From: an archaeon
Lineage (GTDB): Archaea > Iainarchaeota > Iainarchaeia > Iainarchaeales > GCA-2688035
Direction of reading: 5' to 3'
NCBI GenBank assembly: GCA_041645325.1
Contig: JBAZQI010000002.1
Coordinates: 8,850 to 72,849 of the forward strand
DNA length: 64,000 nucleotides
Part shown: positions 1 to 64,000 of the stretch, piece after piece
Numbering within the stretch: the first letter of the stretch is position 1
Layout: the number at the start of each line of letters is the position of its first letter
Position numbers and translations under genes: made by a program
Notes under the pieces: model-generated
Seen by the model: the letters and a program-made list of their open reading frames with translations, nothing else
Told to the model about the DNA's origin: nothing
Database searches by the model: none

Positions 1-163
1 CGCTTATTTTTTCCACTGCAAAGCCCTGCTGCAACAGCACAAAATCGCCTTTTTTTGCCTTTGCCATGTTTATTGCTTCCCTTTCAATGCCCTGCTGTTC
101 AACCAAGACCTTTTTTCCATTCTCTTTCAAGGCAATGACTTTTGCCGGAACCGCAAGGCACAT
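1..163 (-). CDS. hypC: Hydrogenase maturation factor HypC/HupF-like protein (5' part only; runs off window start)
   Basis: Reverse strand from ATG at 161-163 reads MCLAVPAKVIALKENGKKVLVEQQGIEREAINMAKAKKGDFVLLQQGFAVEKIS. N-terminal MCLA(V/I)P plus GDFVL..GFA(V/I)E matches the HypC family signature. Truncated by the window edge; not in the ORF track. Confidence 0.45.
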   Translation of the reverse strand, partial: MCLAVPAKVIALKENGKKVLVEQQGIEREAINMAKAKKGDFVLLQQGFAVEKIS

Positions 164-237
164 TTTTTCACACGCTCTGCCAAAAACAATGGTTTAAATG
201 TTTTATTAACCTTCTTTTTCTAAAAGGGACCGGAAAA

Positions 238-414
238 ATGACTGCTGTGAACGACCCGGAAAAATGCTGCTATTGCGCAGGCTGCCCCATGGTTTGCCCT
301 GTTGCTGCAATAGAGCTCATTGATGAGCGCATTGTGATTGACGCGCAAAAATGCATTAACTGCGGAGCCTGCGTAAGGGTCTGCCCTGTTGGGGCAATGA
401 GGATTGAAAAGTGA
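238..414 (+). CDS. 2x[4Fe-4S] ferredoxin
   Basis: Two CxxCxxCxxxCP motifs (CCYCAGCPMVCP and CINCGACVRVCP). ATG at 238 gives MTAVNDPEK...; the upstream part of the 142..414 ORF is unlikely to be translated. Confidence 0.75.
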   Translation: MTAVNDPEKCCYCAGCPMVCPVAAIELIDERIVIDAQKCINCGACVRVCPVGAMRIEK

Positions 415-421
415 TTGTTTT

Positions 422-619
422 ATGCCTGTCGTGAAAATTGATTTGCTGGAAGGAAGGACTGCAAAGCAAAAGGAAAAGCTTGCCAAGGCACTGCTCGCGG
501 CCTTTGAGGAAAACGGCATTCCAAAAGAATGGGTCAGCATTATTTTCAACGACCTTCCGGCAGAAAACTGGGTGATTTCCGGTGAAATGCTTTCCGAAAA
601 ACTGAAGAGGGAGAAATGA
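422..619 (+). CDS. 4-oxalocrotonate tautomerase family protein
   Basis: 65-aa protein starting MPVVKIDLLEGRT with N-terminal Pro1, the hallmark of the tautomerase superfamily. Overlaps the ferredoxin stop by a few nt, so likely an operon. Confidence 0.6.
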   Translation: MPVVKIDLLEGRTAKQKEKLAKALLAAFEENGIPKEWVSIIFNDLPAENWVISGEMLSEKLKREK

Positions 620-625
620 TTCTCA

Positions 626-1816
626 ATGCGGGAATTTGACGTGATTGTAATAGGCGCAGGGCCGGCAGGCCTGCGAGCGGCCAAAATCCTTGCCGAAGGG
701 AACGCAAAGGTTTTGTGCATTGACAAGAAGCAGGAAATAGGCGTGCCAAAAAGGTGCGGCGAAGGCCTTGGCCTGGGCTGGATGAAAAGGCTCGGCCTCA
801 AGCCTGACAAGAAATGGTGCCTGCAGCCAATCACAGGTGCAGCCCTATACTCACCCTCGCTTAAAAGCATTGAAATTGACGACAAAAAAACTTCAGGCTA
901 TGTCATTGAACGCAGGGTGTTTGAAAAAGAGCTTGCAAAAGAAGCCGCAAAAAAAGGCGCCTTGATAAGGACAAAATGCAGGGCATTCAATTTTGAAAGA
1001 AAAGAAGGCAAAGTCATTGTTTCATGCATTGAACAAGGCGAACACACGCAATACTCCGCGCCGATAATAATTGCGGCAGACGGAACAGAAAGCCTTGCCC
1101 CAAGGCGATTGGGGCTTGACACAAAAATTTCACTGAATGACATTGACTCTGGCTACCAGTATGAAATGGCAAACATTTCCTTTGAAAAGCCAAATTTTAT
1201 CCACCTGTTCTTTGGAAAAGAAGTCGCAAACAGGGGTTATTGCTGGATTTTCCCAAAATCAAAAACCTGTGCAAACGTAGGCATAGGAATTGCAGGCATG
1301 TCGCAAAAAACAGCCAAAGAATACCTTGACCGCTTTGTGGAATCGCATCCAGGTCTCAAGAATGGCAGCATAATTGAAGTAAATGCCGGAACGATTCCGG
1401 TCGGAGGCTTTTTGGAGGAAATGACGGCAGACAACCTTCTTGTGGTGGGCGACGCCGCGCACCAAGTTAACCCGATTCACGGCGGCGGCATAGGCATTGC
1501 AATGGAAGCAGCCACAATTGCAAGCAAGGTTGCGCTTGAAGCCCTTAGGAAAAAAGACTTTTCCCGCGAATTTTTGTCAAAATACAACAAGGCATGGTAT
1601 GAAACAAGGGGCAACAAGCTCAAAAAAATCCTGAAGCAAAGGCGCATGTTTGAAGCCCTTGACGACGATGATTTCGAAACCCTTGCGGAAAGCATTACAG
1701 GGCAGGATATAATGCTCATTGCAGAAGGCGACCTTGCGGCATCGGCAAAAATGGTCATCAAAAAGCTGGTAAAGCACCCGAAGCTTGCGGGGATAATGCT
1801 GAAATACCTGAAATAG
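626..1816 (+). CDS. Geranylgeranyl reductase (digeranylgeranylglycerophospholipid reductase), FAD-dependent
   Basis: N-terminal FAD fold FDVIVIGAGPAGLRAAKILAEGNAKVLCIDKKQEIG, then PKRCGEGLG, and VGDAAHQVNPIHGGGIGIAMEAA. Typical archaeal GGR length of 396 aa. Confidence 0.85.
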   Translation: MREFDVIVIGAGPAGLRAAKILAEGNAKVLCIDKKQEIGVPKRCGEGLGLGWMKRLGLKPDKKWCLQPITGAALYSPSLKSIEIDDKKTSGYVIERRVFEKELAKEAAKKGALIRTKCRAFNFERKEGKVIVSCIEQGEHTQYSAPIIIAADGTESLAPRRLGLDTKISLNDIDSGYQYEMANISFEKPNFIHLFFGKEVANRGYCWIFPKSKTCANVGIGIAGMSQKTAKEYLDRFVESHPGLKNGSIIEVNAGTIPVGGFLEEMTADNLLVVGDAAHQVNPIHGGGIGIAMEAATIASKVALEALRKKDFSREFLSKYNKAWYETRGNKLKKILKQRRMFEALDDDDFETLAESITGQDIMLIAEGDLAASAKMVIKKLVKHPKLAGIMLKYLK

Positions 1817-1883
1817 CAGAAAATTTGTCTTCATTCTTCTGGTTGCAATAAAGCGCCAAAAGATGATTTTCACTTGCCCCATT

Positions 1884-2333
1884 TCAGCAATTTTTTTCCG
1901 CAAATTTTCTGATTATTTCCTTTGCTTCCCCAATTGTTTGGTAAGGGCGGCATTCAAAAGGGGTTTTTACGAATTTTGAGCCCTGCTTTCCTTTGATGTA
2001 AGCGGAAACAGCCTTTCCCAGATGCTTTTTGAAAAGGCAAAGCACCGGTTTTCCCAAATGAACAATGTCAGTTATTTCACCGCCAACCCCCAAGCTAGGG
2101 TTGCTTATCTCAAAAATGCCGATGTCGGATTCCTGCAGCCATTTGAAATCCCTGTCATGAATTTGCGCATCATTGAGCCTGCTTTCTTCCTCAAAAATGC
2201 CTTCTTTTGTCTGGTGCTCTGTTGCAAGCCTGAAGCCAAGCTCCTTTATTGCGCCCTGAATCTGAATCAGCTCTTCCCTGCTTGCATTCGCATAACCACC
2301 CCTCATGCTGCAGCCGAAAAAAATCTTCAACAT
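1884..2333 (-). CDS. Nucleoside 2-deoxyribosyltransferase-like protein
   Basis: FFGCSMRGG N-terminus and ESDIGIFEISNPSLGVGGEITDIVHLGKPVLCLF resemble the PF05014-type fold (D..GTAFE(I/L)G.A.A.GKPV). Start chosen at MLKIFFG; the upstream ORF extension is unlikely. Confidence 0.4.
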   Translation of the reverse strand: MLKIFFGCSMRGGYANASREELIQIQGAIKELGFRLATEHQTKEGIFEEESRLNDAQIHDRDFKWLQESDIGIFEISNPSLGVGGEITDIVHLGKPVLCLFKKHLGKAVSAYIKGKQGSKFVKTPFECRPYQTIGEAKEIIRKFAEKNC

Positions 2334-2394
2334 AAAAACAATTTCCCAGTGAACCATTTAAAGCATTTTTCCCACACTAATTTTCCTGGTTTTC

Positions 2395-3555
2395 ATGCAG
2401 ATTCCGAACATTTCCCTGGCTTACCTTGTTGCAGAGCTCGCCCCGCTACTGGAAGGAAGCATTGTGCGCAAGGTGCAGGAGCTTGAAAACGGCTGGCTCA
2501 AGTTCAGGATGCAGACAAGGCAGGGCACAAAGGATTTGATAGCGGCGCCGGACGCCATTTTCATCACTTCATTTTCAATTCCGGCAAAGCAGGAAACCTC
2601 TGGATACGGCGCTTTCCTGCGCAAAAAGCTTTCCAACAAAAAGGTCCTTTCGCTGAAACAGCAGGGCCTTGACCGCATAGTCACAATGCAGCTTGAAGGA
2701 TTTTTCCTGATATTTGAATTGTTTGCAAAAGGCAATGTCATCCTTGCTGATGAAAGCATGCAAATACTTTCGGCTTACAGGAAAGAGCAATGGAAAGACC
2801 GCATTCTGAAAAAAGGCGAGCAGTACAAGGCGCCTTCCTCAAAAGGCGTGAACCCGCAAATACTTGACGCGGCAAAGCTCGAATCAATTCTCAAACAAAG
2901 CGATTCAGACCTTGTGAGAACGCTTGTAAAAGAGGTCAACATTGCCCCTGTTTTTGCAGACGTCGCCTGCCTCAATGCAGGGAAAGGGGGTAACAGTAGC
3001 GGTAGCAACGGGCTTGAAAAGGAAATGCCTGCAAAAGGGCTCTCTGTGGAAGAAACCGCAAAACTGGCTGCAGAAATAAAGGCGCTTTATGCCATTGACC
3101 TGAAAAAAGAACGCCCTGTGATTGCCGAAATGGACGGCAAAAAAATGTTGCTGCCCTTCCTGCCAAAAATGCCTGGCTTAAAGGAACTCCAAGCATTCCC
3201 CTCATCATCACTGAACTATGCAATTGATGCAATTTACAGCAAAAGCTTTTCAGAATCAAAAGGCGAGCAGGAAAAAACGTCTTTCTCAAAGAAAAAAAAC
3301 GAGCTTGAGCACAGCATGCAGCAGCAAAAAGAGGCCCTTGAAATGCTGCTTGCAAAAGTTGAAAACAACGCAAAAAAAGCCGAATTGATATACGCGAACT
3401 ATTCGCAGCTCTTCGCCCTTGGAGAAGCGCTGCGCTCAGCGAAAAAACAAAACTTGCCGGAAAAAGATGTTATGTATATGTTAGGAAAAGATTTTCCTTT
3501 TCTCAAAAGCATTGGCCTTAAGCAAGGCAAAGCCTTGGTTTACCTCAAAGAATAG
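2395..3555 (+). CDS. NFACT-N domain protein (Rqc2/Tae2/FbpA N-terminal family), truncated-length variant with coiled-coil
   Basis: MQIPNISLAYLVAELAPLLEGSIVRKVQ..., then GAFLRKKLSNKKVLSLKQQGLDRIVTMQLEG...ELFAKGNVILAD. This matches the NFACT-N pattern (M..D...A...EL..L.G.RI.KI.Q ... LRKHL.G..I..I.Q...DRI). Only 386 aa; the C-terminal half is K/E-rich coiled-coil. Confidence 0.5.
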   Translation: MQIPNISLAYLVAELAPLLEGSIVRKVQELENGWLKFRMQTRQGTKDLIAAPDAIFITSFSIPAKQETSGYGAFLRKKLSNKKVLSLKQQGLDRIVTMQLEGFFLIFELFAKGNVILADESMQILSAYRKEQWKDRILKKGEQYKAPSSKGVNPQILDAAKLESILKQSDSDLVRTLVKEVNIAPVFADVACLNAGKGGNSSGSNGLEKEMPAKGLSVEETAKLAAEIKALYAIDLKKERPVIAEMDGKKMLLPFLPKMPGLKELQAFPSSSLNYAIDAIYSKSFSESKGEQEKTSFSKKKNELEHSMQQQKEALEMLLAKVENNAKKAELIYANYSQLFALGEALRSAKKQNLPEKDVMYMLGKDFPFLKSIGLKQGKALVYLKE

Positions 3556-3595
3556 ATAAAAGAAGAAAAAGACCAGAAACTTCTGCTGGAAAATT

Positions 3596-3874
3596 TCAGT
3601 CTTCTGGAGCGGTCTGGGCAGTTTCTATCTCGCGCTCATCAACAATGAACACGTCGCTCACAGCAGTTACTGCGCTGTAAGGAATCTGTATTATCCTGTC
3701 CTTGGCACCAGCTTTTTTCACAAATTTGCTTTCCCTGTCAAGCTCAACCAGCAAATGCTCTATTTCCCCGCTTGCCTCATTGATAAGCAGGTCTGAAAGC
3801 TTTCCAACCTCGTCGCCGCGGTTAGTGATAACTTTCTTTGTTGCCAGCTGCCTTGCGATGGTGTACTTATACAT
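3596..3874 (-). CDS. PRC-barrel domain protein
   Basis: 92 aa with LATKKVITNRGDEVGKLSDLLINEASGEIEHLLVEL, the typical PRC-barrel core (L.GK.V...G..LGKV.D...D...G.I). Confidence 0.6.
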   Translation of the reverse strand: MYKYTIARQLATKKVITNRGDEVGKLSDLLINEASGEIEHLLVELDRESKFVKKAGAKDRIIQIPYSAVTAVSDVFIVDEREIETAQTAPED

Positions 3875-4170
3875 ATTTTTCCCCCATTGAAAATCAACTT
3901 GTACACATAAAAGCCAAACTTATTTATAAATGTTGCTTTAGGTGCTTTCTACATAAAGAGACATTGTCCGAATTGAAAAAATTACCAAAAAACCCCCTTT
4001 TACCCCATTTCTACATAAGCAAGCCTTTTTGCTTCCGAAGCTATCGGCTTTTTACATCCTGATAAATGCCTCCTTTTTGCGAAACTAAAAGTAAATTCAA
4101 ATGATTACCGGAAGGGCTGTTAAGGAAATTATCAGCGGAAACCTATCCTCCTTCCAGGTCTTTTTAAAAC

Positions 4171-5358
4171 GTGAAAATATTTTCTATAGTTATGGTGTGC
4201 AAAGCAAGGGCAAGATTCGAAACAAGAGAGTCTCAAAAGGAATATTTCAATAACGTAAAAAGAAAATTATCCGTTTCTATTAGGAAACTCGCTAAGCTTT
4301 TGAAAGTTTCTGACGGAGGAATTGAGAGTTATTGCTGTGGAAGAACAGCGCCTCCAATTTGGATTATAAAAAGGTTAGAAAACTTAACAGGGCTTGGGGC
4401 TGTTTATGTTGAAGGCAGTGGAAAAATTGTAAGAAAGAGAAGAAGGCTAATGCCAATGGCTTTAGCTGAAGCAAAAGAAGTTTTGGGTAAATATTTTCCT
4501 AGCTGGCTTGAGCGAATCTTGGGCATGATTGAAGAAGGTTATACAATCAAAGAGATTGCAGCTTCTCTTCGCAGGGAAAAATTTGTATTTGATAGTTCTG
4601 CAGTTGTAAAGGCAATAGGGGCATATAAAAAGAATTTTCTAATTAGGATTTGTGATAACATTTCCAAAGAATCTTGTATTGTTGTAAGGGGCCGGGTAGA
4701 TAAATCAAAAGGAGATTGCACTATTAATTTTAACTTAAAACCACTGGCGCAATTGATAGGCAATGATGACAAAATAAGAGTTAGGCTTGAAGTTTCAAAC
4801 GGCCGCACGGTGGTCAAGCTTATTCCATCAAAGATTGGAAGAAAAATTGCATTCATTAAGGGGTGGGGTGCATTTAAAATTCATATTCCTGTCCAGTTAG
4901 GGCTTCTTCCAACCACCCATGTAGATATACTGATTCCAACCGCAGAATTTGGCTTAGATTTTTTTGATTGTATTTATGATAAAGATGCAGTAACACTGGC
5001 AAAGAGGGCAGTTGAAAGGAATCTGCAAATTTTCCCCCTTAGGTCAACGCCAAATAATAGATTAGGTGACCTTGTTTTTGAAGCAAATGATAAACTTGTC
5101 GTAATTGAAATAACTCGTGCGCTTTCGCGAAATTGCGCACACTTCAAACTAGGGCAAAGTTTGATGCAAAAGATTTTGCATAAAGATAAGGACATGATTC
5201 AACTTTTAGTTTGCAAAAAAGGTTTGTTTGATGAAAATCAAAAAGAAGCTCTGAACTTTCTCAGGGTAAATATAATCTACACTGATTTCAAAAATGGCTG
5301 GGAAGATGGTGTACTAAGCCAAATGCCTTCTTATCTAAACGACGCCGAAAACTATTAA
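4171..5358 (+). CDS. Hypothetical protein with N-terminal HTH-like segment; AT-rich (possibly acquired) gene
   Basis: Long ORF in a region of about 37% GC, against roughly 47% in the neighbours. SIRKLAKLLKVSDGGIESY looks HTH-like. The C-terminal part (GDLVFEANDKLVVIEITR) is vaguely nuclease-like; I recognise no family. True start uncertain (MVCKAR... or MPMALAEAK...). Confidence 0.35.
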   Translation: MKIFSIVMVCKARARFETRESQKEYFNNVKRKLSVSIRKLAKLLKVSDGGIESYCCGRTAPPIWIIKRLENLTGLGAVYVEGSGKIVRKRRRLMPMALAEAKEVLGKYFPSWLERILGMIEEGYTIKEIAASLRREKFVFDSSAVVKAIGAYKKNFLIRICDNISKESCIVVRGRVDKSKGDCTINFNLKPLAQLIGNDDKIRVRLEVSNGRTVVKLIPSKIGRKIAFIKGWGAFKIHIPVQLGLLPTTHVDILIPTAEFGLDFFDCIYDKDAVTLAKRAVERNLQIFPLRSTPNNRLGDLVFEANDKLVVIEITRALSRNCAHFKLGQSLMQKILHKDKDMIQLLVCKKGLFDENQKEALNFLRVNIIYTDFKNGWEDGVLSQMPSYLNDAENY

Positions 5359-5362
5359 ATTC

Positions 5363-6322
5363 TTGGTTATGAGAGATTATTCTATGCTATCGGAAAAAGC
5401 CAAGGGGGTACTATACAATCAAGGTTATCGGATTATTGGAAACCACAGTGCGGTAAAGACCTGTCTTTGGTGCAAAAAGGCATTGCGGAGCGAAGGGGTT
5501 TGTTATAAAGACAGCTTTTACGGTATCCAATCCCACAGATGCGTCCAAATGACTCCGGCTTTAAGAAATTGTAACCTTCGCTGCCTGTGGTGCTGGAGAG
5601 CGGTAGAGTTTACTGAAGCGGATTGGAAAGGCCCAGTTAATAGTCCCAAAGAGATAGTTGACGGTTGCCTTGAATCACAAAAAGAATTGCTATCGGGCTT
5701 CGGCGGATATGAAAAAGTAAATAAAAAGCGCTTGCAGGAAAGCAAAAATCCCTCAAACTTCGCTGTTTCCTTAATCGGAGAGCCTACACTTTACCCAAAG
5801 CTCCCAAAATTGATAGATGAAATAAATTCTCGTGGCATGACAAGTTTTCTTGTTTCCAACGGAACCAAGCCCGAAATGATAAAAAGATTAATCAAACACC
5901 AGCCAACGCAGTTATATATTACGCTTCCCGCCCCAAATGAAATAATATTCAATAAATGCTGCAGACCACTTATCAAAGATGCTTGGCAGAAAATTCAGCA
6001 ATCGCTTTCCCTGCTATCAAGATTTGACAGAAGCGTTGTCAGATTAACCTTGGTAAAAGACTTAAACATGATTAACCCTCCAGAATACGCTGATATCTTA
6101 TCAAAAACCAATGTTGATTTTGTCGAATTAAAGGCATACATGTATGTTGGTCTAAGCAGGCAGCGCTTGAAGATTGAAAACATGCCATTGCACGGGGAAG
6201 TAAAGGAATTTGCGGAAAAAATCAACGAAAGCCTTGGCTACAGCTTTGCAGGCGAAAGCAGGCCCTCAAGGGTAGTGCTGCTCTCAAAGAAAAAAGGCGG
6301 AACAAAAATTGCAAAGCCCTAA
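5363..6322 (+). CDS. taw1: tRNA 4-demethylwyosine synthase Taw1/TYW1-like radical SAM enzyme
   Basis: HSAVKTCLWCKK upstream Cys cluster plus radical-SAM motif CNLRCLWCW (Cx3Cx2C). Also FAVSLIGEPTLYP and SNGT motifs; about 320 aa like archaeal Taw1. Confidence 0.6.
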   Translation: MVMRDYSMLSEKAKGVLYNQGYRIIGNHSAVKTCLWCKKALRSEGVCYKDSFYGIQSHRCVQMTPALRNCNLRCLWCWRAVEFTEADWKGPVNSPKEIVDGCLESQKELLSGFGGYEKVNKKRLQESKNPSNFAVSLIGEPTLYPKLPKLIDEINSRGMTSFLVSNGTKPEMIKRLIKHQPTQLYITLPAPNEIIFNKCCRPLIKDAWQKIQQSLSLLSRFDRSVVRLTLVKDLNMINPPEYADILSKTNVDFVELKAYMYVGLSRQRLKIENMPLHGEVKEFAEKINESLGYSFAGESRPSRVVLLSKKKGGTKIAKP

Positions 6323-6374
6323 AATACAGAAAATTTAATAACCACTTAAGCCCTTTATTCTCCGGGTTTTTCAC

Positions 6375-6680
6375 ATGGCTGAAGACTTTGACGAAGAAGA
6401 GGAGCCGCGGAAAAAAAAGAAAAAGGGCAAGGGCCTTTTTTCAGGAAAGCGCATGGCATTGCTTGCAATATTGCTCATTATTTTTGCCTCCGGCGCGGCA
6501 TTCCAGCATTATCTCATAGAGCCGGTAATAGGCTCTGATTTTGCCCAAAAATACGCGCTTTGCCTCTCGCAGCGCAACGTACTTGACGACCGCTTTTCAT
6601 CCTGCGCCCAGCAGCTGAACGACGCAAACAATTCAAAGAACTCGTGCGAATTGCAGCTAAGTCAATGCATTGAAGGGTAA
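6375..6680 (+). CDS. Small membrane protein (polybasic N-terminus, one TM, Cys-containing ecto-part)
   Basis: MAEDFDEEEEPRKKKKKGKG followed by a hydrophobic helix ALLAILLIIFASGAAF. No recognisable family. Confidence 0.35.
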   Translation: MAEDFDEEEEPRKKKKKGKGLFSGKRMALLAILLIIFASGAAFQHYLIEPVIGSDFAQKYALCLSQRNVLDDRFSSCAQQLNDANNSKNSCELQLSQCIEG

Positions 6681-6738
6681 TGACCGAACAATTGCTTGTG
6701 GTAAGGCATAGGAATTATTGCTTAAAATTGATGATATC

Positions 6739-6885
6739 ATGAAAAAAATAAATAAGGACCAGGCGCTGACCACCATCGCAACCATCCTTTTATTGTTCAC
6801 TGCCATGATTACTTGGAACATTTATTCTTGGCTAATTTTGGTGGCGGTAATATTTATTATAACCGCCTGGTATTTCAAAAAATAG
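6739..6885 (+). CDS. Possible 48-aa small transmembrane protein
   Basis: ATG at 6739 gives MKKINKDQALTTIATILLLFTAMITWNIYSWLILVAVIFIITAWYFKK, with two hydrophobic stretches. Found by eye in the intergenic region; too short for the ORF track. Confidence 0.2.
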   Translation: MKKINKDQALTTIATILLLFTAMITWNIYSWLILVAVIFIITAWYFKK

Positions 6886-6910
6886 CTGGCGTGCCCGGCG
6901 CAAATCGTAA

Positions 6911-7516
6911 TTATCCTGTCCTTTCTTCCACTTCGCCTTCCGGCTCTGTTTCGCTGAAAACCTGGGCCTGGAACTTGAACACATGCGTTTCTTTTGACTG
7001 CCACATGCTTTCCATTAGCCCTGCCTTGGCACAGCATTGCTCCAAGAACTCCTCGGCATCCCAGCCCTGTTCTGTGGCAACCTGCGGCAGAAGCAGCCCG
7101 GAATGCCTGCCCCTCTGCACAATCAGGCCGTCTTCCCCGATTTTGACAAACTTCGGCAATTTTTTGCGCTCGCACAGCATCTCTTCAGGCACTGTCAAAA
7201 CGCTCACTTCAACAATAATGCCATTCAATTCGGTTGACTTCATTGGCGGAAACCTCGGGTCATTCAGCGCGGACTCAACAGCCATTTCGGAAACAGCGTT
7301 CCAAAGGGACTTCAGGGGATAAGGCATTCCAATGCAGCCCCTGAGCTCTTTTCCCGGAAAAGAATGCAGTGTCACAAAAACTCCACGCGGCTCAAAAAGC
7401 AGCTTGTCATCGCACATCTCCCTTAATCCGCGCCCTGAGGCAAGCGTGTAATTTACGCTTTTCCTCGCAAGCTTTACAAGCTCTTCTCCCTGCTTCAAAG
7501 AAAGCCTTCCAGGCAT
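6911..7516 (-). CDS. AMMECR1 domain protein
   Basis: GVFVTLHSF...LRGCIG and SGLLLPQVATEQGWDAEEFL are the AMMECR1 signatures. Start moved to MPGRLSL because the longer ORF start would overlap the divergent neighbour. Confidence 0.8.
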   Translation of the reverse strand: MPGRLSLKQGEELVKLARKSVNYTLASGRGLREMCDDKLLFEPRGVFVTLHSFPGKELRGCIGMPYPLKSLWNAVSEMAVESALNDPRFPPMKSTELNGIIVEVSVLTVPEEMLCERKKLPKFVKIGEDGLIVQRGRHSGLLLPQVATEQGWDAEEFLEQCCAKAGLMESMWQSKETHVFKFQAQVFSETEPEGEVEERTG

Positions 7517-7632
7517 AGAAAAATATTGGGTGAAAGGGTATTTTACGCTTTTCCCCGGTCCCTTTTCAATGCCTTCGTTTTTCGCCGAAAACCTTGCCCT
7601 GCTTTTAAATGTTTCCGGCAGCGCTTTTTTTA

Positions 7633-10632
7633 ATGCAAAAAAAATCAATTGCCCTGCTTCTTGCCATTGCCCTTCTCCTTGCCTTAAGCGGCTGCATTGA
7701 CTCGCTTTCGGCAGAGCAGAGGCAGCTTTGCCTGAGCCTCACCGAAAAAAGCTATGCCTTTGTGCCGGAATGCAAGGACGAAAAGCAATGCTTTGGCCTG
7801 CTTGAAAAAAACCTTTTTGATTTTGACCAAAGCGTTTTCAGCGCCAAAATCCAAAGCAGGCTCTACAGCTACAAAAACAATACCGCGTCAAGCTGGCTTT
7901 ACTTCAACAGGGCAAGGCAAAGCATCTCAAACGTGCAAAGAATATGCCAAGGCAACAAAAGCCTTGCAGGCCTGGTGCAGGAGCTGAACGATTTGACCTT
8001 CAATCTGTCAAAGGCGTTTGAGTCTGCGGACAGCGCGAACAGGGAAAGCTTTGCAATCCTGCTGTTGGAACACGAGGATCTCGAAGCTGAAGACATAGCG
8101 CTTGCAAAAGAAGAGCCATTGTTCAATGATTTCGCACTGCTTTCTGAAAATCTGAACCAGGTTTCTTCGCCCTCAAAATGCGCAAGCATGGAAAGCTATG
8201 CCTGCTTTTACTCCTCGCAGGCCGAAAGCTTTGCCTCTCTCGTCGCCCAAACAGGCTTTGAAAAAAGCATTGTTTCCGAAACAAACATTTTTGGCTTGCT
8301 GCAGCCCAATTCCTCAAAAATCGCGGAATATGTCCAGGCAAACCTAAAAATTCCTTTCATTGAATCAGTGCTGCCATCATTTGTTTCATACCTTTCAACG
8401 CTGTTCACGGCAGGCAATGCAATGAATGCGCTTGAAAAAGTTCCGGCATTCCAATTCCTTCAAACCTACAGCAACTTCATGGGAACAGGCAACAGCTGCC
8501 TGTCAAAATTCTCAGGCCTGATGGAACAAAATGCATTGCACAGGAAACAGCTGATTGAGCGGAACTCACTACTTGAAAAAAAAGCAGTCACAGGCATTGA
8601 GGCTGCCAGGCAGAAAACAAGCCTTCTTTTGTCGGAAAAATATAGCGGCTTTGACCAGGCTTTTTTCCAAAAGCTTTACTCAGGCCTGGGGCAGGAAAGC
8701 ACGGTTTCGGCGCAAAAATACAGCATGCGCGATTTCGGGGAACTGAGCGCGCAGGCAGAAACAGAGCTTTCAGGGCTTGAGCAAAGACTGGCCGAACTGC
8801 AAAACAGGGACGCGCTTCACCTTCTAAGCCTTGGCGAAAAAACAGCCTTGCTGAAGCAGCTTAACCTGGAAATAACGGCACTGCAGCAAAACACGGATTA
8901 CCTTGGCGAGGAAATAATAGGCGGCCTGATTTTGATTTGCGGCGAAAGGCATTCTTTCATGGAAAAACAGCTTGAATCAGCGCAACTGCCAGGCGAATAC
9001 TATTCAAAAGCATCAGACCTGAAGGCAAGGGCAGAATTCAAGCTAGGCCTTTTTTCCAAGGCAGAAACAAGCGAAGAAAAGCTGTTGCAATGCAGCGAAA
9101 TGGTTGAAGAATTCTCAAAATTTTCCCTCGCGCTTGAAGACTTTGAAGCATACGAGATTTACGAAGAAACCTCTTTGGAGCAATGCTTTTCATTCCTTGA
9201 AACAGCATTCAAAAATGGCGAATCAAGCGGAATTTCCTTTGACGATTTTCTGCTGCGCTACCACACGCTCACAGGCATTGAAAAGCCCTACTCTGACATC
9301 AGCGCCGTGAAAAGAATATGCGTTTCACTGGAAGCAGACATGAAGGCATTCATCAGGCAGCAGGCAATCATCCCAAGCATAGAAGAAATCTTTTCCGAGT
9401 CATCAAAAATGCTGTCCGCGCTTGAAATTGCGGAAAGCAAAGGCCTTCTCACAACCCAAAAAATGAAAACCCTGAAATCCCAAAAAGCATACTTTGACGG
9501 CTTTTTCCAGGAAGGCAAACTAAACCTTGAAAAAGCCCTTCCCCTCCTGCCTGACCTTGGCAAAAGCCTGGCAGAATACGTTTCCATGCTCAAAGAAACC
9601 CTTGAACAGGCAATAATCCCCTTCATTGAGCAAAACGCCTCAATTTCACAGCTTCAAGGCCAAAACTCTGAGGAAATCACCGAAATAACCATTGACAATC
9701 CTTTTCACCCGATAACAGGACCCCTCACCCTTTACATTCCATTCGACGGAAACCTTGGCGCAAAAACAGCCTCAAGCCCAAACATCCTTTCATTCGCAGG
9801 TGACGGCAAAACCATTTCCATCGACCTAAACGGCATGCCTCAAGGAAAAACAGTATTGCGCCTCTCCAACGGCACAACCGCGGAAGAAACCAAGCCAATT
9901 GAACAGCCGCCGGAAATCCAGCAGATTCAGGAACAGCCAGCCCAAGAAAACACCGGTTCGGAAAAAGTTTCCGGAATATCAAAAAGCATTTCCCTGCTTG
10001 AAGCAGAGATTTCCACAGCAGAGGGAACCCTTTCATTCCTCGAAGGCATTTTCTCAAAGGTTTCGGACGAAGAAATAATTTCCGCAAAATACATCCTGCC
10101 AATAAGCAGGGCTGAAATTGACAAGCTCAGGCTGAACCTCAATTCCCTAAAATCATTCCTTGAAAAAAAACAGTTGCAGGACTTCAAGGAACTTGCGGAA
10201 AAAGGCGACATCGCTGCAGCGCTGAAAAAATCCGAAGGCTTTTCTGCACAGCTTGAAGAAAACGCAGTTGGGGCAAAAAATATTTCCTCAAGGCTGAACA
10301 CAGCCCTGAACGCAATAAAGGAAGACGCCGTTGCCTCATTCAATTCAGCGGCGGAGCAATTCAACCAAAATCCAAACGGCTCGGAAGCAAAGGAAAAACT
10401 GGAAAAAGCAGAAAAATTCCTTTTGGACGGAAGCTACATTGAATCAATAACCGCATCAAAAAACGCAACAGCCCTGATGGCACTGCCTTCGGTGCAAAAC
10501 AGCCTGAATCCGGCAATCCTAGCCATTCCCATCGTAGCTTGCGCAGGCCTCGTGCTCTTTGTCAGATTCAAAAAGGAAAAAAACGCAAAGCAAAAACAAG
10601 AGCTTGTGCAAAGAATAGAAAGCAACTGGTAG
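7633..10632 (+). CDS. Large secreted lipoprotein-like coiled-coil surface protein with C-terminal TM anchor
   Basis: Signal peptide with lipobox-like LALSGC and about 950 aa of low-complexity, coiled-coil-rich sequence. C-terminal hydrophobic helix ILAIPIVACAGLVLFV followed by RFKKEKNAKQK. Confidence 0.6.
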   Translation: MQKKSIALLLAIALLLALSGCIDSLSAEQRQLCLSLTEKSYAFVPECKDEKQCFGLLEKNLFDFDQSVFSAKIQSRLYSYKNNTASSWLYFNRARQSISNVQRICQGNKSLAGLVQELNDLTFNLSKAFESADSANRESFAILLLEHEDLEAEDIALAKEEPLFNDFALLSENLNQVSSPSKCASMESYACFYSSQAESFASLVAQTGFEKSIVSETNIFGLLQPNSSKIAEYVQANLKIPFIESVLPSFVSYLSTLFTAGNAMNALEKVPAFQFLQTYSNFMGTGNSCLSKFSGLMEQNALHRKQLIERNSLLEKKAVTGIEAARQKTSLLLSEKYSGFDQAFFQKLYSGLGQESTVSAQKYSMRDFGELSAQAETELSGLEQRLAELQNRDALHLLSLGEKTALLKQLNLEITALQQNTDYLGEEIIGGLILICGERHSFMEKQLESAQLPGEYYSKASDLKARAEFKLGLFSKAETSEEKLLQCSEMVEEFSKFSLALEDFEAYEIYEETSLEQCFSFLETAFKNGESSGISFDDFLLRYHTLTGIEKPYSDISAVKRICVSLEADMKAFIRQQAIIPSIEEIFSESSKMLSALEIAESKGLLTTQKMKTLKSQKAYFDGFFQEGKLNLEKALPLLPDLGKSLAEYVSMLKETLEQAIIPFIEQNASISQLQGQNSEEITEITIDNPFHPITGPLTLYIPFDGNLGAKTASSPNILSFAGDGKTISIDLNGMPQGKTVLRLSNGTTAEETKPIEQPPEIQQIQEQPAQENTGSEKVSGISKSISLLEAEISTAEGTLSFLEGIFSKVSDEEIISAKYILPISRAEIDKLRLNLNSLKSFLEKKQLQDFKELAEKGDIAAALKKSEGFSAQLEENAVGAKNISSRLNTALNAIKEDAVASFNSAAEQFNQNPNGSEAKEKLEKAEKFLLDGSYIESITASKNATALMALPSVQNSLNPAILAIPIVACAGLVLFVRFKKEKNAKQKQELVQRIESNW

Positions 10633-10860
10633 CAAGCCTTTCTTTCTAAAGAAAGAAAGCCTTGGGAAAGAAAGAGGTTTTTTTGTTGTTGCAAAACCTT
10701 AGAGATGCTTTGGCATCTCTTACGGTTTCTGAACCTTATAGGTTCAGAAAAAACCTTGGGAAAGAAAGTTTCCCTGTTTTCGCCAGTCCCAAGCAAAGCA
10801 TGGCTTTGCGGGCCTCGTACCCTGCAGGGCACTCGGTTTTGGAAAAAGGCTTTTTCCGCC
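10633..10860. repeat. Intergenic repeat cluster: 2 copies of the AAAGCCTTGGGAAAGAAAG motif, a 76-bp double-hairpin module, and palindrome CCTCGTACCCTGCAGGGCACTCGG
   Basis: Motif copies at about 10655-10674 and 10748-10768. The 10693-10768 module (AGAGATGCTTTGGCATCTCT and TCTGAACCTTATAGGTTCAGA hairpins) is nearly identical to 23617-23690. The 10813-10836 palindrome recurs at 62995-63018. Lies between convergent 3' ends. Confidence 0.8.
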
Positions 10861-10863
10861 TGC

Positions 10864-12087
10864 TTACCCTGTTTTCATTATGTAAACATAAACCGCTATG
10901 GCAACAAGCACAAGTGCAATGCCGACATAAATCAACGGGTTTATTTCCGGCTGGCTGAACTCAACAAAGCTGTCCTGGCACTGGCTCTCCGAAATGTTTA
11001 CGTCCGTGTATGTTATTGTGCAGCTTATCGGGAACTTTCCGGCTTCGCCGCTGTTTACCGAAAAGTTCACGTACTTTGTTTCCTTTGGCTGTATTGACCC
11101 AATGCCGGCTTCGCCGCCTGTTGTTTCAGTTGCGGAATTTATCCTGATGCCTAAATCATACAATGGATCAAGGCCTATGTTTTTCACGGCGAGCGTCAAT
11201 TCAATGGGCTGGCCCACAAAAGCGTTTTCCTCTTTCTTAACAATAAACGCCTCTATTTTCCTCTCAGGCTGCCTCACATCCAAGGAAACAAGGTTGCTGA
11301 ATTTTGCCTCCTGTTCCTCGAATTCGTTTTCATAGTAAACTATTGCAGGCGGCAAAGTCATGTGCACCGGAACACGGGGCTTGACAACATAGCTTATTTC
11401 AACTGTTTCGCCTGGCTTCACCAAGCCTGTGAAATATGTATCCCCTTCAACAACAGAAAAGGCATTCTTGTCCTCTGCAAGAGGCCTTGCAAATTCAACC
11501 CTTGCATTGGTCACAGCGCTACCCTCATTATGTAGAAGTATTGTTATTGTTGTTTTTTCGCCTATCACAAGCCCGGTTTTTTCGGCATCCATCCTGAAAG
11601 CATTTTCCCCTGAAAAATCGGCAGTCTTGTAAAGCCCGACACCAGAACCGCTTTTGAGCTTAATGCTTGTTATAGTGTTGCCTGTCCCAAGGCAAACCTT
11701 GATTCTGTTTTCCTCTTCCCTCAATGCATTTTTAGGCAGGAAAAGCCTCTCCCAGCAAACCCCTTCTTTGCACTTGAAATCCCCCGCAGAGGCATAATTC
11801 TCGGCAATAACCTTGCCGTTTAAAAAGGCATTAACGTCTATCTTTCCTTCCTGCACAGGCCCAAATTCAAGGCCTATTGACGCAATCGGGTAGATTTCCC
11901 TGTTTTCAATTGCAATATCGGCAGGGTAAATGAATTCAGCCTCAAAGCAGCCTGTATGCCCAGCAGGGCCGTCAACCAAAAAGTCCTCATAACCCATTTC
12001 CCCAAAGCTTCTCTCATAAACGGCTTCGCCAAAAGCCGTTGGCAGAACCAGAAGCGCAACCAATGCGGCAAAAAAACACTTATTCAT
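10864..12087 (-). CDS. Secreted surface protein with CARDB-like beta-domains and C-terminal TM anchor
   Basis: Signal peptide MNKCFFAALVALLVLPTAFGEA. Repeated ~100-aa segments with G..V.I...V.N.G patterns (LAVKNIGLDPLYDL, ITILLHNEGSAVTNARVEF). C-terminal PLIYVGIALVLVAIAVYVYIMKTG. Confidence 0.55.
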   Translation of the reverse strand: MNKCFFAALVALLVLPTAFGEAVYERSFGEMGYEDFLVDGPAGHTGCFEAEFIYPADIAIENREIYPIASIGLEFGPVQEGKIDVNAFLNGKVIAENYASAGDFKCKEGVCWERLFLPKNALREEENRIKVCLGTGNTITSIKLKSGSGVGLYKTADFSGENAFRMDAEKTGLVIGEKTTITILLHNEGSAVTNARVEFARPLAEDKNAFSVVEGDTYFTGLVKPGETVEISYVVKPRVPVHMTLPPAIVYYENEFEEQEAKFSNLVSLDVRQPERKIEAFIVKKEENAFVGQPIELTLAVKNIGLDPLYDLGIRINSATETTGGEAGIGSIQPKETKYVNFSVNSGEAGKFPISCTITYTDVNISESQCQDSFVEFSQPEINPLIYVGIALVLVAIAVYVYIMKTG

Positions 12088-12578
12088 AACACAGCCCCCT
12101 TTTCTTTTAACCCCTGTACTATTCTATCCAATGTTTCTTTTATACTTTTCCCGCCCTGCACTTCAACAATCTTTTCTCCGGGATAGTTCCCGAGCAAGTG
12201 CTTTTTGCAGTAATCACTGCCCTCGCAGAAAACATTGTCCTGCACCTTTTCCTCGCTGTAATTCCTTGCCTGCAGCCTTGCCTCCAAAACAGCAGGGTCA
12301 ACCCTGATAAGCACAACGAAATCTGCTTTTGTCTTGAGCTCGCACAAAAGATGGCCCTCAATTACCACGCTTTTTTCCCTTGAAAAAAGCCAGTCAAGGG
12401 CCTTTGCAAAGGACTGCAATGGAATCACAAGCTCGTTCTCATCAGGGTCAAATTTTCCTATTTTTTGCTCCAGGGCAAACTGCTTTTCATTGAGAACAGC
12501 GCAGCCAAGTTTCTTGCCAAGCGCCCTTGCCACGCTTGTTTTTCCAACGCCAGGGCTCCCTGTAATTATGATGTGCAT
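12084..12578 (-). CDS. Putative adenylate kinase, AK6/Fap7 family (archaeal nucleotide kinase)
   Basis: MHIIITGSPGVGKTS P-loop at the extreme N-terminus and a length of about 165 aa, typical of Fap7/AK6-type kinases. Confidence 0.75.
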   Translation of the reverse strand: MHIIITGSPGVGKTSVARALGKKLGCAVLNEKQFALEQKIGKFDPDENELVIPLQSFAKALDWLFSREKSVVIEGHLLCELKTKADFVVLIRVDPAVLEARLQARNYSEEKVQDNVFCEGSDYCKKHLLGNYPGEKIVEVQGGKSIKETLDRIVQGLKEKGAVL

Positions 12579-12709
12579 TCAAAGAGAATTTGCCTGGAAA
12601 AGGAATTTAAACCAGGTTGAAACCCAAAAACAGGTTCTCATCATCATGCACGATGATGTAATAGCAAAAAAACCGCAATCTTCCCAACCAAAAATAGGGG
12701 TGAAGGGCA

Positions 12710-12847
12710 TTACCGCCTGCAGCGCTTAGCGAAAGCAGTTTCGCTGTCAGACCTGGTAATGCCCCCTTTGCTTAGAGTCTTGCCTAGCTCAGATGCCTTT
12801 TCAGAACTAAGTTCAGCCACTTCAAAATGGCCTTCGTTTGTTCCCAT
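12710..12847 (-). other. Possible 45-codon small ORF whose 3' end and stop are embedded in a 10-bp perfect inverted repeat (GGGCATTACC...GGTAATGCCC)
   Basis: Reverse strand reads MGTNEGHFEVAELSSEKASELGKTLSKGGITRSDSETAFAKRCRR. There is a TTTATAGGGGG TATA-like element about 50 nt upstream. The stem-loop (12705-12766) could equally be a terminator or RNA element for the upstream FttA gene. Confidence 0.15.
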
Positions 12848-13215
12848 ATATGATCCCTTCGCAAAGCACAACTATTATGCGCAACCCCCTATAAATACTT
12901 TTCGGTAAACAAGCTCAAATTGGGCTTTTTTTTAAGTATCTTGAAAAAATTGGCTTTTGTTTCAAAAAAGAAGCCTGTATAAGGCTTATTTTTTATGTAT
13001 ACTTGCCTTTTTTTGAAATTTTTTTTTTAAAAAATTTTTGGCCAAAAATGGCGTTATGTAGAAAAGGCTTTAAAGGAAAGAATCTGTTTCTTTAGTAGAG
13101 AATGCGTACTTGCTTGTGGCCTATAAAGTTTATACATTGCCACTTTTTTTTGATGAAACTTTTTCCAAAAGTTTCTTGTGCTTAGTTTTAGCGTGTTGCC
13201 TGCAGAATAAGCCCT

Positions 13216-15108
13216 TTATTTTAGCCTTATGGCTTCAAGGTTGTTTGGCGAGATTGCATTGAGCTTGAACCTTGCGCTTATTGCCCTTGCGAATTCCATG
13301 GCCCTTGTCCTTTCGCCGTGGTTTATCAGGGCCTTTTTTGGCTTCGGCTTCAGGTTGCGCACATATGCAAGCAACTGGTCCCTGTCACTGTGCCCTGAAA
13401 AGCCTTCCACTGTTTCAATCCTCATGTTGACATTAAGTGCCCTTGTCCTGCCGTGCTCGTCAGTTTTTGGCAGCATTTTCAGGCCTCCCTGTATTTTTCT
13501 TCCAAGGCTTCCTTCTCCCTGGTAACCCACAAAGATGAGGCAATTTTTTTCGTCTTCCGCCATCTTGTAGAAGTAATCAAGGCTTGCGCCGCCTGTGAGC
13601 ATTCCGCTGCTTGCAATTATTATCGCGCCTTTTTCCTGAAGCACCTCTTCGCGCTTTTTGCCGTTCATTGACTCGAATACGTCCGCAGTGAACGGGCTGT
13701 CGTTCTGCAGTATGCGCCTTTGCACGCCTTTCCTCATATATTCCGGGTAAGCAGTGTGGATTGCGCTTGCCTCGTTTGTCATTCCGTCAACGTAGCATTT
13801 TGCGTCAAGCAGGCCGTTCCTGTAAAAATTTTCCAGCACAAGCATTATTTCCTGGCCCCTTCCGACCGCAAAAACAGGTATCAGGGTGTTTCCGTCCCTT
13901 TCAATTGTTTCCTTGACAACGCGCAAAAGCCTGTCCTCGGCATCCTGCCTGTCCGGCTGTATTGAATCATTGCCGCCGTAAGTGCTTTCAATTATGAGGC
14001 TTTCAAGCCTTGGGTAATGCATGTCAACATTGTTGAACAATCTTGTAAAGCCGTATTTTATGTCGCCGGTGTACACAAGATTGTGTGCGCCCTCGCCTAT
14101 GTGCATGTGCACAGAAGCCGAGCCCAGAATGTGCGCCGCATTGTGCAGGGTAAGCCTCATGTCAGGCGCAATGTCAGTTACCTCGCGGTATTCCCTTGGA
14201 ATGCAGTACTTGAGCATTGTCTTGACATCTGTTTCATTGTAAGGCGCTTCCTTGCCCTCTTTTGTCAAAACATCAATGTAATCGAATTGCAGCAATGTCA
14301 TCAAATCCCTGGTGGGCGGCGTGCAGTACACAGGCCCCTGATAGCCGCTTTTGAACAGGAATGGTATGAAGCCTGAGTGGTCCAAATGCGCGTGCGTTAC
14401 GACAACGGCGTCAATTTCACTCAATGGCAAATGCAATATATTAAGGTATGGGAATGCGTCGCCGTTTCCCGCAACATCTATGCCGCAGTCAAGCAATACC
14501 TTTGTGTGCGGCGTTTCAAGAAAAATGCAGCTCCTGCCGACCTGTTTGAAGCCGCCAAGCGCAACCACCCTGCACCAGTCCCTTGGGCTCTGGTCTATGT
14601 CTGCATAAATCTTTTCCGCGGTTTCCTTGAGGATTTTTTTCCTTTCGGCGCTGTTCTTGTGCAGCTGGTTTCTTATGCCCTTGAGTATATCAGAGGGCTG
14701 TGTCGGTGCCCTGATTATATTAGGCGTCCAGCCTGTTTCAAGTATTATGCGCTTGCTTGTTTCTCCGCCTTTTCCTATAACAAGCCCAGGCTTTATTGAC
14801 TCAATGGTTATTTCCGAAAAAGCAGGGTCAAAGTAAATGTCCTTTATGTCCGCGCCCTCCGGAACTATCTGCTTCACTTTTTCCGTTGCCTCTTTTTCAT
14901 CCATCAGGAGGCTTTTGTCGGTTCTGATGTTTACCCTTTTCTTCAGTTCAAAGGCAGTTTTTGCCACAAAGTTTTCGTTTTCGAAAAATGCGCCAGGGTT
15001 TTTGGTGTAAATGGCAACCTCTGGCCCTTCCATTTCAATCTTTGTGACTTGGCACTTTTCAGGCAAAATGCTCTGAATAGTTTCCTTTATCCGGTCTATA
15101 GTACTCAT
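13216..15108 (-). CDS. fttA: aCPSF1/FttA: KH-domain beta-CASP metallo-beta-lactamase RNase (archaeal transcription termination factor)
   Basis: Two N-terminal KH motifs (IGKGGETSKRI), MBL motif VVVTHAHLDHSG, and a beta-CASP C-terminal region ending GHSDRDQLLAYV. 630 aa, as for CPSF73 homologues. Confidence 0.9.
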   Translation of the reverse strand: MSTIDRIKETIQSILPEKCQVTKIEMEGPEVAIYTKNPGAFFENENFVAKTAFELKKRVNIRTDKSLLMDEKEATEKVKQIVPEGADIKDIYFDPAFSEITIESIKPGLVIGKGGETSKRIILETGWTPNIIRAPTQPSDILKGIRNQLHKNSAERKKILKETAEKIYADIDQSPRDWCRVVALGGFKQVGRSCIFLETPHTKVLLDCGIDVAGNGDAFPYLNILHLPLSEIDAVVVTHAHLDHSGFIPFLFKSGYQGPVYCTPPTRDLMTLLQFDYIDVLTKEGKEAPYNETDVKTMLKYCIPREYREVTDIAPDMRLTLHNAAHILGSASVHMHIGEGAHNLVYTGDIKYGFTRLFNNVDMHYPRLESLIIESTYGGNDSIQPDRQDAEDRLLRVVKETIERDGNTLIPVFAVGRGQEIMLVLENFYRNGLLDAKCYVDGMTNEASAIHTAYPEYMRKGVQRRILQNDSPFTADVFESMNGKKREEVLQEKGAIIIASSGMLTGGASLDYFYKMAEDEKNCLIFVGYQGEGSLGRKIQGGLKMLPKTDEHGRTRALNVNMRIETVEGFSGHSDRDQLLAYVRNLKPKPKKALINHGERTRAMEFARAISARFKLNAISPNNLEAIRLK

Positions 15109-15201
15109 CTAAGAATTCCTCTCGCGCCCCTGGTTCTTTTTCTGAAAAAAAACCAAAGGCAAAATTGTTCTCTTTATTTTGCAAAAATCCCTTTTCGGGA
15201 G

Positions 15202-15843
15202 TTAAGCGTTTTTTGGCATGTACTTTTGGACCTCTGTTTCGGAGAGCTCCCTTATGCCTTTCTTGCTTATTACCATGACTGAAACGCTTTTTCCGCCGCT
15301 GTAGATGTCACGCTTTCTTCCGGCGTTAACAGCCTTTATTGCCAGCGCTACTCCCTCTTCTTCAGTCATTCCTTTTTTGTAATTCTGGTCCAAGGTTGTC
15401 ATTGCCGGCTCGGTTCCGGAACCTGAAACAGCAAACTTATCCCTTTTGAGTACGCCGCCGTAGGGCGTCAGCTCAAAAATTTCCGGGCCGTTGTTTATTC
15501 CGCCCAAAACAAACTGGGCTGCAAAAGGATAATACCTGTTGGCGTTCAAAACGCTTGAAAGGTATGTAACAATCGCATTCGGCGTAATCTTCGTGTCCCT
15601 TTCTATTTCATAAAGCCTTGCATGGCTCTTCAAAAACCTCACAAGCGTCAAACTGTCCCCGACAGCGCCGGCATTTGTCACGGCAATTGTTTCAGTAATC
15701 TTGTAAATCTTCTGGCTTTCCTCATCATATGCAATATGGCCCATGCTTGCCCTCATGTCCGCTGCCAAAACCACGGAATCCGTGGTAATCAATCCGACAG
15801 TAGTAGTCCCTGTCTTGAAATCTTTTATATCAGAATTTTCCAT
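15202..15843 (-). CDS. psmB: Proteasome subunit beta
   Basis: Propeptide MENSDIKDFKTG followed by the catalytic TTTVGL. Family motifs include GSG.......L. Confidence 0.9.
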   Translation of the reverse strand: MENSDIKDFKTGTTTVGLITTDSVVLAADMRASMGHIAYDEESQKIYKITETIAVTNAGAVGDSLTLVRFLKSHARLYEIERDTKITPNAIVTYLSSVLNANRYYPFAAQFVLGGINNGPEIFELTPYGGVLKRDKFAVSGSGTEPAMTTLDQNYKKGMTEEEGVALAIKAVNAGRKRDIYSGGKSVSVMVISKKGIRELSETEVQKYMPKNA

Positions 15844-15929
15844 TCACTACCCACCAAAAAATCTAAGACAAACAGAACAGTTCTCTGAAAAACTTCTATA
15901 GGCAAATCTTTATAAAGCCTTTTCTTTTG

Positions 15930-16005
15930 CTACCGCAAAAGAAAAGCCTTGGGAAAAGAAAGCTTTTCGCTTCGCGAAAAGAGGCCTTAGGCAACTTTTT
16001 TCCAG
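15930..16005. repeat. Intergenic hairpin/repeat element containing AAAAGCCTTGGGAAAAGAAAG
   Basis: Motif copy at about 15942-15962, flanked by hairpins TGCTACCGCAAAAG and CTTTTCGCTTCGCGAAAAG. Lies between the FKBP 3' end and the psmB 5' end. Confidence 0.7.
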
Positions 16006-16007
16006 CC

Positions 16008-16805
16008 CTACTTTTTGCCCTTCCCGGGAGTTTTTGCGGTCCTTTTTACGCCGCTTCCTGCCGCTGACCTTCCGCCTTCCGCAGCCTTTTCGGCAGTCAC
16101 AGGCGCATTTTCAACCGGCTTTTTTTCTTCGGTGAATTCCTCTATAAAGCGCACTTTTCCAAAGCCCTTCACATGCTTTGTAACAATCATGCTGAACAAC
16201 TGCTTCAAAGGCTCAAGGTTTGCGCTCCACCTTGGGCTGAGCATTACCTCAACGCTTTCCTTTTCCATAGAAAGCTTTTTTTCCGCATCAGGAACCATGT
16301 AAAAATACTTTTTGTAAAGCGCCTCAACCTGCTCTTTTGGCTCTGAAATCTCTTTCACAACCTTCAATTCATATTCAAGGTCCCGCCCGGCAAGCGGGTG
16401 GTTAAAATCAATCCTTACCCTGCCGCCGCTCACGCTCTGCACTTTTCCTTCCCTTCCATTCACCTCAACCATTAGGCCCGGAAAAGGCTGCATTTTTTCC
16501 TTCTTGAACTGCTGCAATGGCACAACCGCAATATTGGCAGGCTTTCTCTCGCCCCACCCTTCCTCAGGCTTTACCAAAACCTTGCGTTCCTCTCCAACCT
16601 TCATTTCTTTAAGGGCCTTGTCCAAGCCAGGCAAAACATCGCCTTTGCCCACTATGACAATCATTGGCGCATACTTTTGCTTGGCATTAAAAATGCCTGC
16701 CTCAATTGCCTTTTTTTCAATGGTTGACTCGAAAAACTCGCCGGTCAAAATAGCCTTGCCGGTATAGTCTATTGCAACAATGCTTCCTTCCTTCAAAAAA
16801 ACCAC
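16008..16805 (-). CDS. FKBP-type peptidyl-prolyl cis-trans isomerase (long SlyD-like form with IF insert) with K-rich C-terminal tail
   Basis: VAIDYTGKAILTGEFFEST ... VNGREGKVQSVSGGRVRIDFNHPLAGRDLEYELKVV. The C-terminal 40 aa are A/K/G-rich. Confidence 0.8.
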   Translation of the reverse strand: MVFLKEGSIVAIDYTGKAILTGEFFESTIEKKAIEAGIFNAKQKYAPMIVIVGKGDVLPGLDKALKEMKVGEERKVLVKPEEGWGERKPANIAVVPLQQFKKEKMQPFPGLMVEVNGREGKVQSVSGGRVRIDFNHPLAGRDLEYELKVVKEISEPKEQVEALYKKYFYMVPDAEKKLSMEKESVEVMLSPRWSANLEPLKQLFSMIVTKHVKGFGKVRFIEEFTEEKKPVENAPVTAEKAAEGGRSAAGSGVKRTAKTPGKGKK

Positions 16806-16965
16806 CCTAAAAAAGGAGAGAAAAAGACTCCCTTCCAGTTATTCCATTACACATTTTCTGAAAGCAAAAATATTTAAAAGAAAGCTAAAGTCTTTTTCCA
16901 GCCAATTGATTGCTATTAAATGCAAAAGAAAAATCTTAAATACAAAGAAAACCTAATAGAGTAGA

Positions 16966-18912
16966 ATGAACAAACAATTATTGCTGTTATTCCTCGGGTT
17001 ACTGATTTTGCCAAGCGCGATTTCAGCCTCATGCGGCCTTGCCAACGACAACCAGCTAATCTTCCGGATAAGCGGCGCAACAGACGCGCACGCCGAGCTC
17101 TGGAACGGAGCAAGTGGATATCCCACGGAAATATGCTACAACACGATTTTCGGCTCGGAATATGCTGGCGCAAGCCCGCATTCCGGAAACACCGTGCTAA
17201 AAGCCTCTGCGGCAACAGATGCGCACGTTGAACAATCAAATCAGGCAAACTACCTGACAAACATAAGCTACGGCAGCCTTGCATGCACCTATGGGGCAAA
17301 CTGCGGCGCAGGCGAAACCTGCATTGCCACAATCAGCGGGGCAACAAACGCCCATGTAAGCTCATTGTGCAGCGGCGCAGGAAGCTATCCCCTAAAAGTG
17401 TGCTGCAAAGACACACCTGCGGCTCCGCATTCCTGCGAAATTACAGGCGTTGACCCTGCAACAATCAGGGTTTATGAAGGGGAAACAACAGTAAGCCTTG
17501 ATTATTTGGATTTCTCCTTTAATCCTGCTGCCAGTTCACTTAACTGCGGTGACGGCGGCGCGAGCAGCAATTTTTCCTGCGCAGGAGCCGGTGGCACAGG
17601 CACCTGCAGTTTTGACTGCAGCAACTATGATGATTTGGCCTCTTTTCCATTGGCGGCGTCTTTGCTGGACAATGCGGAAGTGGTTGTTTGCACCAATGAC
17701 GGCGTCTTTATTTTTGTTTACGGCACAATAGTCAAGATTGTTCCGACTTCTTTGAATGCAGGCGATTTTTTTACCACAGCCTATGCCCAGGTGCAGCTTA
17801 GCGGCACCGGCGAACTAGCCGAAGATGGTGAGGCGCCTGTTCCGGATTCTGTGGCATATTTTGCCGACCCGAGAAAAATCTATACTGAAGTGCGTATTTT
17901 TCCGCAAGGCTTTACATGGGATGACTGGGTATTGAAGACTGTGTCTCTTTCCGTGGATATTTCTTATGGAGGCTCATTTACCTTTAATTTTTCCGATAAT
18001 ATCCTCTTTCCGAATTTTGTTGACGACTTTAAGGATCTTCCCGCTGCTGATTACACTTTGCAGGTGAAAACCTATGAGTTTCCAAATACTTTGCTGAATG
18101 AGCCTCCTTCGGTAAACTTCAGCCTTACTGCCGGTGCCAATGTTCCTCCTAATTCAATAATAGACACGCCTGGCTCGAACCAAACAATAACAGTTGGGAA
18201 CAGCATTAATTTTACTGGTCATGGGACAGATACTGATGGGGTAATTGTGGCACACAGTTGGACTTGTGTGGCAGCAAGTGGAATTTGTCCGGCAATTTTT
18301 CCAACGAACCTGCAAAATCCGGGAAGCACGGTATTCAGCACTGTAGGGCAGTACACAATAGCCTATACTGTGCAGGATGATGACGGAGCATGGGATCCAT
18401 CGCCTGCAACGAGAATAATAACAGTCAATGCGGCTGCAGGCTCAGGCGCATACCTGCGGCTGACAAAGATTGATGTGGCGCCTGAAAATTTCAGTGGCGG
18501 TGCGCCGCCTGATTTTACCACGCTGAACGTGACTGTGAAGAACTTCGGCGACTCAACCGTTGCTTCCATAGGCCTTAAGGTTTTTGGGGCAACGGACTTT
18601 TCCATGGCTGCCGGAACAGAGCTTGCTTCCGCAACCTCGGATACCTGTGCCTTGGACCAGGGAGAGGAATGTACATTGCCGTTGGACGAAATTACTGTTT
18701 CCTCTTTGGTGCCTGGCTCCTACAAGTTGATTATAAAAGCCTTTGATAGTGATGGCATTGAACACGATTCTGATTCGGTGTTTTTCGTCGTCATTGGCCC
18801 TGTTCCAGTGCCTGAGCTTGGCCTTGTTTTTGTTCCCCTGCTTGCCCTTTCCGCCCTTGCAATAATGTTCTTTGCAGGCAGAGGAGCGAAAAGGCTAAGA
18901 AATAGCTTATAG
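16966..18912 (+). CDS. Secreted surface protein with three ~40-aa ATDAH Cys-containing repeats, a PKD-like domain and a C-terminal TM/basic sorting-like tail
   Basis: Signal peptide LLLLFLGLLILPSAISASC. Repeats SGATDAHAELWNGASGYPTEICY, ASAATDAHVEQSNQANYLTNISYGSLACTY and SGATNAHVSSLCSGAGSYPLKVCC. PKD-like GHGTDTDGVIVAHSWTC...YTIAYTVQDDDGAWD. C-terminus PVPELGLVFVPLLALSALAIMFFAGRGAKRLRNSL. Confidence 0.6.
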   Translation: MNKQLLLLFLGLLILPSAISASCGLANDNQLIFRISGATDAHAELWNGASGYPTEICYNTIFGSEYAGASPHSGNTVLKASAATDAHVEQSNQANYLTNISYGSLACTYGANCGAGETCIATISGATNAHVSSLCSGAGSYPLKVCCKDTPAAPHSCEITGVDPATIRVYEGETTVSLDYLDFSFNPAASSLNCGDGGASSNFSCAGAGGTGTCSFDCSNYDDLASFPLAASLLDNAEVVVCTNDGVFIFVYGTIVKIVPTSLNAGDFFTTAYAQVQLSGTGELAEDGEAPVPDSVAYFADPRKIYTEVRIFPQGFTWDDWVLKTVSLSVDISYGGSFTFNFSDNILFPNFVDDFKDLPAADYTLQVKTYEFPNTLLNEPPSVNFSLTAGANVPPNSIIDTPGSNQTITVGNSINFTGHGTDTDGVIVAHSWTCVAASGICPAIFPTNLQNPGSTVFSTVGQYTIAYTVQDDDGAWDPSPATRIITVNAAAGSGAYLRLTKIDVAPENFSGGAPPDFTTLNVTVKNFGDSTVASIGLKVFGATDFSMAAGTELASATSDTCALDQGEECTLPLDEITVSSLVPGSYKLIIKAFDSDGIEHDSDSVFFVVIGPVPVPELGLVFVPLLALSALAIMFFAGRGAKRLRNSL

Positions 18913-19052
18913 CGAATGACATTAATAATTGGGCATTTATTGCTCATTCGCCATAAGTAAAAGGCAATTTATTGTTCAAAAATAGGTCTTTTACTATATA
19001 TTCTTATTTTTTTGCTTCTTTATTCACTTCACAGGCACTTGAAGGTTTTTGC

Positions 19053-20405
19053 ATGAAGTTTGATTCAAAGGCAATTTTTTCAATTGTTGTTTCTGTGCTG
19101 ATGATTGGCTCAATTGTGGGCATCACTGCCTTTTACAATTTTCCCGACCAGGAACAGGGCAATGGCAATGACCAGCAGCCTGAGCAGCCGGCGACTTCCC
19201 TGGATTTTGTGGTCAATGACCTGAATGCAACGGTTTTCCAGATGCTTCCAAGCGCGAATATTCAGGCTGAAACCAGGGAAACTGATATCACCAAAATAAA
19301 CAACAGCATTTACGCAATTGATGGCGTGAAAAGGGTTTCCTCAAAGTTCGAGCAAAACCCCAGCACAATGCTTGGAACAGGCTTTATTTACAATGCGGAA
19401 ATAAGCTTTGGCTCTGACCTGAATATTCCTGTCATGCTTGAAAGGCTTGAAAGCCAAGCAAGCCTGCAGTACATAAACGGTTACACCTTTGCGCTGATAG
19501 CACTTCCAAAATCAATTGAATTTAAAAGCAAGGATAGTGCATTGGGCCTTTCCAGAAACTATACTTTTGCAGAAGACATCACCGATGCCCTCGTCAACTT
19601 TGGCACAATGGAAGGCGACCTATTGAATGTTTCAATTTCAGCAACCTTTGTAGGCGAAGAGGCCACAAATCTCATGGCATATGAAAACGAAAATCTTACA
19701 GCGAAGCCTGTGCAGAAGAAGGCTGGGCTTGAGGCCGAAATCGCATCGCTTGAAAACAGGCTTCTTTTTTCCGCAGAAATAACCCGCAGCGGTCTTGGGG
19801 CATTGACTTCACTTGAAGCGGATGCAAACGCGCTTTCAGGCGTTGCAGGCGCAGCGATTTCAATTCCGGCCATTGGGCCCTTGATTTCCATTGAAAGCAA
19901 TGCCACACTTGAACAGGAAAAATTTGCAACGCTTGAGCAATTCCTTAAAGACTTGAACGCGGAATCTGTTTCAATTGAAAACAACCCGGTAAGCGGAACA
20001 GTGTCCTTTTCAAAAGACATTAATAGCGCGGCTTTCCTGGAAAAAAAGCAGGCGATTGAAGAAAAGATTTCAGCCCTTGCCTTTGAAGCGGCCGTAAAAG
20101 AGGCAACAGGCACATTGTCAGGCCAGCTTAACCTTGAAGGCACAGGCTCTTCACAGATAGCTTTAGAATTGTCGAAGCTTCTTGAGAAAACCGCAAACGA
20201 TTTTGAAGTTCTGCAGCCAGGCAAGGTTTCGGTTCAGGGAATTCCTGATGCCGACCTCAACACATCTTATCTGGTTCCAAACGGCGAAATCCAGGCATTG
20301 CTTCTCCCCGGGCACGCAATCGGCAATCCTGTCCAGATTAAAGCAGATTACACCCTTGTAAGGGGAAGCATTGCATCGGCTTTTGCAACCGAAAAAAAGG
20401 CTTAA
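19053..20405 (+). CDS. Membrane-anchored (N-terminal signal anchor) extracellular protein, hypothetical
   Basis: Start chosen at MKFDSKAIFSIVVSVLMIGSIVGITAF. About 450 aa of S/T/A/N-rich ectodomain with no recognised domain. Confidence 0.5.
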   Translation: MKFDSKAIFSIVVSVLMIGSIVGITAFYNFPDQEQGNGNDQQPEQPATSLDFVVNDLNATVFQMLPSANIQAETRETDITKINNSIYAIDGVKRVSSKFEQNPSTMLGTGFIYNAEISFGSDLNIPVMLERLESQASLQYINGYTFALIALPKSIEFKSKDSALGLSRNYTFAEDITDALVNFGTMEGDLLNVSISATFVGEEATNLMAYENENLTAKPVQKKAGLEAEIASLENRLLFSAEITRSGLGALTSLEADANALSGVAGAAISIPAIGPLISIESNATLEQEKFATLEQFLKDLNAESVSIENNPVSGTVSFSKDINSAAFLEKKQAIEEKISALAFEAAVKEATGTLSGQLNLEGTGSSQIALELSKLLEKTANDFEVLQPGKVSVQGIPDADLNTSYLVPNGEIQALLLPGHAIGNPVQIKADYTLVRGSIASAFATEKKA

Positions 20406-20460
20406 AATTGCGGAGCGATTTGGCATAGATTTTTATTAAAGCTTAGCGCATACTGGTACA

Positions 20461-22302
20461 ATGAAGGGATCCATTTTTCTAATCGTGCTTGCGGTTGCAG
20501 CAATAGCGTTAAGCGGCTGCGTGCAACCCGCTGTTTGCGGAAATGGAATATGCGAAACAGGGGAAACACTGCAAAGCTGCCCGCAAGACTGCGGGCAACC
20601 GGCAGAATCGCATTTTGAGTGCTCAAGCCAGCAATGCATGCAAGTGCCAGGTGGAGGAACGGACGAATGTGTAACAAATGCGGAATGCATAACGCCAACG
20701 CACTTTGAATGCCAAAGCCAAGCATGCGTGCAAGTGACCGGCGCGGGAACAGACGAATGCACAGCAAACGCGGAATGCACAGCACCAACGCACACCGAAT
20801 GCCAAAACCAGCAATGCATTACAGTCAGCGGCGCTGGAACAAACCAATGCCAGGCAAACCAGGATTGCACAATAGCCTCAGTTTGCGGAAATGGCGCGGT
20901 TGAGCAAAATGAAGAGTGCGATGGCAATTTAATGTGCCAAGAAGGATACAACTGTGAAAGCTGCAAGTGTGTTGAAATGCCCGTTGCTTGTGGCAATGGG
21001 ATAATCCAGGAAGGAGAAGATTGTGATGTTGAGAATATATGTAGCGAAGGTTTTGAGTGCAAAGATTGCAAGTGTATAAAGAAGGAAGCTGTTTGCGGAA
21101 ATGGCCTGTGCGAGTACTTGGAAGACAAAACTAATTGCCAAGCCGATTGCGACAAGTGTATGGAAATCTATGACGGATACAATAATCCTTCGGCGAACAG
21201 AGCAAACATAATTTTTGCTGCTTTTGAGGTTGATTCAATAAAAGACAAAGCCAAGCAAGCTTTGGATTTGGACGAAAAAACATTGGGCTTGTTTTCGATA
21301 GAGCCCTTTAAAAGCAATAAAAACAAATTCAACTTTTGGTATGTTGACAAAAAATATGCCTCATCAAATGAAGCCTTGTCAGATGAAGCCAAAAAAGAAA
21401 TTGAAAGAATCTGCAATTACAGCAACACTTATTCTTATTATATTGCAAAAGACATAGACAACTTTATGCCCCTGGGAACAGCTGGACAGGGCCCTGGCAA
21501 TAAAGCCACAATTCGCTGGTACAAAGACGATCCAGATCCGCAAACTAATACCATAATAAGTACGGTCATTCATGAGTCAGGCCATTTAATAGGGCGATTA
21601 AAAGATGAATATGTGCTGGCGACAGGAAATGGCTCCATCTTTGATCAAGGCGAATACAAGCTTGACGAAAGTCTAGTCGAAAGAAACATATTCTTTGATT
21701 GGGAATCTTACAAAAATAATGGCAAAACAACAGAGGAAGAATGCCTGCAAAAAACCCATTGGAAAAGCCTTATCGGAAGTGGTTGCGGAAATCCTGCTGT
21801 TGTGGACTGCATTGAATGGCATTTAAAATGGGCTTTTGTGACAGATGAATCAGCAGCCCAAACATCATACGCCAAAATAGTTGGAGCTGATGTGAATTTT
21901 ACAATGCCTGAAAAGATTGACTCGCTTTCAGCAATTTACTACGGAGAAAACGCCTTGAAGATTACCAGCGCTTGCGAATCAAAAGATGGAAAAAACTGGT
22001 TTTGCTCGATATCAAATACTACAGCAGCCATTCTTAGCCTGATTGTGAATGGAGAACGAACCGAATTGAACTCCAACCTAAGACTGTCAGGCGGTGCTAT
22101 AAAATGCAAGGAAGGTATGCCTGACTGTATTATTGAAATTTCTTGCTTTGAGGGGGCACTCTACAAGCAGTACGATGTTTTTAGGCCAACATTTAACTCA
22201 ATAATGAATGAGCTTATAAATCGGCAGAGAGGGCAATATTCGTTTGGCAAAGTAAATGAACAGTTAATACAAAGCGAGTTAGACAAATACTCAAGCAGTT
22301 AA
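20461..22302 (+). CDS. Secreted lipoprotein: Cys-rich repeat modules fused to putative zinc metallopeptidase domain (HExxH...DEY, M64-like), paralogue 1
   Basis: Lipobox IALSGCVQP and the module VCGNGICETGETLQSCPQDCG. Three 26-aa HFEC..Q.C..V.G.GTDEC..N.EC repeats. Two CGNG....EECD/GEDCD repeats of the Myxococcus Cys-rich-repeat type. Catalytic-looking VIHESGHLIGRLKDEY. Confidence 0.6.
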   Translation: MKGSIFLIVLAVAAIALSGCVQPAVCGNGICETGETLQSCPQDCGQPAESHFECSSQQCMQVPGGGTDECVTNAECITPTHFECQSQACVQVTGAGTDECTANAECTAPTHTECQNQQCITVSGAGTNQCQANQDCTIASVCGNGAVEQNEECDGNLMCQEGYNCESCKCVEMPVACGNGIIQEGEDCDVENICSEGFECKDCKCIKKEAVCGNGLCEYLEDKTNCQADCDKCMEIYDGYNNPSANRANIIFAAFEVDSIKDKAKQALDLDEKTLGLFSIEPFKSNKNKFNFWYVDKKYASSNEALSDEAKKEIERICNYSNTYSYYIAKDIDNFMPLGTAGQGPGNKATIRWYKDDPDPQTNTIISTVIHESGHLIGRLKDEYVLATGNGSIFDQGEYKLDESLVERNIFFDWESYKNNGKTTEEECLQKTHWKSLIGSGCGNPAVVDCIEWHLKWAFVTDESAAQTSYAKIVGADVNFTMPEKIDSLSAIYYGENALKITSACESKDGKNWFCSISNTTAAILSLIVNGERTELNSNLRLSGGAIKCKEGMPDCIIEISCFEGALYKQYDVFRPTFNSIMNELINRQRGQYSFGKVNEQLIQSELDKYSSS

Positions 22303-22359
22303 GGCTTGACTGCAAAAGCAGTTGGCTTAAAATTTGGCGCCCCAAAAGAAAGGGCGTCC

Positions 22360-22701
22360 CTAATTTTCGCCCTTGAGTTCAAGGATGGCTGCGGCAATGT
22401 CGCCCTCGTTTTTTTTCAATGCGGCCTCGGCTTTTTTCTCGGAAACGCCTGCCTGCCTTACAACCATTTCAATGTCCTCGCTGCTAATGCCTTTTTCTTC
22501 CTCTTTCTCCTCGCCCATTATAGTGTAGGTTTTTTTGCCCTGCACCTCAACAATTGTAACGCTCGGGTTTTCAATCACAATCTTTTTGGTCTTGCTTTCA
22601 ATGACAACCCGCTCGGCATCCATTTCCTCGTTCTTGATGCCCATCTGCTTCATCATTTTCTGCATTGTCCTTGGGTCCAAGCCCTTCATTCCCGGAAACA
22701 T
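22360..22701 (-). CDS. nac: Nascent polypeptide-associated complex protein (NAC alpha, archaeal)
   Basis: NAC domain VVIESKTKKIVIENPSVTIVEVQGKKTYTI and C-terminal UBA-like SSEDIEMVVRQAGVSEKKAEAALKKNEGDIAAAILEL. Confidence 0.85.
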   Translation of the reverse strand: MFPGMKGLDPRTMQKMMKQMGIKNEEMDAERVVIESKTKKIVIENPSVTIVEVQGKKTYTIMGEEKEEEKGISSEDIEMVVRQAGVSEKKAEAALKKNEGDIAAAILELKGEN

Positions 22702-22779
22702 TCAACCAACTCCCCTTTTGCTAAATAAACCCTTTTATTGGAAAAAGCTTTTTAACCTGCGCCATCCTTATTTGTTTCC

Positions 22780-23433
22780 ATGAAAAAGGACCTTGTGAGT
22801 TCCTTTGAACAGTTGCAGAAAATGCTTCCCCCTGGCCTTGCAATAGAAAACGAAGCCGCAAGGGTTGCTGCGCTCAAACATTACCTTTCAAAGGGCGGCG
22901 TAATACACATTGCTCCAAGCGAAAGCGGCTGGCCAAAATTGCTGTACCCCACAAAAGCCCATTTGAGGAAAAAAATCGACGAAACAAGGGCACTGCGCAC
23001 CCAGTATTACAGGCGCCTTGAAAGCTGGCAGCACAAGTTTGACGGCGCAAAAAGCTACCACCAGGTGCACAGCATAAAAAAGCTCAAAGAGCCATTGTAC
23101 TGGAAACACATGGCCAAATGCATGGTTGATGCAGACTACAGGTCAGACGCCGGCAAGGTAAATCTGCCTGTGCACCTTGTTGCCGACCCAAGGTGGAAGC
23201 CAATGGTCAAAACCTTTATCTCAGACCTGGACTACAGGAAACAGCTTGTTCAAACAGTTGACGAAAGCATTGTCTACAAAAACGACAAAAGGGTGGCGCA
23301 ATACGCAGACCTGCTCCAGGACTTCAGGATGGAACAAAGCAACCGCAAAATAGGTGAACTCAATCAAAAGCTTGCAGCCCTTGACGCGGACATAACCGCA
23401 ATGCAAGAACTCGCAAGATGGGCAAGCTTTTAG
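22780..23433 (+). CDS. Hypothetical protein
   Basis: 217-aa ORF with plausible coding periodicity. No motif recognised. Confidence 0.4.
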   Translation: MKKDLVSSFEQLQKMLPPGLAIENEAARVAALKHYLSKGGVIHIAPSESGWPKLLYPTKAHLRKKIDETRALRTQYYRRLESWQHKFDGAKSYHQVHSIKKLKEPLYWKHMAKCMVDADYRSDAGKVNLPVHLVADPRWKPMVKTFISDLDYRKQLVQTVDESIVYKNDKRVAQYADLLQDFRMEQSNRKIGELNQKLAALDADITAMQELARWASF

Positions 23434-23700
23434 AAGCCTTTCTTTCTAAAAGCCTTTTAATAAAAGGCTTGCGAAAAACGATGGCGAAAAATGCTTCGCG
23501 AGAAAGAAAGCCTCCTGGCAAAACCATTGGTTTTGAAAGGCCCAGCAAAGCTGCAGCTTTGCCGGGTGGGAAAGAAAGCTTTTTGCTTCGCAAAAAGAAG
23601 CCTTTTTTTCTGCTGAAAAACCTTAGAGATGCTTTAGCATCTCTTACGGTTTCTGAACCTTATAGGTTCAGAAAAAGCCTTGGGAAAAAATGCGCTAATT
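23434..23700. repeat. Intergenic repeat cluster: hairpins plus second copy of the ~70-bp double-hairpin module and the AAAAGCCTTGGGAAAA motif
   Basis: 23617-23690 (AAAAACCTTAGAGATGCTTTAGCATCTCTTACGGTTTCTGAACCTTATAGGTTCAGAAAAAGCCTTGGGAAAA) is about 95% identical to 10693-10768. Additional hairpins include AGCCTTTTAATAAAAGGCT and CTTTTTGCTTCGCAAAAAG. Confidence 0.8.
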
Positions 23701-23837
23701 TTTTGCTAAGCATTTTTTTCCATTTCAGCGGATTCTTATTTTTCCGTTTGCAATTGCCTGCAGGAAGTCCATATCAAGGCTGCCCGGGTTACGAGGCCTT
23801 GCCAGGAAAATTTTTGCAGCAGTTTTGCCGGCAGCTT

Positions 23838-24101
23838 CTAGCGCCTTCCGATTCTATTTCTTCCTCTACTAATTTGCCCCAGTAAATCGCTATCGATTTT
23901 TGAAATGTCATGATGCCTTTCCATTATTATTTTTGCAGCTTCTTGTGCGCCAATCTTATTTGCGCGCATCAAATCCTCGACCAGCTTGGAAGTGTAGCCG
24001 ATTTTATCTATTTTGGTTTCACCCACCAGGGGTTTTCCCGTTTGAGTCACTCGCCGTCTTTTTACCTTTCTTACCCTTCTCATAATTGCGTGTTTCACCA
24101 T
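23838..24101 (-). CDS. Small basic protein, possible HhH-type nucleic-acid-binding protein
   Basis: MRRVRKVKRRR... with LMRANKIGAQEAAKII, which is helix-hairpin-helix-like. Family not recognised. Confidence 0.3.
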   Translation of the reverse strand: MVKHAIMRRVRKVKRRRVTQTGKPLVGETKIDKIGYTSKLVEDLMRANKIGAQEAAKIIMERHHDISKIDSDLLGQISRGRNRIGRR

Positions 24102-24235
24102 TAGCCATATGCTTTTCGCTGTTTAAATTTGTTTCTTTTCCAGATGCTCTGGGTTAAACCCTTTTTTTTACGCAATCCGCCGCAAAAAATCGCATAGCAA
24201 AGTAATAAATTCCAGTTTCGCTTTCTTTCTTTGCA

Positions 24236-24757
24236 ATGAGCTCCAAAAAAATCGCCTTAATGCTTTCAGCCATGTTCGCGCTTTTGCTGTGCGCAAGCGT
24301 GTTTGCGGACTTTCAGGTTTCTTCCTTTGAAATTGACCACAGCAAGGTTTTCGTGGCGTCGGGTTCATCAGAGCCGGTTGTTGCCGCTGTTTCGGTTCGC
24401 AATCTGGGCTCAAGCGCAGGCAATGCGCGCCTTGAGGTAATTGTCAAAGACGACGATGGAACGGCAATGCTCACTCAAATCGTGCTAATAAACAACCTTG
24501 CGGCCGGTGGCACCAGGGCACTTGGCGCCGCAGACGGCCTTGTTTTTGTCATCCCAGGCGCTTGGGACGCCGGCAATTACACTTTTTATGCAAGTGTTTA
24601 CGATGCAAGCGACAATTTCCTTGATGACCAAAAAATCAGGATTCTGACCCTTCAAATCGACAAGCCTGCTGTCATTCCCGAATTCCAGGCAATCCTGCTT
24701 CCACTGGTTGCGTTTTCTGTCCTTGCCATGCTTTTCTTGTCCGGAAAGCGGAAATGA
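24236..24757 (+). CDS. Small secreted beta-rich protein with PEF-CTERM-like sorting tail
   Basis: Signal peptide ALMLSAMFALLLCASVFA. C-terminus PAVIPEFQAILLPLVAFSVLAMLFLSGKRK is PEF plus TM plus basic, resembling archaeosortase PEF/PGF-CTERM signals. Confidence 0.5.
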   Translation: MSSKKIALMLSAMFALLLCASVFADFQVSSFEIDHSKVFVASGSSEPVVAAVSVRNLGSSAGNARLEVIVKDDDGTAMLTQIVLINNLAAGGTRALGAADGLVFVIPGAWDAGNYTFYASVYDASDNFLDDQKIRILTLQIDKPAVIPEFQAILLPLVAFSVLAMLFLSGKRK

Positions 24758-24804
24758 ACATGCACCACCTAGCTTTAAATATTTCCTGCCCCTTCTTTTA
24801 GCTG

Positions 24805-26667
24805 ATGAAAAAAGGTTTTGTTTTTATTTTGCTTTTGCTTGCATTGCTTTTGTCAAGCGGGTGCATTCAGCCACCAGTCTGCGGAAACGGAGCATGCGAA
24901 ACAGGAGAGAATCAACAAAACTGCCCACAAGACTGTGGAACAAGTCCAACGCACTTTGAATGCCAAAACCAAAAATGTGCAATTGTTCAAGGCGCGGGAG
25001 TTGATAAATGCCAGACAGACAAACAATGCCTAACTATTCCGGAAAAACACAACGAGTGCAATGAACAACAACAATGCATTGAAATATCAGGAAGCGGACC
25101 GAATGAATGCCAAAGCAGTACTGAATGCAAGCTGCCAAAGTCAGGTAATATTAATTTTGTTAAAATCCATGAAGGCACATATACAGGCACAAAAATAAAC
25201 TTATATTTTGTTAATTTTGGTTACCCCTCAGACAACTATGCCTCTTTTGTTTATGATGTCAACTACGCATTGTTTGCTGATGATTCTTTCGAAGGAAAAA
25301 GACAAAGAGGTCTTCTCAATGCAGAGCCATTTAAAACTTACAAAGAAAGATTTGACATTTATCAACTAAAAAAAATATTGGATGGGGAGGAAATAGGTTG
25401 CGGTGATTCGTGCAACATGATGGATGTGACCGTTTTTATAGAGTCTGCTGATGGGCTAAACCTTGGAAAGTGTTCCAATGATTACTCTTTAATTGATGAC
25501 AAATATTCTCTTGTTAATTGCAATGAATTTGTCCTCTTAATTAAAACACTTCCCTCCGGTTGGCAAGTAACGGCTGATAATGAATATATGCCTATACAAA
25601 CGGGGATTGAATCCCGCCTCGAAATATTTTTACATGAAATGGGGCATTTATTTGGCGGCATTAGGGATGAATATGACGAAGGTTATAACCAAGTATTACA
25701 ACAGACGGGCGAATATGACAACTTAAATTCCTTAAGCGTGTCACTTGAAGGGCAAAATTGCGATGTCAGGCCTGGCTGCCCAAGCTGGTGCAGTGGACCG
25801 GCAAAAAAAGTTCAAATAACAGGCGCGTGCACTTACAGTACGACTGAAAGCGCGTGCAATTCAAACTATGCTGACAGCTGTGTGTGGATTACAAATCCAG
25901 AATTAGTTGATTATTTTGGGTCAAATTGCATTCCACAATGGCCTAGCGGGGATGTTCTTTCATGGAATAGCGGGAATCAATGCGGTGAAGAATTAGGCTG
26001 TTACTATGGTTGTGATGGTTTTGGTTGGAGACCAACTAAAATTTCCCTTTATGGCCCGAATCTTTATATGTGGGATTCTGTTGAATGGAATAATTATACA
26101 AAAGATGGCCTTGAACCTTTTAATTCAATTCAAAAAAAAATGATTAATGAGAAAATAGAAAAAAATACAAATTACGTTAGCGGCAATGACATCCCGATCA
26201 GCACTGAAGTAGCAAGGACTAGAATGGTTTGGGACTTGCCTGAACTTACCGGATTTATCCCTGGCGGAATGTGGAATTTGAGCAAATCTGAAACCCAAAC
26301 CATTTATCACATCGATTTGCGTTATATTAAAGTAGACCAAAGGTCAGAATTTGCGCTCGACATCATTGAAGACCCCGCCTCTATGATAGTTACTGCACTA
26401 CCAGACTCATTTTTGGATGAAAAAGTAAGTGAAGCACGAGGCATATGGAAAGATATATCATTGAAGGAAATTAATGGCAACAAGATTTTTGAAGGGACAA
26501 CAGATGCTTCGGCAGGAAAACAAAAATATGCCTTGTGGATATCTGAAGACAATTTTGTTAGGGGCTGGAACGGCAATGATGAAGGCACTGTTATTGATGA
26601 TGCCTTATTTGATGCTCTTCTAAACGCATACCTTAAAAAATACCCCTCAACATACGGGCGCGGATAG
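24805..26667 (+). CDS. Secreted lipoprotein Cys-rich/M64-like putative zinc metallopeptidase, paralogue 2
   Basis: LLSSGCIQPPVCGNGACETGENQQNCPQDCG, then two HFEC-type repeats, then FLHEMGHLFGGIRDEYDEGYN. Lower GC than paralogue 1. Confidence 0.55.
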   Translation: MKKGFVFILLLLALLLSSGCIQPPVCGNGACETGENQQNCPQDCGTSPTHFECQNQKCAIVQGAGVDKCQTDKQCLTIPEKHNECNEQQQCIEISGSGPNECQSSTECKLPKSGNINFVKIHEGTYTGTKINLYFVNFGYPSDNYASFVYDVNYALFADDSFEGKRQRGLLNAEPFKTYKERFDIYQLKKILDGEEIGCGDSCNMMDVTVFIESADGLNLGKCSNDYSLIDDKYSLVNCNEFVLLIKTLPSGWQVTADNEYMPIQTGIESRLEIFLHEMGHLFGGIRDEYDEGYNQVLQQTGEYDNLNSLSVSLEGQNCDVRPGCPSWCSGPAKKVQITGACTYSTTESACNSNYADSCVWITNPELVDYFGSNCIPQWPSGDVLSWNSGNQCGEELGCYYGCDGFGWRPTKISLYGPNLYMWDSVEWNNYTKDGLEPFNSIQKKMINEKIEKNTNYVSGNDIPISTEVARTRMVWDLPELTGFIPGGMWNLSKSETQTIYHIDLRYIKVDQRSEFALDIIEDPASMIVTALPDSFLDEKVSEARGIWKDISLKEINGNKIFEGTTDASAGKQKYALWISEDNFVRGWNGNDEGTVIDDALFDALLNAYLKKYPSTYGRG

Positions 26668-26877
26668 CAGTACCGTTTGCCCGCCATGCAAATCTGGAAT
26701 GCGCCCCGATTCCGCCATTAAACCCCAAAAAAGCATGCAAAAATCCTGAAATTAAAATCCTGATTATTGGAAACTGTTCTGCAGAATAAGTTCCGATCTT
26801 TTTTATTCTGCCTTTTCTTCGACTTCGCCTTTTCTTACAATATGTTTTAAATAGCGGCTAATTCTTATGATATTGCA

Positions 26878-28563
26878 ATGAAAAAAGAATTTTTGCTTGT
26901 TTCTTTGCTTGTTGCGGCGCTTGCATTAAGCGGGTGCATTCAGCAGCCGGTTTGCGGAAACGGAGCATGCGAAGCAGGCGAGAATCAACAAAACTGCATG
27001 GAGGATTGCAAACTGACTGATGCAAATTGTTCTGATGGAACTACAGATGGAAGTTGTTCAATAACAAATGGCTTGCTTTGCAATAATGGAAAGCTTGAAA
27101 TGAACTGTGAAAAGTGCGTTTGCACTCCATTAATCGCTTGTTCTGGAGGCAATTGTGGAAAAAGAAATGTTGCAGAAGCAAACTATAATTGCACTTTTTG
27201 CAATGGTTTTTGCTTTGCAACGGATTCCCGGCTAAAGTCAATGTGTGAAAATAGTGTCTTTTATGAATGGAATCCTGAAAATGGCGAAGGAAAATCTTGT
27301 TTGACAGACCAAGATTGCACTTTGAGAGATTATCCACGGTGTGTGAAAAATGTTTGTTTACAGTCACTTCTGCATGAATATCCAACAAAAATCGCAGTAT
27401 CTTACCCGCGTTATGTTCAACAAAACAAACCGTTTTCATTTAAAGTAGATGTGGAAAATACCACTACGACACAGTTAACGTTCAGGCTATTTGATGTTTT
27501 TACCAGCTACTACAATCAGCAGGACAAAAAAATTGGATTTGATGAATACAAGGAAATAGCGCCAAAAAGCAAAGCTAGTTTTGAGATAACAAGCCCTGGA
27601 TTAGATGAAGTTTCAGCAGCATCAACGGTTTTCTTTAGATATAACATGCAACAGGACCGCCAGATATACGGCTCTTTTGGCTGGGAGTCTTTTGAGCATG
27701 GCCCAATAATTGTTGGGACTTGCCCTGAATCAGAAACAGAAATCTGTGGCGATTTGAAATATTGCCCAAAAGACAGGTTGGGCATCTGCTCAAATGGCAT
27801 ATTTTACCCTGTTGAACCAGGAACAGCCTGCAGCACCAATTCCGATTGCGAAAGCGGGCTTTCTGTTTGCCTGAACCATTCGTGCAGAGCAACTAACACA
27901 CAATATGGGTTAAATCCCTACATTAAAAATGAAGTGGGGATATTGGGAATTTTTATTTACAATGATAATGCTAAATTCGAAATCGAAAAAAAAACTAAGA
28001 ATGCCGATTTGAAATGGCTAACTGATAGCGCTAACGCGTGGGTTAAATCAGAAAGGGCATATTGGAATGCAACAAACGATTTTGATTTAGAGTTCACGGC
28101 AATAGAAAAAGAATGCAAGTTAGATAAAAAGCAATACCTTGAATTGTTTAAGTCTTGTGAATCTGGTGAAACAAGGAATTGCACTGAAAAAGAACTTGCT
28201 GCTTGTGGCATAGAACAAAAATTTGATGTAATAGCAATGCACGAATTTTTTGAAGAGGGATTATTGGACCAAGAAATAACTGATGAATTAATCAGGATAG
28301 GTTATCCTGGCTCTGCAGGATTAAATGAGGGAAACATCGTTAGATTTAGCTATAATACTGGCGATGAAGGAAAGACAAATTCTGTGCTGATTCACGAAAC
28401 TTTACACTCATTTGGAGAACAGGACCTGTATATAACAAACAAACAATATAATTCATTGTATCAAGAAAGAAACTGCAATCTGTATAATGCAATCTGGTCT
28501 GCCTTTGACAATAATCCGCACCTTTGCGAATTAGAAGCGAAATTAATCGGATGGAAGCAATAA
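26878..28563 (+). CDS. Secreted lipoprotein Cys-rich/putative zinc metallopeptidase (HETLH...DLY variant), paralogue 3
   Basis: LALSGCIQQPVCGNGACEAGENQQNCMEDC with a different Cys-rich middle section and C-terminal SVLIHETLHSFGEQDLY. AT-rich. Confidence 0.5.
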   Translation: MKKEFLLVSLLVAALALSGCIQQPVCGNGACEAGENQQNCMEDCKLTDANCSDGTTDGSCSITNGLLCNNGKLEMNCEKCVCTPLIACSGGNCGKRNVAEANYNCTFCNGFCFATDSRLKSMCENSVFYEWNPENGEGKSCLTDQDCTLRDYPRCVKNVCLQSLLHEYPTKIAVSYPRYVQQNKPFSFKVDVENTTTTQLTFRLFDVFTSYYNQQDKKIGFDEYKEIAPKSKASFEITSPGLDEVSAASTVFFRYNMQQDRQIYGSFGWESFEHGPIIVGTCPESETEICGDLKYCPKDRLGICSNGIFYPVEPGTACSTNSDCESGLSVCLNHSCRATNTQYGLNPYIKNEVGILGIFIYNDNAKFEIEKKTKNADLKWLTDSANAWVKSERAYWNATNDFDLEFTAIEKECKLDKKQYLELFKSCESGETRNCTEKELAACGIEQKFDVIAMHEFFEEGLLDQEITDELIRIGYPGSAGLNEGNIVRFSYNTGDEGKTNSVLIHETLHSFGEQDLYITNKQYNSLYQERNCNLYNAIWSAFDNNPHLCELEAKLIGWKQ

Positions 28564-28686
28564 AAAAATGACCAAAAAAAACAAAACTTGATTTTTTTAC
28601 AAGAAATATTCATCATTTTGGCTAAAAACATCCTTCCAATCAAAAAAAGGAAAGAATAAATAATCCAATCCCCCATATTTTAGCAA

Positions 28687-29271
28687 ATGAACAAGTATTT
28701 CCTGATTTTTTTATTCTGCCTTTTGGTTTTTGCAAGCGGCTGCATCCAGTCGCAGCAGCCCGTGGGGCAGAACCGCATTGAAAAATACGGCTTCAGCCTC
28801 GCGCCGCCGCAAAGCGCTGTGTGGTTTGACTGGAAAAACATTCCTTTCGGCGAAACGCTTTTCCAGGCAATGACCGAAGACATGGAGGGCGAGCCGATGC
28901 TGATTCTCCTGAAGCCGGAGGCAGGCGACGGAAACGGCATGAGCGTCATTGCAGTAATGCTTGCCGACAACAATAGCGGCTACAATGACGTGAGCCAGAT
29001 TCCGCAGGAAATGCTTCAGGCCGGTGGCGGCATCACAGGTTTTGGTTCCATTCAGGCAAGCCAGGCAAATAGAATAGGCAGCCTAAACTGGATTTTGATG
29101 GAAGTTGATCCCACTGATGAAAACAAAGCGCCCTTCATATCAGACATTGCAATAACAATCTGCGGAAAAAAGGTTGCGGCCCTGATTCTTATGAACGGCC
29201 TGCAGGGCCTTGAAGAAAACCGCGCCTACTTTGCAAAGCTTGCAGAATCAGGGCAGTGCAATTCTCCGTAA
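28687..29271 (+). CDS. Secreted lipoprotein, hypothetical
   Basis: MNKYFLIFLFCLLVFASGCIQSQQP is the same SGCIQ lipobox context as the three peptidase paralogues. Confidence 0.45.
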   Translation: MNKYFLIFLFCLLVFASGCIQSQQPVGQNRIEKYGFSLAPPQSAVWFDWKNIPFGETLFQAMTEDMEGEPMLILLKPEAGDGNGMSVIAVMLADNNSGYNDVSQIPQEMLQAGGGITGFGSIQASQANRIGSLNWILMEVDPTDENKAPFISDIAITICGKKVAALILMNGLQGLEENRAYFAKLAESGQCNSP

Positions 29272-29329
29272 TTCACCGGAAGCCCGCTTTAAATTTCCTT
29301 TAAATGCCTTTTCCCAAAGGGCATTATTT

Positions 29330-31447
29330 ATGGACGCGGAAAAGCAGGCGCTTGAATTAAGCGGCATTGAATCCTTCAACCCGATGCAGGTTGCCGCGCT
29401 TAAAAAAAACTGGCGCGGCAAAAGCCTTGTGGTTTCAGCCCCGACGGCTTCCGGAAAAACCCTTCTTGCGGAAATAGCTTCCATTGATTCTATTGCCAAC
29501 AGGCAGCAAAAGGTGATTTACACAGGGCCTTTGAGGGCGCTTGCCTCGGAACACTTTTCTGAATTCAAAAAAAAGTACTCAAAGGAATTGAAAATAAGGG
29601 CCGCCCTGAGCACAGGCGACCTTGACGGCAGCAGCTCCCATCTTCAGAATTACGACATCATTTTTTCAACTTTTGAAAAACTGGACAGCCTTCAGAGGCA
29701 TAAGGCGAACTGGCTTGGGGCAGTAGGGCTTCTTGTCATTGATGAGGTTCATTCCCTCGGAAGTGACAGGGGCCCGACAATAGAGGTTGCGGTTACAAAG
29801 CTCAGAATGCTCAATCCTGGGCTGAGGGTGCTTGCCCTGAGCGCAACCATTCCGAATGCGCACGAGCTTTCGGACTGGCTTGAGGCAGAGCTTATTGAAA
29901 GCGATTACAGGCCTGTGCCGCTTGAAGAAGGCATTTTTTTCAACGGCAAGGTGCATTATGCTTCAGGGCAAAGCGAATCCTTTGGCCTGAAAGAGCCGAT
30001 AAAGGCGCTTGTAAAGGACACGGTTTTTGCCAAGGGAAAGCAGGCGCTTGTTTTTGCAAACACGAGGAAAAATGCGGAAAGCATTGCCATAAAGCTAGCC
30101 CCTTTTGTTGAAAAGGCATTGCGGGAAAAGGAGAAAAATGAACTGAAAAAGGAAAGCGATTCATTGCTTGGCATTCTTGAGCAGCCCACCGAGCAGTGCA
30201 GAAAGCTTTCCTCGCTTGTTGCAAGCGGCGTTGCGTTCCACCATGCAGGCCTTCTTTCGGGCCAGCGCACCCTGATTGAGAACGCGTTCCGCTCGAACAA
30301 AATCAAGGTTATTGCCGCAACGCCAACACTTGCGGCCGGGGTAAATTTGCCGAGCCATACTGTGATAATTCCTTCGCTTTACCGCTACACCGCAGGGGGA
30401 ATGGCAAGAATTCCTGTTTCGGAATTCAAGCAGCAAATTGGAAGGGCAGGCAGGCCAAAATATGACAAGGAGGGCAGGGGAATTGTTGTGGCAAGGTGCG
30501 AGGCTGAAAAGGACGAGCTTTTTGAGGAATACATTTGCGGCAAGGTGGAGCCTGTTGAGTCAAGGCTTGGCGTTGAGCCTGTGCTGAGAATGCATGTGCT
30601 TGCCCTGGTGGCAAGCGGCTTTGTTTTTGATTTGGCAAGCATGGGCGATTTTTTCAAAAAAACGCTGTATGCAAAGCAATTCAGCAACATGCAGGCGCTG
30701 TTTGAAAAGCTGCAATCTGTTTTGCAGCAGCTTGTAGAAATGGGCTTTATTGAAGCAAATGAAAAGCGCATTTCGGCAACAGTTTTGGGGCAAAGGGTGA
30801 GCGAGCTTTACCTTGACCCTCAAAGCGCCTTTGAAATGATAAGCGCGATGAAGGCAAGCGCAAAATTCACGCCTTTTTCATACCTTTTCATTTTGTGCAA
30901 CTGCTCGGAAATGATGCCCTGGCTTTCGGTTCCAAAGGCAAAGGAGCCGGAATTGTGGGAGCAGTTGCAGCTCTCCAAGCCGCAGATGCCGATTGACCTT
31001 GATAGGGAAATGTACTTTGACCTGAATCTTTTGAAAAAATTCAACACGGCTGAAATGCTTGAAAAATGGATTGACGAATCCTTTGAACAATCCATAATGG
31101 AAGACTTCAAGACCCAGCCAGGCATTCTCCACTCAAAGCTAAGCATCTGCGACTGGCTGTGCTATTCTTCCCTTGAAATTGCAAAGCTTTTGTCTTTGGA
31201 AAATCACTTCTTGCCATTGTCAAGGCTGAGGAAAAGGCTCAAGTATGGCGTCAGGGAAGAGCTTTTGCCGCTTACCAACGTAAGGCATATCGGAAGGGTG
31301 AGGGCAAGAAAACTGTGGAGAAGCAACATAAGAAGCGTTGCAGAGCTCAAAAATGCTGATTTGAAGGACCTTGGCAGGATTCTCGGGCCTGCTGTTGCTG
31401 AAAAGGTCAAAAGCGCATTGGGGCAAAGACTTATTCCATTAAACTGA
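29330..31447 (+). CDS. hel308: Hel308/Hjm-type Ski2-like DNA helicase
   Basis: Walker A APTASGKT, DEAH-like VIDEVH, motif VI QQIGRAGRP, and winged-helix plus C-terminal HhH regions. Start set at MDAEKQALELSGIESFNPMQ. Confidence 0.85.
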   Translation: MDAEKQALELSGIESFNPMQVAALKKNWRGKSLVVSAPTASGKTLLAEIASIDSIANRQQKVIYTGPLRALASEHFSEFKKKYSKELKIRAALSTGDLDGSSSHLQNYDIIFSTFEKLDSLQRHKANWLGAVGLLVIDEVHSLGSDRGPTIEVAVTKLRMLNPGLRVLALSATIPNAHELSDWLEAELIESDYRPVPLEEGIFFNGKVHYASGQSESFGLKEPIKALVKDTVFAKGKQALVFANTRKNAESIAIKLAPFVEKALREKEKNELKKESDSLLGILEQPTEQCRKLSSLVASGVAFHHAGLLSGQRTLIENAFRSNKIKVIAATPTLAAGVNLPSHTVIIPSLYRYTAGGMARIPVSEFKQQIGRAGRPKYDKEGRGIVVARCEAEKDELFEEYICGKVEPVESRLGVEPVLRMHVLALVASGFVFDLASMGDFFKKTLYAKQFSNMQALFEKLQSVLQQLVEMGFIEANEKRISATVLGQRVSELYLDPQSAFEMISAMKASAKFTPFSYLFILCNCSEMMPWLSVPKAKEPELWEQLQLSKPQMPIDLDREMYFDLNLLKKFNTAEMLEKWIDESFEQSIMEDFKTQPGILHSKLSICDWLCYSSLEIAKLLSLENHFLPLSRLRKRLKYGVREELLPLTNVRHIGRVRARKLWRSNIRSVAELKNADLKDLGRILGPAVAEKVKSALGQRLIPLN

Positions 31448-31467
31448 GCCGTTTTTGCTCAAGGCAC

Positions 31468-31728
31468 TTTTCCCAAGGCTTTTTCTGAAGGAAAAAGGCT
31501 TAGCAACGCATCAGCGTTGCTGTTTTCCCAAGGCTTTTTCCGAAGGAAAAAGGCTTAGCAACGCATCAGCGTTGCTGTTTTCCCAAGGCTTTTTTCAACA
31601 GAAAAAAGGCTTTGCGCGAAGCGCATTTTTCCCAAGGCTTTTTCTGAAGGAAAAAGGCTTAGCAACGCATCAGCGTTGCTGTTTTCCCAAGGCTTTTTGC
31701 CAACAGGCAAAAAGGCTTCTGCACAAAA
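31468..31728. repeat. Tandem array of five ~46-57-bp units, each TTTTCCCAAGG + A/U hairpin + GC hairpin (AGCAACGCATCAGCGTTGCT) + GTTTT
   Basis: Units start at about 31468, 31523, 31578, 31626 and 31683. Units 1, 2 and 4 are near-identical; 3 and 5 have variant hairpins (TGCGCGAAGCGCA; CTTTTTGCCAACAGGCAAAAAG). Contains the reverse complement of the dispersed AAAAGCCTTGGGAAAA motif. Confidence 0.85.
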
Positions 31729-31808
31729 TTTATTAATAATGAAAGTATTCTATTAGTGTGCATATTCTATTAGTGTGCAAACCACAGCGTCAGGGAGCGT
31801 TTTTTTGA

Positions 31809-34800
31809 ATGGATAACCCTTTGAACAGCATAGTTGAGTCTTTCAAGAAAGGCTACTATTTCCTTGAAGACCGCTACTATATGCTTTTGGACAAGGTAAA
31901 CGGGCATGTTCCAATCTACAAGGCAATTGACCCTGTGGACCGTGTGTTTCCCTCCTTTGTGCTGCTGATTGCCGTACTGGCCTGCCTTGCAATTCTCCTG
32001 ACTTTTACGCTCTTGCCGCAGGTTTCACTGTCTGCAACACTGCGCGTGCTTGACGAAAACAACAACCCGCTGGAGGGCGCGCACATCTCGGTTTCATTCA
32101 ACGACGAGTCAATAGGCCTTGACACCGACGATTTCGGCGAAGCAAAGCTTGCGTTGCCGCAAAGCGGGGTTGAAGCCGCAATACTCGTGTCAAAGGACGG
32201 TTTTGACAGGCTAAGCCAGACCATAACACTGAAAACAAACGACCTTGTTGACCTTCTTCTCAGCAGGACAAAAGCCTCCTTTCAAGCCACCAAATCCACA
32301 ATATACGTTGTCGACTCAAGAACAAACAGGCTGATTAAGGGACAGGTGCACCTTGAATTCACCTGCTCAACCGGCACCCCAGCCCCTGCGCCTCTATCTG
32401 GCGCAACAGGCGAATTCAAGGACATGGCGGTTTCAGGTGAATGCGGCACGCTTCTTGCAAAGGCCATGGCTGAAGGATACGAGCCAAAGGCAAGCGTTGC
32501 CATAACAAGGAATCCAACCTACCTAAAGCTTGACCCTCTTGACCCTGTTGAAACAACAACCGGAATAAACGTGATTGTAAGGGACCATGCCGGAAACGCG
32601 GTGCAGGGCGCAATAGTCAAGGCCTTCGGCGGCGGCAACGTGCTGGTGCAGCAGCTTTCAACCGACACAAGCGGCACAGTCTCAATCCAGGGCATTGAAC
32701 CCGGCATTTACTCGGTTACCGCAAGCCATTCCGACGGAAGGTATGCCGAAAAAACCGGCGTAGAAGCCCTTATAGGCACGCCCGCAACTGTCACGCTTTC
32801 CTTCGCACAGCCGGCCACAGGCGACGGAGAGAAAATATCCATGCACTTCACCGATGCGGTAACAAACGCAAGCATCCCGAACGCAACAGTCCTGATTTAC
32901 GCAAACAACCTGCTCTTTGATTCAAAAACAAGTGATTCCTCAGGCCTAATAGAAAAGGCGGTTGACGGCAACAACTCGTCATTCATTGCCGTGGCATCAC
33001 ACGACAATTATGTAACAAGAATAATCACAAACGTGGCGGTAATGGACGCATCCAGCAAAACCCCGCAGGCAATAAAGCTCACGCCACTCGCATCCGACGG
33101 CTCAAACAGCGGCAAGGTAAGCATCTTTGTTTCCGACTATGAAACAAAAAAGCCGGTTGAGGGCGCACAGGTATTCCTCTACAGCGCGGACTATCCCGAA
33201 ATAATACTCGATTATCCCTACGCGCTCACAAACGCGGACGGCAACATGCTTATTTCAAGGCTGCCTGAAGGCTCTTACTTTGTAAAGGTAAAAAAGTCCA
33301 ATACCGAGGGAACAAGCGAAACAGGCAAACTTGTAGCTGGTGCAACCCTGGGCTTTTCCATTATGCTTATTACAACTGAAGGCAAGGTCAAGGCTGAGGT
33401 TGTTGACAAAAAAACAGGCAGTCCGATACAGGGCGCTGAAATAACCTTTACTGACTACGCCACTGATTCCGTGCTCCAAAGCGGCTTTTCTGACGCGCAG
33501 GGAAAGCTTGAATCACAGCCCTTCAAGTCAAACAAGACCGTTTACGTGAAAGCCGTAGCCGCAGGATACTTCTCTGCAACAAGCATGCCGCTTCCCATAG
33601 TGTCAAAAAGCGCGCAAAGCGTCAGGCTGGAACTTGACTCAAAAAGCGATATAAGCCTTGACCAGAATATGGCAATCAAATTCGAGGGCTTTTACGCCGA
33701 CAAGGCCCTGAAGCAGAAGGCAACAACCCTCGAATCAGGCGAAACAGGCCAGCTCTACTATTATATCAAATTCACGGTGCTTACCGCAAAAGACGCAAAC
33801 TACTCGAATATTATGCACCACATAAGGCTCGATTCAGAGGAAAAAGGCAAAAGCCCGGAAAAACTGCCTACCCCGACAGGATACACCGCAAGGCTTCTTA
33901 ACTACGCCGCAAGCTCGCCCTACTCATCGACAATCTTCAGCGCATGCTACAATCCTGAAAATGTATTCTCAAGCCCGGAGGCCTGCATAACAGACCTTGT
34001 CGCAAAACAGGCAAACACGCTTTGGGCAACAGCCTCAAGGCAAACAGCTTACACCCTTGTGCTTAAAATGGAAATCGAGCAAAACCTTGAGGACGGCACG
34101 GAAATAGAGCTGCGCTACCAGGGCAAAGCCATAATGAACAATTCCGAATTCATGACACAGCCATTCCTGCAGACCTTCAGAATAGGCGAGCCAATCTGCT
34201 CGCCACCCGACTGCCCTGCAGCCATAATGCGCTTCTGGCTCCAGGATTCAAACGGCAACAAGGCAATCCTCCAAAGCTTTTCGGGCGAAAGCGATTACAC
34301 GACCGGGCAGGAAACCGAGCTTGCAAGCTATTCCAATTACAAGCTGTTCTACGAGGTCCGCAACACAAGCGGTGTGGAACTGACAGCAACACTGAAGCTT
34401 GAAAACGCTGACCCCCCCAATGTGGTTTCAATACAGGGCGAAAACATTCAAACCGCATTTTCAGGGCTGCAAATTGCCGCCCACACTGTTGCCTCACAGG
34501 GCTCGCCTGTGCAGCTGAAAACAGGTAGTGAAGCCGCATTCACTAAAATCAAGGCCTCTTTTACTTCAACACAGGGCAAGGCCATGGAACAATTCATCCC
34601 GTTCACGGTAACAGCCGCAAAAGAGCTCACACTGGCGGTTTCGCCCTCGGTGCTAATACCAAACGATGGCAGCCAGATTTTAAGCGGCTATGTTAAGTCA
34701 AGTGATGGCACCCCGGTTCAGGGCGCCTCAATAAGCATCTTCCTGCCTGGCAACACGCTGTTCGAATCGCTTGTTTCCGGCGAAACAGGGGCTTTCTCCT

Positions 34801-36317
34801 CAACAAGGAACTTCAGGCTGCAGCCCAACGAAAAGGTCAGCTTGGTGGCAACAGCGCCGGGCTACAAGAAGACAACTGTTGAGGTGCCGGTAAATTTCGG
34901 CGACTACTTTGACCCAAGGTACAACTGCATAGAGGTTCCCTCACTTGGAGAAGACGTCCGCACATTCAAGGACACAAGGCCGGGCGGCAAGGGCCTGTTT
35001 GAAGTTGTCAACAACTGCGAAACGCCTGTTGAAATAATGTTCAACAGCAAGCTCAAAGTTGAGCCGAAGCAAATGCAGATTCCGGCCGGTGCAAGCGCGC
35101 AGGCAACATTTACCGCAGACAATCCCGAGGGAGGCGAACAGGTTTACCTCGGGCAATACCCGATTTACGTCAAGGCAAAAATGCAGGGCGACGTGCGCTT
35201 TGTGAACGCAGTGAAAGTGCTTGTGATTATTTCAGACCCTGTGGGAAGCTGCTTTGCAATTGACAAGACAAGCTTTAATCTTCTGGACAGCAACATGGAC
35301 AGCGGCGAAATAACAAATGATTGCGCTGTCCAGTTCAACGACGCATGGGCCCCTGAGCTTGCCCTTGACTCCTTCAAGGCGATAATTAGAAGGGATGATG
35401 TGCAGATTCCGGACATGTTCCCCTTCGAATGGGGCGTGAGGGCAGAACTGAGCCTTTCAACGCCTGTAAGGGTTGAATTTGAGGAAAAAAGGGAAAACAC
35501 ATGGAACGATTTTTACATTCCCACAGGGGCTGATACAGGCCCTGATCATACCATAAACAAAAGCATAACGGTTAACGTGGGAGAAAGCATGGAAGACATA
35601 ACCGCCCTGAAATTTGATTCGATAATTATCCCTATTTTGCCAATAGACTTGTCCGGTGTTATTGACTACGGTTCCATTGCATATGTAGCAAGCGCGAACA
35701 TTTACGTTGACGGCATTCCGGTGCCGGTGCCTGAATGCGGCTTAAGTGGCTGCACCTGGGAAGAAAGCGGCAAGACAAATGATGCGGCAAAATGCCATTA
35801 CATCGCAGCATCGTGCTATTACAACTCGTTTGAAGTCCAGCTTCAACGTGACTCAATAGGCTCAATCACGTTCCCAATATACAACTCAGAAAACAGGGCT
35901 TTCCTGTTTTTCTCGCTAAACGGCACGCTCATTGAAACATCATACGGCTTTGACGTAAACCACACTCAATTTGAGCTTGAGTTTGGGCCCCCGCCCACAA
36001 ATCTTTTCCGCTCAACAATAGTTCCTGTCAGGGGCCTGGGCTTTGCGCTTGGAAAAATTGACCTCTCGCTGGCAAACAAGCTTGGCGAAGGGCTCTATTC
36101 GGTTGACGATGCAAACATCACAGCATACAGCAACAGCCCAGAAGTTGAAGTATGGCTTGTTGACAACGTCATATATGGAAAATATGTGGGCAATGATGCA
36201 GCAGATGATGACCAAGGGGCTACGCCTTTTACGATAAAGGACCTTTATCTCGACACAACCCAGTATAATTTAATTTACGTTGACGATTATGTAAACGAAC
36301 TGAGGCCTGCCAAATGA
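31809..36317 (+). CDS. Giant (1502 aa) type-II membrane-anchored surface protein with multiple carboxypeptidase-regulatory-like/Ig-like beta-sandwich repeats
   Basis: 40-aa cytoplasmic N-terminus then TM FVLLIAVLACLAILLTFTLL. At least six ~80-aa repeats of the CarboxypepD_reg type (for example GINVIVRDHAGNAVQGAIVKAF...TDTSGTVSIQGIEPGIYSVTAS). The C-terminal 700 aa carry no recognised motif. Confidence 0.6.
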   Translation: MDNPLNSIVESFKKGYYFLEDRYYMLLDKVNGHVPIYKAIDPVDRVFPSFVLLIAVLACLAILLTFTLLPQVSLSATLRVLDENNNPLEGAHISVSFNDESIGLDTDDFGEAKLALPQSGVEAAILVSKDGFDRLSQTITLKTNDLVDLLLSRTKASFQATKSTIYVVDSRTNRLIKGQVHLEFTCSTGTPAPAPLSGATGEFKDMAVSGECGTLLAKAMAEGYEPKASVAITRNPTYLKLDPLDPVETTTGINVIVRDHAGNAVQGAIVKAFGGGNVLVQQLSTDTSGTVSIQGIEPGIYSVTASHSDGRYAEKTGVEALIGTPATVTLSFAQPATGDGEKISMHFTDAVTNASIPNATVLIYANNLLFDSKTSDSSGLIEKAVDGNNSSFIAVASHDNYVTRIITNVAVMDASSKTPQAIKLTPLASDGSNSGKVSIFVSDYETKKPVEGAQVFLYSADYPEIILDYPYALTNADGNMLISRLPEGSYFVKVKKSNTEGTSETGKLVAGATLGFSIMLITTEGKVKAEVVDKKTGSPIQGAEITFTDYATDSVLQSGFSDAQGKLESQPFKSNKTVYVKAVAAGYFSATSMPLPIVSKSAQSVRLELDSKSDISLDQNMAIKFEGFYADKALKQKATTLESGETGQLYYYIKFTVLTAKDANYSNIMHHIRLDSEEKGKSPEKLPTPTGYTARLLNYAASSPYSSTIFSACYNPENVFSSPEACITDLVAKQANTLWATASRQTAYTLVLKMEIEQNLEDGTEIELRYQGKAIMNNSEFMTQPFLQTFRIGEPICSPPDCPAAIMRFWLQDSNGNKAILQSFSGESDYTTGQETELASYSNYKLFYEVRNTSGVELTATLKLENADPPNVVSIQGENIQTAFSGLQIAAHTVASQGSPVQLKTGSEAAFTKIKASFTSTQGKAMEQFIPFTVTAAKELTLAVSPSVLIPNDGSQILSGYVKSSDGTPVQGASISIFLPGNTLFESLVSGETGAFSSTRNFRLQPNEKVSLVATAPGYKKTTVEVPVNFGDYFDPRYNCIEVPSLGEDVRTFKDTRPGGKGLFEVVNNCETPVEIMFNSKLKVEPKQMQIPAGASAQATFTADNPEGGEQVYLGQYPIYVKAKMQGDVRFVNAVKVLVIISDPVGSCFAIDKTSFNLLDSNMDSGEITNDCAVQFNDAWAPELALDSFKAIIRRDDVQIPDMFPFEWGVRAELSLSTPVRVEFEEKRENTWNDFYIPTGADTGPDHTINKSITVNVGESMEDITALKFDSIIIPILPIDLSGVIDYGSIAYVASANIYVDGIPVPVPECGLSGCTWEESGKTNDAAKCHYIAASCYYNSFEVQLQRDSIGSITFPIYNSENRAFLFFSLNGTLIETSYGFDVNHTQFELEFGPPPTNLFRSTIVPVRGLGFALGKIDLSLANKLGEGLYSVDDANITAYSNSPEVEVWLVDNVIYGKYVGNDAADDDQGATPFTIKDLYLDTTQYNLIYVDDYVNELRPAK

Positions 36318-38077
36318 GCAAAAAAAATGCAATCGCTTTCATTGCGCTGCTCCTGCTTTTCGCAGGCTATGCAAGTGCTGCACAGCCCGAGCTGTTCTAC
36401 AAAAGCAACCTGTTTGTAAAGCTCAACGAGGAAACGTTTTCGCCGGGAGAAACGCTTGAAGCCACAATAGAACTGCTCAATATGGAGGATTTCCCGATAG
36501 CGGAAGCATATGTTGTTGTCGAACTTGTGCAAGGCGATGATTACTATTACCCCAGCCAGATGCAGGATACGGACAACATTTTCTTTGAGGAAAAAATAAC
36601 TGGCCTGAACATCGCGCCCCACGAAAAGGTTTCCGAAACCTTTTCATACAATCTGCCCTCTGGCCTCAAACCCGGCAATTACAGGATAGATGTCTACGCC
36701 AAGACAAACAAGACCTCGCTTGTCGGAGCGCCCCACATATTCGCTTCGCCAAACTCCGTGCGCTTCGCAGTATCAGGCGTCGGCAATGAGTTCCCTGAAG
36801 CCAAATTCATAAGGACAAAGACAATGTTCCATGAGTTTCTTGGGCCCGTGGGCCCGGGAATAAAACCCGGCGAAGAAATTGAAAACGGGGTTTTTGTGCA
36901 AAATATTTCCGGCAAATCTCTCAGCAATGTTATACTGTTTGTGGGATTATGCGAGTGGGATGACACAAGCTGCGCTTCCTATGAATCGACAGCAACTGAA
37001 AAAATCGCGCTGCTTGCGCCTGGCGAAGAAAAAGCAGTAAGCGTAAAGCTCAAAGCTCCGCAAATGCCGGACGCGTACGCAATAAGGCTTGAGTTGCGGG
37101 ACAGTAGCGGCAGGCTGCTCTCCCTTTACAGGAACAGGAGCATTGTCTACGGTGGCACTGCCAAAATACACCAGCTCAACATAAGCGACTACTCTTTTGA
37201 GCAAGGTTCCCAGGGCGAAATAAGCATGTTTATAGGCCCAAGCCCGGACCATTACAATTTCCCCCCTTTTGAAGATTTCACAGTCAAGGCCTGGATTGAA
37301 AATGCAAGGGACAACAACAGGGTAATTTTCAGCGATGAACGGCAGGTTGCGTCAATAGCCAGCCCGGACTTCCTTACATTTGCCTTTCCCTTTACCGCCG
37401 AAAAAGCGCTTGACCTCTTCAAGGTATGCGGTTCGGTATCAAAAGGCGGGGAAGAGCACGAGCATTACTGCTACCTTGTGGACGCAAGCAAGTTCCCGAA
37501 AAAGGAGCTGGCAAGTGAAATAGCCATTGAATGGAACTATGACTTCTCAAATAGAACACTTAATCTTTTATTCTCAAACGAGGACACCAAGCTGAAGGAA
37601 ATGAACGCCGCATTCATGCTTCTGCGCCCTGAAACAAGCGAGCTCGTCGCAACCAAGGCCCTCAAAGGTGAAAGCCCGGTGGCTGAATCCATAGCTGTGG
37701 AGCCTGAAAACTTCGTGCTTTTGCTGAATAATTTTTCCACGCGAAAACAGCAGAAAGTGGAAATAAATATCGTGGGCCGGGAAGCGGCATTCACCCTGAA
37801 GTCATGCCCTGAACTCGGCGGAAGCATGTGTTCGGAAGGGCAATTATGCGACAATCCTGCGGCAAGCAGCGAAGGGAAGTGGTGCTGCCTGACACAATGC
37901 AGGGGCCGGGCAAGCACAAGCCAACAGTCCTTGCCCTGGGGCACGGTTTACTCCCTGCTTTTGTGGGTTGCCGCAATCGTTGTCATACTTGTAATCGCAT
38001 ACAATGCCTATGTCAGATTCGGCGGCAGAGGCAATGAGGAATTTGGAGGTGAGAACATTGAAAACGACCTGCGGTAA
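36314..38077 (+). CDS. Secreted surface protein with CARDB-like domains and C-terminal TM anchor (587 aa)
   Basis: ATGA overlap with the upstream gene stop. Signal peptide IAFIALLLLFAGYASAA. CARDB-like PGNYRIDVYAKT and APGEEKAVSVKLKAPQMPDAYAIRLEL. C-terminal VYSLLLWVAAIVVILVIAYNAYV plus basic/acidic tail. Confidence 0.55.
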   Translation: MSKKNAIAFIALLLLFAGYASAAQPELFYKSNLFVKLNEETFSPGETLEATIELLNMEDFPIAEAYVVVELVQGDDYYYPSQMQDTDNIFFEEKITGLNIAPHEKVSETFSYNLPSGLKPGNYRIDVYAKTNKTSLVGAPHIFASPNSVRFAVSGVGNEFPEAKFIRTKTMFHEFLGPVGPGIKPGEEIENGVFVQNISGKSLSNVILFVGLCEWDDTSCASYESTATEKIALLAPGEEKAVSVKLKAPQMPDAYAIRLELRDSSGRLLSLYRNRSIVYGGTAKIHQLNISDYSFEQGSQGEISMFIGPSPDHYNFPPFEDFTVKAWIENARDNNRVIFSDERQVASIASPDFLTFAFPFTAEKALDLFKVCGSVSKGGEEHEHYCYLVDASKFPKKELASEIAIEWNYDFSNRTLNLLFSNEDTKLKEMNAAFMLLRPETSELVATKALKGESPVAESIAVEPENFVLLLNNFSTRKQQKVEINIVGREAAFTLKSCPELGGSMCSEGQLCDNPAASSEGKWCCLTQCRGRASTSQQSLPWGTVYSLLLWVAAIVVILVIAYNAYVRFGGRGNEEFGGENIENDLR

Positions 38078-40460
38078 GGTTACGGCCTTTTTCTTTGTCC
38101 TGTTCCTGGTATGCCTTTCACAGGTTTCCCTTGCTTCGCCCGGTGATTTTATTTCCCTGGACCCAAGCACCTGTGGCACATGGGGCGGGGGCAAGCACTG
38201 CTGGCATGAACAAAACGTACAGGGCATCACTAATGTTGATTTTATAATATCCTTTGACAAGCCCGTCGCTTTCGGGGATGGGAACACATATGTAGTGCCA
38301 ATTATGACCCTGATGAGCATAACGAATTTTGTCTCTTATATAAATGTGTGCGTTGACGGCGCTTCAGCCCCGGATGCAGTTCTCCCGGCAGATATCCTTG
38401 TTGATGGCGAAAAGGTCGGTGACAATTACATTAAAACCAATGTCGAATCCTGCCACGGCGGCACAGTATGGAAGGGCAATCAGGGCCCAGTCAAGTACCT
38501 TTTTTCCAAGCAGGGTCTGCACCACGTGCAGATTGTCGTTGCAAGCCAAAACAACGGAACATGCGGCGTAGTCTCACGCGAATTTGACGTTATTGTCGTG
38601 CATCCAGTCCTTTCAGTCAACGGAAGCGCCTCCAGGATAATTTCCTTCGGCAGAAATGAGGCAGAAAAGGCATTCAACATAATCTGGACCATTAAAAACC
38701 TGGGCGGTTTCGCAAGCACTCTGGAAACAGTAACGGCAACAGGCTGTGGCGAAAACCTTGAATGCAATTTCATTGCCTTCGGGCCATTGGACCTAAATCC
38801 GAACGAAAGCATCATTGTAGTGGAAGAGGTCAAGGCAAAAAGACCCGCAGCCATAACCGCGCCTGTGGCAGTGGAAGAACTCGGTATTGAGCTGGGTTAC
38901 ATTGACATATTCGGGTTAAGCCGCCTTAATAAGCAGTCATCACTTCCCGTGAATGTTGCGCTTTTATGGAATGAAGAGCAGCGCTTTCACGTGGAACTGG
39001 TCGGCGGTCAGCAGGATTACTGCATAGGCCAGGATGGCAAGCTCGGCGGCACAGGCCCGGGCGAAGTGCCCCATGTGCTGTTCAATTGGGCTTGGTCAAG
39101 CATAGGCATAAACGAGCCAGGCGCATACAGCTGCGACAAGAAAAGCCCAAATGATCTTGAATACATTTACTGTGACCCCACGCAATTCAGCATAGAGCTG
39201 CTCAAAAGGCTAAACATGATAAAGACCGCGGCTGAAGAGGGAAAATTCGACAAGGCCGCAGAGCTATCGCATTTCCAGGCCTACCTAATCGGCGACAGCA
39301 TAAACCCCGACTTCAGAAAAGACTTTGACTATTACTACAAGACAACGGAATTCTTCGGCGCAGACTGGTACAACAGCCCCAATTCACCCTGGGACCTGTA
39401 CTTTACCGACACCCAGCGCATGGTTTTCAGCCCAGAAAAAATAGATTCCGGCCTTTACGACGTGGAACTTGACTTCGATTTCGAATCCGACAAATACAAG
39501 TTCTTCTGGTCGGAAAACGAGCTTGCCGCCAAAATAACCGTCAGGCTTACCAAAATAAGTAACCCCCTTTCCCAGAACCCGCTTTACTACCTTCCCTTCA
39601 ACGGCGAAGTCGGCCTGCAGCGCATTGACGAAGACGGCCTTGCAAGGCGCAACGGCTACGGCCTCGGCTTCTCAGGGGACGAGCTAAGGCTTGACGAATT
39701 CAGGCTCGGCTCCTTCATCCTGACAAAAGGCGAAGGCGAAAAAATTGTGCAAACAGCATACATGCAGGACTTCTACAAGTCAAACATCTCGGAAAAAGGC
39801 CTTATACTTTCCATAGCAAAGGACGGCTCATCAATGGTGTTTTCGCCCTCATACGCAACGCCCGTAATAATGGAACTCAAGGCAAACGAGGCAACAGCAA
39901 GGGCAGACGGCTACTACTCCGTGCACAACGGCGCAAAAACAATGGTTTCGCCGTCAGGCTACATGAATCTCTGGACAGGCTTTGCCTCAACGCCAATGAC
40001 CTGCGCAAACTTTGACGAAAGCTCGCTGTACTACCAAAGGAACGACGGCACGGCATCCGAAGTCCCGGGCTTGGCAACCACGCCGGAAAACCCGGCCTAC
40101 GGCTTCACCTGGAAAGACGTCCCAGCACAAAACCTCCAGCAGGGCAAACTGTACCTTGAAACAGTCTTCTACACGCCGATAGACTCAGGAATGACCTTGA
40201 GCGGCGAAAGCACTACTGTCCTGATGAGCCCAAGTGGCACAGGGCAGGCAGTCTCGCTTAACTACAAGGGCATGAGCCCAATAATTGAAAGCGTGTTCGG
40301 CCTTGTAAACGACAAGTATGTCTGCGTCAGCCTCAGCGACAGTGCGCTTGAATTCTGGTGGAACCCACAGCGCGTCACCAAGGACCTTGACGGCATAAAA
40401 GCCGCACAAATAAGCGAAGCCTGGATGTCAGGCTGCTCGGTGGAAGGCGAGGCAAAGTAG
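38034..40460 (+). CDS. Large secreted protein (about 800 aa), hypothetical; third gene of overlapping surface-protein operon
   Basis: Overlaps the upstream gene's 3' end. Signal peptide TAFFFVLFLVCLSQVSLASP. A GTG at 38049, directly preceded by GGAGG, is an alternative start. No domain recognised. Confidence 0.55.
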   Translation: MRNLEVRTLKTTCGKVTAFFFVLFLVCLSQVSLASPGDFISLDPSTCGTWGGGKHCWHEQNVQGITNVDFIISFDKPVAFGDGNTYVVPIMTLMSITNFVSYINVCVDGASAPDAVLPADILVDGEKVGDNYIKTNVESCHGGTVWKGNQGPVKYLFSKQGLHHVQIVVASQNNGTCGVVSREFDVIVVHPVLSVNGSASRIISFGRNEAEKAFNIIWTIKNLGGFASTLETVTATGCGENLECNFIAFGPLDLNPNESIIVVEEVKAKRPAAITAPVAVEELGIELGYIDIFGLSRLNKQSSLPVNVALLWNEEQRFHVELVGGQQDYCIGQDGKLGGTGPGEVPHVLFNWAWSSIGINEPGAYSCDKKSPNDLEYIYCDPTQFSIELLKRLNMIKTAAEEGKFDKAAELSHFQAYLIGDSINPDFRKDFDYYYKTTEFFGADWYNSPNSPWDLYFTDTQRMVFSPEKIDSGLYDVELDFDFESDKYKFFWSENELAAKITVRLTKISNPLSQNPLYYLPFNGEVGLQRIDEDGLARRNGYGLGFSGDELRLDEFRLGSFILTKGEGEKIVQTAYMQDFYKSNISEKGLILSIAKDGSSMVFSPSYATPVIMELKANEATARADGYYSVHNGAKTMVSPSGYMNLWTGFASTPMTCANFDESSLYYQRNDGTASEVPGLATTPENPAYGFTWKDVPAQNLQQGKLYLETVFYTPIDSGMTLSGESTTVLMSPSGTGQAVSLNYKGMSPIIESVFGLVNDKYVCVSLSDSALEFWWNPQRVTKDLDGIKAAQISEAWMSGCSVEGEAK

Positions 40461-40468
40461 CTGTTCCT

Positions 40469-41248
40469 TCAAAGGAACAGCACAATCGCGGCAATGGCAA
40501 TTATCAGGGCAAGGCTGATCCAGAAAGCCGGCTTTCCCAACAGGCGCCATTTTCTTCCAGAATCAGCGCTTACGGCCTGCGTTTTTTCCACGTTTCCCTT
40601 TTTTCCCGCAAGCTTTTCTCCGCCGATTGCCGCAATCTCCCTGCTGTACCTCAGCCAGGCGCCAGGTTCCTTCAATTCCTCAAGGGCCTCTTTTGTAAGC
40701 TCAACAAAGCCCTTTTCCTTTTCGGGAACATTTTCCTTGCCCAGCATTTCCCCGGTTACCGCGCTTATTTCAAATTTGTGCGTTTCGCCGGCAACCGTGG
40801 CAAACGCAAGCCACACAGGGTAATAGATTTCCCGAAAGCTGGAAAGCACGACGTTTTTCCTGTCAGTGCCGAGAAAAGAGGCTGTCTTCAGCAGTGCAAT
40901 CTTTTCAGCCTCGCTTTTTGAAAAAACCGCCTTTTTTATCACAAGGGCATATTTGTCCGGAAGCTCTTTCAAAAGCGCTTCTTCTTCAGGCATTGACTCT
41001 GCAAGCTCCTTGTTCAATTCGGCTGTTTCGCCGTTCAGGGCAAGCAGGCCACGCCTGGTTTCCCCATTTGGCTTTCCTTTTTCCCCAAAGACAGCATCGT
41101 AATAGAAAAGAAAAAAGGGGGTGAGGACAAGCTTTATGTCCCCTCTCTCAAAATTGTGCCGGTTTTTTTTAAGCAGGGCTTTCTCCACAATCTCGGCGGC
41201 CTTTTCAAGCGTGAAAGAGATTGGGAATACCGGGTTTCCTACAAACAT
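40469..41248 (-). CDS. C-terminally TM-anchored hypothetical protein
   Basis: 259 aa; soluble domain then WISLALIIAIAAIVLFL at the C-terminus (tail-anchored topology). Confidence 0.45.
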   Translation of the reverse strand: MFVGNPVFPISFTLEKAAEIVEKALLKKNRHNFERGDIKLVLTPFFLFYYDAVFGEKGKPNGETRRGLLALNGETAELNKELAESMPEEEALLKELPDKYALVIKKAVFSKSEAEKIALLKTASFLGTDRKNVVLSSFREIYYPVWLAFATVAGETHKFEISAVTGEMLGKENVPEKEKGFVELTKEALEELKEPGAWLRYSREIAAIGGEKLAGKKGNVEKTQAVSADSGRKWRLLGKPAFWISLALIIAIAAIVLFL

Positions 41249-41259
41249 GCTGTTCTATT

Positions 41260-41619
41260 TTATTGCAGCTCTTTCTTCTTAATAATCTTTACCTTGCTTG
41301 GCGTCACAAGAATGTGCTCGTGGCTGATTCTTGCTATATCCCCGTTGATTCCCTCAATGCCGCCTTTTATCTTGGTCACAATTTCCTTGAGCTTTATCGC
41401 GTTTCTCTTGCTCAGGTCCCCTATGTTCACAAGGACAATATTGCCTGCTTTTGCCTCGTTTACAACATTCTGCGCATCGGCTTCGGTTGTAAGCGTAATG
41501 GGCTTCACGAAGGCATCGGCATCCTCGTAAATGGTTTCATCCTCGGCATCAAGGTTGTTCAAAAAGCCCTCAATGTCTATTCCTTCTTCTCTCTTCAAAA
41601 CCTTTTCTAAAAAAGCCAT
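41260..41619 (-). CDS. sepF: Cell division protein SepF-like (DUF552)
   Basis: MAFLEKVLKREEGIDIEGFLN...AKAGNIVLVNIGDL...GDIARISHEHILVTP matches archaeal SepF (IVL.N...L......R..DFL.G..YAL.G...RI....FL.TP). Confidence 0.6.
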   Translation of the reverse strand: MAFLEKVLKREEGIDIEGFLNNLDAEDETIYEDADAFVKPITLTTEADAQNVVNEAKAGNIVLVNIGDLSKRNAIKLKEIVTKIKGGIEGINGDIARISHEHILVTPSKVKIIKKKELQ

Positions 41620-41906
41620 TATTTTTTGCACCCCCAAATTCAATTATAGTATTTCTCCCACAATTGTTTTTTAAAACACTTCGCTTGCATCCCCTACATA
41701 ACAAGCCGCCCCAGCCGGCTGATCTGGGTGCCATAAGCTCGCTTTTGCTCGCTATGGCCCAGGTAAGGAAACCGAATTCTTTGCCAAACCCCAGGTTTGC
41801 TTTCTCAATAAAGCATGCTTTTTAATTGCCCGGCCATAATAGTTATGCTCCCAACTTTTTTCAGGAATTTTTACCCGACACAAACACAGCCTAGGGTGGG
41901 TTTTTT

Positions 41907-43130
41907 TTGATTGAGCAAAGCTTGCATGAAAACATTTTCCAGAAACAGCTTGAAAAAAACACGGTTTTCACGGACAGAAACACAATAACCCCGCACTACA
42001 CGCCAAGCAATCTCCCATTCAGGGAAAAGCAGATAGAGGAAATCTCGCAATTGCTTTCGGTTGCATTGCACGGCGCAAAGCCGGACAATCTTTTCATCTA
42101 CGGCAAGGTCGGCACAGGCAAGACAGTAACCGTAAACCATGTGCTTTTGCAGTTAAACGATTTCATAGCCCACAATGCCAACAAAAGCGTTGACTTTGCC
42201 TACGTCAACTGCAGGAACCATAACACAAAATACAAGGTTTTGCTCAAGGCGCTTTCAAAATTCTTTCCGGAAGAAGACTTCATAGGATACAGCTCTGCCT
42301 TTGTCTACGAAAAAATGCTCAAGCACGCGGAATCCGGAAAGCAGGTGATAATCGTGCTTGATGAAATAGACAAGGTCAAGGACCTTGACGAGCTAATCTA
42401 CGCGCTCACAAGGTCAAACGACGAGCTGCAAAAAGGCGGCATTGCGGTGATAGGAATAAGCAACAACCTTTTCTTCAAGGACAAGCTTGACGTGAGGACA
42501 AAAAGCACGCTGCTGCAGAGGGAAATGGTTTTTCCGCCATACAATGCGGAAGAGCTCAGGGCAATCCTGCAGGCGCGCATTAAAACCGCGTTCAAGCCAA
42601 GTGCGGTTGAGGATAGCGCCATTAACCTTGCCGCCGCAATTGCGGCACAGGAATCAGGGGACGCTAGGGCAGCGGTAATGCTCATGCTCAGGGCAGGCGA
42701 AGAGGCTGACCGCTCCCTGCTAAGGGTTGTGAAAGAAGAACATGTAAGGCTTGCAAGGACGCGCGTTGAAGAAGAGGTTACCTTGAACATGGTGGAAACC
42801 CTGCCAAAGCAGCAGCAACTGGTGCTCTACGCCTTGTCCTTGATGACTGCGCAGGGCAAGGGCTATGGAAAGCTCATGGGCGGCAAGGAAGAAGGCGTCT
42901 TTTTTTCAGGCGACGCCTACAGGGAATACGAGCGCATTGCCGCCTCAATGCAGGAACAGGTTGTCTCAAGCCGATGGTTCAGGGAATACGTAAACGAGCT
43001 TGAAACCTACGGCCTGATTTTGACAACAGCTTCAGGCAAGGGCATAAGAGGCACAACAACGCTGATAAAGCTCGGCTTTGACGCAAAAAAACTCAAGCAG
43101 GCGCTGGAAAAAGAACTGATGTGCGCATAG
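41907..43130 (+). CDS. cdc6: Orc1/Cdc6 replication initiator
   Basis: Walker A IYGKVGTGKT, Walker B IIVLDEID, sensor motifs, and a C-terminal winged helix. 407 aa. Confidence 0.9.
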   Translation: MIEQSLHENIFQKQLEKNTVFTDRNTITPHYTPSNLPFREKQIEEISQLLSVALHGAKPDNLFIYGKVGTGKTVTVNHVLLQLNDFIAHNANKSVDFAYVNCRNHNTKYKVLLKALSKFFPEEDFIGYSSAFVYEKMLKHAESGKQVIIVLDEIDKVKDLDELIYALTRSNDELQKGGIAVIGISNNLFFKDKLDVRTKSTLLQREMVFPPYNAEELRAILQARIKTAFKPSAVEDSAINLAAAIAAQESGDARAAVMLMLRAGEEADRSLLRVVKEEHVRLARTRVEEEVTLNMVETLPKQQQLVLYALSLMTAQGKGYGKLMGGKEEGVFFSGDAYREYERIAASMQEQVVSSRWFREYVNELETYGLILTTASGKGIRGTTTLIKLGFDAKKLKQALEKELMCA

Positions 43131-43141
43131 TTGATTCTCCC

Positions 43142-46100
43142 CTAAACAAATTCAGCCAGCTTTTTTTGCTCCGGCTGCTCGTTTTTGAACACGCTGTTTA
43201 TTTCCTGGTCTATCAAATCGAGCCTTTGCCTTAAGTATGCGCTCAGGTCGAATTCCCTTGCCAAGTTTTTTGCAATCTCAAGGTATTTTCGAACGCCGCC
43301 CTCGTTTACCGTGAGGATGATTTTTTCCTGCGCGCACTTTGGGCATTTTCCATCAAGGGGAATGCGCCTGATTTTTGCGTTGCAGTTCGTGCACCTGAAT
43401 TTTTGCCTGCTGAACGCCCTTGTGTTGCCGATGATGTCAGGCAAAAGGTGCGTCACCATCACCCTTTCCAGGGCATCCTTGCTGTCCACAGCCCTTATTT
43501 TCCCCTGCAGCTTTGCCTGTGCCCTGATTTTTTCCTCCATTGTATTCAACTGCACATACCTTGAAGTTGTGGGGCCTGCGTCAAACTGCGTTGTCTCATG
43601 TGAATAGCCAAAACCAGAGTACTGCCCTTCTTTTCCCACAATGTGCTCTATCCTTCTGATGCCTTCAACGTCCGCAGGCGCCATTTTTTGCGCGTTCTCG
43701 TACAATTCAAGAGGGTAATCCCAGTTTGTTTCCATGTCATAGCATTCGTTGTCTATTTCCGTCGGCTTTAATGCAACTGTAAAGACAAGCGATGCGTCCA
43801 TTCTGCCGCCCCTGCTTCCCGGAAGATAGCTGTGGGAAAAGTTCAGGATGTTGTCCATAAGGAGCATGAGGCTGTCCTGGTCCCCGTCAACATTCCTTCT
43901 TTTTGTCTGATGGAAATAAGGGTGGGCAAAGCACGCCCTTGCTTTTGTGAAACCAATGAGCCTGCCAACAATCGCGGCAGAGGTGTGCGGCGCCAGGCCA
44001 AGCAAGAGCTGGCCGACAAGGTCCTCTTTTTTCTGCGCGTTGAAATACGGCCCAAGCTTGTAAAACCTTGCAAGCAACTCATCAACGAATTTTGAGACCT
44101 TCACAAAAAAGTCCCCCGCTGTGTCGTTTATCACAATGTCCTGCGGGAACAGCTCAACAACCTGGCCTGCGTCAACAAGTTCTTTCCCAAAAGTGTCCTT
44201 TTCATAGCCAAGCTCTCTTGCCTTTTCAACGCTTAATCCGATTTCTTTCGGCTTGAAGTGCGTCAATGGCGCGTCAATCGCCTCGTACCTTATTGTTGCG
44301 TCCCTGAAAACATGCAAATCATATTTTGCCCTGAGTATCCCTTTTTCCAGGGGCTCTGCCGACTTGCCTGTGTTAATCATTCCCTTTACGCCCTTAACAA
44401 TATCCGGAATTCTCACCCCGAGGTTTTCGGCCGCCTGCCTCATTGTTTCCTGCAAATCAATGCTTCTCTTGCTGAACGCCTCTGTTTCGAAACCGCACTT
44501 GCCGCATTTTTTTTCCTTGGTAAGGGCGCCGCAGTTCGGGCACATGCTTGTTTTTTCCGTTCGCTCATTGCATTTCCTGCAGTAAGGCTGTTCCCTTATT
44601 GCGCCGCACTTTGGGCAGCTGTAAAGCGCAATCTCAACAATGACAGAGCCCTCTTTTCCCTCGCCGGTGCCCGCCATTGCCTTGTTTATTGACCTGATGT
44701 TTCCTCCCGCCGCGCCTATCGGAAAAAGCATATGCGGGCTGCCCGCCATTTTCCTCGGCTTGCTTGCCTCAGGCCTTCCCATCCTTGCCCCAATCCAGGT
44801 TCCGGCCTTGTCCCTTATCTGCATGCCTGATGCAAGGTTCAGCGCAGAAATGACATCTTCGGCCTTTTCAACCGCCTCTTCAAGCCTTCCAATGCCATTG
44901 CCAAGCCCAAGGGTTTTTTTCACGGCATTGAACATTCCCTCTTCAATAAAAATTTTTCCCTCTTTTACCTCGTGGCACAGGCCTATTTTTTCCAAAAGAC
45001 CTTTTCCAGCATCGTCTTTCTCAAGCGCAATTGCATTCCCTTCCTTTTCGCCTTTTTCCAAAAACCTTGCAAGTAGCAAAAGCTCTTTTTTTTCAACGCC
45101 CTTGTAATAACAAAGCGCATTTGGATGCAATGGCAAATTGTATTTTTCCGCAAGCTCAATCGCCTGTTCCGGCGCAACATTCAAGGGCTCTTTCAAAATT
45201 TTTTCAATTTCTTTTGCCTTTTCCCCAAGCTGCCTTTCGGCTTCCTTTGCCCACCATTCCTCACAATAGCCGGCAGGCACAAGGGGATGCGCGCTGTACC
45301 TGAAATCGCCGATGCTTATCAGCAAATCCCCGAGGAAAAGTATTTCTTCAACCCTCGGCTTTATTTTAATGGCCTCTTCCAGCGTGTTTACCTTCACAAC
45401 ACTGCCGCTGAAAAGTTTCACAATAGGGCCCTCAATGCTGTCAACAGGCGCCATTTCCGCGGCCTTCCCGGGCCTTTCAACCTTCATCTGCGTGGCATTT
45501 GCAATAAATCCATCAAGAATGTGCATGGTAGCAGGATGTATGCCCTTGCCCATTATTCCCGTGTTCCTTGCCCTGCCATACCTCAGCCTGAAGCCCCCGA
45601 ACCTCATGGGATAGGCAAGAATAGGCCTGCCTGCGGCAGCCCCAATCAAAAACTTTTCATTTGGCCTGAGCTTTTTGTCGCCTGAATCAACCTTGCCGAC
45701 CTTTATTATGTCCTCAAGCCAGTTCCACTCAAGGCCGAGCTTTTTTGAAAATCGCAAAATCTTTGCCGCTTTTAATGCAACGCCTTCGCTTAGCACAAGG
45801 CACATTCCCCCCCTTACCCTGTTGTTTGGAATCCTTGGCAAATCCCTGTTCACAGAAACCTCGCGTTCCTCGGTCGGCTCGCCGTTGATGCACACATTGC
45901 AGTTCCTCACAATCTTCCTTACCTCGTCGTCTGTGGGCTTGTACTGCCTTGTAACAATCTCGTCGTAAATCTGGCATTCCTCAACATACCTTTCAACCTC
46001 GTCATCGGTTGGCTTGTACTTGTCAAGCTCAAGAAGCTTTCTTGCGTAATCCCCAAGAATGAGCGGCAAAACCTGGCTTGTTCCGCCGGCCGCCCTGATA

Positions 46101-46633
46101 GGCCCTGCATAGTAAATGTCAATGAACCTGCTTCCATCAGGATTCCTGTTTATTTCAACCTTTGGCACGCCATCCAGCGGCGCGACAACAACGCCTTCGG
46201 TGTTCAAAACCAAAGCAGTCTTAATCGCCTGCTCAACCCTTTTTCCCTCATCCTCTATCTTGCACCATTCCTGCTCGATGATTTCGCGGAAAAGCTGAAA
46301 AATGGCTTCAAGCCTGTCCCCCTTTTTTTCCTCAAAAACTTCCCTGTACCTTTTCGCTATCCCGACAGGCCCTATGATTGTTTCTGTCCTGTCCGCAAGG
46401 TCTGCCACCGGCTTTGACTCTATAGCCGTGCTTAAATCAAAGCCTTTTTCCTTTGCCTTTTCGGCAACCGAAAGCTGTTTTTCAACCTCGGCAATAATGC
46501 CCTGATAATATTTTTTTATCGCAGGCGTTCCCTCAACCTCTATCTCAAGCTTCATGCCCATTCCCTTCCCCTGTTTGCCCAGGCATTTCCCGCTTCCATC
46601 CCTGGCTTCATTTTCATTCCTCTTTTTCCACAA
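43142..46633 (-). CDS. polC: DNA polymerase II (PolD) large subunit DP2
   Basis: 1163 aa with Cys clusters CPKCG...CRKC and CPNCG...CGKCG. Length and architecture typical of DP2, with no intein. The likely true start is MGMKLEIEVEG (about 46561), which removes the overlap with DP1. Confidence 0.9.
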   Translation of the reverse strand: MWKKRNENEARDGSGKCLGKQGKGMGMKLEIEVEGTPAIKKYYQGIIAEVEKQLSVAEKAKEKGFDLSTAIESKPVADLADRTETIIGPVGIAKRYREVFEEKKGDRLEAIFQLFREIIEQEWCKIEDEGKRVEQAIKTALVLNTEGVVVAPLDGVPKVEINRNPDGSRFIDIYYAGPIRAAGGTSQVLPLILGDYARKLLELDKYKPTDDEVERYVEECQIYDEIVTRQYKPTDDEVRKIVRNCNVCINGEPTEEREVSVNRDLPRIPNNRVRGGMCLVLSEGVALKAAKILRFSKKLGLEWNWLEDIIKVGKVDSGDKKLRPNEKFLIGAAAGRPILAYPMRFGGFRLRYGRARNTGIMGKGIHPATMHILDGFIANATQMKVERPGKAAEMAPVDSIEGPIVKLFSGSVVKVNTLEEAIKIKPRVEEILFLGDLLISIGDFRYSAHPLVPAGYCEEWWAKEAERQLGEKAKEIEKILKEPLNVAPEQAIELAEKYNLPLHPNALCYYKGVEKKELLLLARFLEKGEKEGNAIALEKDDAGKGLLEKIGLCHEVKEGKIFIEEGMFNAVKKTLGLGNGIGRLEEAVEKAEDVISALNLASGMQIRDKAGTWIGARMGRPEASKPRKMAGSPHMLFPIGAAGGNIRSINKAMAGTGEGKEGSVIVEIALYSCPKCGAIREQPYCRKCNERTEKTSMCPNCGALTKEKKCGKCGFETEAFSKRSIDLQETMRQAAENLGVRIPDIVKGVKGMINTGKSAEPLEKGILRAKYDLHVFRDATIRYEAIDAPLTHFKPKEIGLSVEKARELGYEKDTFGKELVDAGQVVELFPQDIVINDTAGDFFVKVSKFVDELLARFYKLGPYFNAQKKEDLVGQLLLGLAPHTSAAIVGRLIGFTKARACFAHPYFHQTKRRNVDGDQDSLMLLMDNILNFSHSYLPGSRGGRMDASLVFTVALKPTEIDNECYDMETNWDYPLELYENAQKMAPADVEGIRRIEHIVGKEGQYSGFGYSHETTQFDAGPTTSRYVQLNTMEEKIRAQAKLQGKIRAVDSKDALERVMVTHLLPDIIGNTRAFSRQKFRCTNCNAKIRRIPLDGKCPKCAQEKIILTVNEGGVRKYLEIAKNLAREFDLSAYLRQRLDLIDQEINSVFKNEQPEQKKLAEFV

Positions 46634-48125
46634 AATAATTCTCGCTGATTTTTCCCGTTTTCATGTCATAAATTGGCACGATTCCCGGCGTGGGAACATG
46701 ACCGAGCTTTACCTGGTAATCTGTCCTTGCCTGCCAGGTTCCAGAGTTTATCACTGTTGTGCCCCTGTAGCTTCCATAGGCATTGTGGTGCATGTCGCCA
46801 ATGTAAACAAGGTCAGGCTCCTCCTTTATCACAAGAAAGTCCTCTTTTTCAGGCACGTAAGGCTGTTTCATCCCATATGTTGACATAAGGTCCCTTTTTT
46901 TCAGGGCCTCAATCATCGCCTGCTCCGGATGCGCGCTGTTCAGGAAGCTCACGCTTCCTATCAGGTCATGCAATGCGCCTCCGTGGTAAAGCATTATTTT
47001 CAGGCCCTCTATTTCAACCCAGCCAGGGCTTCCCACAAAATGAATGTTGCCTTTTTCGTAAAGGCTTTTCACAAATTCCTTTGGGATTGCTGGCTGCGGG
47101 TCTGCCCATCTCACGGCATCGTGCTGCCCCGGGATAATCACAACCTCAATGTATTCAGGAACCTGCTCTATCAGCCTGCTGAATTCCTCATACTGCTTGT
47201 AGATGTCCTTTATTGTGAGCTCAACAAACTGGTTTGGGTAAATGCCAACGCCGTCAACATTGTCGCCTGTTATTATCAGGTATTTTATCCTGCCGACCTT
47301 TTCCTGTTCCCTTGTTCCGCCTTCTTTTCCATTGAGCCAGCTCAGGAAACTGTTGCACTCTTTTTCAAGAAACAGCCTGCTTCCGATGTGAAAATCGCTC
47401 GTGGACGCAATCACAAAGTCCGTGTCAACAAGCTTCTGCGGCCTCAATGGCAAATCAGGCCAGAAGATTTCCTTGATTATTACAAGGTCATCATTCCATT
47501 TCACCGCCTTGACGGCTATAACACTGTCGACAAGAACGCGCTCCGCCAGCCCCTCGGTTTCCTTGTCGCCCTTAATGAACAGGGCAATGCACTTTGCCTC
47601 AAGGTCCTCAAGCTCTATTGCAACATGGCCTTTTTTCGTGACCCATTTCCTCAAAACCATTCCTATTACGTCAACCTTTTCGTTTTTTACAGCCGCCTTC
47701 AGCCTCTTTATGGGCCTTGGGCTCAGGCCCTGCCTTCTCTTCAGCATCTGGGACAAAAGCTCGTACTTGCGCCTGAAGTAATCCAAAAAATCCTTGACCT
47801 TGCCCTCGCTGTTGCTCTGGCCAGTGACGTCATTTTTTGAAAGAACCCTTATTTTGGCATCATATTCTTTTGCCGCAGGCTTGAAGGAAGCGCCCTGCAC
47901 CACGGCCTCTTGCTGCGGAACATCATCAAGCTTTGTCTTCAGGAGCTTTTTTTCCACGTCCTCCCTGTTTATGAAGACAATGCCCTCTTCAAGCAACTTG
48001 TCGACGATTTCGCGGAAGTTTTCCTGCCCTGCCAGCAGCTCAACAGCCTTTTCGTCAACAAAGGCGTCTTTCCCGCCGGCATAGCCGATGATTTCGCTTT
48101 TCCTTTTTTCAGCCAGCACCTGCAC
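46614..48125 (-). CDS. polB: DNA polymerase II (PolD) small subunit DP1 (calcineurin-like phosphoesterase exonuclease)
   Basis: OB-fold N-region and phosphoesterase motifs DFHIGS, ITGDNVDG, GQHD and GDMHHN. 503 aa. Confidence 0.9.
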   Translation of the reverse strand: MQVLAEKRKSEIIGYAGGKDAFVDEKAVELLAGQENFREIVDKLLEEGIVFINREDVEKKLLKTKLDDVPQQEAVVQGASFKPAAKEYDAKIRVLSKNDVTGQSNSEGKVKDFLDYFRRKYELLSQMLKRRQGLSPRPIKRLKAAVKNEKVDVIGMVLRKWVTKKGHVAIELEDLEAKCIALFIKGDKETEGLAERVLVDSVIAVKAVKWNDDLVIIKEIFWPDLPLRPQKLVDTDFVIASTSDFHIGSRLFLEKECNSFLSWLNGKEGGTREQEKVGRIKYLIITGDNVDGVGIYPNQFVELTIKDIYKQYEEFSRLIEQVPEYIEVVIIPGQHDAVRWADPQPAIPKEFVKSLYEKGNIHFVGSPGWVEIEGLKIMLYHGGALHDLIGSVSFLNSAHPEQAMIEALKKRDLMSTYGMKQPYVPEKEDFLVIKEEPDLVYIGDMHHNAYGSYRGTTVINSGTWQARTDYQVKLGHVPTPGIVPIYDMKTGKISENYFVEKEE

Positions 48126-48130
48126 CCTGA

Positions 48131-48406
48131 CTACTCCTTTATTTTTTCCTTAATGGATTCCATTCGGCTGATTATTTCCCAAATGTCGGTCCTTGTGTGG
48201 TCAGGTATGTTCAGGTCCTTGCTAATGTCATCCATCAGGTAAACAGCGGTGCACAAATCCTCAATCTTGGGCTTGCTGCCAGAAACCTTTTTCACGGCTT
48301 CCTCAACAATGCCCCTTATGTTCCTTGGCACGCTGTAATCCAAAGCAACTTCCTGCATAAGCTCAAGCAATTCCTTGAGCTCTTTCTTTACGTCTTCCAT
48401 GGCCAT
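48131..48406 (-). CDS. UPF0147 family small protein
   Basis: 91 aa: VPRNIRGIVEEAVKKV...LCTAVYLMDDISKDLNIPDHTRTDIWEIISRMESI fits the conserved UPF0147 pattern (NIRR.A.EA...L.ELDEIS.DPN.P.H.R..IW.I.S.LE). Confidence 0.6.
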   Translation of the reverse strand: MAMEDVKKELKELLELMQEVALDYSVPRNIRGIVEEAVKKVSGSKPKIEDLCTAVYLMDDISKDLNIPDHTRTDIWEIISRMESIKEKIKE

Positions 48407-48665
48407 TCCCCCAAATCAGCACCAAATGGAAAAGTCAATTAAAATCCACTTGGCTTGCTTTAAGCCAAAAAAACAGTGCTGGGAAAAAGATTTAAAGGAA
48501 ACCTTATCCATTCAAAGCCACGGCAAAAGGAACCAGGGCTAAAAGGCGCACGATTTCCAAAAACAGTCTTGTGTTAGACCAGCCCTGTTTGCAGGGCTGT
48601 TTCGTAATTATAACAAAAGATAGCTTTTTATTATTTTTTGTTATATACTGTTTTTGGTGATTGAT

Positions 48666-48908
48666 ATGGTTCAGGCTATTGTGACTTTTGATGAGCACCA
48701 GGACAGGGTTTTGACTATTGTAAAGGGCAAATATGGTTTGAAGAATAAGGCCCAGGCTGTTAATCTGATTGTTGAGCAGTATGAGAAAAACCTTTTGGAG
48801 CCTGAATTGAGGCCCGAGTATAAGGAGGACTTGTTGAAGATTGACAAAGGCAAGTTCAGGCCTTTTTCCAGTGTTGAAGCGTTGAGAAGGGAACTTGAGC
48901 ATGCTTGA
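48666..48908 (+). CDS. Putative antitoxin of type II TA pair
   Basis: 80-aa MVQAIVTFDEHQDRVLTIVKGKYGLKNKAQAVNLIVEQYEKN, RHH/DUF-like. Immediately precedes a RelE-like ORF and overlaps it by 14 nt. AT-rich. Confidence 0.45.
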   Translation: MVQAIVTFDEHQDRVLTIVKGKYGLKNKAQAVNLIVEQYEKNLLEPELRPEYKEDLLKIDKGKFRPFSSVEALRRELEHA

Positions 48909-49173
48909 CTTTGAAATCAGCGAAAAATTGCAGCGCGTTTTTAAAAAGCTGAGGAAAAAAGACAAGGCCAGGCTTGAAATAGCCCTGAAAAAGATTGATG
49001 AAATCTGTTCAGGCCAAGACATTGAGCATTACAAGAACCTTGCGTACGATTTAAAGGAATTCAAGCGGGTCCACATTGACTCGCATTTTGTTTTGATATT
49101 CAAATTTGACAAAAAGGCCGGCAAAATAAAATTTGAAGACCTGCAGCACCACGACACAATCTACAAAAGATAA
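48895..49173 (+). CDS. RelE/ParE-family toxin-like protein
   Basis: EISEKLQRVFKKLRKKDKARLEIALKKIDEI...YKNLAYDLKEFKRVHIDSHFVLIFKFDKKAGKIKFEDLQHHDTIYKR matches the RelE/YoeB pattern (F.K.LKKL...........I..I...P......L.....RVRIG.YR(I/L)IY....I.I..I.HR). Confidence 0.55.
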   Translation: MSMLDFEISEKLQRVFKKLRKKDKARLEIALKKIDEICSGQDIEHYKNLAYDLKEFKRVHIDSHFVLIFKFDKKAGKIKFEDLQHHDTIYKR

Positions 49174-49426
49174 GAGCGCCTCTCCCAAGCGATTTAAATC
49201 TGTTGTGTTTGGGCAGTAAAAAATATGTTATTCCGGTATATTTTGCCATAATAGAAACCTATCCAAATGGCATTATTTGATTTTTTTGGGCAGTAAATAA
49301 TGCCTGTTTTTTAAGGGATTTCGGCAGTAAAAACAAAAGCGTCCTGCAATTATTTGTTTTCCTTTTTGTTTGAACTGGCGGATATTTCTCCAAAGAATTA
49401 TTCATTTATTATGATAGTGCCCTTTA

Positions 49427-49891
49427 ATGTACTTTATGAAACGACCAACCGGCAGACCTCGACGTTTTATGGGCCTAATTATGGGGCGAAAGGGGCCGTC
49501 TGAAGCAGAAACCAACCGTATCCTAACAGAAATCTACCCTAGCCCTTTTCAGAGTGATTTAAGTAAAATGCGGCGAATTAGTGAAGAGTTGCAGTGGCAA
49601 AAAGGTTTAAGGGGCGACCCGAGTGTGCATTCTGCTCGTTGGGACCAGGAAGTGGAATATATTGAATTATGTTTGAAGCGCGGTGTTTGCATTGTATGGC
49701 CCAGAGACAAAGGATTAGAAAATGATGTAGCTGAATTAACGCCTAAACGACGAGAATTATTTCGCAAAAGACTGCAGCAACTCAAGAACAAAATTAATCG
49801 TCAGCTTGCCCGTGAGGCGAAAGCGCGTAGAAAAACACCCCGCTCGCCCCAATATTTGTTAAAAAGCCGATTCAAAAAATCTAAAAGATAA
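49427..49891 (+). CDS. Hypothetical basic protein (possibly foreign origin)
   Basis: 154 aa with RPTGRPRRF near the N-terminus and a very basic C-terminal third (RKRLQQLKNKINRQLAREAKARRKTPRSP...KSRFKKSKR). Codon use differs from neighbours (CGA/CGT Arg). Preceded by three GGCAGTAAA direct repeats. Confidence 0.35.
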   Translation: MYFMKRPTGRPRRFMGLIMGRKGPSEAETNRILTEIYPSPFQSDLSKMRRISEELQWQKGLRGDPSVHSARWDQEVEYIELCLKRGVCIVWPRDKGLENDVAELTPKRRELFRKRLQQLKNKINRQLAREAKARRKTPRSPQYLLKSRFKKSKR

Positions 49892-50083
49892 TGCCTCTTT
49901 TTTTTGCCTTCGTGACGCTGGTCAGCGCAATTTTCACTCTCTTATGCCGGCTGGTTTGTATTTGCTGTATCAGGGGGCATTACTCCTTGTAGCACATGCA
50001 AGAGTGTAAATTTTCGTTCTTTTCCTTTCCTTCCGCCTCTTGAGCAAGGATATGACTCCTTCAACAAAGGGCATTGCCTACTA

Positions 50084-51172
50084 TTATTCTTCTTCAGCTT
50101 CTTCTTCCCCGTCTTCCTTTCCAGATTCGCCTGCCTTTTCCCGCGCCTTTTCCTCTTCAATCGCCTTTTCGCGTTCCATTTCCTCTTCGTTTGCTTTCTT
50201 CAAAAGCATTTCCGCAACCTTCTTGCCTACGCCTGATTCAATTCCTTCCCCCTCAACAAATGCATCCGGAAAGGCCTTTTTTGCCTTTTCCATTTCTTCT
50301 TTTGTCGCAACATCGGCCTTGTTTATCACAGTGAACACAGGCAGGTCTTCGAATTCTTTCCTGATTTCGTTCAGCAGCGAAACCTGTTTTTCCAATGGAA
50401 AGCCGCACTGCATTGTTGGGTCTGCCACAAATATGAGGGCATCGGCAAGGTGCCTCAATGCAGCAACGCCCTTTTTTTCAACAGGGTTCCTTTCTTCAAA
50501 ATGCCTGTCCAATAAACCAGGGGTGTCAATGAACTGAACCTTCAGATAGTTATGTATAAGATATCCTATTTCCAGCTTTTTTGTTGTGAATGGATAGGCC
50601 GCAACCTTTGGCTGGCTTTCCGTAAGCCTTCCAAGCATTGTGCTTTTTCCCGTGTTCGGATAGCCGGCAATTATTGCAGTTGGCATTTCCTTGATATGGG
50701 GAAGCTCCTTGAGCTTCTTTGCAGCCCTGTCATAGTTTTCTATGCTTTTGTCAAGCTTCTTCAAAAGCCCCGCCATTCTCCCATAGAATTCCTTCACTAT
50801 TGGCGCGGCTTTTCTCGCCTCTTCCCTTTCAAGCCCCTTTATCCTGCCAATGGACAATCCCTTAATCTTCAGTATTATTCTCCTTTCCGCGGAAATATGG
50901 CCCAATGCCTTCAATGTCAGGGGCATATCAATCGTTGATTCCATTAGCTCCCTGTAAAAAGGCGTTACCTCTTTCATGCTTGGAAAGCCAACAACAGCAT
51001 TCTGCAGCATTTCCGCAACGTAATTCGAGCTTACCTCTATTCTCTTTATGTTCTTGCCCTTTGCATCCTTGATCGGATTGCGCTCGCTTTTCAGCATTGC
51101 CGACTCTTTCCTCGCCCTGCTGAATGCGGAGTCAAGCAATTCATTGCTTTTTGGCAAAATAATAAGGTTCAT
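50084..51172 (-). CDS. NOG1-family GTPase (archaeal Nog1/MJ1464-like) with acidic C-terminal tail
   Basis: NOG1 N-domain then G1 GYPNTGKST, G3 DTPG, G4 NKAD, and an E/K-rich tail ending EEEAEEE. Confidence 0.85.
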   Translation of the reverse strand: MNLIILPKSNELLDSAFSRARKESAMLKSERNPIKDAKGKNIKRIEVSSNYVAEMLQNAVVGFPSMKEVTPFYRELMESTIDMPLTLKALGHISAERRIILKIKGLSIGRIKGLEREEARKAAPIVKEFYGRMAGLLKKLDKSIENYDRAAKKLKELPHIKEMPTAIIAGYPNTGKSTMLGRLTESQPKVAAYPFTTKKLEIGYLIHNYLKVQFIDTPGLLDRHFEERNPVEKKGVAALRHLADALIFVADPTMQCGFPLEKQVSLLNEIRKEFEDLPVFTVINKADVATKEEMEKAKKAFPDAFVEGEGIESGVGKKVAEMLLKKANEEEMEREKAIEEEKAREKAGESGKEDGEEEAEEE

Positions 51173-51332
51173 TTTTCCCGCCTCTTCCCAAAAATCCAGC
51201 TTTTAGCCCTGTTTTCCAGTTCATTCCGGCTTTTGACAATCTTTTTAATCCTTTGGATAATCTATTGTTATAAAAGCTCTTTTTAAAGCTTTTAAAACGG
51301 TTTTTTTTGGCGGGAAAAAAGGGGTTGTTTCA

Positions 51333-52409
51333 TTGGACCTTGAAAATTTCTATTCTGGCAAAAAATACAGGCTCTACATGGGAATTCCGGCAATCCTTTT
51401 CATCATATTTGCCTTCCTTGCATTCATTTACCCGGCTGTGCCAAAAGGAATTGACCTTCAGGGCGGAACACTCATTGTCATAAGGGGCGACAAGCCGATT
51501 GACGCAGTTGAACTTGAACAGATACTAAACCAGCAATTTGACCTCATTGACCTGAAAGTAAACAGCATCACAGGGCCGAGCGGAAGCGGAGTCAATGTGC
51601 AATTCGCCGCAAGCACCTCAATACAAAATGCATTGCAGCAAGTAGATTCGGCAAAGGCAATGCTTGCCACAAACCCAACAGGGGCGCTGCAGGAGGCCCA
51701 AACCGCCGTGAATTCAATCTCAAGTTTCCTTGGAAGCACCGAACTGCCAAGCCAGCCGGACAAGGCTGTTCCGCAGGCAGAGCTCTACATCATCGAAGCC
51801 AAAAAAAATCTCACCCAAAAAATCCAGGACACCATTATTGGAACATTCTCCCTTCCGGAAGCATCCGCCTTCCAGATAAGGGAAGTCAGCCCGGCATTGG
51901 GCGCATCATTCTGGCAAACAGCCCTGAATGTCAGCATAATGGCCGCAATCCTGATGACACTGGTCATATTCGTCTTTTTCAGGAAAATAGTTCCCACAAT
52001 CGCGGTGCTGCAGGCCGCACTCTTTGATGTCCTTTGTGCGCTTGCCATGATGGCGGTTTTCGCCATTCCACTTTCGCTTAGCAGCATTCCCGCACTTTTA
52101 ATGCTCGTGGGCTACAGCGTTGACACAGACATAATGCTCACGACAAGGGTGCTGCAGGGCAAGGAAGGAACGCCGGCAAAAAGGGCGGCAGGCAGCCTTT
52201 CAACAGGCCTCACAATGACAGGCACGACAATAGCAGCGCTGCTTTCAATGGCGGTTGTTTCCTACCTGAACCAGATAGCTGTGATATTTGAAATTTCAGT
52301 GGTGCTGCTGTTCGGCATGTTCGGAGACCTGATTTCAACCTGGTTCATGAACGCAGGCATAATGCTGTTATACACCGAAAGGAAAAACAAGGGCAAGGGT
52401 GTGTTCTGA
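51333..52409 (+). CDS. secF: Protein-export membrane protein SecF
   Basis: N-terminal TM, GIDLQGGT signature, about 150-aa periplasmic region and a C-terminal six-TM bundle. 358 aa. The shorter gene precedes the longer one, which I recall (unchecked) as the usual archaeal secF-secD order. Confidence 0.7.
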   Translation: MDLENFYSGKKYRLYMGIPAILFIIFAFLAFIYPAVPKGIDLQGGTLIVIRGDKPIDAVELEQILNQQFDLIDLKVNSITGPSGSGVNVQFAASTSIQNALQQVDSAKAMLATNPTGALQEAQTAVNSISSFLGSTELPSQPDKAVPQAELYIIEAKKNLTQKIQDTIIGTFSLPEASAFQIREVSPALGASFWQTALNVSIMAAILMTLVIFVFFRKIVPTIAVLQAALFDVLCALAMMAVFAIPLSLSSIPALLMLVGYSVDTDIMLTTRVLQGKEGTPAKRAAGSLSTGLTMTGTTIAALLSMAVVSYLNQIAVIFEISVVLLFGMFGDLISTWFMNAGIMLLYTERKNKGKGVF

Positions 52410-54022
52410 TGGCCGAACTTTACAAGAATTGGAGGATAATCCTGGTTGCCTTGTTCGTCATTCTTGCCATTGGCATCATAGCATTCAGGGGCGTGCAATT
52501 TGGCATTGATTTCAAGGGCGGAACGCTTTTCCAGGTGCAATTGTCAGAATCCATAAAAGACCTCGATGAAAGGGCAAGGGTTGTGCAGACCATTCAGCAA
52601 AGGCTTGACTGGACAGGCCTCAGGGACATGAGCGTGAACTTTTTCGGCGACGAATTTGTAATAGTCCAGATTGCGGAATCAGACCCTGCGACCATTGAAA
52701 GGATAGAATCGCTGCTGAAAAAACAGGGCATCTTTGAAGCCACAATTGACGGCAACGTGATTTTTTCCGGCGAAGACATAATTGAAATGCCAAAAGACCC
52801 GGCAAAAGGCTACTCGCTTTACTCCGAAGGCTCGGGCGTAAGGTGGGTTCTGCCGTTTGTGCTGAAAAGCTCGGCCGCACAGCGCTTCACCGAAATGACC
52901 TTCCACAAGTGCGACCTTGTTTCCTTTTCCGCCGAAACAGGCCGCGAGTACGAATGCGCAGAAACATTCTTTTTCATAGACCGGCCAAGGGAAGCAGTAA
53001 TCGTGATGCCAAAAGACCTTTTCTTTGACGAAGAACAATTGCTGCTGCAGGGAATTCCAAGCGAAGGAATCTCCGAGGGCACAAAAATTGAGGAAGTAAT
53101 GCTCAACGCGCAGATTCCATACTACCTGGTTGAAAAAGGCCTGCTTTCGCAGGAACAGCTTGAAAGCCTGAAAGGAAACGCGCAAAAAAGGCCTGTTGCA
53201 ATAATCCCAAACAGCCTTCCGGAAGAGGCACAGCAGCAGCTTGAGGCCGCAGGCTTTGAGCTGAAGGTTATTCAGGCAGAAGAAGGAAACCCGTTTGTTT
53301 TTGACGCCGTTGGAATGCGTAGCATCATCGGGTTAAGCGAAAGCGTTGCCCAAATGGACGTGGCAAGGATTGAAGATGCAAAGCCAATGGACAAGTTGCA
53401 GATTTTTGGCTCTGCCGGAACAAGGGACGCCGCTGTGCAAAGAAGGGCTGACCTTGAAATACTGCTCCAATCAGGAAGCCTCTCGGTTTCAGTCAAAAGC
53501 ATCAGCACTGAAACAATTTCACCGCTGCTCGGGGAAACCTTCCTGTGGGATGCCGGCATAACAGCCCTGCTTGCGCTTGCCGCAGTCGCCCTCGTGCTCT
53601 TCATAAGATACAGGTCACTAAAGCTTGTTTCAGTCAACATGTCAATTGACATAATTGAAGTCCTGATAACAGTTGCCCTTGTTTCCCTGATAAGCAAATT
53701 TGACCTCGGCGCAATTGCAGGAATCCTTGCAGCAGTGGGAATAGGCGTTGACGACCAAATAGTAATAATGGACGAGCTGAAAAAAGGCGAAAAAGGCGAA
53801 ACAGGAAACCTTATTGCAAGGGCAAAAAGGGCCTTTTTCATAGTGGTAGCCGCATCGGCAACAATAATCGCGGCAATGCTCCCCATAATACTCATAGGCT
53901 TCGGCCTTGGCAGGCTGGTGGGCTTTGCAATAACAACCATAATGGGCACTCTTGTCGGCGTGCTGATAACAAGGCCTGCTTTCGGCGAAATAGCGAAAAA
54001 ACTGTTTGAAAAAAACGAGTGA
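52409..54022 (+). CDS. secD: Protein-export membrane protein SecD
   Basis: ATGA start/stop overlap with secF. GIDFKGGT signature and a large (~330 aa) periplasmic domain, with C-terminal TM bundle VGIGVDDQIVIMDE. 537 aa. Confidence 0.75.
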   Translation: MAELYKNWRIILVALFVILAIGIIAFRGVQFGIDFKGGTLFQVQLSESIKDLDERARVVQTIQQRLDWTGLRDMSVNFFGDEFVIVQIAESDPATIERIESLLKKQGIFEATIDGNVIFSGEDIIEMPKDPAKGYSLYSEGSGVRWVLPFVLKSSAAQRFTEMTFHKCDLVSFSAETGREYECAETFFFIDRPREAVIVMPKDLFFDEEQLLLQGIPSEGISEGTKIEEVMLNAQIPYYLVEKGLLSQEQLESLKGNAQKRPVAIIPNSLPEEAQQQLEAAGFELKVIQAEEGNPFVFDAVGMRSIIGLSESVAQMDVARIEDAKPMDKLQIFGSAGTRDAAVQRRADLEILLQSGSLSVSVKSISTETISPLLGETFLWDAGITALLALAAVALVLFIRYRSLKLVSVNMSIDIIEVLITVALVSLISKFDLGAIAGILAAVGIGVDDQIVIMDELKKGEKGETGNLIARAKRAFFIVVAASATIIAAMLPIILIGFGLGRLVGFAITTIMGTLVGVLITRPAFGEIAKKLFEKNE

Positions 54023-54023
54023 C

Positions 54024-54521
54024 TCAAAGAAGCGAAGCGAATTCCTTTACCTTTGCAGCCCTCTTTGTAAGCCAGTACCAAAGCAGGATTATTGCCGCGC
54101 TAACCGCAAACCATGAGGCTGTATGAAGCCCCTCGGCCATTTCCGGTCCGAATGAAATTGCGGCCAAAAGCACAAGGTATAAGCGCAGAAGATTAAGCGG
54201 GAAAAGAGCCAGCGTGCCAAATGCAAGAAGCAAAATCTTTTTCTTCAGTTCAGGCCTGCGCAGCGCAAAAATTATCGAGGCAAGCACGCTTATTCCGACA
54301 AGGCCTGTGCAGTTCGGCACAATCTGGAAAGCATGCGAATCAAAGAAAATGGCATTTCCTTCCGCCTGCAGGCCAAGCGCGTTCGCCTCAAGCAATGCAA
54401 TGCCGTTTTCAAGAAAGCCCAAGGGCAGGGAAACAATCAAGAACTGCAGCAGGGCGTAGATAACAAAAAATTTTACAAGAAAAACAAGCGCCTTTTCCCA
54501 GAACCGCTTTGCTTTGGACAT
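54024..54521 (-). CDS. Short exosortase/archaeosortase-family protein (candidate archaeosortase)
   Basis: 165-aa polytopic membrane protein. FQIVPNCTGLVGISVLASIIFALRRPE carries a Cys within a CxG motif, followed about 20 residues later by Arg, as in the exosortase/archaeosortase catalytic Cys/Arg core. One nt downstream of carS on the same strand. Confidence 0.5.
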   Translation of the reverse strand: MSKAKRFWEKALVFLVKFFVIYALLQFLIVSLPLGFLENGIALLEANALGLQAEGNAIFFDSHAFQIVPNCTGLVGISVLASIIFALRRPELKKKILLLAFGTLALFPLNLLRLYLVLLAAISFGPEMAEGLHTASWFAVSAAIILLWYWLTKRAAKVKEFASLL

Positions 54522-54522
54522 T

Positions 54523-55050
54523 TCACCACGGAACCCTTTTTATTTTCCCGATATAGGCAACCCTGTTGCTCACAACATGTAACAGAAGCGTGAAAGCAAG
54601 CAGAAAAATTGCTTCAAGCGTGCTTGGAACAGCGAGCAATGCGCCGGCTGCAAGGCCACCTGCAACAAAATCAAGCTGGTCAAGCAAAAACACGCTTTTT
54701 CCCCTTTCAATGTTAAGCCTTCTTTTCAGGAAGCTTCCGGCAAAGTCGCCGAGAATTGCCCCAAAGGCAAGCAGCACGCCGTACCAGAAATAATTTGTGC
54801 CCAATATTTCCCCTGTCTGGGGAAACACAACATTTATCGCCAGCACCCCCAAAGAGGCGAAGAAAATGCCGGCAAATGTGCCCTTTATGCTTTTCCCGTT
54901 TCCAAGGATTCTGCGGCCGTCAAAAAAATTCCTGCCAAAATCAATCGGCGTTTTTCCGCCAAAAATCAGCGCAAAGCCGTTGCACAAATAAAGCGGAATT
55001 GCCATCAGGCTAACCCTCAAAACAAACAAAACCCAGAAATCCATAAACAA
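54523..55050 (-). CDS. carS: CDP-archaeol synthase (CTP:2,3-di-O-geranylgeranyl-sn-glycero-1-phosphate cytidyltransferase)
   Basis: 175-aa membrane protein with NGFALIFGGKTPIDFG...DGRRILGNGKSIKGTFAGIFF...GDFAGSFLKRRL, matching the DUF46/CarS motifs. Confidence 0.75.
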   Translation of the reverse strand: MFMDFWVLFVLRVSLMAIPLYLCNGFALIFGGKTPIDFGRNFFDGRRILGNGKSIKGTFAGIFFASLGVLAINVVFPQTGEILGTNYFWYGVLLAFGAILGDFAGSFLKRRLNIERGKSVFLLDQLDFVAGGLAAGALLAVPSTLEAIFLLAFTLLLHVVSNRVAYIGKIKRVPW

Positions 55051-55116
55051 TCCCTTTCCCTGAAAGAATTTGCTTCAACCTGATTTAAACCTTTTGCCGT
55101 GCCGATTGCCTGCCCA

Positions 55117-55794
55117 TTACACCAGCCAAACAAGCGCCCAGGCCAATGCCGTGCCGCCAAGGCTCCCCAAAAAGTTCACTTCCGCATTGTTCAGCATGCC
55201 CTTTCTTTCAAAGGCAGCGCCAAAAAAGCTGTCAGCAAGCGACCCAAAGACGCCGCATACCGCAAGCACGATGAAAAGGAACCAGTTTTGGAAGAACAAA
55301 AAATGCACTGCCGCAATAACCAGCGCGCCGGCAAGCGCAGCCGCCATTCCCAATGGCGTTATGCCGCCGTCCGTTCCAGGCTCAACCTTTTTCCAGGTAG
55401 TGATTAGCACGGGCTTTCTTTTTGAAAGCAGGCCTATTTCGCTGCTAAGGGTGTCAGCCAAGGCGCTTGCAAAAGCCGCAAAGAAGCCGAAGGGAAAGCC
55501 AAATGCAAGCGCAAGAATCGCTGTGCCGCTGTTTCCCAAAATGTTTCCCGCAGTCCTTGTCTCATGCCTTGGCTTTCTATTTGCGGCGTAAAGCGTTCCG
55601 GCTTCGGCCACGGCAAAGAACAGTATTGCAACAAAAAAGTACTTGAGGTCGCCTTCTGCCAGAAGAAAAATGGCTATGCCAACAATGTTTGCTATGAGCA
55701 CGCCCTCAAAATTAAGAAGCTTTCTTTTGAATGACAATGCGCTGAAAACACCGAGTATGACAAAGAGGATTAGCACTTCCAGCGGAAGGTCCAT
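55117..55794 (-). CDS. DUF92/TMEM19-family integral membrane protein
   Basis: GNILGNSGTAILALAF...ALADTLSSEIGLLSKRKPVLITTWKKVEPGTDGGITPLGMAAALAGA is the DUF92 signature (GN.LGNGG...LADT.ASEIG..S...P.LIT....V..G..GG(V/I)S..G). Confidence 0.6.
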   Translation of the reverse strand: MDLPLEVLILFVILGVFSALSFKRKLLNFEGVLIANIVGIAIFLLAEGDLKYFFVAILFFAVAEAGTLYAANRKPRHETRTAGNILGNSGTAILALAFGFPFGFFAAFASALADTLSSEIGLLSKRKPVLITTWKKVEPGTDGGITPLGMAAALAGALVIAAVHFLFFQNWFLFIVLAVCGVFGSLADSFFGAAFERKGMLNNAEVNFLGSLGGTALAWALVWLV

Positions 55795-55795
55795 T

Positions 55796-56443
55796 TTACT
55801 TCCCTTCAATCAGCCTGCTTTTGATTACTTCGACCCTTTTAATGGGCGCAATCTTTGTCAAATGCTTAAAAACCTTCGCGGCAATTGCGCCAAAAATCAT
55901 TTCCTGCGAGACCTCGACAAAAGGCTTTTTCTCCACCGCTTTTTCAACCATCTCGCCCATGCTTTTCCTGATGTCTGCTTCCTGCTGCCTTGACAGCTTT
56001 CTTGCCGACAAAGCAATGGTTTTCACGTGCACCTTCTTTTTGTCCGCGGTTTCAAGCGTCTGCACAATCTCAATCTTGCTTGTCCTTCTCCTCACAAGCC
56101 TGTTTACAAAGCCAGGGCTTGCCTCGTGGCCCAAGGTAATGCAGTTCGCATTGTTTCCCTCAACCCTTTCAATCCTGAACAGCACACTGATATAACGCTT
56201 CTGCCTCTGCCCTGCAAGCTGGCCCAAATCAACCCTTATAATCCTGCCTTCAACGTTCTTGGGCTTTTCCCCGACCGTTTCGCCTATTATGGCCTTGCTA
56301 AACTCGTCAGGCGCAACAATGTTATACCACTGCTTTTTCTTCCACTTGTCAACAGTCCTGCCCTTTTTTGGCTTTGCCTTGGCCTGCTGTTTCTGCTCGG
56401 CCTCTTTTTCTTTTTTTTCCGCTTTTTCCGCCTTGTCAGCCAT
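55796..56443 (-). CDS. rps3ae: 30S ribosomal protein S3Ae (eS1)
   Basis: KKGRTVDKWKKKQWYNIVAPDEF...GRIIRVDLGQL matches eS1 (KK.K.VDPF.KK.WYD(I/V).AP..F). Start taken at MADKAEK. Confidence 0.85.
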   Translation of the reverse strand: MADKAEKAEKKEKEAEQKQQAKAKPKKGRTVDKWKKKQWYNIVAPDEFSKAIIGETVGEKPKNVEGRIIRVDLGQLAGQRQKRYISVLFRIERVEGNNANCITLGHEASPGFVNRLVRRRTSKIEIVQTLETADKKKVHVKTIALSARKLSRQQEADIRKSMGEMVEKAVEKKPFVEVSQEMIFGAIAAKVFKHLTKIAPIKRVEVIKSRLIEGK

Positions 56444-56574
56444 AAAAATCACTTCATTTTCACAACAATCGAATCAAGCTTTTTTGCAAGCCTTTCAATC
56501 TCTTCATTGCCCTCTTCCTTCAAAACCTCTTTTCCGTTCCTCTTCAAAACAAATTCATAATGCATTCAAAAACC

Positions 56575-57054
56575 CTATTTTGCAAGCAAGGAGGCTGTTT
56601 CCGCAGAATATCTCCATTCCATCGGCAGAACTCCCTTTTGCTTGTAATACTTTTCAAGCGCCTTGATTTTTGACACAGTGAGCATGAGGCCGCGCTTTGC
56701 GCTCATGTCCTTTTTGTTTTTTGCCAAGTGTTCCCTCAGGGTAACGCTTTTCCTTATAAGGCTCATCATGTCGTCCGGAATAGGCGGCAAAAGGCTGTGC
56801 TCCCTGAGAATCGCGCAAAGCTTTTTTCCCATTGCCTTGCCGACCATTGGAACGCCGTACTGGTCCCTTAAAATCATCCCTATTTCGGAAGCGCTGTGGC
56901 CCTCGTTTGCCAAATGCACTATAGCCTCGGTTATCTCCGCAGGCTTCAGTTCAACAAAATCCCTTTTCTGGTGCTTTCCCTTCTTCGGCCTGCGGTTTTT
57001 TTCATGTTCCACATGCCCTTCAGTTTCGCCTGAAACCGCTTCCTCCAAACTCAT
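56575..57054 (-). CDS. rps15: 30S ribosomal protein S15 (uS15)
   Basis: GHSASEIGMILRDQYGVP...LPPIPDDMMSLIRKSVTLREHLAKNKKDMSAKRGLMLTVSKIKALEKYY. Start placed at the first in-frame ATG (MSLEEAV), giving about 159 aa, typical of archaeal uS15. The ORF continues 144 codons upstream with no stop. Confidence 0.8.
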   Translation of the reverse strand: MSLEEAVSGETEGHVEHEKNRRPKKGKHQKRDFVELKPAEITEAIVHLANEGHSASEIGMILRDQYGVPMVGKAMGKKLCAILREHSLLPPIPDDMMSLIRKSVTLREHLAKNKKDMSAKRGLMLTVSKIKALEKYYKQKGVLPMEWRYSAETASLLAK

Positions 57055-57486
57055 TTCCTCTTCTTCGGCAGCATGCACGTGCCCTTTCTTTGCATGCCCG
57101 GCTTCCTCTTCCGCATAAGCCGCTTCTTCCTTATGGTTTTTTTCTGCATGCCTTTTCCCGTGCTCTTCGGCAGGCTCCTCTTCCCCCTTGGGCTCAATCT
57201 TCTTTTCATGCTTTTCATCTTTGGAAGCATGCTTTTTTTCGGCTTTATGGCTATCTTCCTTGGCCTTATGGCTGTCCTTTTTGGCTTTCTCTTCAGCCTT
57301 ATGGCTGTGCTTTTCTTCAGCCTTCTTTTCAGCATTCTCTTCTTTCTTTTCAGCCTTTTTCGCCAAAAAACTCACTCCCAATAGAGAGCTACCTTCCCGC
57401 CCCGCAAAGGCACGGGAAAGACGATAACAAAAATCGTAATAAGATTGGATTTGGAAACCTTTAAAAACAATGCGCCTTGCGCCCAA
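57055..57486 (-). repeat. In-frame K/E/H-rich tandem-repeat region upstream of rps15 (possible N-terminal extension)
   Basis: Nucleotide tandem repeats of 24-27 nt (GGCCTTATGGCTGTCC, AGCCTTATGGCTGTGC, GGCTTTATGGCTATC) encode ...EKHSHKAEEKAKKDSHKAKEDSHKAEKKHASKDEKHEKK... in frame with uS15. No ATG within the extension. Confidence 0.6.
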
Positions 57487-57569
57487 TTAGCGCTTTGTCC
57501 CTGCCTTATTCCCTGACAAAACCAATCCGCCTGTTTTTTGCGGTCATTTTGACGAAATGCCGCAGAGGC

Positions 57570-57791
57570 TTATTTGCTTAATAGTTCTGCTATTTCTGTT
57601 TCATTTAGCTTTGCTTGTTTCAATATCGCATTCAACGTTCCTTTTGATATTTCTTTGTGCATCGGAATTATTGCTTTTGCATTTCTTGAAATGGAAACCA
57701 TTTTGGCATGTGAGCCTTTTCTGCCATATATTTGAAAGCCTTTTCTTGAGAGAAACTTTGCCAGTTCCAAGCCAGAAACGGTTTTAGGCAT
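57570..57791 (-). CDS. hicA: HicA-family toxin-like protein
   Basis: 73 aa: GLELAKFLSRKGFQIYGRKGSHAKM...IPMHKEISKGTLNAILKQAKL fits HicA (KEL.K.L.K.GF.....KGSH.......VP.H.....GT...ILKQAGL). Confidence 0.6.
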   Translation of the reverse strand: MPKTVSGLELAKFLSRKGFQIYGRKGSHAKMVSISRNAKAIIPMHKEISKGTLNAILKQAKLNETEIAELLSK

Positions 57792-58008
57792 GCATTAGAA
57801 CCTTTGCCTTAAATTCAACAACTTCGCGTTTTTCCGGCAAGCCTATAGGGTCACATTCAAGAAAGAGTTCAACAGCCTCTTTAAGGTTCTTTAATGCGCT
57901 TTTCCTTGTTTTTCCTTGGGATGCAACTCCAAGCTCCGGGCAATAGGAAACAAACCACTTTTCTTCTTTCGTAAGAACCGCTGAAAACTTTTGTTCCATC
58001 AACATCAC
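57784..58008 (-). CDS. hicB: HicB-family antitoxin-like protein (UPF0150-type)
   Basis: 74 aa: KFSAVLTKEEKWFVSYCPELGVASQGKTRKSALKNLKEAVELFLE fits the HicB N-domain (Y..V.E.E..G.Y.A..P.L.G..SQG.T.EEA..N.KEA..L.LE). Overlaps hicA by 8 nt. Confidence 0.6.
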   Translation of the reverse strand: MMLMEQKFSAVLTKEEKWFVSYCPELGVASQGKTRKSALKNLKEAVELFLECDPIGLPEKREVVEFKAKVLMHA

Positions 58009-58134
58009 AAAGATATATTGCCAGCGTAATATAAAAACATTTGTTATTTTTTCGGCATTTGACGCCTAGCTTGGCCATACCAATAAGCATTTCCAGTCTG
58101 ATTGCGCACGAAGGAAAAACAGGGGACCTGCTGT

Positions 58135-59058
58135 TTAAATCTCCCCCGCGAGGTATCTCAGGGCTTTTTGCTTGTAGGCCTTGGCGCCCTCTGTCTTTGG
58201 CCTGAAATTTTTCACAAGGACATCCATGTCCGCCTTGCATTCCAAGCCATGAGCAAAAAACTTTTCTGCTATTTCAATTGCCCAGGGACTTCTTTCCTCG
58301 AGGGCTGCGATAAACACCTTGGTTTCCGCCATGTACTTTTCAAGTGTGGGCAGGACTTCCTTTGGGTAATACTGCTTTGCAGGAATCGTGTCAATTGGCT
58401 TTCTGTCCCTGTAGATTCCCGGGTTTTCTCCGTACATTATTTCGTCCCTCGCGTCCTTCAGGATGAGCCATATCTTTGCTTCCCTCTCGGCTTCCTGTCT
58501 GGAAATCCCCCTTTCTTGCATTACTGCCGCCATTTGCCTGAAGCGCCTGACTCTGTCGGGAAGCTCGGCATTTGCAGCGCATGTCCTGAATACGCCCCAT
58601 GCGCCGTTCTCATCCAGCCTGTCTCCAAAGAACACGGCGTCCTTGACCGGGTCAGACAGTTTTCTTTTTCCGCCTTTTACGGCCGGCACTCCGTGGAAGG
58701 CCATTGCCCCCGTTATCCTACCCCTTGTCCTTTTTCCAACCCTGTCCCTGAGCATTTCTCCCGTTCTTTTTGCAGACGCAAGGCCGTGTTCCTTTCCAGT
58801 TCTCACCAGGTCGTGGCCTATTGCGCCAAGCTCCCCGAGGTTCATTTGTTTTTGGGTCGCCCCGATTTTTTCGAGGTACCACCTTGCGTTCCTCGCCACA
58901 TTCAATTGGTGTGAAATGCCGTGAGCCGGCATTTTCCTGACCCTTCTTGCGTTTGCTCTCCGCAAAGCACCGAGTAAAAAAGCCTTTCTTTCGCTGTGCA
59001 TTTCGTTGTGCTTGAGTACACTCTGTCCTTTGGGGTTGACTCGCTTTCTTTTGTCCAT
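58135..59058 (-). CDS. HD-domain phosphohydrolase-like protein
   Basis: H...H (AHGISHQLNVARNARW) followed by IGHDLVRTGKEHG gives an HD motif. 307 aa with a basic N-terminus. Confidence 0.55.
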   Translation of the reverse strand: MDKRKRVNPKGQSVLKHNEMHSERKAFLLGALRRANARRVRKMPAHGISHQLNVARNARWYLEKIGATQKQMNLGELGAIGHDLVRTGKEHGLASAKRTGEMLRDRVGKRTRGRITGAMAFHGVPAVKGGKRKLSDPVKDAVFFGDRLDENGAWGVFRTCAANAELPDRVRRFRQMAAVMQERGISRQEAEREAKIWLILKDARDEIMYGENPGIYRDRKPIDTIPAKQYYPKEVLPTLEKYMAETKVFIAALEERSPWAIEIAEKFFAHGLECKADMDVLVKNFRPKTEGAKAYKQKALRYLAGEI

Positions 59059-59105
59059 AGTAAAAACTGCTTTCCCCTGCTATATTAAGCTTGGCTTTTG
59101 GAATT

Positions 59106-59708
59106 TCAATGGTACCTTACCCTTGCCTCAACCTTTTCCATTTGCCCCAGAACATCCTTTTTGCCGCCTTTTGCAAGATAGCCTTCCAGAATTAGTTCCC
59201 AGCCTTTGGGCATGAGTTCACAGTGGGTTGCCTCAAAGGTCTTTTTGAAAACAAGCAAATCAACAGCCTTGTCCTCTGCCTTGGCAGAGCTTTTTCCAAG
59301 GCCAAAGTCAATAAAGTAAAGCTCTCCGCCTTTCACAAGAATGTTGCTTGTAGTAAGGTCGCCATGAACCAGATTTGATTCGTGCATTAATGCAATGATT
59401 TCCCCAACCTGCCTGCACAATTCAATGTTCTCTTTTTCCAGAACGTCCTTTAGGCGTTTTCCTTCAATGAACTCCATTGCAATTTCTTTTTTGCCTTTGT
59501 CAATGCCATAAATCATCGGTGTTTTCACGCCAATGCTTCTTGCCTTCCTCAAAAGGCTTGCTTCGCTGTTCGTCCTCGTGCTCCTGAGCAAATCGTCAAG
59601 CTCTTTGCACCTGTAGCCCTTTGGAACGCGCTGTTTCAAAAGTGCCGGCTTTCCCTCAAATTCTGTTTTGAAAAGCTTTGCCTCTGCTCCCTGTGCAATG
59701 AGTTTCAT
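59106..59708 (-). CDS. bud32: Kae1-associated kinase Bud32 (KEOPS complex)
   Basis: LIAQGAEAKLFK, YRCKELDDLLRSTRTNSEASLLRKARSIGVKTP, catalytic LVHGDLTTSNIL and YFIDFGLG; about 200 aa. Start moved to MKLIAQGAEAK. Confidence 0.85.
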   Translation of the reverse strand: MKLIAQGAEAKLFKTEFEGKPALLKQRVPKGYRCKELDDLLRSTRTNSEASLLRKARSIGVKTPMIYGIDKGKKEIAMEFIEGKRLKDVLEKENIELCRQVGEIIALMHESNLVHGDLTTSNILVKGGELYFIDFGLGKSSAKAEDKAVDLLVFKKTFEATHCELMPKGWELILEGYLAKGGKKDVLGQMEKVEARVRYH

Positions 59709-59719
59709 AAAAACCAGTT

Positions 59720-62119
59720 TTAATAGCAAAGTTCAACCCTGAACTCTTTTGCCTTTTTTATCTCAAGGGCCTGAACAGCCATTGTCCTCTTTATTGCTTC
59801 TTCACCGAGGCGCAGCCTTTCCGGCTCTTCAACGGAAACAATTGCCTTTGCAACAGGCGCATTCAGGGGTTTTCTTGCATCGCTTTTCTGCTTTCTCATT
59901 TCTGCCACAGCCTGGTTTATCAGCGCGCCTGTTTTTTCGGCTTCCTCATCAATGAAACTTTCATCAGCTTCAGGCCATTTCTCCAAGCTTACGCTCTTGC
60001 CAGCAAGCATTTCCTTAAAATTTGCGTGCGCAATTTCTTCAGCAGTGTGCGGCAGGAAAGGCGTGAGCAAGAGAAGCGTTTTCCAGGCAACCTCACGCAG
60101 CACTGCAGCCGCAATCTTTCCGGTTTCATCTTCCTTGCAGTAAACCCTTGTTTTCACTTCTTCAATGTAAAAGTCCGCGAATTCAAGCCAGAAAAAGTTC
60201 CTGGCAGGGTTAAGGCACTTGCTGAACTCAAAGTTTTCAAAGGCCTCTGTGCACTCCTTTATGGTGCGGTTCAGCCTGCTCAAAATAGCCTTGTCTTCAG
60301 GCAAAAGCTTTTTCCTGTCAATCTTTTCGGTCTTCACGCCCTTGGTTGCCATTGCCACAAAGTTGTTTGCGTTCAGCATTTTTGTCACAAACTTTTTGCC
60401 TGCAACCATTTCTTTTTCCTGGAACGGCACATCTTCGCCCAAAACAGGCAGGCCTGCCCAGTACCTCAGGGCATCTGCACAGTACTTTGAGGTCATTTCC
60501 TCCGGCTTCACGACATTGCCCAGGCTTTTTGACATTTTCTTGCCGTGCGGGTCAAGCGCCCAGCCGTTTATCGTGATTGTTTTCCAGGGCAGCTCATGCT
60601 GGTGGAACAACGCCTTTACAATTGTGTTGAATGCCCACAATGCTATTATGTCATGGCCCTGGGGCCTCAAGTCCATTGGGAACATTTTTTTGAAGAAAGC
60701 CTTGTCCTCAACCCATTTGCAGTTAATCTGCGGCGTCAGGCTGCTTGTGAACCATGTGTCAAACGTGTCCTTTTCCCCCTCAAAGTCCTGGCAGCCGCAT
60801 TTGCATTTTCGCAGAGGCTTGTCCTTGAGCGGGTCAACAGGCAATTGCTTTTCATCAGCCAAAACAACCGAACCGCATTTTTTGCAGTACCAAACAGGGA
60901 ACGGTATGCCGTAATACCTTTGCCTTGAAATATTCCAATCCCATTTCAGTCCATTGATCCAATTATCAAGCCTTTTCCGCATGTATGCCGGAACCCATTG
61001 CAGTTGCCCTGCTTTTGCAATAAATTCATCCCGCAGGTCGAGATAGCGGATAAACCACTGCTTTGCCGTGAGTATTTCAATCGGCGTCTTGCATCTCTCA
61101 TGCACATTTACAACATGCTTTATAGGCTCCTGCTTTATCAAATGCCCGCTCTTTTTCAACTCCCCAATTATCTTCTCTCTTGCTTCTTTTGTCCTCAATC
61201 CCCGCAAAATGCCGGCTTTTTCATTGAATGTTCCATCCTTGTCAATTATTTCAATTACAGGCAAATTCGTTTCAAGAATCCATTCAACATCATCAAGGTC
61301 GCCAAAAGTGCAGTGGTATACTGCGCCTGTCCCAAATTCAGGGTCAACACCCTTGTTTGCAAAAACCTTTACCGTCCTGCCGTTAGTGAATGGAATCTTT
61401 ACTTCTTTTCCGATGAAGCGCTGGTATCTTTTGTCATCCGGGTGAACGTGCACTGCAACGCATGCAGGCATCAATTCAGGCCTTGTTGTTGCAATTGTTA
61501 TCTTTTCCCCATCGGTTGTTTCGAATTGAATATAATTGAAGCTGCTTTCCTCCTCCCTGTCCTCCAGCTCAGCCTGGGATATTGCGGTAGCGCAGTTCGG
61601 GCACCACATCGCCGGCGCGTCTTTTTGGTAAAGCCTTTCCTGCCTGTGCAAATCCAAAAAGCTGTATTGCGCGGTTTTTCTTGCCAATTTGTCAATGGTC
61701 CTGTAAAGAAGGCTCCAGTCAATGCTCAAGCCAATGCTTTTGAATGCGGCGAGCATTTTTGCCTCTTCTTCGGCTGTGCCCTCCAAAACTATTTTTATGA
61801 ATTCGTCCCTTGAAAAGTTTTTTTGCTTTATGCCCCTCTTCTTTTCAACCATCAAGGCCGTGGCCAATCCGTTGTTGTCAAAGCCGAACGGGTGAAAAAC
61901 CTCAAAGCCGCGCATTTTCTTGTAGCGTGCAATGAAGTCCTGCTGTGTGAATGCAAAGGCATGGCCCAGGTGCATTGTGCCTGAGACAGTCGGCGGCGGC
62001 GAGTCAACACTGTAAACCTTTTTCCTGCTTTTTGCATCAAACTTGTAGATTTGCTCGCTTTCCCAGTACTTTTGCCACTTTTTTTCCATTTCCTGCAAAT
62101 CCAAAGCCATGCCAGCCAA
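59720..62119 (-). CDS. valS: Valyl-tRNA synthetase (class I aaRS)
   Basis: PPPTVSGTMHLGHAF (HIGH-type motif in the ValRS-typical PPPTVSG context), KMSKSLGNVV, and a CP1 editing-like insert. 799 aa. Confidence 0.8.
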   Translation of the reverse strand: MAGMALDLQEMEKKWQKYWESEQIYKFDAKSRKKVYSVDSPPPTVSGTMHLGHAFAFTQQDFIARYKKMRGFEVFHPFGFDNNGLATALMVEKKRGIKQKNFSRDEFIKIVLEGTAEEEAKMLAAFKSIGLSIDWSLLYRTIDKLARKTAQYSFLDLHRQERLYQKDAPAMWCPNCATAISQAELEDREEESSFNYIQFETTDGEKITIATTRPELMPACVAVHVHPDDKRYQRFIGKEVKIPFTNGRTVKVFANKGVDPEFGTGAVYHCTFGDLDDVEWILETNLPVIEIIDKDGTFNEKAGILRGLRTKEAREKIIGELKKSGHLIKQEPIKHVVNVHERCKTPIEILTAKQWFIRYLDLRDEFIAKAGQLQWVPAYMRKRLDNWINGLKWDWNISRQRYYGIPFPVWYCKKCGSVVLADEKQLPVDPLKDKPLRKCKCGCQDFEGEKDTFDTWFTSSLTPQINCKWVEDKAFFKKMFPMDLRPQGHDIIALWAFNTIVKALFHQHELPWKTITINGWALDPHGKKMSKSLGNVVKPEEMTSKYCADALRYWAGLPVLGEDVPFQEKEMVAGKKFVTKMLNANNFVAMATKGVKTEKIDRKKLLPEDKAILSRLNRTIKECTEAFENFEFSKCLNPARNFFWLEFADFYIEEVKTRVYCKEDETGKIAAAVLREVAWKTLLLLTPFLPHTAEEIAHANFKEMLAGKSVSLEKWPEADESFIDEEAEKTGALINQAVAEMRKQKSDARKPLNAPVAKAIVSVEEPERLRLGEEAIKRTMAVQALEIKKAKEFRVELCY

Positions 62120-62225
62120 ACCCCTTAAATCGCCTTTAGAGAAATTCGGAAGGAAATTAATTTAAAGGCAATTTAAGGCGCCTTTGCGCAGGAGGGATAA
62201 GAATAAAAACCGCGCAATCCTATTT

Positions 62226-62885
62226 ATGCCTATGGCCTCTTTTAAGGTTTTCAAGGCAGGCACTTTTGCCCTCACAATAATTGCGGTTTTGCTCGCTTTC
62301 CTGGTTTATGCGACCCTGCCGCCAGCAGTGCCAACTCACTGGAACATGTGGGGCGAAGTTGACGGCTTTGGCCCAAGCTGGTTCGCAGCCTTCCTTATTC
62401 CAATCATGATGGTTTTTGTGCTTTTGCTGTTCGTAATAATTCCCATAATCGAGGTTTTCAAGAAAAACCTTCATTCCTTTGAAAGGCAATACTGGATTCT
62501 CGGCTATGCAATACAATTGTTCTTCCTGCTTTTTTTTGCAATAACCCTTTTGCCAGACTATGGCTATGTATTCAACTTCAACCAGCTTTTCATGCTGCCA
62601 ATGGCAATGCTTTTCATAACAATCGGCGTTTTGCTGCCTTCATTCAAAAGAAACTTTCTTGTCGGCATAAGGACTCCCTGGACGCTTGCCAATGACACAG
62701 TGTGGAAAAAAACCCATGATCTAGGCGGAAAAGCATTCATACTCGCAGGCTTTGCCCTGCTCATAAGCCTGCCTTTCCCAAACGCAATCTTTTTCGTTCT
62801 CATTGCCGATGTAATCCTTGTTCTTGCCGCAACAGTCCTGTACTCCTACCTTGAATACAGGAAAAACCCAAAAGCAGACCTATAA
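62226..62885 (+). CDS. SdpI/YhfL-family membrane protein (DUF1648 + SdpI domains)
   Basis: PTHWNMWGEVDGFGPS (DUF1648-like) and GIRTPWTLANDTVWKKTHDLGGKAF (SdpI/YhfL signature), with about 6 TM helices. Start taken at MPMASFKV. Confidence 0.6.
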   Translation: MPMASFKVFKAGTFALTIIAVLLAFLVYATLPPAVPTHWNMWGEVDGFGPSWFAAFLIPIMMVFVLLLFVIIPIIEVFKKNLHSFERQYWILGYAIQLFFLLFFAITLLPDYGYVFNFNQLFMLPMAMLFITIGVLLPSFKRNFLVGIRTPWTLANDTVWKKTHDLGGKAFILAGFALLISLPFPNAIFFVLIADVILVLAATVLYSYLEYRKNPKADL

Positions 62886-63040
62886 AAGCCTTTTTGCCTC
62901 ACGGCAAAAAGCCTTGGGAAAGAAAGAAGCCTTTTTTGCTTGGGCAAAAAAGCCTTGGGAAAACCAAAACATAGAAAAGCAAAAGCTTTTCGTGCCTCGT
63001 ACCCTGCAGGGTACTCGGTCGCTGTTGCGATTTTAAGCCT
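62886..63040. repeat. Intergenic repeat cluster: two copies of the AAAAGCCTTGGGAAA motif, hairpins, and palindrome CCTCGTACCCTGCAGGGTACTCGG
   Basis: Motif copies at about 62906-62926 and 62947-62964. Hairpin TTTTGCCTCACGGCAAAA. The 62995-63018 palindrome matches 10813-10836. Lies between convergent 3' ends. Confidence 0.8.
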
Positions 63041-63280
63041 TTTTTGCCCTGCTACATGCAGAAGCAAAGTTTTAGCGCCCTCTTGATTGCTCCCGAAATT
63101 AATTCCTTACTATTTTTTACTATTTCAGATAGGATTGGTACTATTATCTGGTTTACTTTTTCTGATTCTATCTCCGATATTATACCTCTGATATTTTCAC
63201 TTATATTATCCCCTCCTATAGGGGAGAACAAGAGGGCTAAAACTTTTACCTTAATTTTATTAAGTATTTCTTCGCTTTCC

Positions 63281-64000
63281 CTACCCGAACTTTTTCTTCA
63301 CTTTTTCAAAAAAGCCTTTCCTTTCTTTTTTCAATGCGTCTTCTTTTGCAAGCTCTTCAAAAAGCTTCCTCTGCCTTGCGCTCATTTTTTTCGGCGTCTG
63401 CACAATAACCTTGACATACTCGTCTCCAAAGCCCTGTTCTTCCAGCTTTTTTATGCCCTTGCCCCTGAGCCTGAAAATCGTTCCGGCTTGCGTGGCAGGA
63501 GGAATGTTTACCGTTGCCTCGCCCTTCAAGGTGGGAACGTCAAGCATTGTTCCAAGTGCAGCCTCGGAAAAGGAAATCGGCATTTCCGCAAAAATATCGG
63601 CGCCATCCCTCTTGAATACCCCGCTTGGCTCAACAAATATGACTGCAAACAGGTCACCTGCCTTTCCTCCCCTGATGCCTGCATTGCCCTCGCCCTGAAG
63701 CCTCAAATGGTTGCCTGTGTCAATTCCGGCAGGAATTTTTATCTTTATTTCGCGCCTTGCCTTGACCCTGCCTTTTCCCTCGCATTTCGCACATGCCCTC
63801 TTGAACACGCTTCCGGAACCATTGCATTTCGGGCAAATTCCCTGCGACACAAAAGAGCCGAATGGCGTGCGCCTGACCTGCCTTACCACGCCTGAACCGC
63901 GGCACTGGCTGCATTCTTCCTCGCCAAAGCCGCCTTTGCCTTTGCATTCCCCGCAGTCTTCAATGCGCGAAACCAAAACTGTTTTTTCCGTGCCAAAAGC
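63281..64000 (-). CDS. dnaJ: Chaperone DnaJ (C-terminal part; N-terminal J-domain lies beyond window end)
   Basis: Four CxxCxGxG zinc-finger repeats (CGECKGKG, CSQCRGSG, CPKCNGSG, CAKCEGKG) and the C-terminal beta domains. The reading frame is open to position 64000. Confidence 0.8.
   Translation of the reverse strand, partial: AFGTEKTVLVSRIEDCGECKGKGGFGEEECSQCRGSGVVRQVRRTPFGSFVSQGICPKCNGSGSVFKRACAKCEGKGRVKARREIKIKIPAGIDTGNHLRLQGEGNAGIRGGKAGDLFAVIFVEPSGVFKRDGADIFAEMPISFSEAALGTMLDVPTLKGEATVNIPPATQAGTIFRLRGKGIKKLEEQGFGDEYVKVIVQTPKKMSARQRKLFEELAKEDALKKERKGFFEKVKKKFG

Follow-up and report, generated by a model that had tools for sequence, protein, structure and literature searches.

A Palindromic Repeat, Probably Mobile, at Gene Ends of an Archaeal Contig and in tRNA Introns and Protein Genes of Its Relatives

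The window (the whole 64-kb stretch of archaeal DNA that was analysed) contains a short motif, repeated in five intergenic clusters, which is part of an imperfect palindrome. We favour, with some reserve, the reading of this palindrome as a non-autonomous mobile repeat resembling the REP/BIME and RPE elements. It recurs without positional conservation in related genomes, where it is also found within tRNA introns and in-frame in protein genes. Of the explanations offered in an earlier note on this DNA, the one in best agreement with the evidence is the conserved core of a miniature mobile element family; a protein-binding role of the motif may exist as well, while a dedicated termination signal is poorly compatible with where the copies are found. 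For the window alone, the motif is explained by a real, probably selfish repeat and not by a terminator code.

Anatomy of the Repeat Unit

The 16-mer AAAAGCCTTGGGAAAA is matched 12 times at up to two mismatches in the 64-kb window, as against 0.52 matches expected, and none of 100 shuffled sequences reached this count. Its 10-base core CCTTGGGAAA occurs exactly 11 times (0.44 expected), and all 11 core copies lie outside the called genes. The description of a dispersed family, far above chance and always non-coding, is hence borne out in the window. The matches start at 10655, 10749, 15942, 23462 (a variant), 23673, 62907 and 62948 on the + strand and at 31468, 31523, 31578, 31627 and 31682 on the − strand; the positions given previously stand, apart from some starts that were off by 1-2 bases.

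Folding places the 16-mer as the 3′ arm and tail of a longer imperfect palindrome and not as a free-standing motif. The palindrome reads AAG-C-C, T5-7, 1-3 variable base pairs, a loop of 3-5 nts, the complement, A5-7 and G-C-CTT, with AAG/CTT closing the stem around a conserved C.C mismatch. Behind it come the tail GGGAAAA and, in many cases, a second hairpin of higher GC content, the loop of which is mostly TTC, corresponding to GAA on the other strand. The unit, of about 35-45 nts, encodes no protein and has no stop codon in any of the six frames. Because of these open frames, callers relying on ORFs alone place many copies “inside” ORFs; the context of each copy was therefore assigned with a codon-usage gene caller. 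The total for the window is nine canonical units, two motif copies attached to a different hairpin and one variant. The covariance model R1 scores the nine units at 46-62 bits and the next match at 25.7 bits, and it detected no decayed copies in the window.

The related loci were collected with an exact pattern, by which the conserved flanks and 5 stem pairs are forced; in the copies compared, AA precedes GCC in 113 of 114 cases, giving the flank (A)AAGCC, and 710 of the 722 pairs (~98%) in 94 distinct stems are Watson-Crick, with 6 G.T versus 4 A.C. Units and composites also have AAGCC on either side. The variable stem pairs covary, and one-sided changes are absent.

These stems bear on a reading at the RNA level, in which the hairpins and the single-stranded GCCUUGGGAAAA would be bound by a conserved RNA-binding or processing factor, stabilising 3′ ends and helping to fold or mark tRNA introns. 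We think this rather unlikely. Wobble asymmetry, the test for a hairpin acting on one strand as RNA, is missing from the 722 stem pairs, and covariation free of one-sided changes likewise argues against it. The lack of a G.U excess points instead to a palindrome at the DNA level, as far as base pairing can be read from sequence. Rfam gave no match in the window at gathering thresholds and none at E ≤ 0.01 in six related loci with disrupted tRNAs.

Five Clusters at Gene Ends

The copies in the window form five mosaic hairpin clusters starting at or beside stop codons. All five loci sit 3′ of at least one gene and three begin at the stop codon. Gene calls place three of them between convergent genes (10633-10863, 23434-23837 and 62886-63051), one fewer than the four of five claimed earlier, and two between co-directional genes (15844-16007 and 31448-31808). 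The window contains no tRNA genes.

The first cluster opens with the canonical unit AAGCC-TTTCTTTCT-AA-AGAAAGAAA-GCCTTGGGAAAGAAAG (10634..10677, + strand; R1 53.7 bits, E 4.7e-11), beginning 1 nt past the stop codon (10630-10632) of a 1007-aa gene. Downstream lies a two-hairpin module (AGAGATGC..GCATCTCT, TCTGAACCT..AGGTTCAGA; 10694..10767, + strand), which ends in the motif copy AAAAACCTTGGGAAAG (10749-10764) and has a twin at 23617-23690; the direct repeat D3 relates 10668-10766 to 23592-23690 with 88% identity. A 35-nt hairpin module, GCTTTGCGGGCCTCGTACCCTGCAGGGCACTCGGT, follows at 10803..10837 (+ strand), and the second copy of this CGTACCCTGCAGGG module is located at 62985..63019 (+ strand; direct repeat D11, 91% identical). 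The two-hairpin module is absent from all related loci compared and was seen only in this genome; the 35-nt module was found only in the window among the loci compared.

The mosaic cluster at 23434..23712 (+ strand; fold z-scores −5.7 and −4.2), which lies directly after the stop codon at 23431-23433, has modules in common with the cluster at 10634-10837. Its parts, all on the + strand, are the variant-B unit AAAGCCTTTTAATAAAAGGCTTGCGAAAA (23450-23477; R1 25.7 bits; hairpin sequence AAAGCCTTTTAATAAAAGGCTT), the hairpin CTTTTTGC-TTC-GCAAAAAG (23579-23597; full sequence CTTTTTGCTTCGCAAAAAG), a partial unit (23598-23624; R1 17.7 bits), the two-hairpin module (23617-23672), a motif copy (23673-23688; R1 18.5 bits, at 23675) and a terminal hairpin (23689-23712). 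At 15915..15980 (+ strand; R1 46.5 bits, fold z-score −3.1), a canonical unit with an 11-bp stem (15915-15962) is joined to a second hairpin, CTTTTCGC-TTC-GCGAAAAG (15960-15978; full sequence CTTTTCGCTTCGCGAAAAG), between the FKBP26 stop (16008) and the psmB TATA box and antisense to both genes. The hairpins at 23450-23477, 15960-15978 and 23579-23597 agree with the flanking hairpins described in the earlier note.

A tandem array of five canonical units occupies 31467..31718 on the − strand (R1 46.5-60.6 bits for all five; fold z-score −4.8), between the Hel308 stop (31447) and the start (31809) of a gene for a 1502-aa surface protein, and is antisense to both. Tandem Repeats Finder reports a period of 55 and 4.6 copies, with the motifs spaced 55 or 49 nts apart, and four units are separated by a second hairpin, which is AGCAACGC-TGAT-GCGTTGCT three times and TGCGC-TTC-GCGCA once. 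A CRISPR reading of the 55-nt array at 31467-31718 was rejected because the “spacers” between the repeats are themselves repeated hairpins. Lastly, two tandem canonical units at 62886..62963 (+ strand; R1 55.5 and 62.0 bits) begin directly after the TAA stop (62883-62885) of an SdpI-family gene (Pfam), and a DnaJ gene converges on them from the opposite side.

The location of all five loci behind a gene 3′ end, three of them from the stop codon onwards, is what would be expected of a dedicated termination or 3′-end signal, possibly read by FttA, in which the T-runs of the arms would stop RNA polymerase and the hairpins would label the 3′ end or shield it. T5-7 is present on both strands of most units, a simple terminator scan flags several hairpin-then-T-run sites in the clusters, and divergent promoter regions are under-represented (~10-15 of ~79 intergenic copies). 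However, only 5 of the ~27 intergenic regions of at least 70 nts in the window carry the element, with the tight convergent junctions and the majority of the co-directional ones free of it, and in the array at 31.5 kb neither neighbouring gene is read into the array on the strand carrying four of the five sites with a hairpin and a T-run. The element is also absent at the equivalent junctions of syntenic relatives, and in related genomes sense copies with T6 runs are found inside tRNA introns and five reading frames. Copies in such places, where termination would be lethal, argue against an efficient terminator, at least in the sense orientation, and a dedicated signal therefore appears unlikely.

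Distribution and Synteny in Related Genomes

Assemblies containing the strict hairpin-plus-motif pattern number at least 25, the majority being Candidatus Iainarchaeum and other DPANN MAGs, so that the signal is not specific to one genome, as had been supposed; the pattern is absent from 2.9 million viral contigs. The density of copies is very uneven. Relatives picked via FttA, and not via the motif, contain one canonical and one diverged copy in 224.6 kb, compared with 11 copies in the 64 kb of the window, a difference of more than 20-fold.

Copies are not positionally conserved between relatives. Relatives whose FttA is 77-87% identical retain both the psmB TATA box and the FKBP-psmB-FttA synteny, and the element is missing from their FKBP|psmB junction. 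It is likewise missing in relatives after the 217-aa gene, the ortholog of which is followed by short unrelated spacers, while the psmB-FttA interval, free of the element in the window, contains a copy in one related locus (L089). The gene for FttA, the presence of which the earlier note had called notable, is real; as a housekeeping archaeal gene whose neighbourhood persists in relatives without the element, its presence says nothing about the motif. Composite units of ~95 and ~170 nts are duplicated within one and the same genome, at unlinked loci whose flanks are unrelated (L033/L056 and L050/L064). Between co-directional genes, 25 copies are antisense and 21 sense; this lack of strand preference speaks against both a termination signal and a cassette acting as RNA.

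The motif is identical in genomes with only ~55-65% protein identity, the exact stretch common to them being 16-24 nts. This identity across distant genomes, together with the absence of decayed copies from the window, fits selection by a binding factor as well as it fits mobility. Binding of GCCTTGGGAAAA by a host protein with a role other than mobility would count against the mobile-element reading.

Selection of this kind could act on a DNA site with a host function, either a lineage-wide sequence for uptake or recognition or a site, located beside palindromes by chance, that is bound by a protein of chromatin, replication or recombination. Both the shared exact stretch and the undecayed state of the window copies are in line with such a site, and in-frame copies need not contradict it, as bacterial uptake sequences are also occasionally tolerated in-frame. 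On the other hand, the large difference in density between the window and its relatives, the nearly invariable attachment of the motif to a hairpin and the concentration of tandem clusters at a few loci, instead of an even spread, make a host-selected site very improbable.

Copies in tRNA Introns and Protein Genes

In related genomes, the element constitutes the 5′ part of tRNA introns, where it is in the sense orientation in 15 out of 15 cases (ARAGORN). It is carried by 12 anticodon-loop introns and by T-loop introns in JAZDHP01 and DATDUE01. The element begins exactly at the 5′ splice junction, and with equal precision at stop codons and tRNA 3′ ends elsewhere. Reading by eye suggested a putative bulge-helix-bulge helix of 4-5 bp in L058, L008, L026 and L039, with a 3-nt bulge checked in the first three, and an imperfect one in L002 and L048. 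The helices are formed by the exon and the tRNA-specific 3′ tail of the intron, not by the element, and no self-contained bulge-helix-bulge was seen by eye in the element or around the copies in coding sequences.

In-frame copies interrupt five protein genes, encoding Fic, Dus, Elp3, a multi-pass membrane protein and IleRS. All five come from a single MAG (CAYHBD01), none from the window, and the motif is almost absent from coding DNA overall. These copies are sense-oriented and contain T6 runs. In the Fic domain, both halves align to FICD with ~42 extra residues between them. For IleRS, the only evidence is that the reading frame continues, since no match to solved structures was detected for the 127 C-terminal residues after the copy. 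This copy is flanked by an 8-bp complement, the geometry of which is not that of a bulge-helix-bulge.

Random insertion of DNA does not by itself account for the strict sense orientation within tRNA introns and coding sequences. An RNA-binding or processing factor would explain why only this orientation is seen in transcribed, constrained contexts. The exact starts at splice junctions, tRNA 3′ ends and stop codons, the conservation of the motif across distant lineages and the ability of the U-run to pair with GGGAAAAA beside the bulge-helix-bulge motif (e.g., in L058) are also consistent with such a factor. Against it, in addition to the properties of the stems, stands the origin of the intron helices from exon and 3′ tail.

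Comparison with Known Repeat Systems

REP/BIME elements are mobilised by RAYT Y1 transposases. Like them, the present element is a short imperfect palindrome (20-40 nts for REP) with a conserved mismatch, which is non-autonomous, high-copy, extragenic and mostly found at gene 3′ ends, and which forms mosaic clusters with other short motifs, here at 10634-10837 and 23434-23712. It differs in lacking the GTAG head of REP and having instead the AAGCC flank and the GGGAAAA tail, in being arranged in direct tandem and not as inverted REPIN pairs, in its archaeal hosts, in its presence in tRNA introns and coding sequences, and in a motif shared between lineages that are far more deeply separated than those of a typical REP family. 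No RAYT was found among the ten neighbouring proteins scanned, and no other transposase or mobilising gene either; these ten proteins, encoded beside copies in L065 and L002, are ordinary (PfkB, NUDIX, CorA, FKBP and others).

Rickettsia palindromic elements (RPE), reportedly described by Ogata et al. in 2000, share with the present element the character of a palindromic selfish repeat in reduced genomes, located in intergenic DNA, in RNA genes and in-frame in genes including housekeeping ones. However, RPEs are bacterial, unrelated in sequence and 100-150 bp long, compared with ~40 nts for the unit here, whose copies in coding sequences are confined to one related MAG and do not occur in the window. 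Small non-autonomous repeats such as archaeal MITEs and IS200/IS605-derived elements are also similar, their hairpin ends being compatible with single-strand transposition beside a short target; the unit is much shorter than typical MITEs, and the terminal inverted repeats of a parent IS, a clear target-site duplication, an empty site and a parent element were not found here. The uptake sequences DUS and USS of Neisseriaceae and Pasteurellaceae are likewise short, lineage-wide, strongly over-represented and often located beside terminator-like hairpins, but they are free-standing, frequent in genes and fairly even, whereas the present motif comes with a palindrome, occurs in clusters and is unevenly distributed among related genomes.

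In Thermoproteales, near-identical intron sequences are found across tRNA isoacceptors, at position 37/38 and at non-canonical T-loop positions (2010 study summarised in PMC4090602). Transposition of archaeal tRNA introns has been inferred from such sequence similarity, and is presumed to occur at the DNA level by a mechanism that is not known (PMC4090602). Near-identical intron sequence in different tRNAs, in both the anticodon loop and the T-loop, is also what is found in the relatives studied here. The difference is that the shared intron sequence is here an intergenic and in-CDS repeat as well, and occurs in DPANN lineages; Thermoproteales introns are not reported as intergenic repeats in the literature searched.

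Proposed Mechanism and Significance

As a mobile or proliferating non-autonomous repeat, the element would probably take the form of a single-stranded DNA hairpin on which a trans-acting factor works. It would land beside A-rich sequence, a target suggested by the AA that precedes GCC in nearly all copies. Insertions would survive where they are least harmful, that is, just after stop codons and tRNA 3′ ends, within tRNA introns, from which the splicing endonuclease would remove them, and occasionally in-frame in protein loops. New units would accumulate beside old ones at AAGCC junctions, building the mosaic and tandem clusters at the five gene ends, and any effects of the hairpins and T-runs on transcript 3′ ends would be secondary.

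A broader proposal, which we advance only tentatively, is that the element is the mobile unit behind the gain and growth of tRNA introns in DPANN archaea: it may seed or extend bulge-helix-bulge introns in the anticodon loop, T-loop and D-loop, colonise gene ends and add in-frame peptides of the type KPFF...KSLGK. If true, the “intron transposition” long postulated for archaea would have its first concrete vehicle. The repeat bears on the open question of how archaeal tRNA introns originate and move, and a family with hundreds of recognisable copies in intergenic DNA, tRNA introns and coding sequences at once makes a tractable system. No description of the motif string or of DPANN tRNA-intron repeats was found in the literature, and the link between a palindromic repeat and archaeal tRNA introns is unreported.

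The repeat also has practical consequences for the annotation of DPANN MAGs. It disrupts the detection of tRNAs and fragments assemblies, and its openness in all six frames gives rise to spurious ORFs. Conversely, it can help to flag archaeal contigs possibly placed in bacterial bins.

Dispersed copies in the window

The 16-mer AAAAGCCTTGGGAAAA has 12 matches in the window at up to two mismatches against 0.52 expected, a number reached in no shuffle, and there are 11 exact copies of its 10-base core CCTTGGGAAA where 0.44 would be expected, which confirms the excess over chance described in the earlier note. The + strand carries copies at 10655, 10749, 15942, 23673, 62907 and 62948, plus a variant at 23462; those of the − strand, at 31468, 31523, 31578, 31627 and 31682, are arranged in tandem with a period of 55/49 nt. 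As had also been claimed, all are extragenic, as judged by a codon-usage gene caller and Pfam checks, and at three loci the cluster starts at the stop codon or 1 nt past it (10632, 23433 and 62885). The convergent setting proposed for four of the five loci holds for three; the other two separate genes read in the same direction, FKBP26 from the next gene psmB and Hel308 from a following 1502-aa surface protein gene, and there the element is antisense to transcription. The element occupies 5 of the ~27 intergenic regions of at least 70 nt and is absent from most co-directional junctions and from tight convergent junctions. A truncated unit (AAGCCTTTTTGCTTCCGAAGC...) in the divergent intergenic region at 3875-4170 is the sole trace of the family on a promoter side within the window.

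Structure of the unit

By folding, the unit is an imperfect palindrome, AAG-C-C(T5-7)(1-3 variable bp)[3-5 nt loop](complement)(A5-7)G-C-CTT, in which AAG and CTT pair around a conserved C.C mismatch. It is followed by GGGAAA(A/G), lengthened in many copies by GAAAG, and the 16-mer is therefore the 3′ arm plus tail of the palindrome, not a free-standing motif. A covariance model trained on 25 related units identified nine canonical units (10634, 15915, 31467, 31523, 31578, 31626, 31682, 62886 and 62927) at 46-62 bits. The next score, 25.7 bits, belongs to a perfect-palindrome variant (AAAGCC..GGCTT-GCGAAAA) at 23450-23477, and no decayed copies of intermediate score were found in the window. 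The motif copies at 10749 and 23673 are attached to a different, two-hairpin module; this module and a 35-nt CGTACCCTGCAGGG module are each repeated inside the window and were found in none of the fetched related loci. The five window loci are thus mosaics of short hairpins. In 68 of 120 copies the unit is followed by a second hairpin, most commonly with a TTC loop (GAA on the opposite strand), and AAGCC is frequent after this hairpin. The C(GAA)G triloop is very stable in DNA. Perfect palindromes of the AAGCC..GGCTT type, such as AAGCCTGTATAAGGCTT at 12971-12987, also occur in an unusually long, AT-rich spacer of 637 nt with A/T tracts, 3′ of FttA (12579-13215); they resemble the variant hairpin and have no covariance-model score.

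The 94 distinct stems contain 722 pairs, of which 710 are Watson-Crick, six G.T and four A.C. Covariation is seen at the three variable pairs, and one-sided changes are absent from them. As the search pattern fixed the flanks and five of the stem pairs, unbiased evidence comes only from the inner pairs and from the copies inside the window. If the constraint acted on RNA alone, G.U would be tolerated on the transcribed strand, hence the symmetry points to a palindrome constrained at the DNA level.

Distribution and conservation

Scanning one genome per species for GCCTTTTT-N5-16-AAAAAGCCTTGGGAAA matched at least 79 loci from at least 25 assemblies; the pattern was not found in a viral contig collection. 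Labels of the assemblies listed comprise nine Candidatus Iainarchaeum, seven "archaeon", three Micrarchaeota or Norongarragalinales, three Aenigmatarchaeota and three bacterial bins. Even the closest of those listed (L074) encodes proteins only 53-67% identical to those of the window; the motif, earlier thought to be genome-specific, is therefore lineage-wide. The archaeal element in L017, L036, L044, L059 and L068 lies in bins labelled Chloroflexota, Chloroflexi or Falkowbacteria; these contigs may be misbinned, since a tRNA interrupted by a 91-nt intron lies on the L017 contig as well.

For a motif-independent comparison, 25 metagenome loci were picked by their FttA protein (56-87% identity). 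These relatives keep the FKBP-psmB-FttA order and the psmB TATA box TTTATAAAG (15903-15914 in the window), both conserved in L082-L088 at 57-87% FttA identity. The element was found at the FKBP|psmB junction in 0 of the 25 loci and after the 217-aa gene in none. In L089, a canonical copy separates psmB from FttA, a junction without the element in the window. Altogether, the 224.6 kb of these relatives contain a single canonical copy and a single diverged one; the 64-kb window has 11. At the window's psmB TATA box, the adjoining element takes over the upstream (BRE) position.

The earlier note had remarked that the termination factor FttA is encoded in the same window. The gene is genuine, but its presence is uninformative about the motif, since relatives keep FttA in synteny without the element. 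FttA is a universal archaeal gene.

Copies in tRNA introns and genes

In related loci, tRNA introns have the element as their 5′ portion, beginning exactly at the 5′ splice junction. ARAGORN placed 15 of 130 copies within intron-containing tRNA genes, all 15 in sense orientation. The shortest such introns consist of the unit plus ~9-10 nt pairing with the anticodon loop (in L058, the 3′ segment pairs as UUCA/UGAA with a 3-nt bulge), and a variant palindrome fills five other tRNA introns. T-loops are interrupted by the element in MAGs labelled Micrarchaeota, where it also follows tRNA 3′ ends. In a MAG with this label, L063 (5720-5900), L026 and L039 have a T-loop intron with the element at about position 58/59; the L063 intron copy carries the variant GCCTTCGGGAAAA, with a second copy immediately past the tRNA 3′ end, and the L026 tRNA, undetected by ARAGORN and Rfam, apparently has several introns.

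Although gene calls cover 83% of this DNA, they include just 19 of the 130 copies, most of them at gene boundaries. Between co-directional genes, orientation is about even (25 antisense vs 21 sense), and ~10-15 copies lie in divergent promoter regions. One MAG, CAYHBD01, carries sense, in-frame copies in genes for a Fic domain (its two halves align to FICD, separated by ~42 additional residues), Dus, Elp3 and a multi-pass membrane protein, and a putative one in IleRS, identified solely by frame continuity. A ~120-nt composite (CCAAGAAACTTTTGG hairpin, unit, second hairpin, GTGGCA..TGCCAC hairpin) occurs twice in one MAG (L028:1800-1925 and L031:3565-3690), once in-frame in a Fic domain and once in apparently non-coding DNA.

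Nature of the repeat

Judged from sequence comparison, the most likely explanation, held with moderate confidence, is a non-autonomous palindromic repeat that would be mobile or proliferating, as in the earlier suggestion of a miniature mobile element core. Abundance is patchy between related genomes, orthologous junctions show gain and loss, composites of ~95 and ~170 nt are repeated within single MAGs at unlinked loci with unrelated flanks, units would grow in tandem at AAGCC boundaries, and tRNA introns and reading frames hold copies. A selfish element fits these features, whereas a dedicated transcription terminator, also proposed earlier, does not; moreover, hairpin-plus-T-run sites in the 31.5-kb array lie mostly on the strand on which no flanking gene is transcribed towards the array. 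No mobilising enzyme was found among ten proteins scanned next to copies, and no empty/filled site pair or target duplication among the loci compared. The strictly sense orientation in tRNA introns and coding sequences is not accounted for by this reading, and neither is a motif identical across distant lineages in a window without decayed copies. Both would also suit the rival explanations, a conserved factor that binds the motif or a role at the RNA level.

The closest known systems to such a proliferating repeat include bacterial REP/BIME elements, whose hallmark GTAG head is missing here, Rickettsia palindromic elements, which are alike in their in-frame and RNA-gene insertions, and the transposition of tRNA introns that has been inferred for Thermoproteales (PMC4090602). 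The element is neither a CRISPR array nor an Rfam family, and an uptake sequence is ruled out as the motif is not free-standing. A full-text literature search found no description of the motif or of DPANN tRNA-intron repeats; what is new is that a single repeat joins dispersed intergenic palindromes, in-frame gene insertions and archaeal tRNA introns.

Other features of the window

A 17-nt sequence is perfectly duplicated in tandem (TATTCTATTAGTGTGCA x2, 31746-31779) ahead of the 1502-aa surface protein gene, which starts at 31809, with an AT-rich, TATA-like stretch on the other side; it may represent a promoter or operator element present twice. The first 120 nt of three neighbouring genes, of 613, 620 and 561 aa, are similar (20461-20580, 24805-24924 and 26878-26997), and one of these genes has 90-nt in-frame tandem repeats (20609-20872); the three appear to form a paralogous family of secreted, cysteine-rich proteins.

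Follow-up and report, generated by a model that had tools for sequence, protein, structure and literature searches.

The window, as the whole analysed stretch of 64,000 nucleotides is called here, comes from a Diapherotrites/Iainarchaeota (DPANN) archaeon and contains five intergenic arrays of one repeat family. The basal unit (U) of the family is a hairpin, AAGCC-Tn-apex-An-GCCTT, followed by GGGAAA; it can equally be described as a perfect palindrome between two AAGCCTT heptamers, which gives a conserved C•C mismatch at the stem foot. The units stand alone or in tandem arrays of one orientation, with small GC hairpins interleaved, mainly just past stop codons, but also in tRNA introns and once in frame within an ORF. 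Two of the arrays additionally hold the double hairpin (DH), a 54-nt module placed in a basal unit that acts as its carrier, and two hold a separate two-hairpin module of ~50 nt (M2) or its second palindrome (M2b). The features are as follows:

10634–10863, plus strand: array 1, between convergent genes, with a basal unit (10634–10669), carrier and DH, a GCAAAGC hairpin (10788–10812) and the M2b palindrome (10813–10836)
10675–10700, plus strand: carrier hairpin of DH copy 1, AGGTTTTTTTG-TTGTTG-CAAAACCTT, its A-tract shortened where DH joins
10697–10757, plus strand: DH copy 1, CCTT-hairpin 1-TACGG-hairpin 2-AAAAAACCTT, 103 bits with covariance model R1
10813–10836, plus strand: M2b palindrome, second copy, CCTCG-TACCCTGCAGGGCA-CTCGG, joined to a different first hairpin
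15915–16007, plus strand: array 3, antisense to both neighbouring genes, in the stretch that separates the FKBP stop codon from the proteasome TATA box
23434–23725, plus strand: array 2, directly after the stop codon of a 217-aa gene, with several A/T-run hairpins, a GCAAAGC hairpin (23541–23566), carrier and DH
23598–23624, plus strand: carrier hairpin of DH copy 2, AAGCC-T7-CTGCTG-A5-CCTT
23621–23681, plus strand: DH copy 2, hairpins at 23625–23644 and 23650–23674, 107 bits with covariance model R1
31448–31718, minus strand: array 4, five tandem units of 49–55 nt each, with basal units at 31469–31501, 31524–31556, 31579–31612, 31628–31660 and 31683–31718
62886–63043, plus strand: array 5, basal units at 62886–62921 and 62927–62962, and an M2 module within hairpin B
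62970–63018, plus strand: M2 module, CATAG...CTCGG, 49 nt, including the palindrome at 62995–63018

The five arrays comprise 11 units in 64 kb, and the sequence CCTTGGGAAA is observed 11 times (0.44 expected). The heptamer AAGCCTT is found 25 times in the 1,079 bp of arrays and 46 times in the remaining ~63 kb. Within an array the units all point the same way, as in the five minus-strand units at 31469–31718, and the only mixed-orientation cluster is found at a metagenome locus (L009). The stems are perfect palindromes save for the conserved C•C pair (60 of 105 single-mismatch hairpins), and a run of T5–T7 is present on both strands of every basal unit. With respect to a target-duplication reading of the heptamers, the variants of the left and right copies show no co-variation in the exceptions inspected. 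A snap-back origin of the unit, as a hairpin "footprint", predicts a fully complementary foot (AAGGCTT) and not the observed AAGCC/GCCTT with its C•C mismatch. Basal units are also present in many Iainarchaeum MAG contigs. Genome-scan matches in Bacteroidia, Thermoanaerobaculia and similar groups are unrelated tandem repeats that contain the 11-mer by chance, and a Pfam search of the ORFs on a "Falkowbacteria" contig gave no match.

The two DH copies, first noticed as a near-identical pair, match a 71-nt pattern exactly at 10693–10763 and 23617–23687 (plus strand), and this pattern gives no match in 100 dinucleotide-preserving shuffles. The copies differ solely at its two R positions (G/A in the loop of hairpin 1 and A/G before CCTT), and the similarity around them reaches 99 nt at 88% (10668–10766 versus 23592–23690). 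Both hairpins are perfect at both loci, as had been claimed: the stem of hairpin 1 is AGAGATGC/GCATCTCT (10701–10720 and 23625–23644) and that of hairpin 2 is TTTCTGAACC/GGTTCAGAAA (10726–10750 and 23650–23674). The description of their surroundings as two unrelated intergenic regions does not hold, as each is an array of one and the same repeat family, and they have further modules in common: AAGCCTTTCTTTCTAAA directly follows both stop codons (10634 and 23434), and the GCAAAGC hairpin (10788–10812 and 23541–23566) occurs in both. Repeats of this kind break assemblies, and several short contigs end within arrays, so that an assembly artefact (a collapsed repeat or a contig join, as the earlier note allowed) or a chance match has to be considered. 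Its probability is negligible given the shuffles and the agreement of independent assemblies, 4–5 of which carry the sequence unchanged between unique flanks. DH copy 2 recurs without a difference in three further assemblies (JGI 3300028028, ENA ERZ27247322 and Logan SRR8449812; L002 and L003 are among the loci), and DH copy 1 in ENA ERZ27249422 (L107).

The pair is not alone. The exact 21-mer of hairpin 2 led to 12 JGI metagenome loci with 14 further copies. Among the copies, 13 are full-length and have hairpin 1 arranged as in the window, one (L015) is interrupted by an M2-type insertion and one (L012) is ended by the contig. These copies are 96–100% identical over 73 nt and come from one species or several; the loci are orthologous neither to the window nor to each other. 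With the covariance model R1, run on 366 kb, all matches above 100 bits are near-identical copies and the split and truncated copies score 52–59 bits, while nothing is found at 40–50 or 60–100 bits; thus, no old, diverged full DH copies are seen. The near-invariance of DH could alternatively reflect purifying selection on a function.

The position of DH is constant: it lies in the A-tract of a basal unit, just 5' of AAGCCTT-GGGAAA, and was never found outside a carrier unit among the copies. The apex of the carrier varies from copy to copy, the junction ...AAACCTT-AGAG is invariant, and the loop of hairpin 1 is either TTTA or the flipped TAAA, the rest of DH being invariant. One metagenome locus (L016) shows the empty and filled states side by side, with an empty 58-nt unit followed by two 112-nt units that are the same but for the 54-nt DH; the insert lies within an A-run, where a duplication of 0–4 A is indistinguishable. 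Terminal inverted repeats of DH were not found (its ends, CCTTAGAG.../...CAGAAA, are not mutual inverted copies), nor was an unambiguous target-site duplication around the copies. The proposal of a recent, MITE-like duplication or mobility is therefore upheld in its substance, multi-copy and inserted or mobile behaviour, by the 13 non-orthologous full copies, the empty and filled units and the array-free relatives described below, but is not supported as a strict MITE label. Because DH never occurs outside its carrier, copying may act on the composite unit and not on DH alone, or the spread may be explained by recombination among the arrays and not by transposition. Viral contigs gave no match for hairpin 1, and the unit-pair pattern matched only coding PWEKY-type repeats there; GenBank phages and PLSDB plasmids also gave no match, so that nothing points to a viral or plasmid vector. 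No mobilising gene or transposase is evident in the gene tables of ~83 kb of this genome.

The modules are nested within one another. The 24-nt palindrome reported at 10813–10836 and 62995–63018 is indeed present at both places, with a chance expectation of zero, and belongs to M2. In array 5 M2 splits hairpin B, leaving AAAA at 62966–69 and TCGCTGTTGCGATTTT at 63019–34, and an uninterrupted hairpin B is seen in L012. At L015 a 51-nt M2-type module splits DH itself, between TTACG and GTTTC. No target duplication is observed at the M2 insertions.

The arrays are variable between close relatives. Orthologous sites were compared in four syntenic relatives with 69–79% aa identity in the neighbouring protein. 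None of the four has an array after the 217-aa gene or at the FKBP/proteasome site, and a third site, upstream of the surface-protein gene, was comparable in one of them (L095) and is likewise free of an array. In place of array 2 the relatives have 58–130 nt of unrelated sequence. At the FKBP/proteasome site of three of them (L093, L094 and L096) the stop codon abuts the TATA box (TTTATAAAGC directly followed by TAC); the window has ~90 nt there. Three of the four lack CCTTGGGAAA in ~20 kb. Plain T-runs are found at the gene ends of the relatives (TAG-GCTTTTTTTTGC in L094 and CTTTTTTTCCC after Hel308 in L095). At the finest scale, array 4 has five units in the window and two in a 99.9%-identical assembly, and short contigs of other assemblies break in or near arrays.

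Two further kinds of site are occupied. One DH copy lies in the ~205-nt intron of a tRNA-Val(CAC), at position 37/38, where a canonical bulge-helix-bulge formed from the anticodon loop (UUCA/UGAA, with bulges CAA and AAC) removes the whole array. Arrays are also present in introns of tRNA-Ile(UAU) and tRNA-Ser(GGA). In total, four tRNA introns at 37/38 are made of these arrays and start exactly with (A)AGCC, and a fifth array starts right where a tRNA ends (3' end); each of the five has the sense orientation relative to its tRNA. Beside the arrays of the window no hidden tRNA halves were found (ARAGORN on the window and a T-arm regex). The second kind of site is a protein gene: at L006 a DH copy lies in frame in a conserved protein (an 801-aa ORF), homologues of which are without that segment.

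The earlier note also considered a multi-copy small structured RNA gene, and DH as a stand-alone gene of this kind is highly improbable. The fold is stable (z = -4.6 to -5.8 versus shuffles, for the unit with flanks) and the sequence is strongly conserved among the DH copies, but both strands fold about equally well, the copies have no conserved promoter-like sequence in common (the carrier hairpin upstream of them differs), and they are sense and antisense to their neighbours, in a tRNA intron and in an ORF. The covariance-model search that had been proposed gives no Rfam family at the gathering threshold in the 64 kb; the best match, the Streptococcus sRNA SSRC34_2, lies on the opposite strand and reaches 38.2 bits where the gathering score is 48, and its appearance at permissive E-values reflects a resemblance of A/U hairpins only. 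On inspection no boxes were seen for C/D-box, H/ACA or K-turn readings. A CRISPR array can also be set aside, as what would be "spacers" are short palindromes that often recur unchanged in the same array, and no CRISPR family matches at threshold. An excess of G•U pairs, as a sign of selection at the RNA level, is seen on neither strand (12 versus 9). The loops favour a T start on the GCCTTGGGAAA strand (123 T-first versus 70 A-last, of 268), and C(UNCG)G loops are found 10:0 on that strand; this bias, the UNCG loops and the all-sense tRNA arrays hint at a constraint on one strand, either as RNA or as ssDNA. More plausible than an RNA gene, though still unlikely, is that selection maintains the arrays as cis-acting elements at the transcription or RNA level (bidirectional oligo-T terminators, insulators or protective 3'-end hairpins) which arose from native T-run terminators at gene ends, with DH as a structural add-on. 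Their placement directly past stop codons (10634, 23434 and 62886), the T5–T7 runs on both strands of every unit, the plain T-runs of the relatives, which resemble the 5' half of the unit, the small share of arrays between divergent genes (only ~5 of ~50, by crude ORF calls) and the strand-biased and UNCG-type loops all fit such a role. Against it, close syntenic relatives manage without arrays at the same gene ends, near-identical strains differ in unit number, the orientation to the upstream gene is mixed (~14 sense versus 8 antisense), one array lies within an ORF, and sense T6–T7 runs are present within tRNA introns, which need transcription through them. DH itself has no T-run of at least 4 on its sense strand, and the identical 54-nt modules at many loci are left unexplained.

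The tRNA introns raise the question of an RNA-level mobile element tied to tRNA splicing, the units of which would derive from excised (circular) bulge-helix-bulge introns, or move in that form, and re-enter DNA via an RNA intermediate. The four array-filled 37/38 introns, all sense, the further array at a tRNA 3' end and the single-strand asymmetry of the loops are consistent with this, and the lack of a clear target duplication recalls the RNA intermediate proposed for the Allomyces double-hairpin elements (PMC2800124). We nevertheless give this route little credence: inspection of the U, DH and M2 boundaries reveals no bulge-helix-bulge, so that single modules are not read as such introns, and the motif in tRNA-Val is the ordinary one of the anticodon arm. 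Furthermore, most arrays are away from tRNAs, no reverse transcriptase was seen, and the flip of the hairpin-1 loop and the perfect palindromy point to events at the DNA level.

The explanation that we consider probable is that the DH family is a non-autonomous hairpin repeat, mobile or recombining at the DNA level, of the kind of REP/BIME, RPE and the organellar DHEs. Pneumococcal BOX elements have a modular boxA-boxB-boxC build. Like these, the arrays are mosaics of short modules in variable number and combination that form stable multi-hairpin intergenic structures, but the sequences and hosts are unrelated and BOX modules are not nested in one another's stems. REP/BIME, known from enterobacteria and pseudomonads, are moved by RAYT, a Y1 transposase of the IS200/IS605 type (reviews PMC3184786 and PMC12306157). 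They share with the present family short imperfect palindromes in many copies, which lie outside genes and usually right after a stop codon, their grouping into composite arrays whose linkers are defined, a stem foot with a conserved irregularity (which suggests recognition of a single-stranded hairpin) and no classical TIR or TSD. There are also differences: in the present family conservation falls on the stem foot and linker (AAGCC...GCCTT-GGGAAA) and variation on the apex, the reverse of REP; the units of an array are co-oriented, whereas neighbouring REPs alternate; the conserved 5' motif is AAGCC and not a GTAG-type tetranucleotide; no RAYT was found in the ~83 kb of genome read; and the host is a DPANN archaeon with modules nested within one another. 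An IS200/IS605-derived PATE would be expected to have two similar subterminal hairpins (LE and RE, for one TnpA), whereas the stems of hairpins 1 and 2 (AGAGATGC versus TTTCTGAACC) are unrelated to each other.

Rickettsia palindromic elements (RPE) are single long palindromes of 100–150 bp, of bacterial origin, for which in-frame insertion is frequent. They are mentioned in PMC1779305 and PMC10969869. The likeness lies in palindromic repeats being tolerated in frame in protein genes and in RNA genes, as in the L006 ORF and the tRNA-Val intron, although in-frame insertion is seen here only once. MITEs (including Correia/NEMIS and archaeal MITEs; PMC10969869, PMC3184786) are likewise small, non-coding, multi-copy, intergenic and non-autonomous and show presence/absence differences, but no terminal inverted repeats and no clear target-site duplications of fixed length, which define MITEs, were seen here, and the 54-nt DH is smaller than a typical MITE and without evident similarity to known IS ends. 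The organellar repetitive hairpin elements comprise DHEs in Allomyces mtDNA, GC clusters in yeast mtDNA and RHEs in sponge mtDNA (PMC2800124). They consist of one or two hairpins of tens of nt, situated between genes, in introns and in parts of genes that tolerate them, are scattered among close relatives, with conserved stems and varying loops that are read as recent spread, and have no known autonomous partner; the DHEs have no flanking duplication (PMC2800124). Like them, DH has two adjacent stem-loops, occupies dispersed intergenic, intron and gene sites and is patchy among relatives. The organellar elements belong to eukaryote mitochondrial genomes of other composition; the likeness is one of kind only, with no sequence relationship, and neither a punctuation motif nor a fixed insertion position in a carrier unit is described for them (PMC2800124).

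As a DNA-level hairpin repeat, the family would be selfish or neutral DNA. Its spread between loci may proceed by site- or structure-specific insertion by a trans-acting enzyme and/or by array-to-array copying (gene conversion or template switching), presumably followed by local expansion through tandem duplication, and it would persist where insertions are tolerated. If the host makes any use of it, for instance for additional oligo-T termination or for insulation, that use would be secondary. A bolder possibility, which we regard as speculative and unlikely, is that the family is the footprint of an undescribed insertion system in DPANN, specific for both structure and sequence, for instance an enzyme that recognises ssDNA hairpins and acts at the AAGCCTT/A-tract of the family's own elements, or an RNA route via excision and circularisation of tRNA introns. 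If true, repeats would propagate by a new mechanism in either case, and tRNA introns would serve as a source or safe harbour.

In general, these nested hairpin repeats are a previously undescribed, lineage-specific family in tiny DPANN archaea, located at gene ends, in tRNA introns and in one protein gene, and the family looks like selfish repeat DNA rather than a small-RNA gene. DPANN genomes are very small and gene-dense and are usually thought poor in repetitive DNA. Here, hairpin modules of ~30–55 nt multiply within themselves and inflate intergenic spacers that otherwise have near-zero length, add peptide segments to proteins and fragment metagenome assemblies. The tRNA introns that they fill grow beyond 200 nt, and standard tRNA finders overlook those genes as a result, which is a practical warning for the annotation of tRNAs and small ORFs in these lineages. 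We know of no settled account of how short palindromic repeats move, even for the bacterial and organellar analogues; the defined empty and filled sites together with the nested insertions offer a clean system for this question in archaea.

The 54-nt double-hairpin module (DH) occurs twice in the window, where a 71-nt pattern has exact matches at 10693-10763 and 23617-23687 and none in 100 shuffled sequences. Both hairpins of each copy are perfect, as the earlier note had stated, and according to the repeat finder the likeness of the copies reaches 99 nt (88% identity). Assemblies of other samples (JGI, ENA and Logan) carry copy 2 with its flanks unchanged, and a fourth has an identical copy 1. 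On these grounds (exact matches, none in shuffles, perfect hairpins, identity across other assemblies) the module is real and not the assembly artefact considered earlier. The two surrounding spacers, previously taken as unrelated, both belong to a set of five hairpin arrays, all composed of one basal unit, AAGCC-Tn-apex-An-GCCTT-GGGAAA:

10634-10863, hairpin array
15915-16007, hairpin array
23434 to ~23725, hairpin array
31448-31718, hairpin array in minus orientation
62886-63043, hairpin array

The sequence CCTTGGGAAA occurs 11 times in the window against 0.44 expected, and AAGCCTT 25 times in the 1,079 bp of arrays versus 46 in the other ~63 kb. The GGGAAA tail and the stem foot of the basal unit are invariant, while the apex (2-4 bp and the loop) varies, with changes paired in both arms. 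A C•C mismatch near the foot is conserved and accounts for 60 of 105 single-mismatch hairpins; the unit can equally validly be described as two AAGCCTT heptamers enclosing a perfect palindrome. Small GC hairpins (hairpin B) and other hairpins alternate with the basal units. This architecture is found again in many Iainarchaeum and 'uncultured archaeon' MAG contigs. Bacterial matches of the contig scan were unrelated tandem repeats, with the exception of two contigs (L054 and L083, JAFCBY01) of a MAG labelled Candidatus Falkowbacteria, a CPR bacterium. These hold textbook units of the family (AAGCC-T-run hairpin-GCCTTGGGAAA and hairpin B), and Pfam gave no matches on their ORFs; either they are mis-binned Iainarchaeota contigs or the family is present across domains.

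The source organism is a DPANN archaeon of the Iainarchaeota, as follows from the genes of the window (FttA/aCPSF1, a Hel308-type helicase, PolD, Cdc6, NAC, a proteasome subunit, FKBP) and from the homologues of the 217-aa protein encoded upstream of copy 2, which are labelled Candidatus Diapherotrites or Ca. Iainarchaeum. Three neighbouring large ORFs at 20461, 24805 and 26878 (613, 620 and 561 aa) have a common 5' end (66-78% over the first ~120 nt) and internal CGNGxCE-like repeats; they appear to be paralogues, secreted or surface proteins of one family. Relative to L002, a JGI assembly of the same strain, there is a 16-nt indel at 20497-20512, near the start of the 613-aa ORF; as this is not a multiple of three, the called start differs between the two. 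A small gene convergent on copy 2 (23725-24101, minus strand), the counterpart of a DUF7342 gene in the syntenic relative L093, appears to be broken into two reading frames (ORFs of 87 and 40 aa), with a third-frame tail that stops near 23735, and is possibly frameshifted or a pseudogene. Two long spacers are free of hairpin arrays: 12579-13215, with a long imperfect hairpin at ~12690-12790 that has no Rfam match, and 41611-41906, directly 5' of cdc6, which may be the replication origin.

The arrays are lineage-specific. Four syntenic relatives, in which the neighbouring protein is 69-79% identical, keep the order of FttA, proteasome, FKBP and, farther, NAC, the 217-aa gene and Hel308, and have no array at any comparable orthologous site. 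Between FKBP and proteasome three of them read TTTATAAAGC followed by TAC, the stop codon touching the TATA box, and the fourth is just as compact, versus ~90 nt of array in the window. The ~290 nt that follow the 217-aa gene in the window correspond to 58-130 nt of unrelated sequence in all four, and CCTTGGGAAA is absent from ~20 kb in three of the four. Upstream of the surface-protein gene, a site comparable only in L095, which keeps the gene order there, the promoter block CTGCACAA..TTTATTAATA..GTATTCTATTA is conserved between L095 and the window, which has a 5-unit array directly 5' of it, starting exactly at AAGCC. Just 5' of this 1502-aa surface-protein gene lies a 17-nt direct duplication (31745-31790, ATTCTATTAGTGTGCAT ATTCTATTAGTGTGCA); since L095 keeps both GTATTCTATTA and the TTTATTAATA before it, the duplication may be a promoter or regulator site. 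Unit number differs even between near-identical assemblies: the array at 31448-31718, downstream of Hel308, has five units, versus two in the 99.9% identical ENA contig L001 (5300-5405), reflecting either true copy-number variation or assembly collapse. Short contigs of other samples terminate within or close to arrays.

An exact 21-mer of hairpin 2 matched 12 JGI metagenome loci with 14 further copies of DH, which bears out its multi-copy nature. These loci share no homology with the window or with one another, and are therefore distinct genomic places. Thirteen JGI copies are full-length with hairpin 1 arranged alike; in L015 a copy is interrupted by an M2-type insertion, and in L012 one is truncated by the contig end. 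Over 73 nt the copies are nearly identical, varying essentially in the hairpin-1 loop (TTTG, TTTA or TAAA, the last a flip of TTTA). With a covariance model every full copy scores >100 bits and the split and truncated ones 52-59 bits; the 366 kb scanned contain no other match >37 bits and no old, diverged full copy. The place of DH in its carrier unit is constant. It is never solitary, being always preceded by a basal-type hairpin (with an A-tract two bases shorter than the T-tract and an apex that varies between copies) and CCTT, and always ending in AAAAAGCCTT-GGGAAA. One array, L016, offers an empty/filled comparison: after a 58-nt unit come two of 112 nt, and all that sets them apart from the first is an insert of 54 nt in the A-tract. 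The exact edge of the insert within the A-run is ambiguous, and a duplication of 0-4 nt is compatible with this array.

The second shared 24-nt palindrome noted before is indeed present at 10813-10836 and 62995-63018 (chance expectation zero), and is the second hairpin of another module, M2 (CATAG-AAAAGC-loop-GCTTTT-CGTG-CCTCG-[variable palindrome]-CTCGG, 49-51 nt), with a conserved 2x2 internal loop and compensatory changes in the inner stem. Insertions of M2 are sharp-edged and nested. At 62970-63018 it splits a hairpin B between AAAA and TCGCTGTTGCGATTTT, the counterpart in L012 being intact, and in L015 an M2-type module interrupts DH between TTACG and GTTTC. In L008 and L013 an extra palindrome is nested within the M2 palindrome, and in L007 M2 hairpins are joined with a hairpin-2 variant. 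This makes the system modular, with recursive nesting.

Neutral sites are occupied as well. Four tRNA genes, all missed by ARAGORN, carry arrays as long introns (~190 to >300 nt) at position 37/38:

L039 and L062, two MAGs: array intron in tRNA-Ile(UAU)
L018, a third MAG: array intron in tRNA-Ser(GGA)
L014 (JGI Ga0265296_1001040), ~1630-1900, minus strand of the locus: array intron with a DH copy in tRNA-Val(CAC)

Besides a promoter-like box and a T8 terminator, the tRNA-Val(CAC) gene shows a canonical bulge-helix-bulge motif (bulges CAA and AAC around the 4-bp helix UUCA/UGAA). In L006 (JGI Ga0265296_1006344, 7322-7452) a basal unit with DH lies in frame and stop-free inside an 801-aa ORF for a conserved protein, annotated by NCBI as one protein, adding ~40 residues (PFLLGQNLRDAKASLTVSEPYRFRKSLGK...) to a K/E-rich linker; the homologues P0122-P0124 (45-57% identical) are without this segment.

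The arrays could act as terminators, insulators or 3'-stabilisers, and as a secondary use this is possible: each strand of the units has T5-T7 runs, and the units look like the native T-runs that follow stop codons in the relatives. Yet the relatives manage without arrays, sense T-runs lie inside tRNA introns, DH has no sense T-run, and orientation is mixed (by crude ORF calls, at gene 3' ends ~14 sense versus 8 antisense, with ~5 of 50 arrays between divergent genes). A stand-alone small RNA gene, also suggested earlier, is not supported, as Rfam at the gathering threshold gives no match across the 64-kb window. ARAGORN finds nothing in the window either. The Streptococcus sRNA family SSRC34_2 reached 38.2 bits at 23570-23679 (minus strand) against a gathering score of 48; the likeness is due to A/U-run hairpins and a UAAA loop and was judged a chance structural resemblance. 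RNA-level mobility tied to tRNA splicing would be the most novel of the readings, but the modules have no bulge-helix-bulge boundaries of their own, and we consider it improbable.

We infer instead that DH is a non-autonomous repeat module spreading at the DNA level. Action on DNA is favoured by the TTTA/TAAA flip in an otherwise invariant module, by the perfectly palindromic stems and by the lack of G•U wobble bias on either strand. A putative enzyme would recognise the foot and tail of the carrier unit, leading to site- or structure-specific insertion, or the module would be copied between arrays via gene conversion or template switching; either way, local tandem duplication would come next. 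Loops are T-first on the GCCTTGGGAAA strand (123 versus 70), C(UNCG)G loops fall 10:0 on that strand, and every tRNA-associated array runs in the sense direction of its tRNA; given these asymmetries, an RNA- or ssDNA-level component may also take part. IMG/VR, GenBank phages and PLSDB plasmids yielded no vector.

As a family, the arrays work like REP/BIME elements (reviewed in PMC3184786, PMC12306157), Rickettsia palindromic elements (mentioned in the review PMC10969869) and pneumococcal BOX mosaics, and are nearest in form to organellar double-hairpin and repetitive hairpin-forming elements (PMC2800124). The earlier proposal of a MITE-like element holds as to probable mobility; a MITE proper is ruled out by the absence of TIRs. 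A BIME is ruled out by non-alternating orientation and the absence of GTAG, and an IS200/IS605 PATE by the two hairpins of DH being unrelated to each other; the family also fails the defining tests of CRISPR and of any Rfam family. Searches of full-text literature turned up no account of such elements in Diapherotrites/Iainarchaeota or other DPANN archaea. DH is thus a real module of wider scope than the earlier note proposed, and its mechanism appears to act at the DNA level.

Follow-up and report, generated by a model that had tools for sequence, protein, structure and literature searches.

Introduction

The igalysins (MEROPS M64, PF09471) include the IgA protease (IgAse) of Thomasclavelia ramosa, Bacteroides BACOVA_00663 (3P1V) and BF3526 (4DF9). 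Their zinc motif has an aspartate at +12, and this Asp of the DEY sequence is the third zinc ligand (PMC12237041, which we also follow for the roles of the two His, the Asp and the Tyr in igalysins and metzincins). The Met-turn methionine is a defining trait of the metzincins; according to work cited in PMC12237041, the turn contributes stability and the hydrophobic base of the zinc site but no catalytic residue. Snapalysin (MEROPS M7; 1C7K, 4HX3) has the motif HExxHxxGxxDxY, in which an Asp at +11 is the third zinc ligand and a Tyr comes two positions later, and adamalysins/ADAMs (M12B) and archaemetzincins (M54) have His as third ligand together with a CIM Met-turn. As for membrane anchoring, archaea are without Lgt and Lsp and the AliA pathway has been demonstrated only in Haloferax, while lipoproteins are predicted to be prevalent in DPANN archaea, where AliA (arCOG02177) is present (PMC12462473).

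Results and Discussion

The window, meaning the whole stretch of 64,000 nucleotides analysed, contains three ORFs that a sequence-only reading had described as a triplicated, expanding family of M64-like peptidases, interleaved with a PEF protein and a further SGCIQ lipoprotein. All five genes are present:

20461–22302, + strand: P1, 613 aa, ORF with lipobox, Cys-rich modules as putative stalk and predicted M64 (igalysin) metallopeptidase domain
24236–24757, + strand: small surface protein with PEF, TM and basic C-terminal tail, adjoining P2 upstream
24805–26667, + strand: P2, 620 aa, with lipobox, two 30-aa repeats, divergent M64-like domain and extra C-terminal domain
26878–28563, + strand: P3, 561 aa, ORF with lipobox, Cys-rich region, β-sandwich, Cys knot and C-terminal metzincin-like domain
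28687–29271, + strand: fourth SGCIQ lipobox protein, 194 aa, adjoining P3 downstream (ORF and rule-based lipobox scan)

In our reading P1, P2 and P3 are metzincin-clan zinc metallopeptidases that were derived separately and are fused to a common, lineage-specific N-terminal cassette; we give this reading a probability of about 75%. The zinc-binding-looking motifs HESGHLIGRLKDEY, HEMGHLFGGIRDEY and HETLHSFGEQDLY are all there, in domains of different size: 381 aa in P1, ~340 aa plus a separate 165 aa in P2 and ~215 aa in P3, and not about 350 aa in each protein as had been supposed.

P1 scores 34.7 bits against PF09471 in a Pfam search and passes the gathering threshold (GA) of 26. Against a DPANN M64 profile built without P1 it reaches 242.6 bits, and its 24 homologues are mostly PF09471-positive DPANN proteins. 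By these matches P1 appears to be a bona fide M64/igalysin enzyme.

21157–22299, + strand: P1 catalytic domain, 381 aa, with EPFKSNKNKFNFWYV at 21301–21345 (alignment to the DPANN M64 profile)
21571–21612, + strand: P1 zinc motif HESGHLIGRLKDEY, aa 371–384
22183–22206, + strand: P1 Met-turn RPTFNSIM (SIM)

The motif roles in P1 were assigned after PMC12237041; the HExxH...DEY signature named for the family is indeed found, but its third zinc ligand is the Asp of DEY and not the Glu. An insert of ~110 aa between zinc motif and Met-turn is a feature of P1 among the igalysins. IgAse carries lectin, wrapping and sortase-signal domains, whereas the DPANN proteins have a lipobox and a putative Cys-module stalk, and the structural-zinc Cys of IgAse (C-I-M) has no Cys counterpart in P1 (S-I-M) or P2 (I-S-L).

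P2 (zinc motif HEMGHLFGGIRDEY, aa 277–290, 25633–25674, + strand) shows the igalysin spacing HExxHxxxGxxD and differs from the igalysins in scoring below the Pfam M64 GA and in a Leu at the Met-turn, where its closest homologue P0026 has STEVSLF.

26029–26052, + strand: P2 Met-turn position, RPTKISLY, Leu in place of Met (profile alignment)
26170–26664, + strand: P2 C-terminal domain of ~165 aa (…MVWDLPELTGF…YLKKYPSTYG), by homology to P0026–P0030

The C-terminal domain is 38–51% identical to P0026–P0030, has no match in Pfam, is poorly modelled by AF2 and behaves as a mobile module, being N-terminal in other DPANN secreted proteins. P2 would be a divergent igalysin with this mobile domain added, and its fold is modelled with low confidence.

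P3 is a member of a separate family of DPANN-type archaea which has a canonical metzincin motif and is described by no curated database yet.

27373–27720, + strand: P3 β-sandwich (CARDB/macroglobulin-like), AF2 strands at fragment residues 5–115
27910–28560, + strand: P3 catalytic domain, ~215 aa (~aa 345–561)
28393–28431, + strand: P3 zinc motif HETLHSFGEQDLY, aa 506–518, pattern HExxHxxGxxDxY
28465–28554, + strand: P3 C-terminal subdomain, YQERNCNL…PHLCELEAKLIGW (family alignment)

An exhaustive HMMER search found 37 representatives related to P3, 13 of them below 1e-30. P3 itself matches nothing in Pfam and NCBIfam, and a Pfam search of 28 family members gave no match of any kind (0/28), Reprolysin and M54 included. 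In the alignment of these 28 members H506, E507, H510, F512, G513 and D516 do not vary, and the conservation of Y518 reaches 90% or more. C533, L549, C550 and E553 of the C-terminal subdomain are likewise invariant, L549 being a candidate for the residue beneath the metal site; a conserved Met downstream of the zinc motif is missing from the alignment. The modelled fold of the catalytic domain, of high confidence, consists of a sheet of five strands backed by one helix, together with the active-site helix and a helix at the C-terminus. Upstream of it lie a Cys knot and the β-sandwich, for which Foldseek gives matches to MG domains of complement and to a CARDB domain. The solved structures closest in fold to P3 belong to adamalysins and archaemetzincins, at sequence identities of 8–17%; P3 differs from them by its Asp ligand and the lack of the Met, and no M64 structure is among the top 60 fold matches. 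The closest motif is that of snapalysin: the P3 family has exactly the same pattern, the P3 motif aligns to HETGHVLGLPDHY ungapped, although with a score that is not significant, and a short C-terminal subdomain is common to both. An assignment of P3 to M64 was ruled out by the 0/28 Pfam matches, the D at +11, which is the canonical metzincin spacing, and the nearest folds; HETLH is therefore not a degenerate HExGH variant but the invariant signature of a separate family. The M64-like label thus suits P1, which exceeds the Pfam GA, and in a divergent form P2, but not P3.

In BLASTP comparisons no similarity was detected between the catalytic domains of P1, P2 and P3, and what is significant is limited to the N-terminal cassette. 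The closest relatives of the catalytic domains are found in other DPANN-type archaeal MAGs, far ahead of the local neighbours, with 33–38% identity of the P1 domain to P0002 and P0003, 47% of P2 to P0026 and 43% of P3 to P0033. Because the similarity is confined to the cassette, the "triplicated M64 family" holds only in part, and an expanding set of paralogues does not fit catalytic domains that are closer to foreign relatives than to each other. A recent triplication with a third copy diverging, its HETLH being a decayed HExGH, could still draw on the near-identical leaders, the clustering of the genes, the relation of both P1 and P2 to M64 and a local hhalign link between the P3 family and M64 (95.6%). 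We consider it very unlikely, as no catalytic pair aligns in BLASTP while each domain has foreign relatives of 33–47% identity, P3 differs in motif spacing and nearest folds, and housekeeping genes, among them NAC on the opposite strand, lie between P1 and P2/P3. Moreover, HETLHSFGxxDLY is constant in a separate family, which has about 37 representatives, and therefore is not a local degeneration.

The missing Met-turn methionine in P2 and P3 raises the question whether one or both are inactive pseudo-peptidases whose metzincin scaffold serves for binding to a host cell. P2 being under the Pfam cut-off, a β-sandwich in P3 of a type usual in adhesins and the need for attachment to a host in DPANN lifestyles would fit. 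However, P2 retains the Glu that acts as general base, the two His, the Asp ligand and the Tyr, and in the P3 family these residues are invariant or nearly so, whereas pseudo-enzymes usually lose catalytic residues, and the Met-turn is described as supplying none; we therefore regard this explanation as unlikely.

The shared cassette itself is real, as claimed, with a similarity far beyond chance: the N-termini of P1 and P2 are 47% identical over 112 aa (E=5e-28) and the leaders of P2 and P3 70% over 44 aa (E=2e-12, both BLASTP). Each starts with a K-containing n-region and a hydrophobic core directly followed by (L/S)SGC with the Cys at residue 20, a signal-peptidase II-type position, and then by the module CGNGxCExGExxxxCxxDC at residues 26–44, which matches no curated family.

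20461–20592, + strand: P1 N-terminal cassette with signal peptide, L-S-G-C (Cys20) and CGNGICETGETLQSCPQDC module (sequence and lipobox scan)

Within the limited set examined, the three cassettes appear closer to one another (P1-P2 48% over 111 aa, P2-P3 70% over 44 aa) than to foreign ones, which reach 38–41% (P0027) and 64% (P0035). The cassette or a variant occurs only in P0004, P0035, P0042, P0027 and P0051, and because most M64 and P3-family homologues are without it, it seems to be lineage-specific and not family-specific.

Lipidation of Cys20 is predicted for all three proteins: as in AliA/AliB-dependent lipoproteins of Haloferax volcanii and in bacterial-type ones, a lipobox-like (L/S)-S-G-C ends a Sec-type signal peptide, although the Haloferax substrates shown are mostly Tat-dependent and P1, P2 and P3 have no twin-arginine. 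Lipobox calls come from a rule-based sequence scan, which picked out five such ORFs in the window; four lie between 20.4 and 29.3 kb. Instead, the proteins might be secreted or held by an uncleaved signal anchor, with Cys20 as the first Cys of the module or as part of a signal-peptidase I site. A Ser and not L/V/I at position −3 of P2, the plain TM or signal peptide without lipobox in many homologues of both families, the lack of Lgt and Lsp in archaea and the Haloferax-only evidence for the AliA pathway point that way. Yet the same (L/S)SGC stands at residue 20 after the hydrophobic core in all five ORFs, one of which has no Cys-rich module at all, the arrangement recurs in homologues of other genomes, and abundant lipobox proteins are predicted in DPANN, which makes a non-lipid anchor rather unlikely.

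Behind the leader the number of 30-aa HFEC repeats differs, with three copies in P1, two in P2 and none in P3. Their period is 30 aa (90 bp) and not 26 aa as first counted (TRF: 2.9 copies at 20609–20872, 75% matches at DNA level), and they match neither Pfam nor any other curated family.

20608–20877, + strand: three 30-aa four-Cys repeats of P1, xHFECxxQxCxxVxGxGxDECxxxxECxxP (TRF)
20881–21150, + strand: two CGNGxxExxEECD-type repeats of P1 and a second CGNGLCEYLEDKTNCQADC module (resemblance only)

The proposed likeness of the latter (residues 141–207) to the Myxococcus cysteine-rich repeat is visible in the signatures but stays below both curated cut-offs (TIGR02232, 9.5 vs 20.8 bits; PF13948/DUF4215, 16.2 vs GA 27).

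With this architecture, family relationship and conservation of catalytic residues, P1, P2 and P3 are probably cell-surface zinc proteases, and their secretion with a lipobox and a zincin/metzincin domain is supported as a prediction, a zincin-type fold included. The likely function would be membrane-tethered extracellular proteolysis. We infer stalk function, catalytic activity and substrates as follows: the precursor would be exported by Sec, cleaved before Cys20 and lipid-modified there via an archaeal AliA-type pathway; the disulfide-bonded modules would form a stalk keeping the catalytic domain outside the membrane; and a zinc ion bound by two His and one Asp would hold a water which the motif Glu activates for cleavage of extracellular or partner-cell surface proteins. 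For this small uncultured archaeon with a reduced genome it would probably serve peptide scavenging or surface remodelling.

Regarding base composition, P2 (GC 0.395) and P3 (0.384) are as whole genes more AT-rich than P1 (0.429), as noted before, but the catalytic part of P1 (0.391) is equally AT-rich and only its repeat region is GC-rich (0.494). GC3 of the three genes is 0.34–0.41 compared to 0.48–0.61 in the neighbours, which could suggest foreign or chimeric DNA, i.e. a MAG assembly artefact from outside this genome. This we find extremely unlikely, since archaeal housekeeping genes flank the peptidase genes on one contig, its length reported as 104 kb, and the order PEF-P2-P3 is found again on an independently assembled Logan contig. 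In addition, the 5' module region of P1 has a normal GC, therefore the composition shifts within one ORF. Horizontal acquisition of the catalytic parts may have occurred and would be compatible with the separate derivation proposed here.

A comparison of gene neighbourhoods gave no conserved neighbours that would indicate a substrate. The neighbours of the peptidase genes encode further surface proteins (PKD, PEF tail). The fourth SGCIQ protein has neither a CGNG module nor a Pfam/NCBIfam-type family match, and its gene has a GC of 0.508, unlike the peptidase genes. The PEF-tail protein scores 13.1 bits against TIGR03024 (cut-off 23), and an archaeosortase-family gene is located at 54024–54521 of the same window.

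Shared N-terminal unit of the three genes

The sequence-only reading had placed three genes for putative lipobox-anchored zinc metallopeptidases in the window, and all three were found, on the forward strand, exactly where it had put them.

Open reading frames of the putative metallopeptidases
20461-22302, + strand: P1, ORF of 613 aa
24805-26667, + strand: P2, ORF of 620 aa
26878-28563, + strand: P3, ORF of 561 aa

Each protein starts with MK…, followed by a hydrophobic stretch of 13–15 residues and (L/S)SGC, whose Cys is residue 20, and a CGNGxCExGExxxxCxxDC module occupies residues 26–44. We refer to signal peptide, lipobox and module together as the cassette. As lipobox rule we used [L/V/I]-3 [A/S/T/V/I]-2 [G/A/S]-1 C+1, closing a signal peptide that has a positive n-region and a hydrophobic core; a rule-based scan found it in P1 and P3 (both L-S-G-C) and also in P2, whose S-S-G-C has a -3 residue that fits only the looser PROSITE-style rule, and SGC thus stands at the proposed lipobox position in all three. 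The proposed common leader was confirmed as well, with BLASTP values far beyond chance for P1/P2 (47% identity over 112 aa, E=5e-28) and P2/P3 (70% over 44 aa, E=2e-12), and over their first 138 nt the genes share 62–73% nucleotide identity.

Exactly four CGNGxCE modules are present in the window, three of them being the leaders and the fourth being located directly before the catalytic domain of P1. No Pfam or NCBIfam model matches the CGNGxCExGExxxxCxxDC module. As about ten tandem copies with a pattern identical to the archaeal leader module are found in P0032, a bacterial-type trypsin-like protease of 741 aa, the module occurs beyond these archaeal proteins. The HFEC-type Cys-rich repeats had been counted as 26 aa long, but their unit is 90 bp (30 aa), with 2.9 copies at 20609-20872 in P1 (75% matching); the number of copies is three in P1, two in P2 and zero in P3. 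The segment aa 141–230 of P1 had been likened to the Myxococcus cysteine-rich repeat, an assignment that we rejected as it stays below both curated cut-offs (TIGR02232, 9.5 bits vs 20.8; PF13948, 16.2 bits vs 27).

One cassette and three catalytic domains

Beyond the N-terminal ~45–112 residues BLASTP detected no significant mutual similarity between P1, P2 and P3. We therefore compared catalytic domains and cassettes by BLASTP across all retrieved sequences. The best matches of the catalytic domains are foreign, namely the database homologues P0002/P0003 for P1 (33–38%), P0026 for P2 (47.5%) and P0033 for P3 (43%). Among the retrieved sequences the cassettes match each other best, with 48% over 111 aa between P1 and P2 vs 38–41% for the homologue P0027, and 70% between P3 and P2 vs 64% for the homologue P0035. 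Only a minority of the homologues of either family carry lipobox and CGNG unit (P0004, P0035 and P0042; P0027 and P0051 have variants of it). We rejected the reading as a recent triplication of a whole M64-like gene: only the cassette is common, and the mutually dissimilar catalytic domains have their closest relatives in other genomes. Foreign catalytic matches, cassettes closest to each other and the small number of homologues with a cassette together point to three enzymes and one cassette: rather than a triplication, the locus would combine three different enzymes with a single address-and-stalk unit that is lineage-specific among the retrieved sequences. In this lineage the lipobox and CGNG unit may have been exchanged between unrelated surface enzymes in a manner resembling exon shuffling.

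P1 and P2 and the igalysins

According to structural work from 2025 on the IgAse of T. ramosa, M64 enzymes are the "igalysins" of the metzincin clan (PMC12237041). Their motif HExxHxxxGxxD is one residue longer than the canonical metzincin HExxHxxGxxH/D, with the Asp as third zinc ligand, the next Glu binding a structural zinc, the Tyr acting as a possible "tyrosine switch" and the Met-turn CIMR underlying the site (PMC12237041). This spacing is common to P1 (HESGHLIGRLKDEY, Met-turn NSIM) and P2 (HEMGHLFGGIRDEY), whereas the P3 family shows the canonical metzincin spacing HExxHxxGxxDxY. The former description as HExxH followed by DEY consequently suits P1 and P2, although the Asp is to be read as a ligand, and it does not extend to P3.

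The expected Pfam assignment to M64 was obtained for one protein only: the C-terminal 381 aa of P1 match PF09471 (Peptidase_M64) with 34.7 bits (E=1.4e-8), above the gathering threshold of 26, whereas P2 stays below it with 19.6 bits and P3 has no match in Pfam or NCBIfam. The database search gave 24 homologues of P1, most of them PF09471-positive and the named ones coming from Nanoarchaeota or Micrarchaeota MAGs, and on a DPANN M64 profile built from its homologues without P1 itself P1 scores 242.6 bits. In its HExxH string HESGHLIGRLKDEY (aa 371–384) H1, E2, H5, D12, E13 and Y14 agree with igalysin HExxHxxxGxxD followed by E-Y; the Gly is at position 8 instead of 9, likewise in several DPANN homologues. 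In the profile alignment the Met-turn RPTFNSIM lies on the family pattern RPTxxSIM with its Met present, and sequence searches of the PDB gave 3P1V as a weak match. By these scores and alignments P1 is a new archaeal member of the known M64/igalysin family.

For P2 the DPANN M64 catalytic profile gave 70.0 bits, the best of 400 shuffles reaching 6.0, and the alignment covers EPFKTYKERF, HEMGHLFGGIRDEY and GCYYGC…RPTKISL. Its zinc motif (aa 277–290) has G9 and D12 as in igalysin HExxHxxxGxxDEY, but the Met-turn RPTKISLY has a Leu at the aligned Met position, as does the …VSLF of P0026, which at 47% identity is the closest of only five database relatives. Among PDB sequences neither phmmer nor profile searches gave a significant match to P2, and its AF2 model is of low confidence. 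Comparison with the homologues delimits a further domain:

26170-26664: C-terminal domain of P2, ~165 aa (aa 456–620, …MVWDLPELTGF…YLKKYPSTYG)

Across relatives this domain ends with YL(K/E)KYPSTY. It is C-terminal in P2 and P0027 and N-terminal in P0026 and P0028–P0030, which are DPANN secreted proteins, and it is joined to an M64-like domain in P0026 and to a CN-hydrolase domain in P0030. No Pfam family matches it and AF2 performs poorly in this region. We regard it as a mobile module and P2, which has a Leu-turn and this additional domain, as a putative divergent M64 member. P0028 also has an HEYVH motif.

P3 belongs to an uncurated metzincin-like family

In a word-indexed search P3 found only itself and the bacterial trypsin-like protein sharing the CGNG modules and so appeared to be an orphan, which was overturned by an exhaustive HMMER search with residues 166–561 yielding 37 cluster representatives, among them 13 with E-values below 1e-30. 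The family has a fixed architecture of β-sandwich, Cys knot and a ~215-aa domain, the last almost always forming the end of the protein. H506, E507, H510, F512, G513, D516, C533, L549, C550 and E553 are invariant in the 28 aligned members and Y518 is conserved in at least 90% of them. The HExxH string HETLHSFGEQDLY (aa 506–518) reads HExxHxxGxxD, invariant in the family, without the extra residue of the igalysins before the Gly, and it agrees with the metzincin motif HExxHxxG/NxxH/D. HETLH, formerly seen as the variant of a diverged third copy, is thus the signature of a family, invariant in the 28 members, and not a sign of decay.

None of the 28 members matches PF09471 at E≤0.01 or any other peptidase family of Pfam. 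P3 reaches 19.6 bits on the DPANN M64 profile, in the motif region only, and hhalign aligned both families locally (probability 95.6%, E=1.3e-8, 90 columns) with a one-residue gap required just before the Asp. The P3 motif aligns ungapped with that of snapalysin (M7, HETGHVLGLPDHY), but this match to 1C7K is not significant (E=0.53) and equals the M64 matches with E≈0.5; no PDB sequence was significantly matched to P3 by phmmer or by profile searches.

The AF2 model of P3 calculated with the family alignment (pLDDT 91.3, pTM 0.86) predicts a metzincin fold with five-stranded sheet, backing helix, active-site helix, C-terminal helix and metzincins as structural neighbours. Its N-terminal part resembles a CARDB/macroglobulin-like β-sandwich (Foldseek), which dominated the Foldseek matches against the PDB and left that search uninformative on the catalytic domain. 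After the zinc motif the 28 sequences have no conserved Met; Leu549, invariant as part of PHLC, stands immediately before the C-terminal helix and may substitute for the Met of the Met-turn. The family may have a snapalysin-like HExxHxxGxxDxY zinc site, as predicted from the alignment, with an invariant Leu replacing the otherwise universal Met.

P3 is closest to snapalysin in its motif, to adamalysins and archaemetzincins in its fold and to M64 in its profile, and it falls outside each of these families, being a member of an uncurated family within the known metzincin clan. Named members are hypothetical proteins of a Nanoarchaeota MAG and of a "Patescibacteria group bacterium", and a tight C-terminal P3 alignment was found at two loci in GTDB species genomes, both in archaeal MAGs; apparently the family is confined to DPANN-type archaea, with one member labelled Patescibacteria. 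That P3 and its ~37 relatives form a new family-level metzincin lineage, and that the cassette has been exchanged among unrelated surface enzymes, is a joint reading to which we give a probability of about one half.

Base composition and origin

P2 and P3 had been described as more AT-rich than P1, which holds for the whole genes (GC 0.395 and 0.384 vs 0.429; window 0.462), but the catalytic part of P1 is also atypical (0.391, with 0.378 for P2 and 0.350 for P3) and its higher overall GC is due to the repeat region (0.494). GC3 is 0.34–0.41 in the three genes vs 0.48–0.61 in flanking genes, and 0.31–0.38 in the catalytic parts. With their low GC the three catalytic regions are atypical in composition, as would fit an acquisition from relatives of lower GC, and the low GC of the peptidase-gene stretches suggests horizontal acquisition.

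Low-GC stretches (0.35–0.40 vs window mean 0.46)
21157-22299
25135-28560
4001-6000

An assembly chimera would be another source of foreign-looking genes, but the same order of PEF protein, P2 and P3 in an independent Logan assembly argues against it. On L004, the contig of the M64 homologue P0004, a DDE_Tnp_1 transposase (6763-7944) lies ~600 bp downstream of the lipobox-CGNG-M64 gene, which hints that such genes can sit near mobile elements.

Proposed function and significance

P1, P2 and P3 would be exported via Sec, cleaved before Cys20 and lipidated at this residue. The disulfide-rich modules would serve as a spacer, and the metzincin domain would hydrolyse extracellular or partner-surface proteins, with the motif Glu activating the zinc-bound water. 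Predictions across DPANN include both lipobox proteins and enzymes of the AliA family (PMC12462473), and with three catalytic domains behind one lipobox/Cys-module cassette the proteins are candidates for studying archaeal lipoprotein biogenesis outside haloarchaea. In the literature library that was searched, we found no paper on metzincins of DPANN or on M64 enzymes of archaea. To our knowledge, the M64 family has been studied so far only as gut-bacterial IgA protease, and the locus shows at the sequence level that M64 enzymes also occur in archaea. With their reduced genomes, DPANN archaea presumably live at the expense of other cells, and their surface hydrolases are likely tools for feeding and partner contact. 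If true, cassette exchange would amount to a modular hydrolase display on the surface of symbiotic archaea. The P3 family, metzincin-like without the Met of the Met-turn, is relevant to the old question of whether enzymes of this kind can do without that turn. The locus overturns nothing in current understanding and offers a useful correction and a modest extension.

Gene neighbourhood

The window contains the archaeal markers NAC, a Hel308-type helicase, CDP-archaeol synthase and an archaeosortase-family gene, and its source record, a 104-kb contig, annotates P2 and P3 as hypothetical proteins. Comparison of the gene neighbourhoods of P0004 and P0026 gave no conserved context or operon partner pointing to a substrate.

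Further features of the window
7633-10632, + strand: 999-aa protein with the same LALSGC lipobox, without CGNG module or Pfam match; it brings the lipobox ORFs of the window to five
16966-18912, + strand: secreted protein of 648 aa with a weak PKD domain
22360-22701, - strand: NAC gene (PF01849, 49 bits, plus UBA domain)
31809-36317, + strand: 1502-aa surface protein with at least five CarboxypepD_reg/prealbumin-like repeats and MG3-like segments
54024-54521, - strand: archaeosortase/exosortase-family gene (TIGR04178, 54.7 bits; PF09721, 39 bits)
54523-55050 and 55117-55809, - strand: adjoining genes for CDP-archaeol synthase CarS (PF01864, 138.9 bits) and a DUF92 membrane protein

We dismissed the ORF at 22306-22728 (+ strand, 140 aa), which overlaps NAC on the other strand and for that reason is almost certainly spurious. 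The supposed PEF-CTERM protein at 24236-24757 does have a tail of PEF, TM and GKRK but scores only 13.1 bits on TIGR03024, below 23. For the archaeosortase gene the best subtypes are ArtD/ArtE, all below their own cut-offs, and its product may be the enzyme that sorts the PEF-tail proteins of the window. The PKD protein, the PEF-tail protein and another SGCIQ lipoprotein fit a surface-protein neighbourhood. The protein encoded at 16966-18912 ends in PVPEL, a TM segment and a basic tail, similar to an archaeosortase signal though with no NCBIfam match, and the giant product of 31809-36317 is adhesin-like, of a kind typically encoded in DPANN-type genomes.
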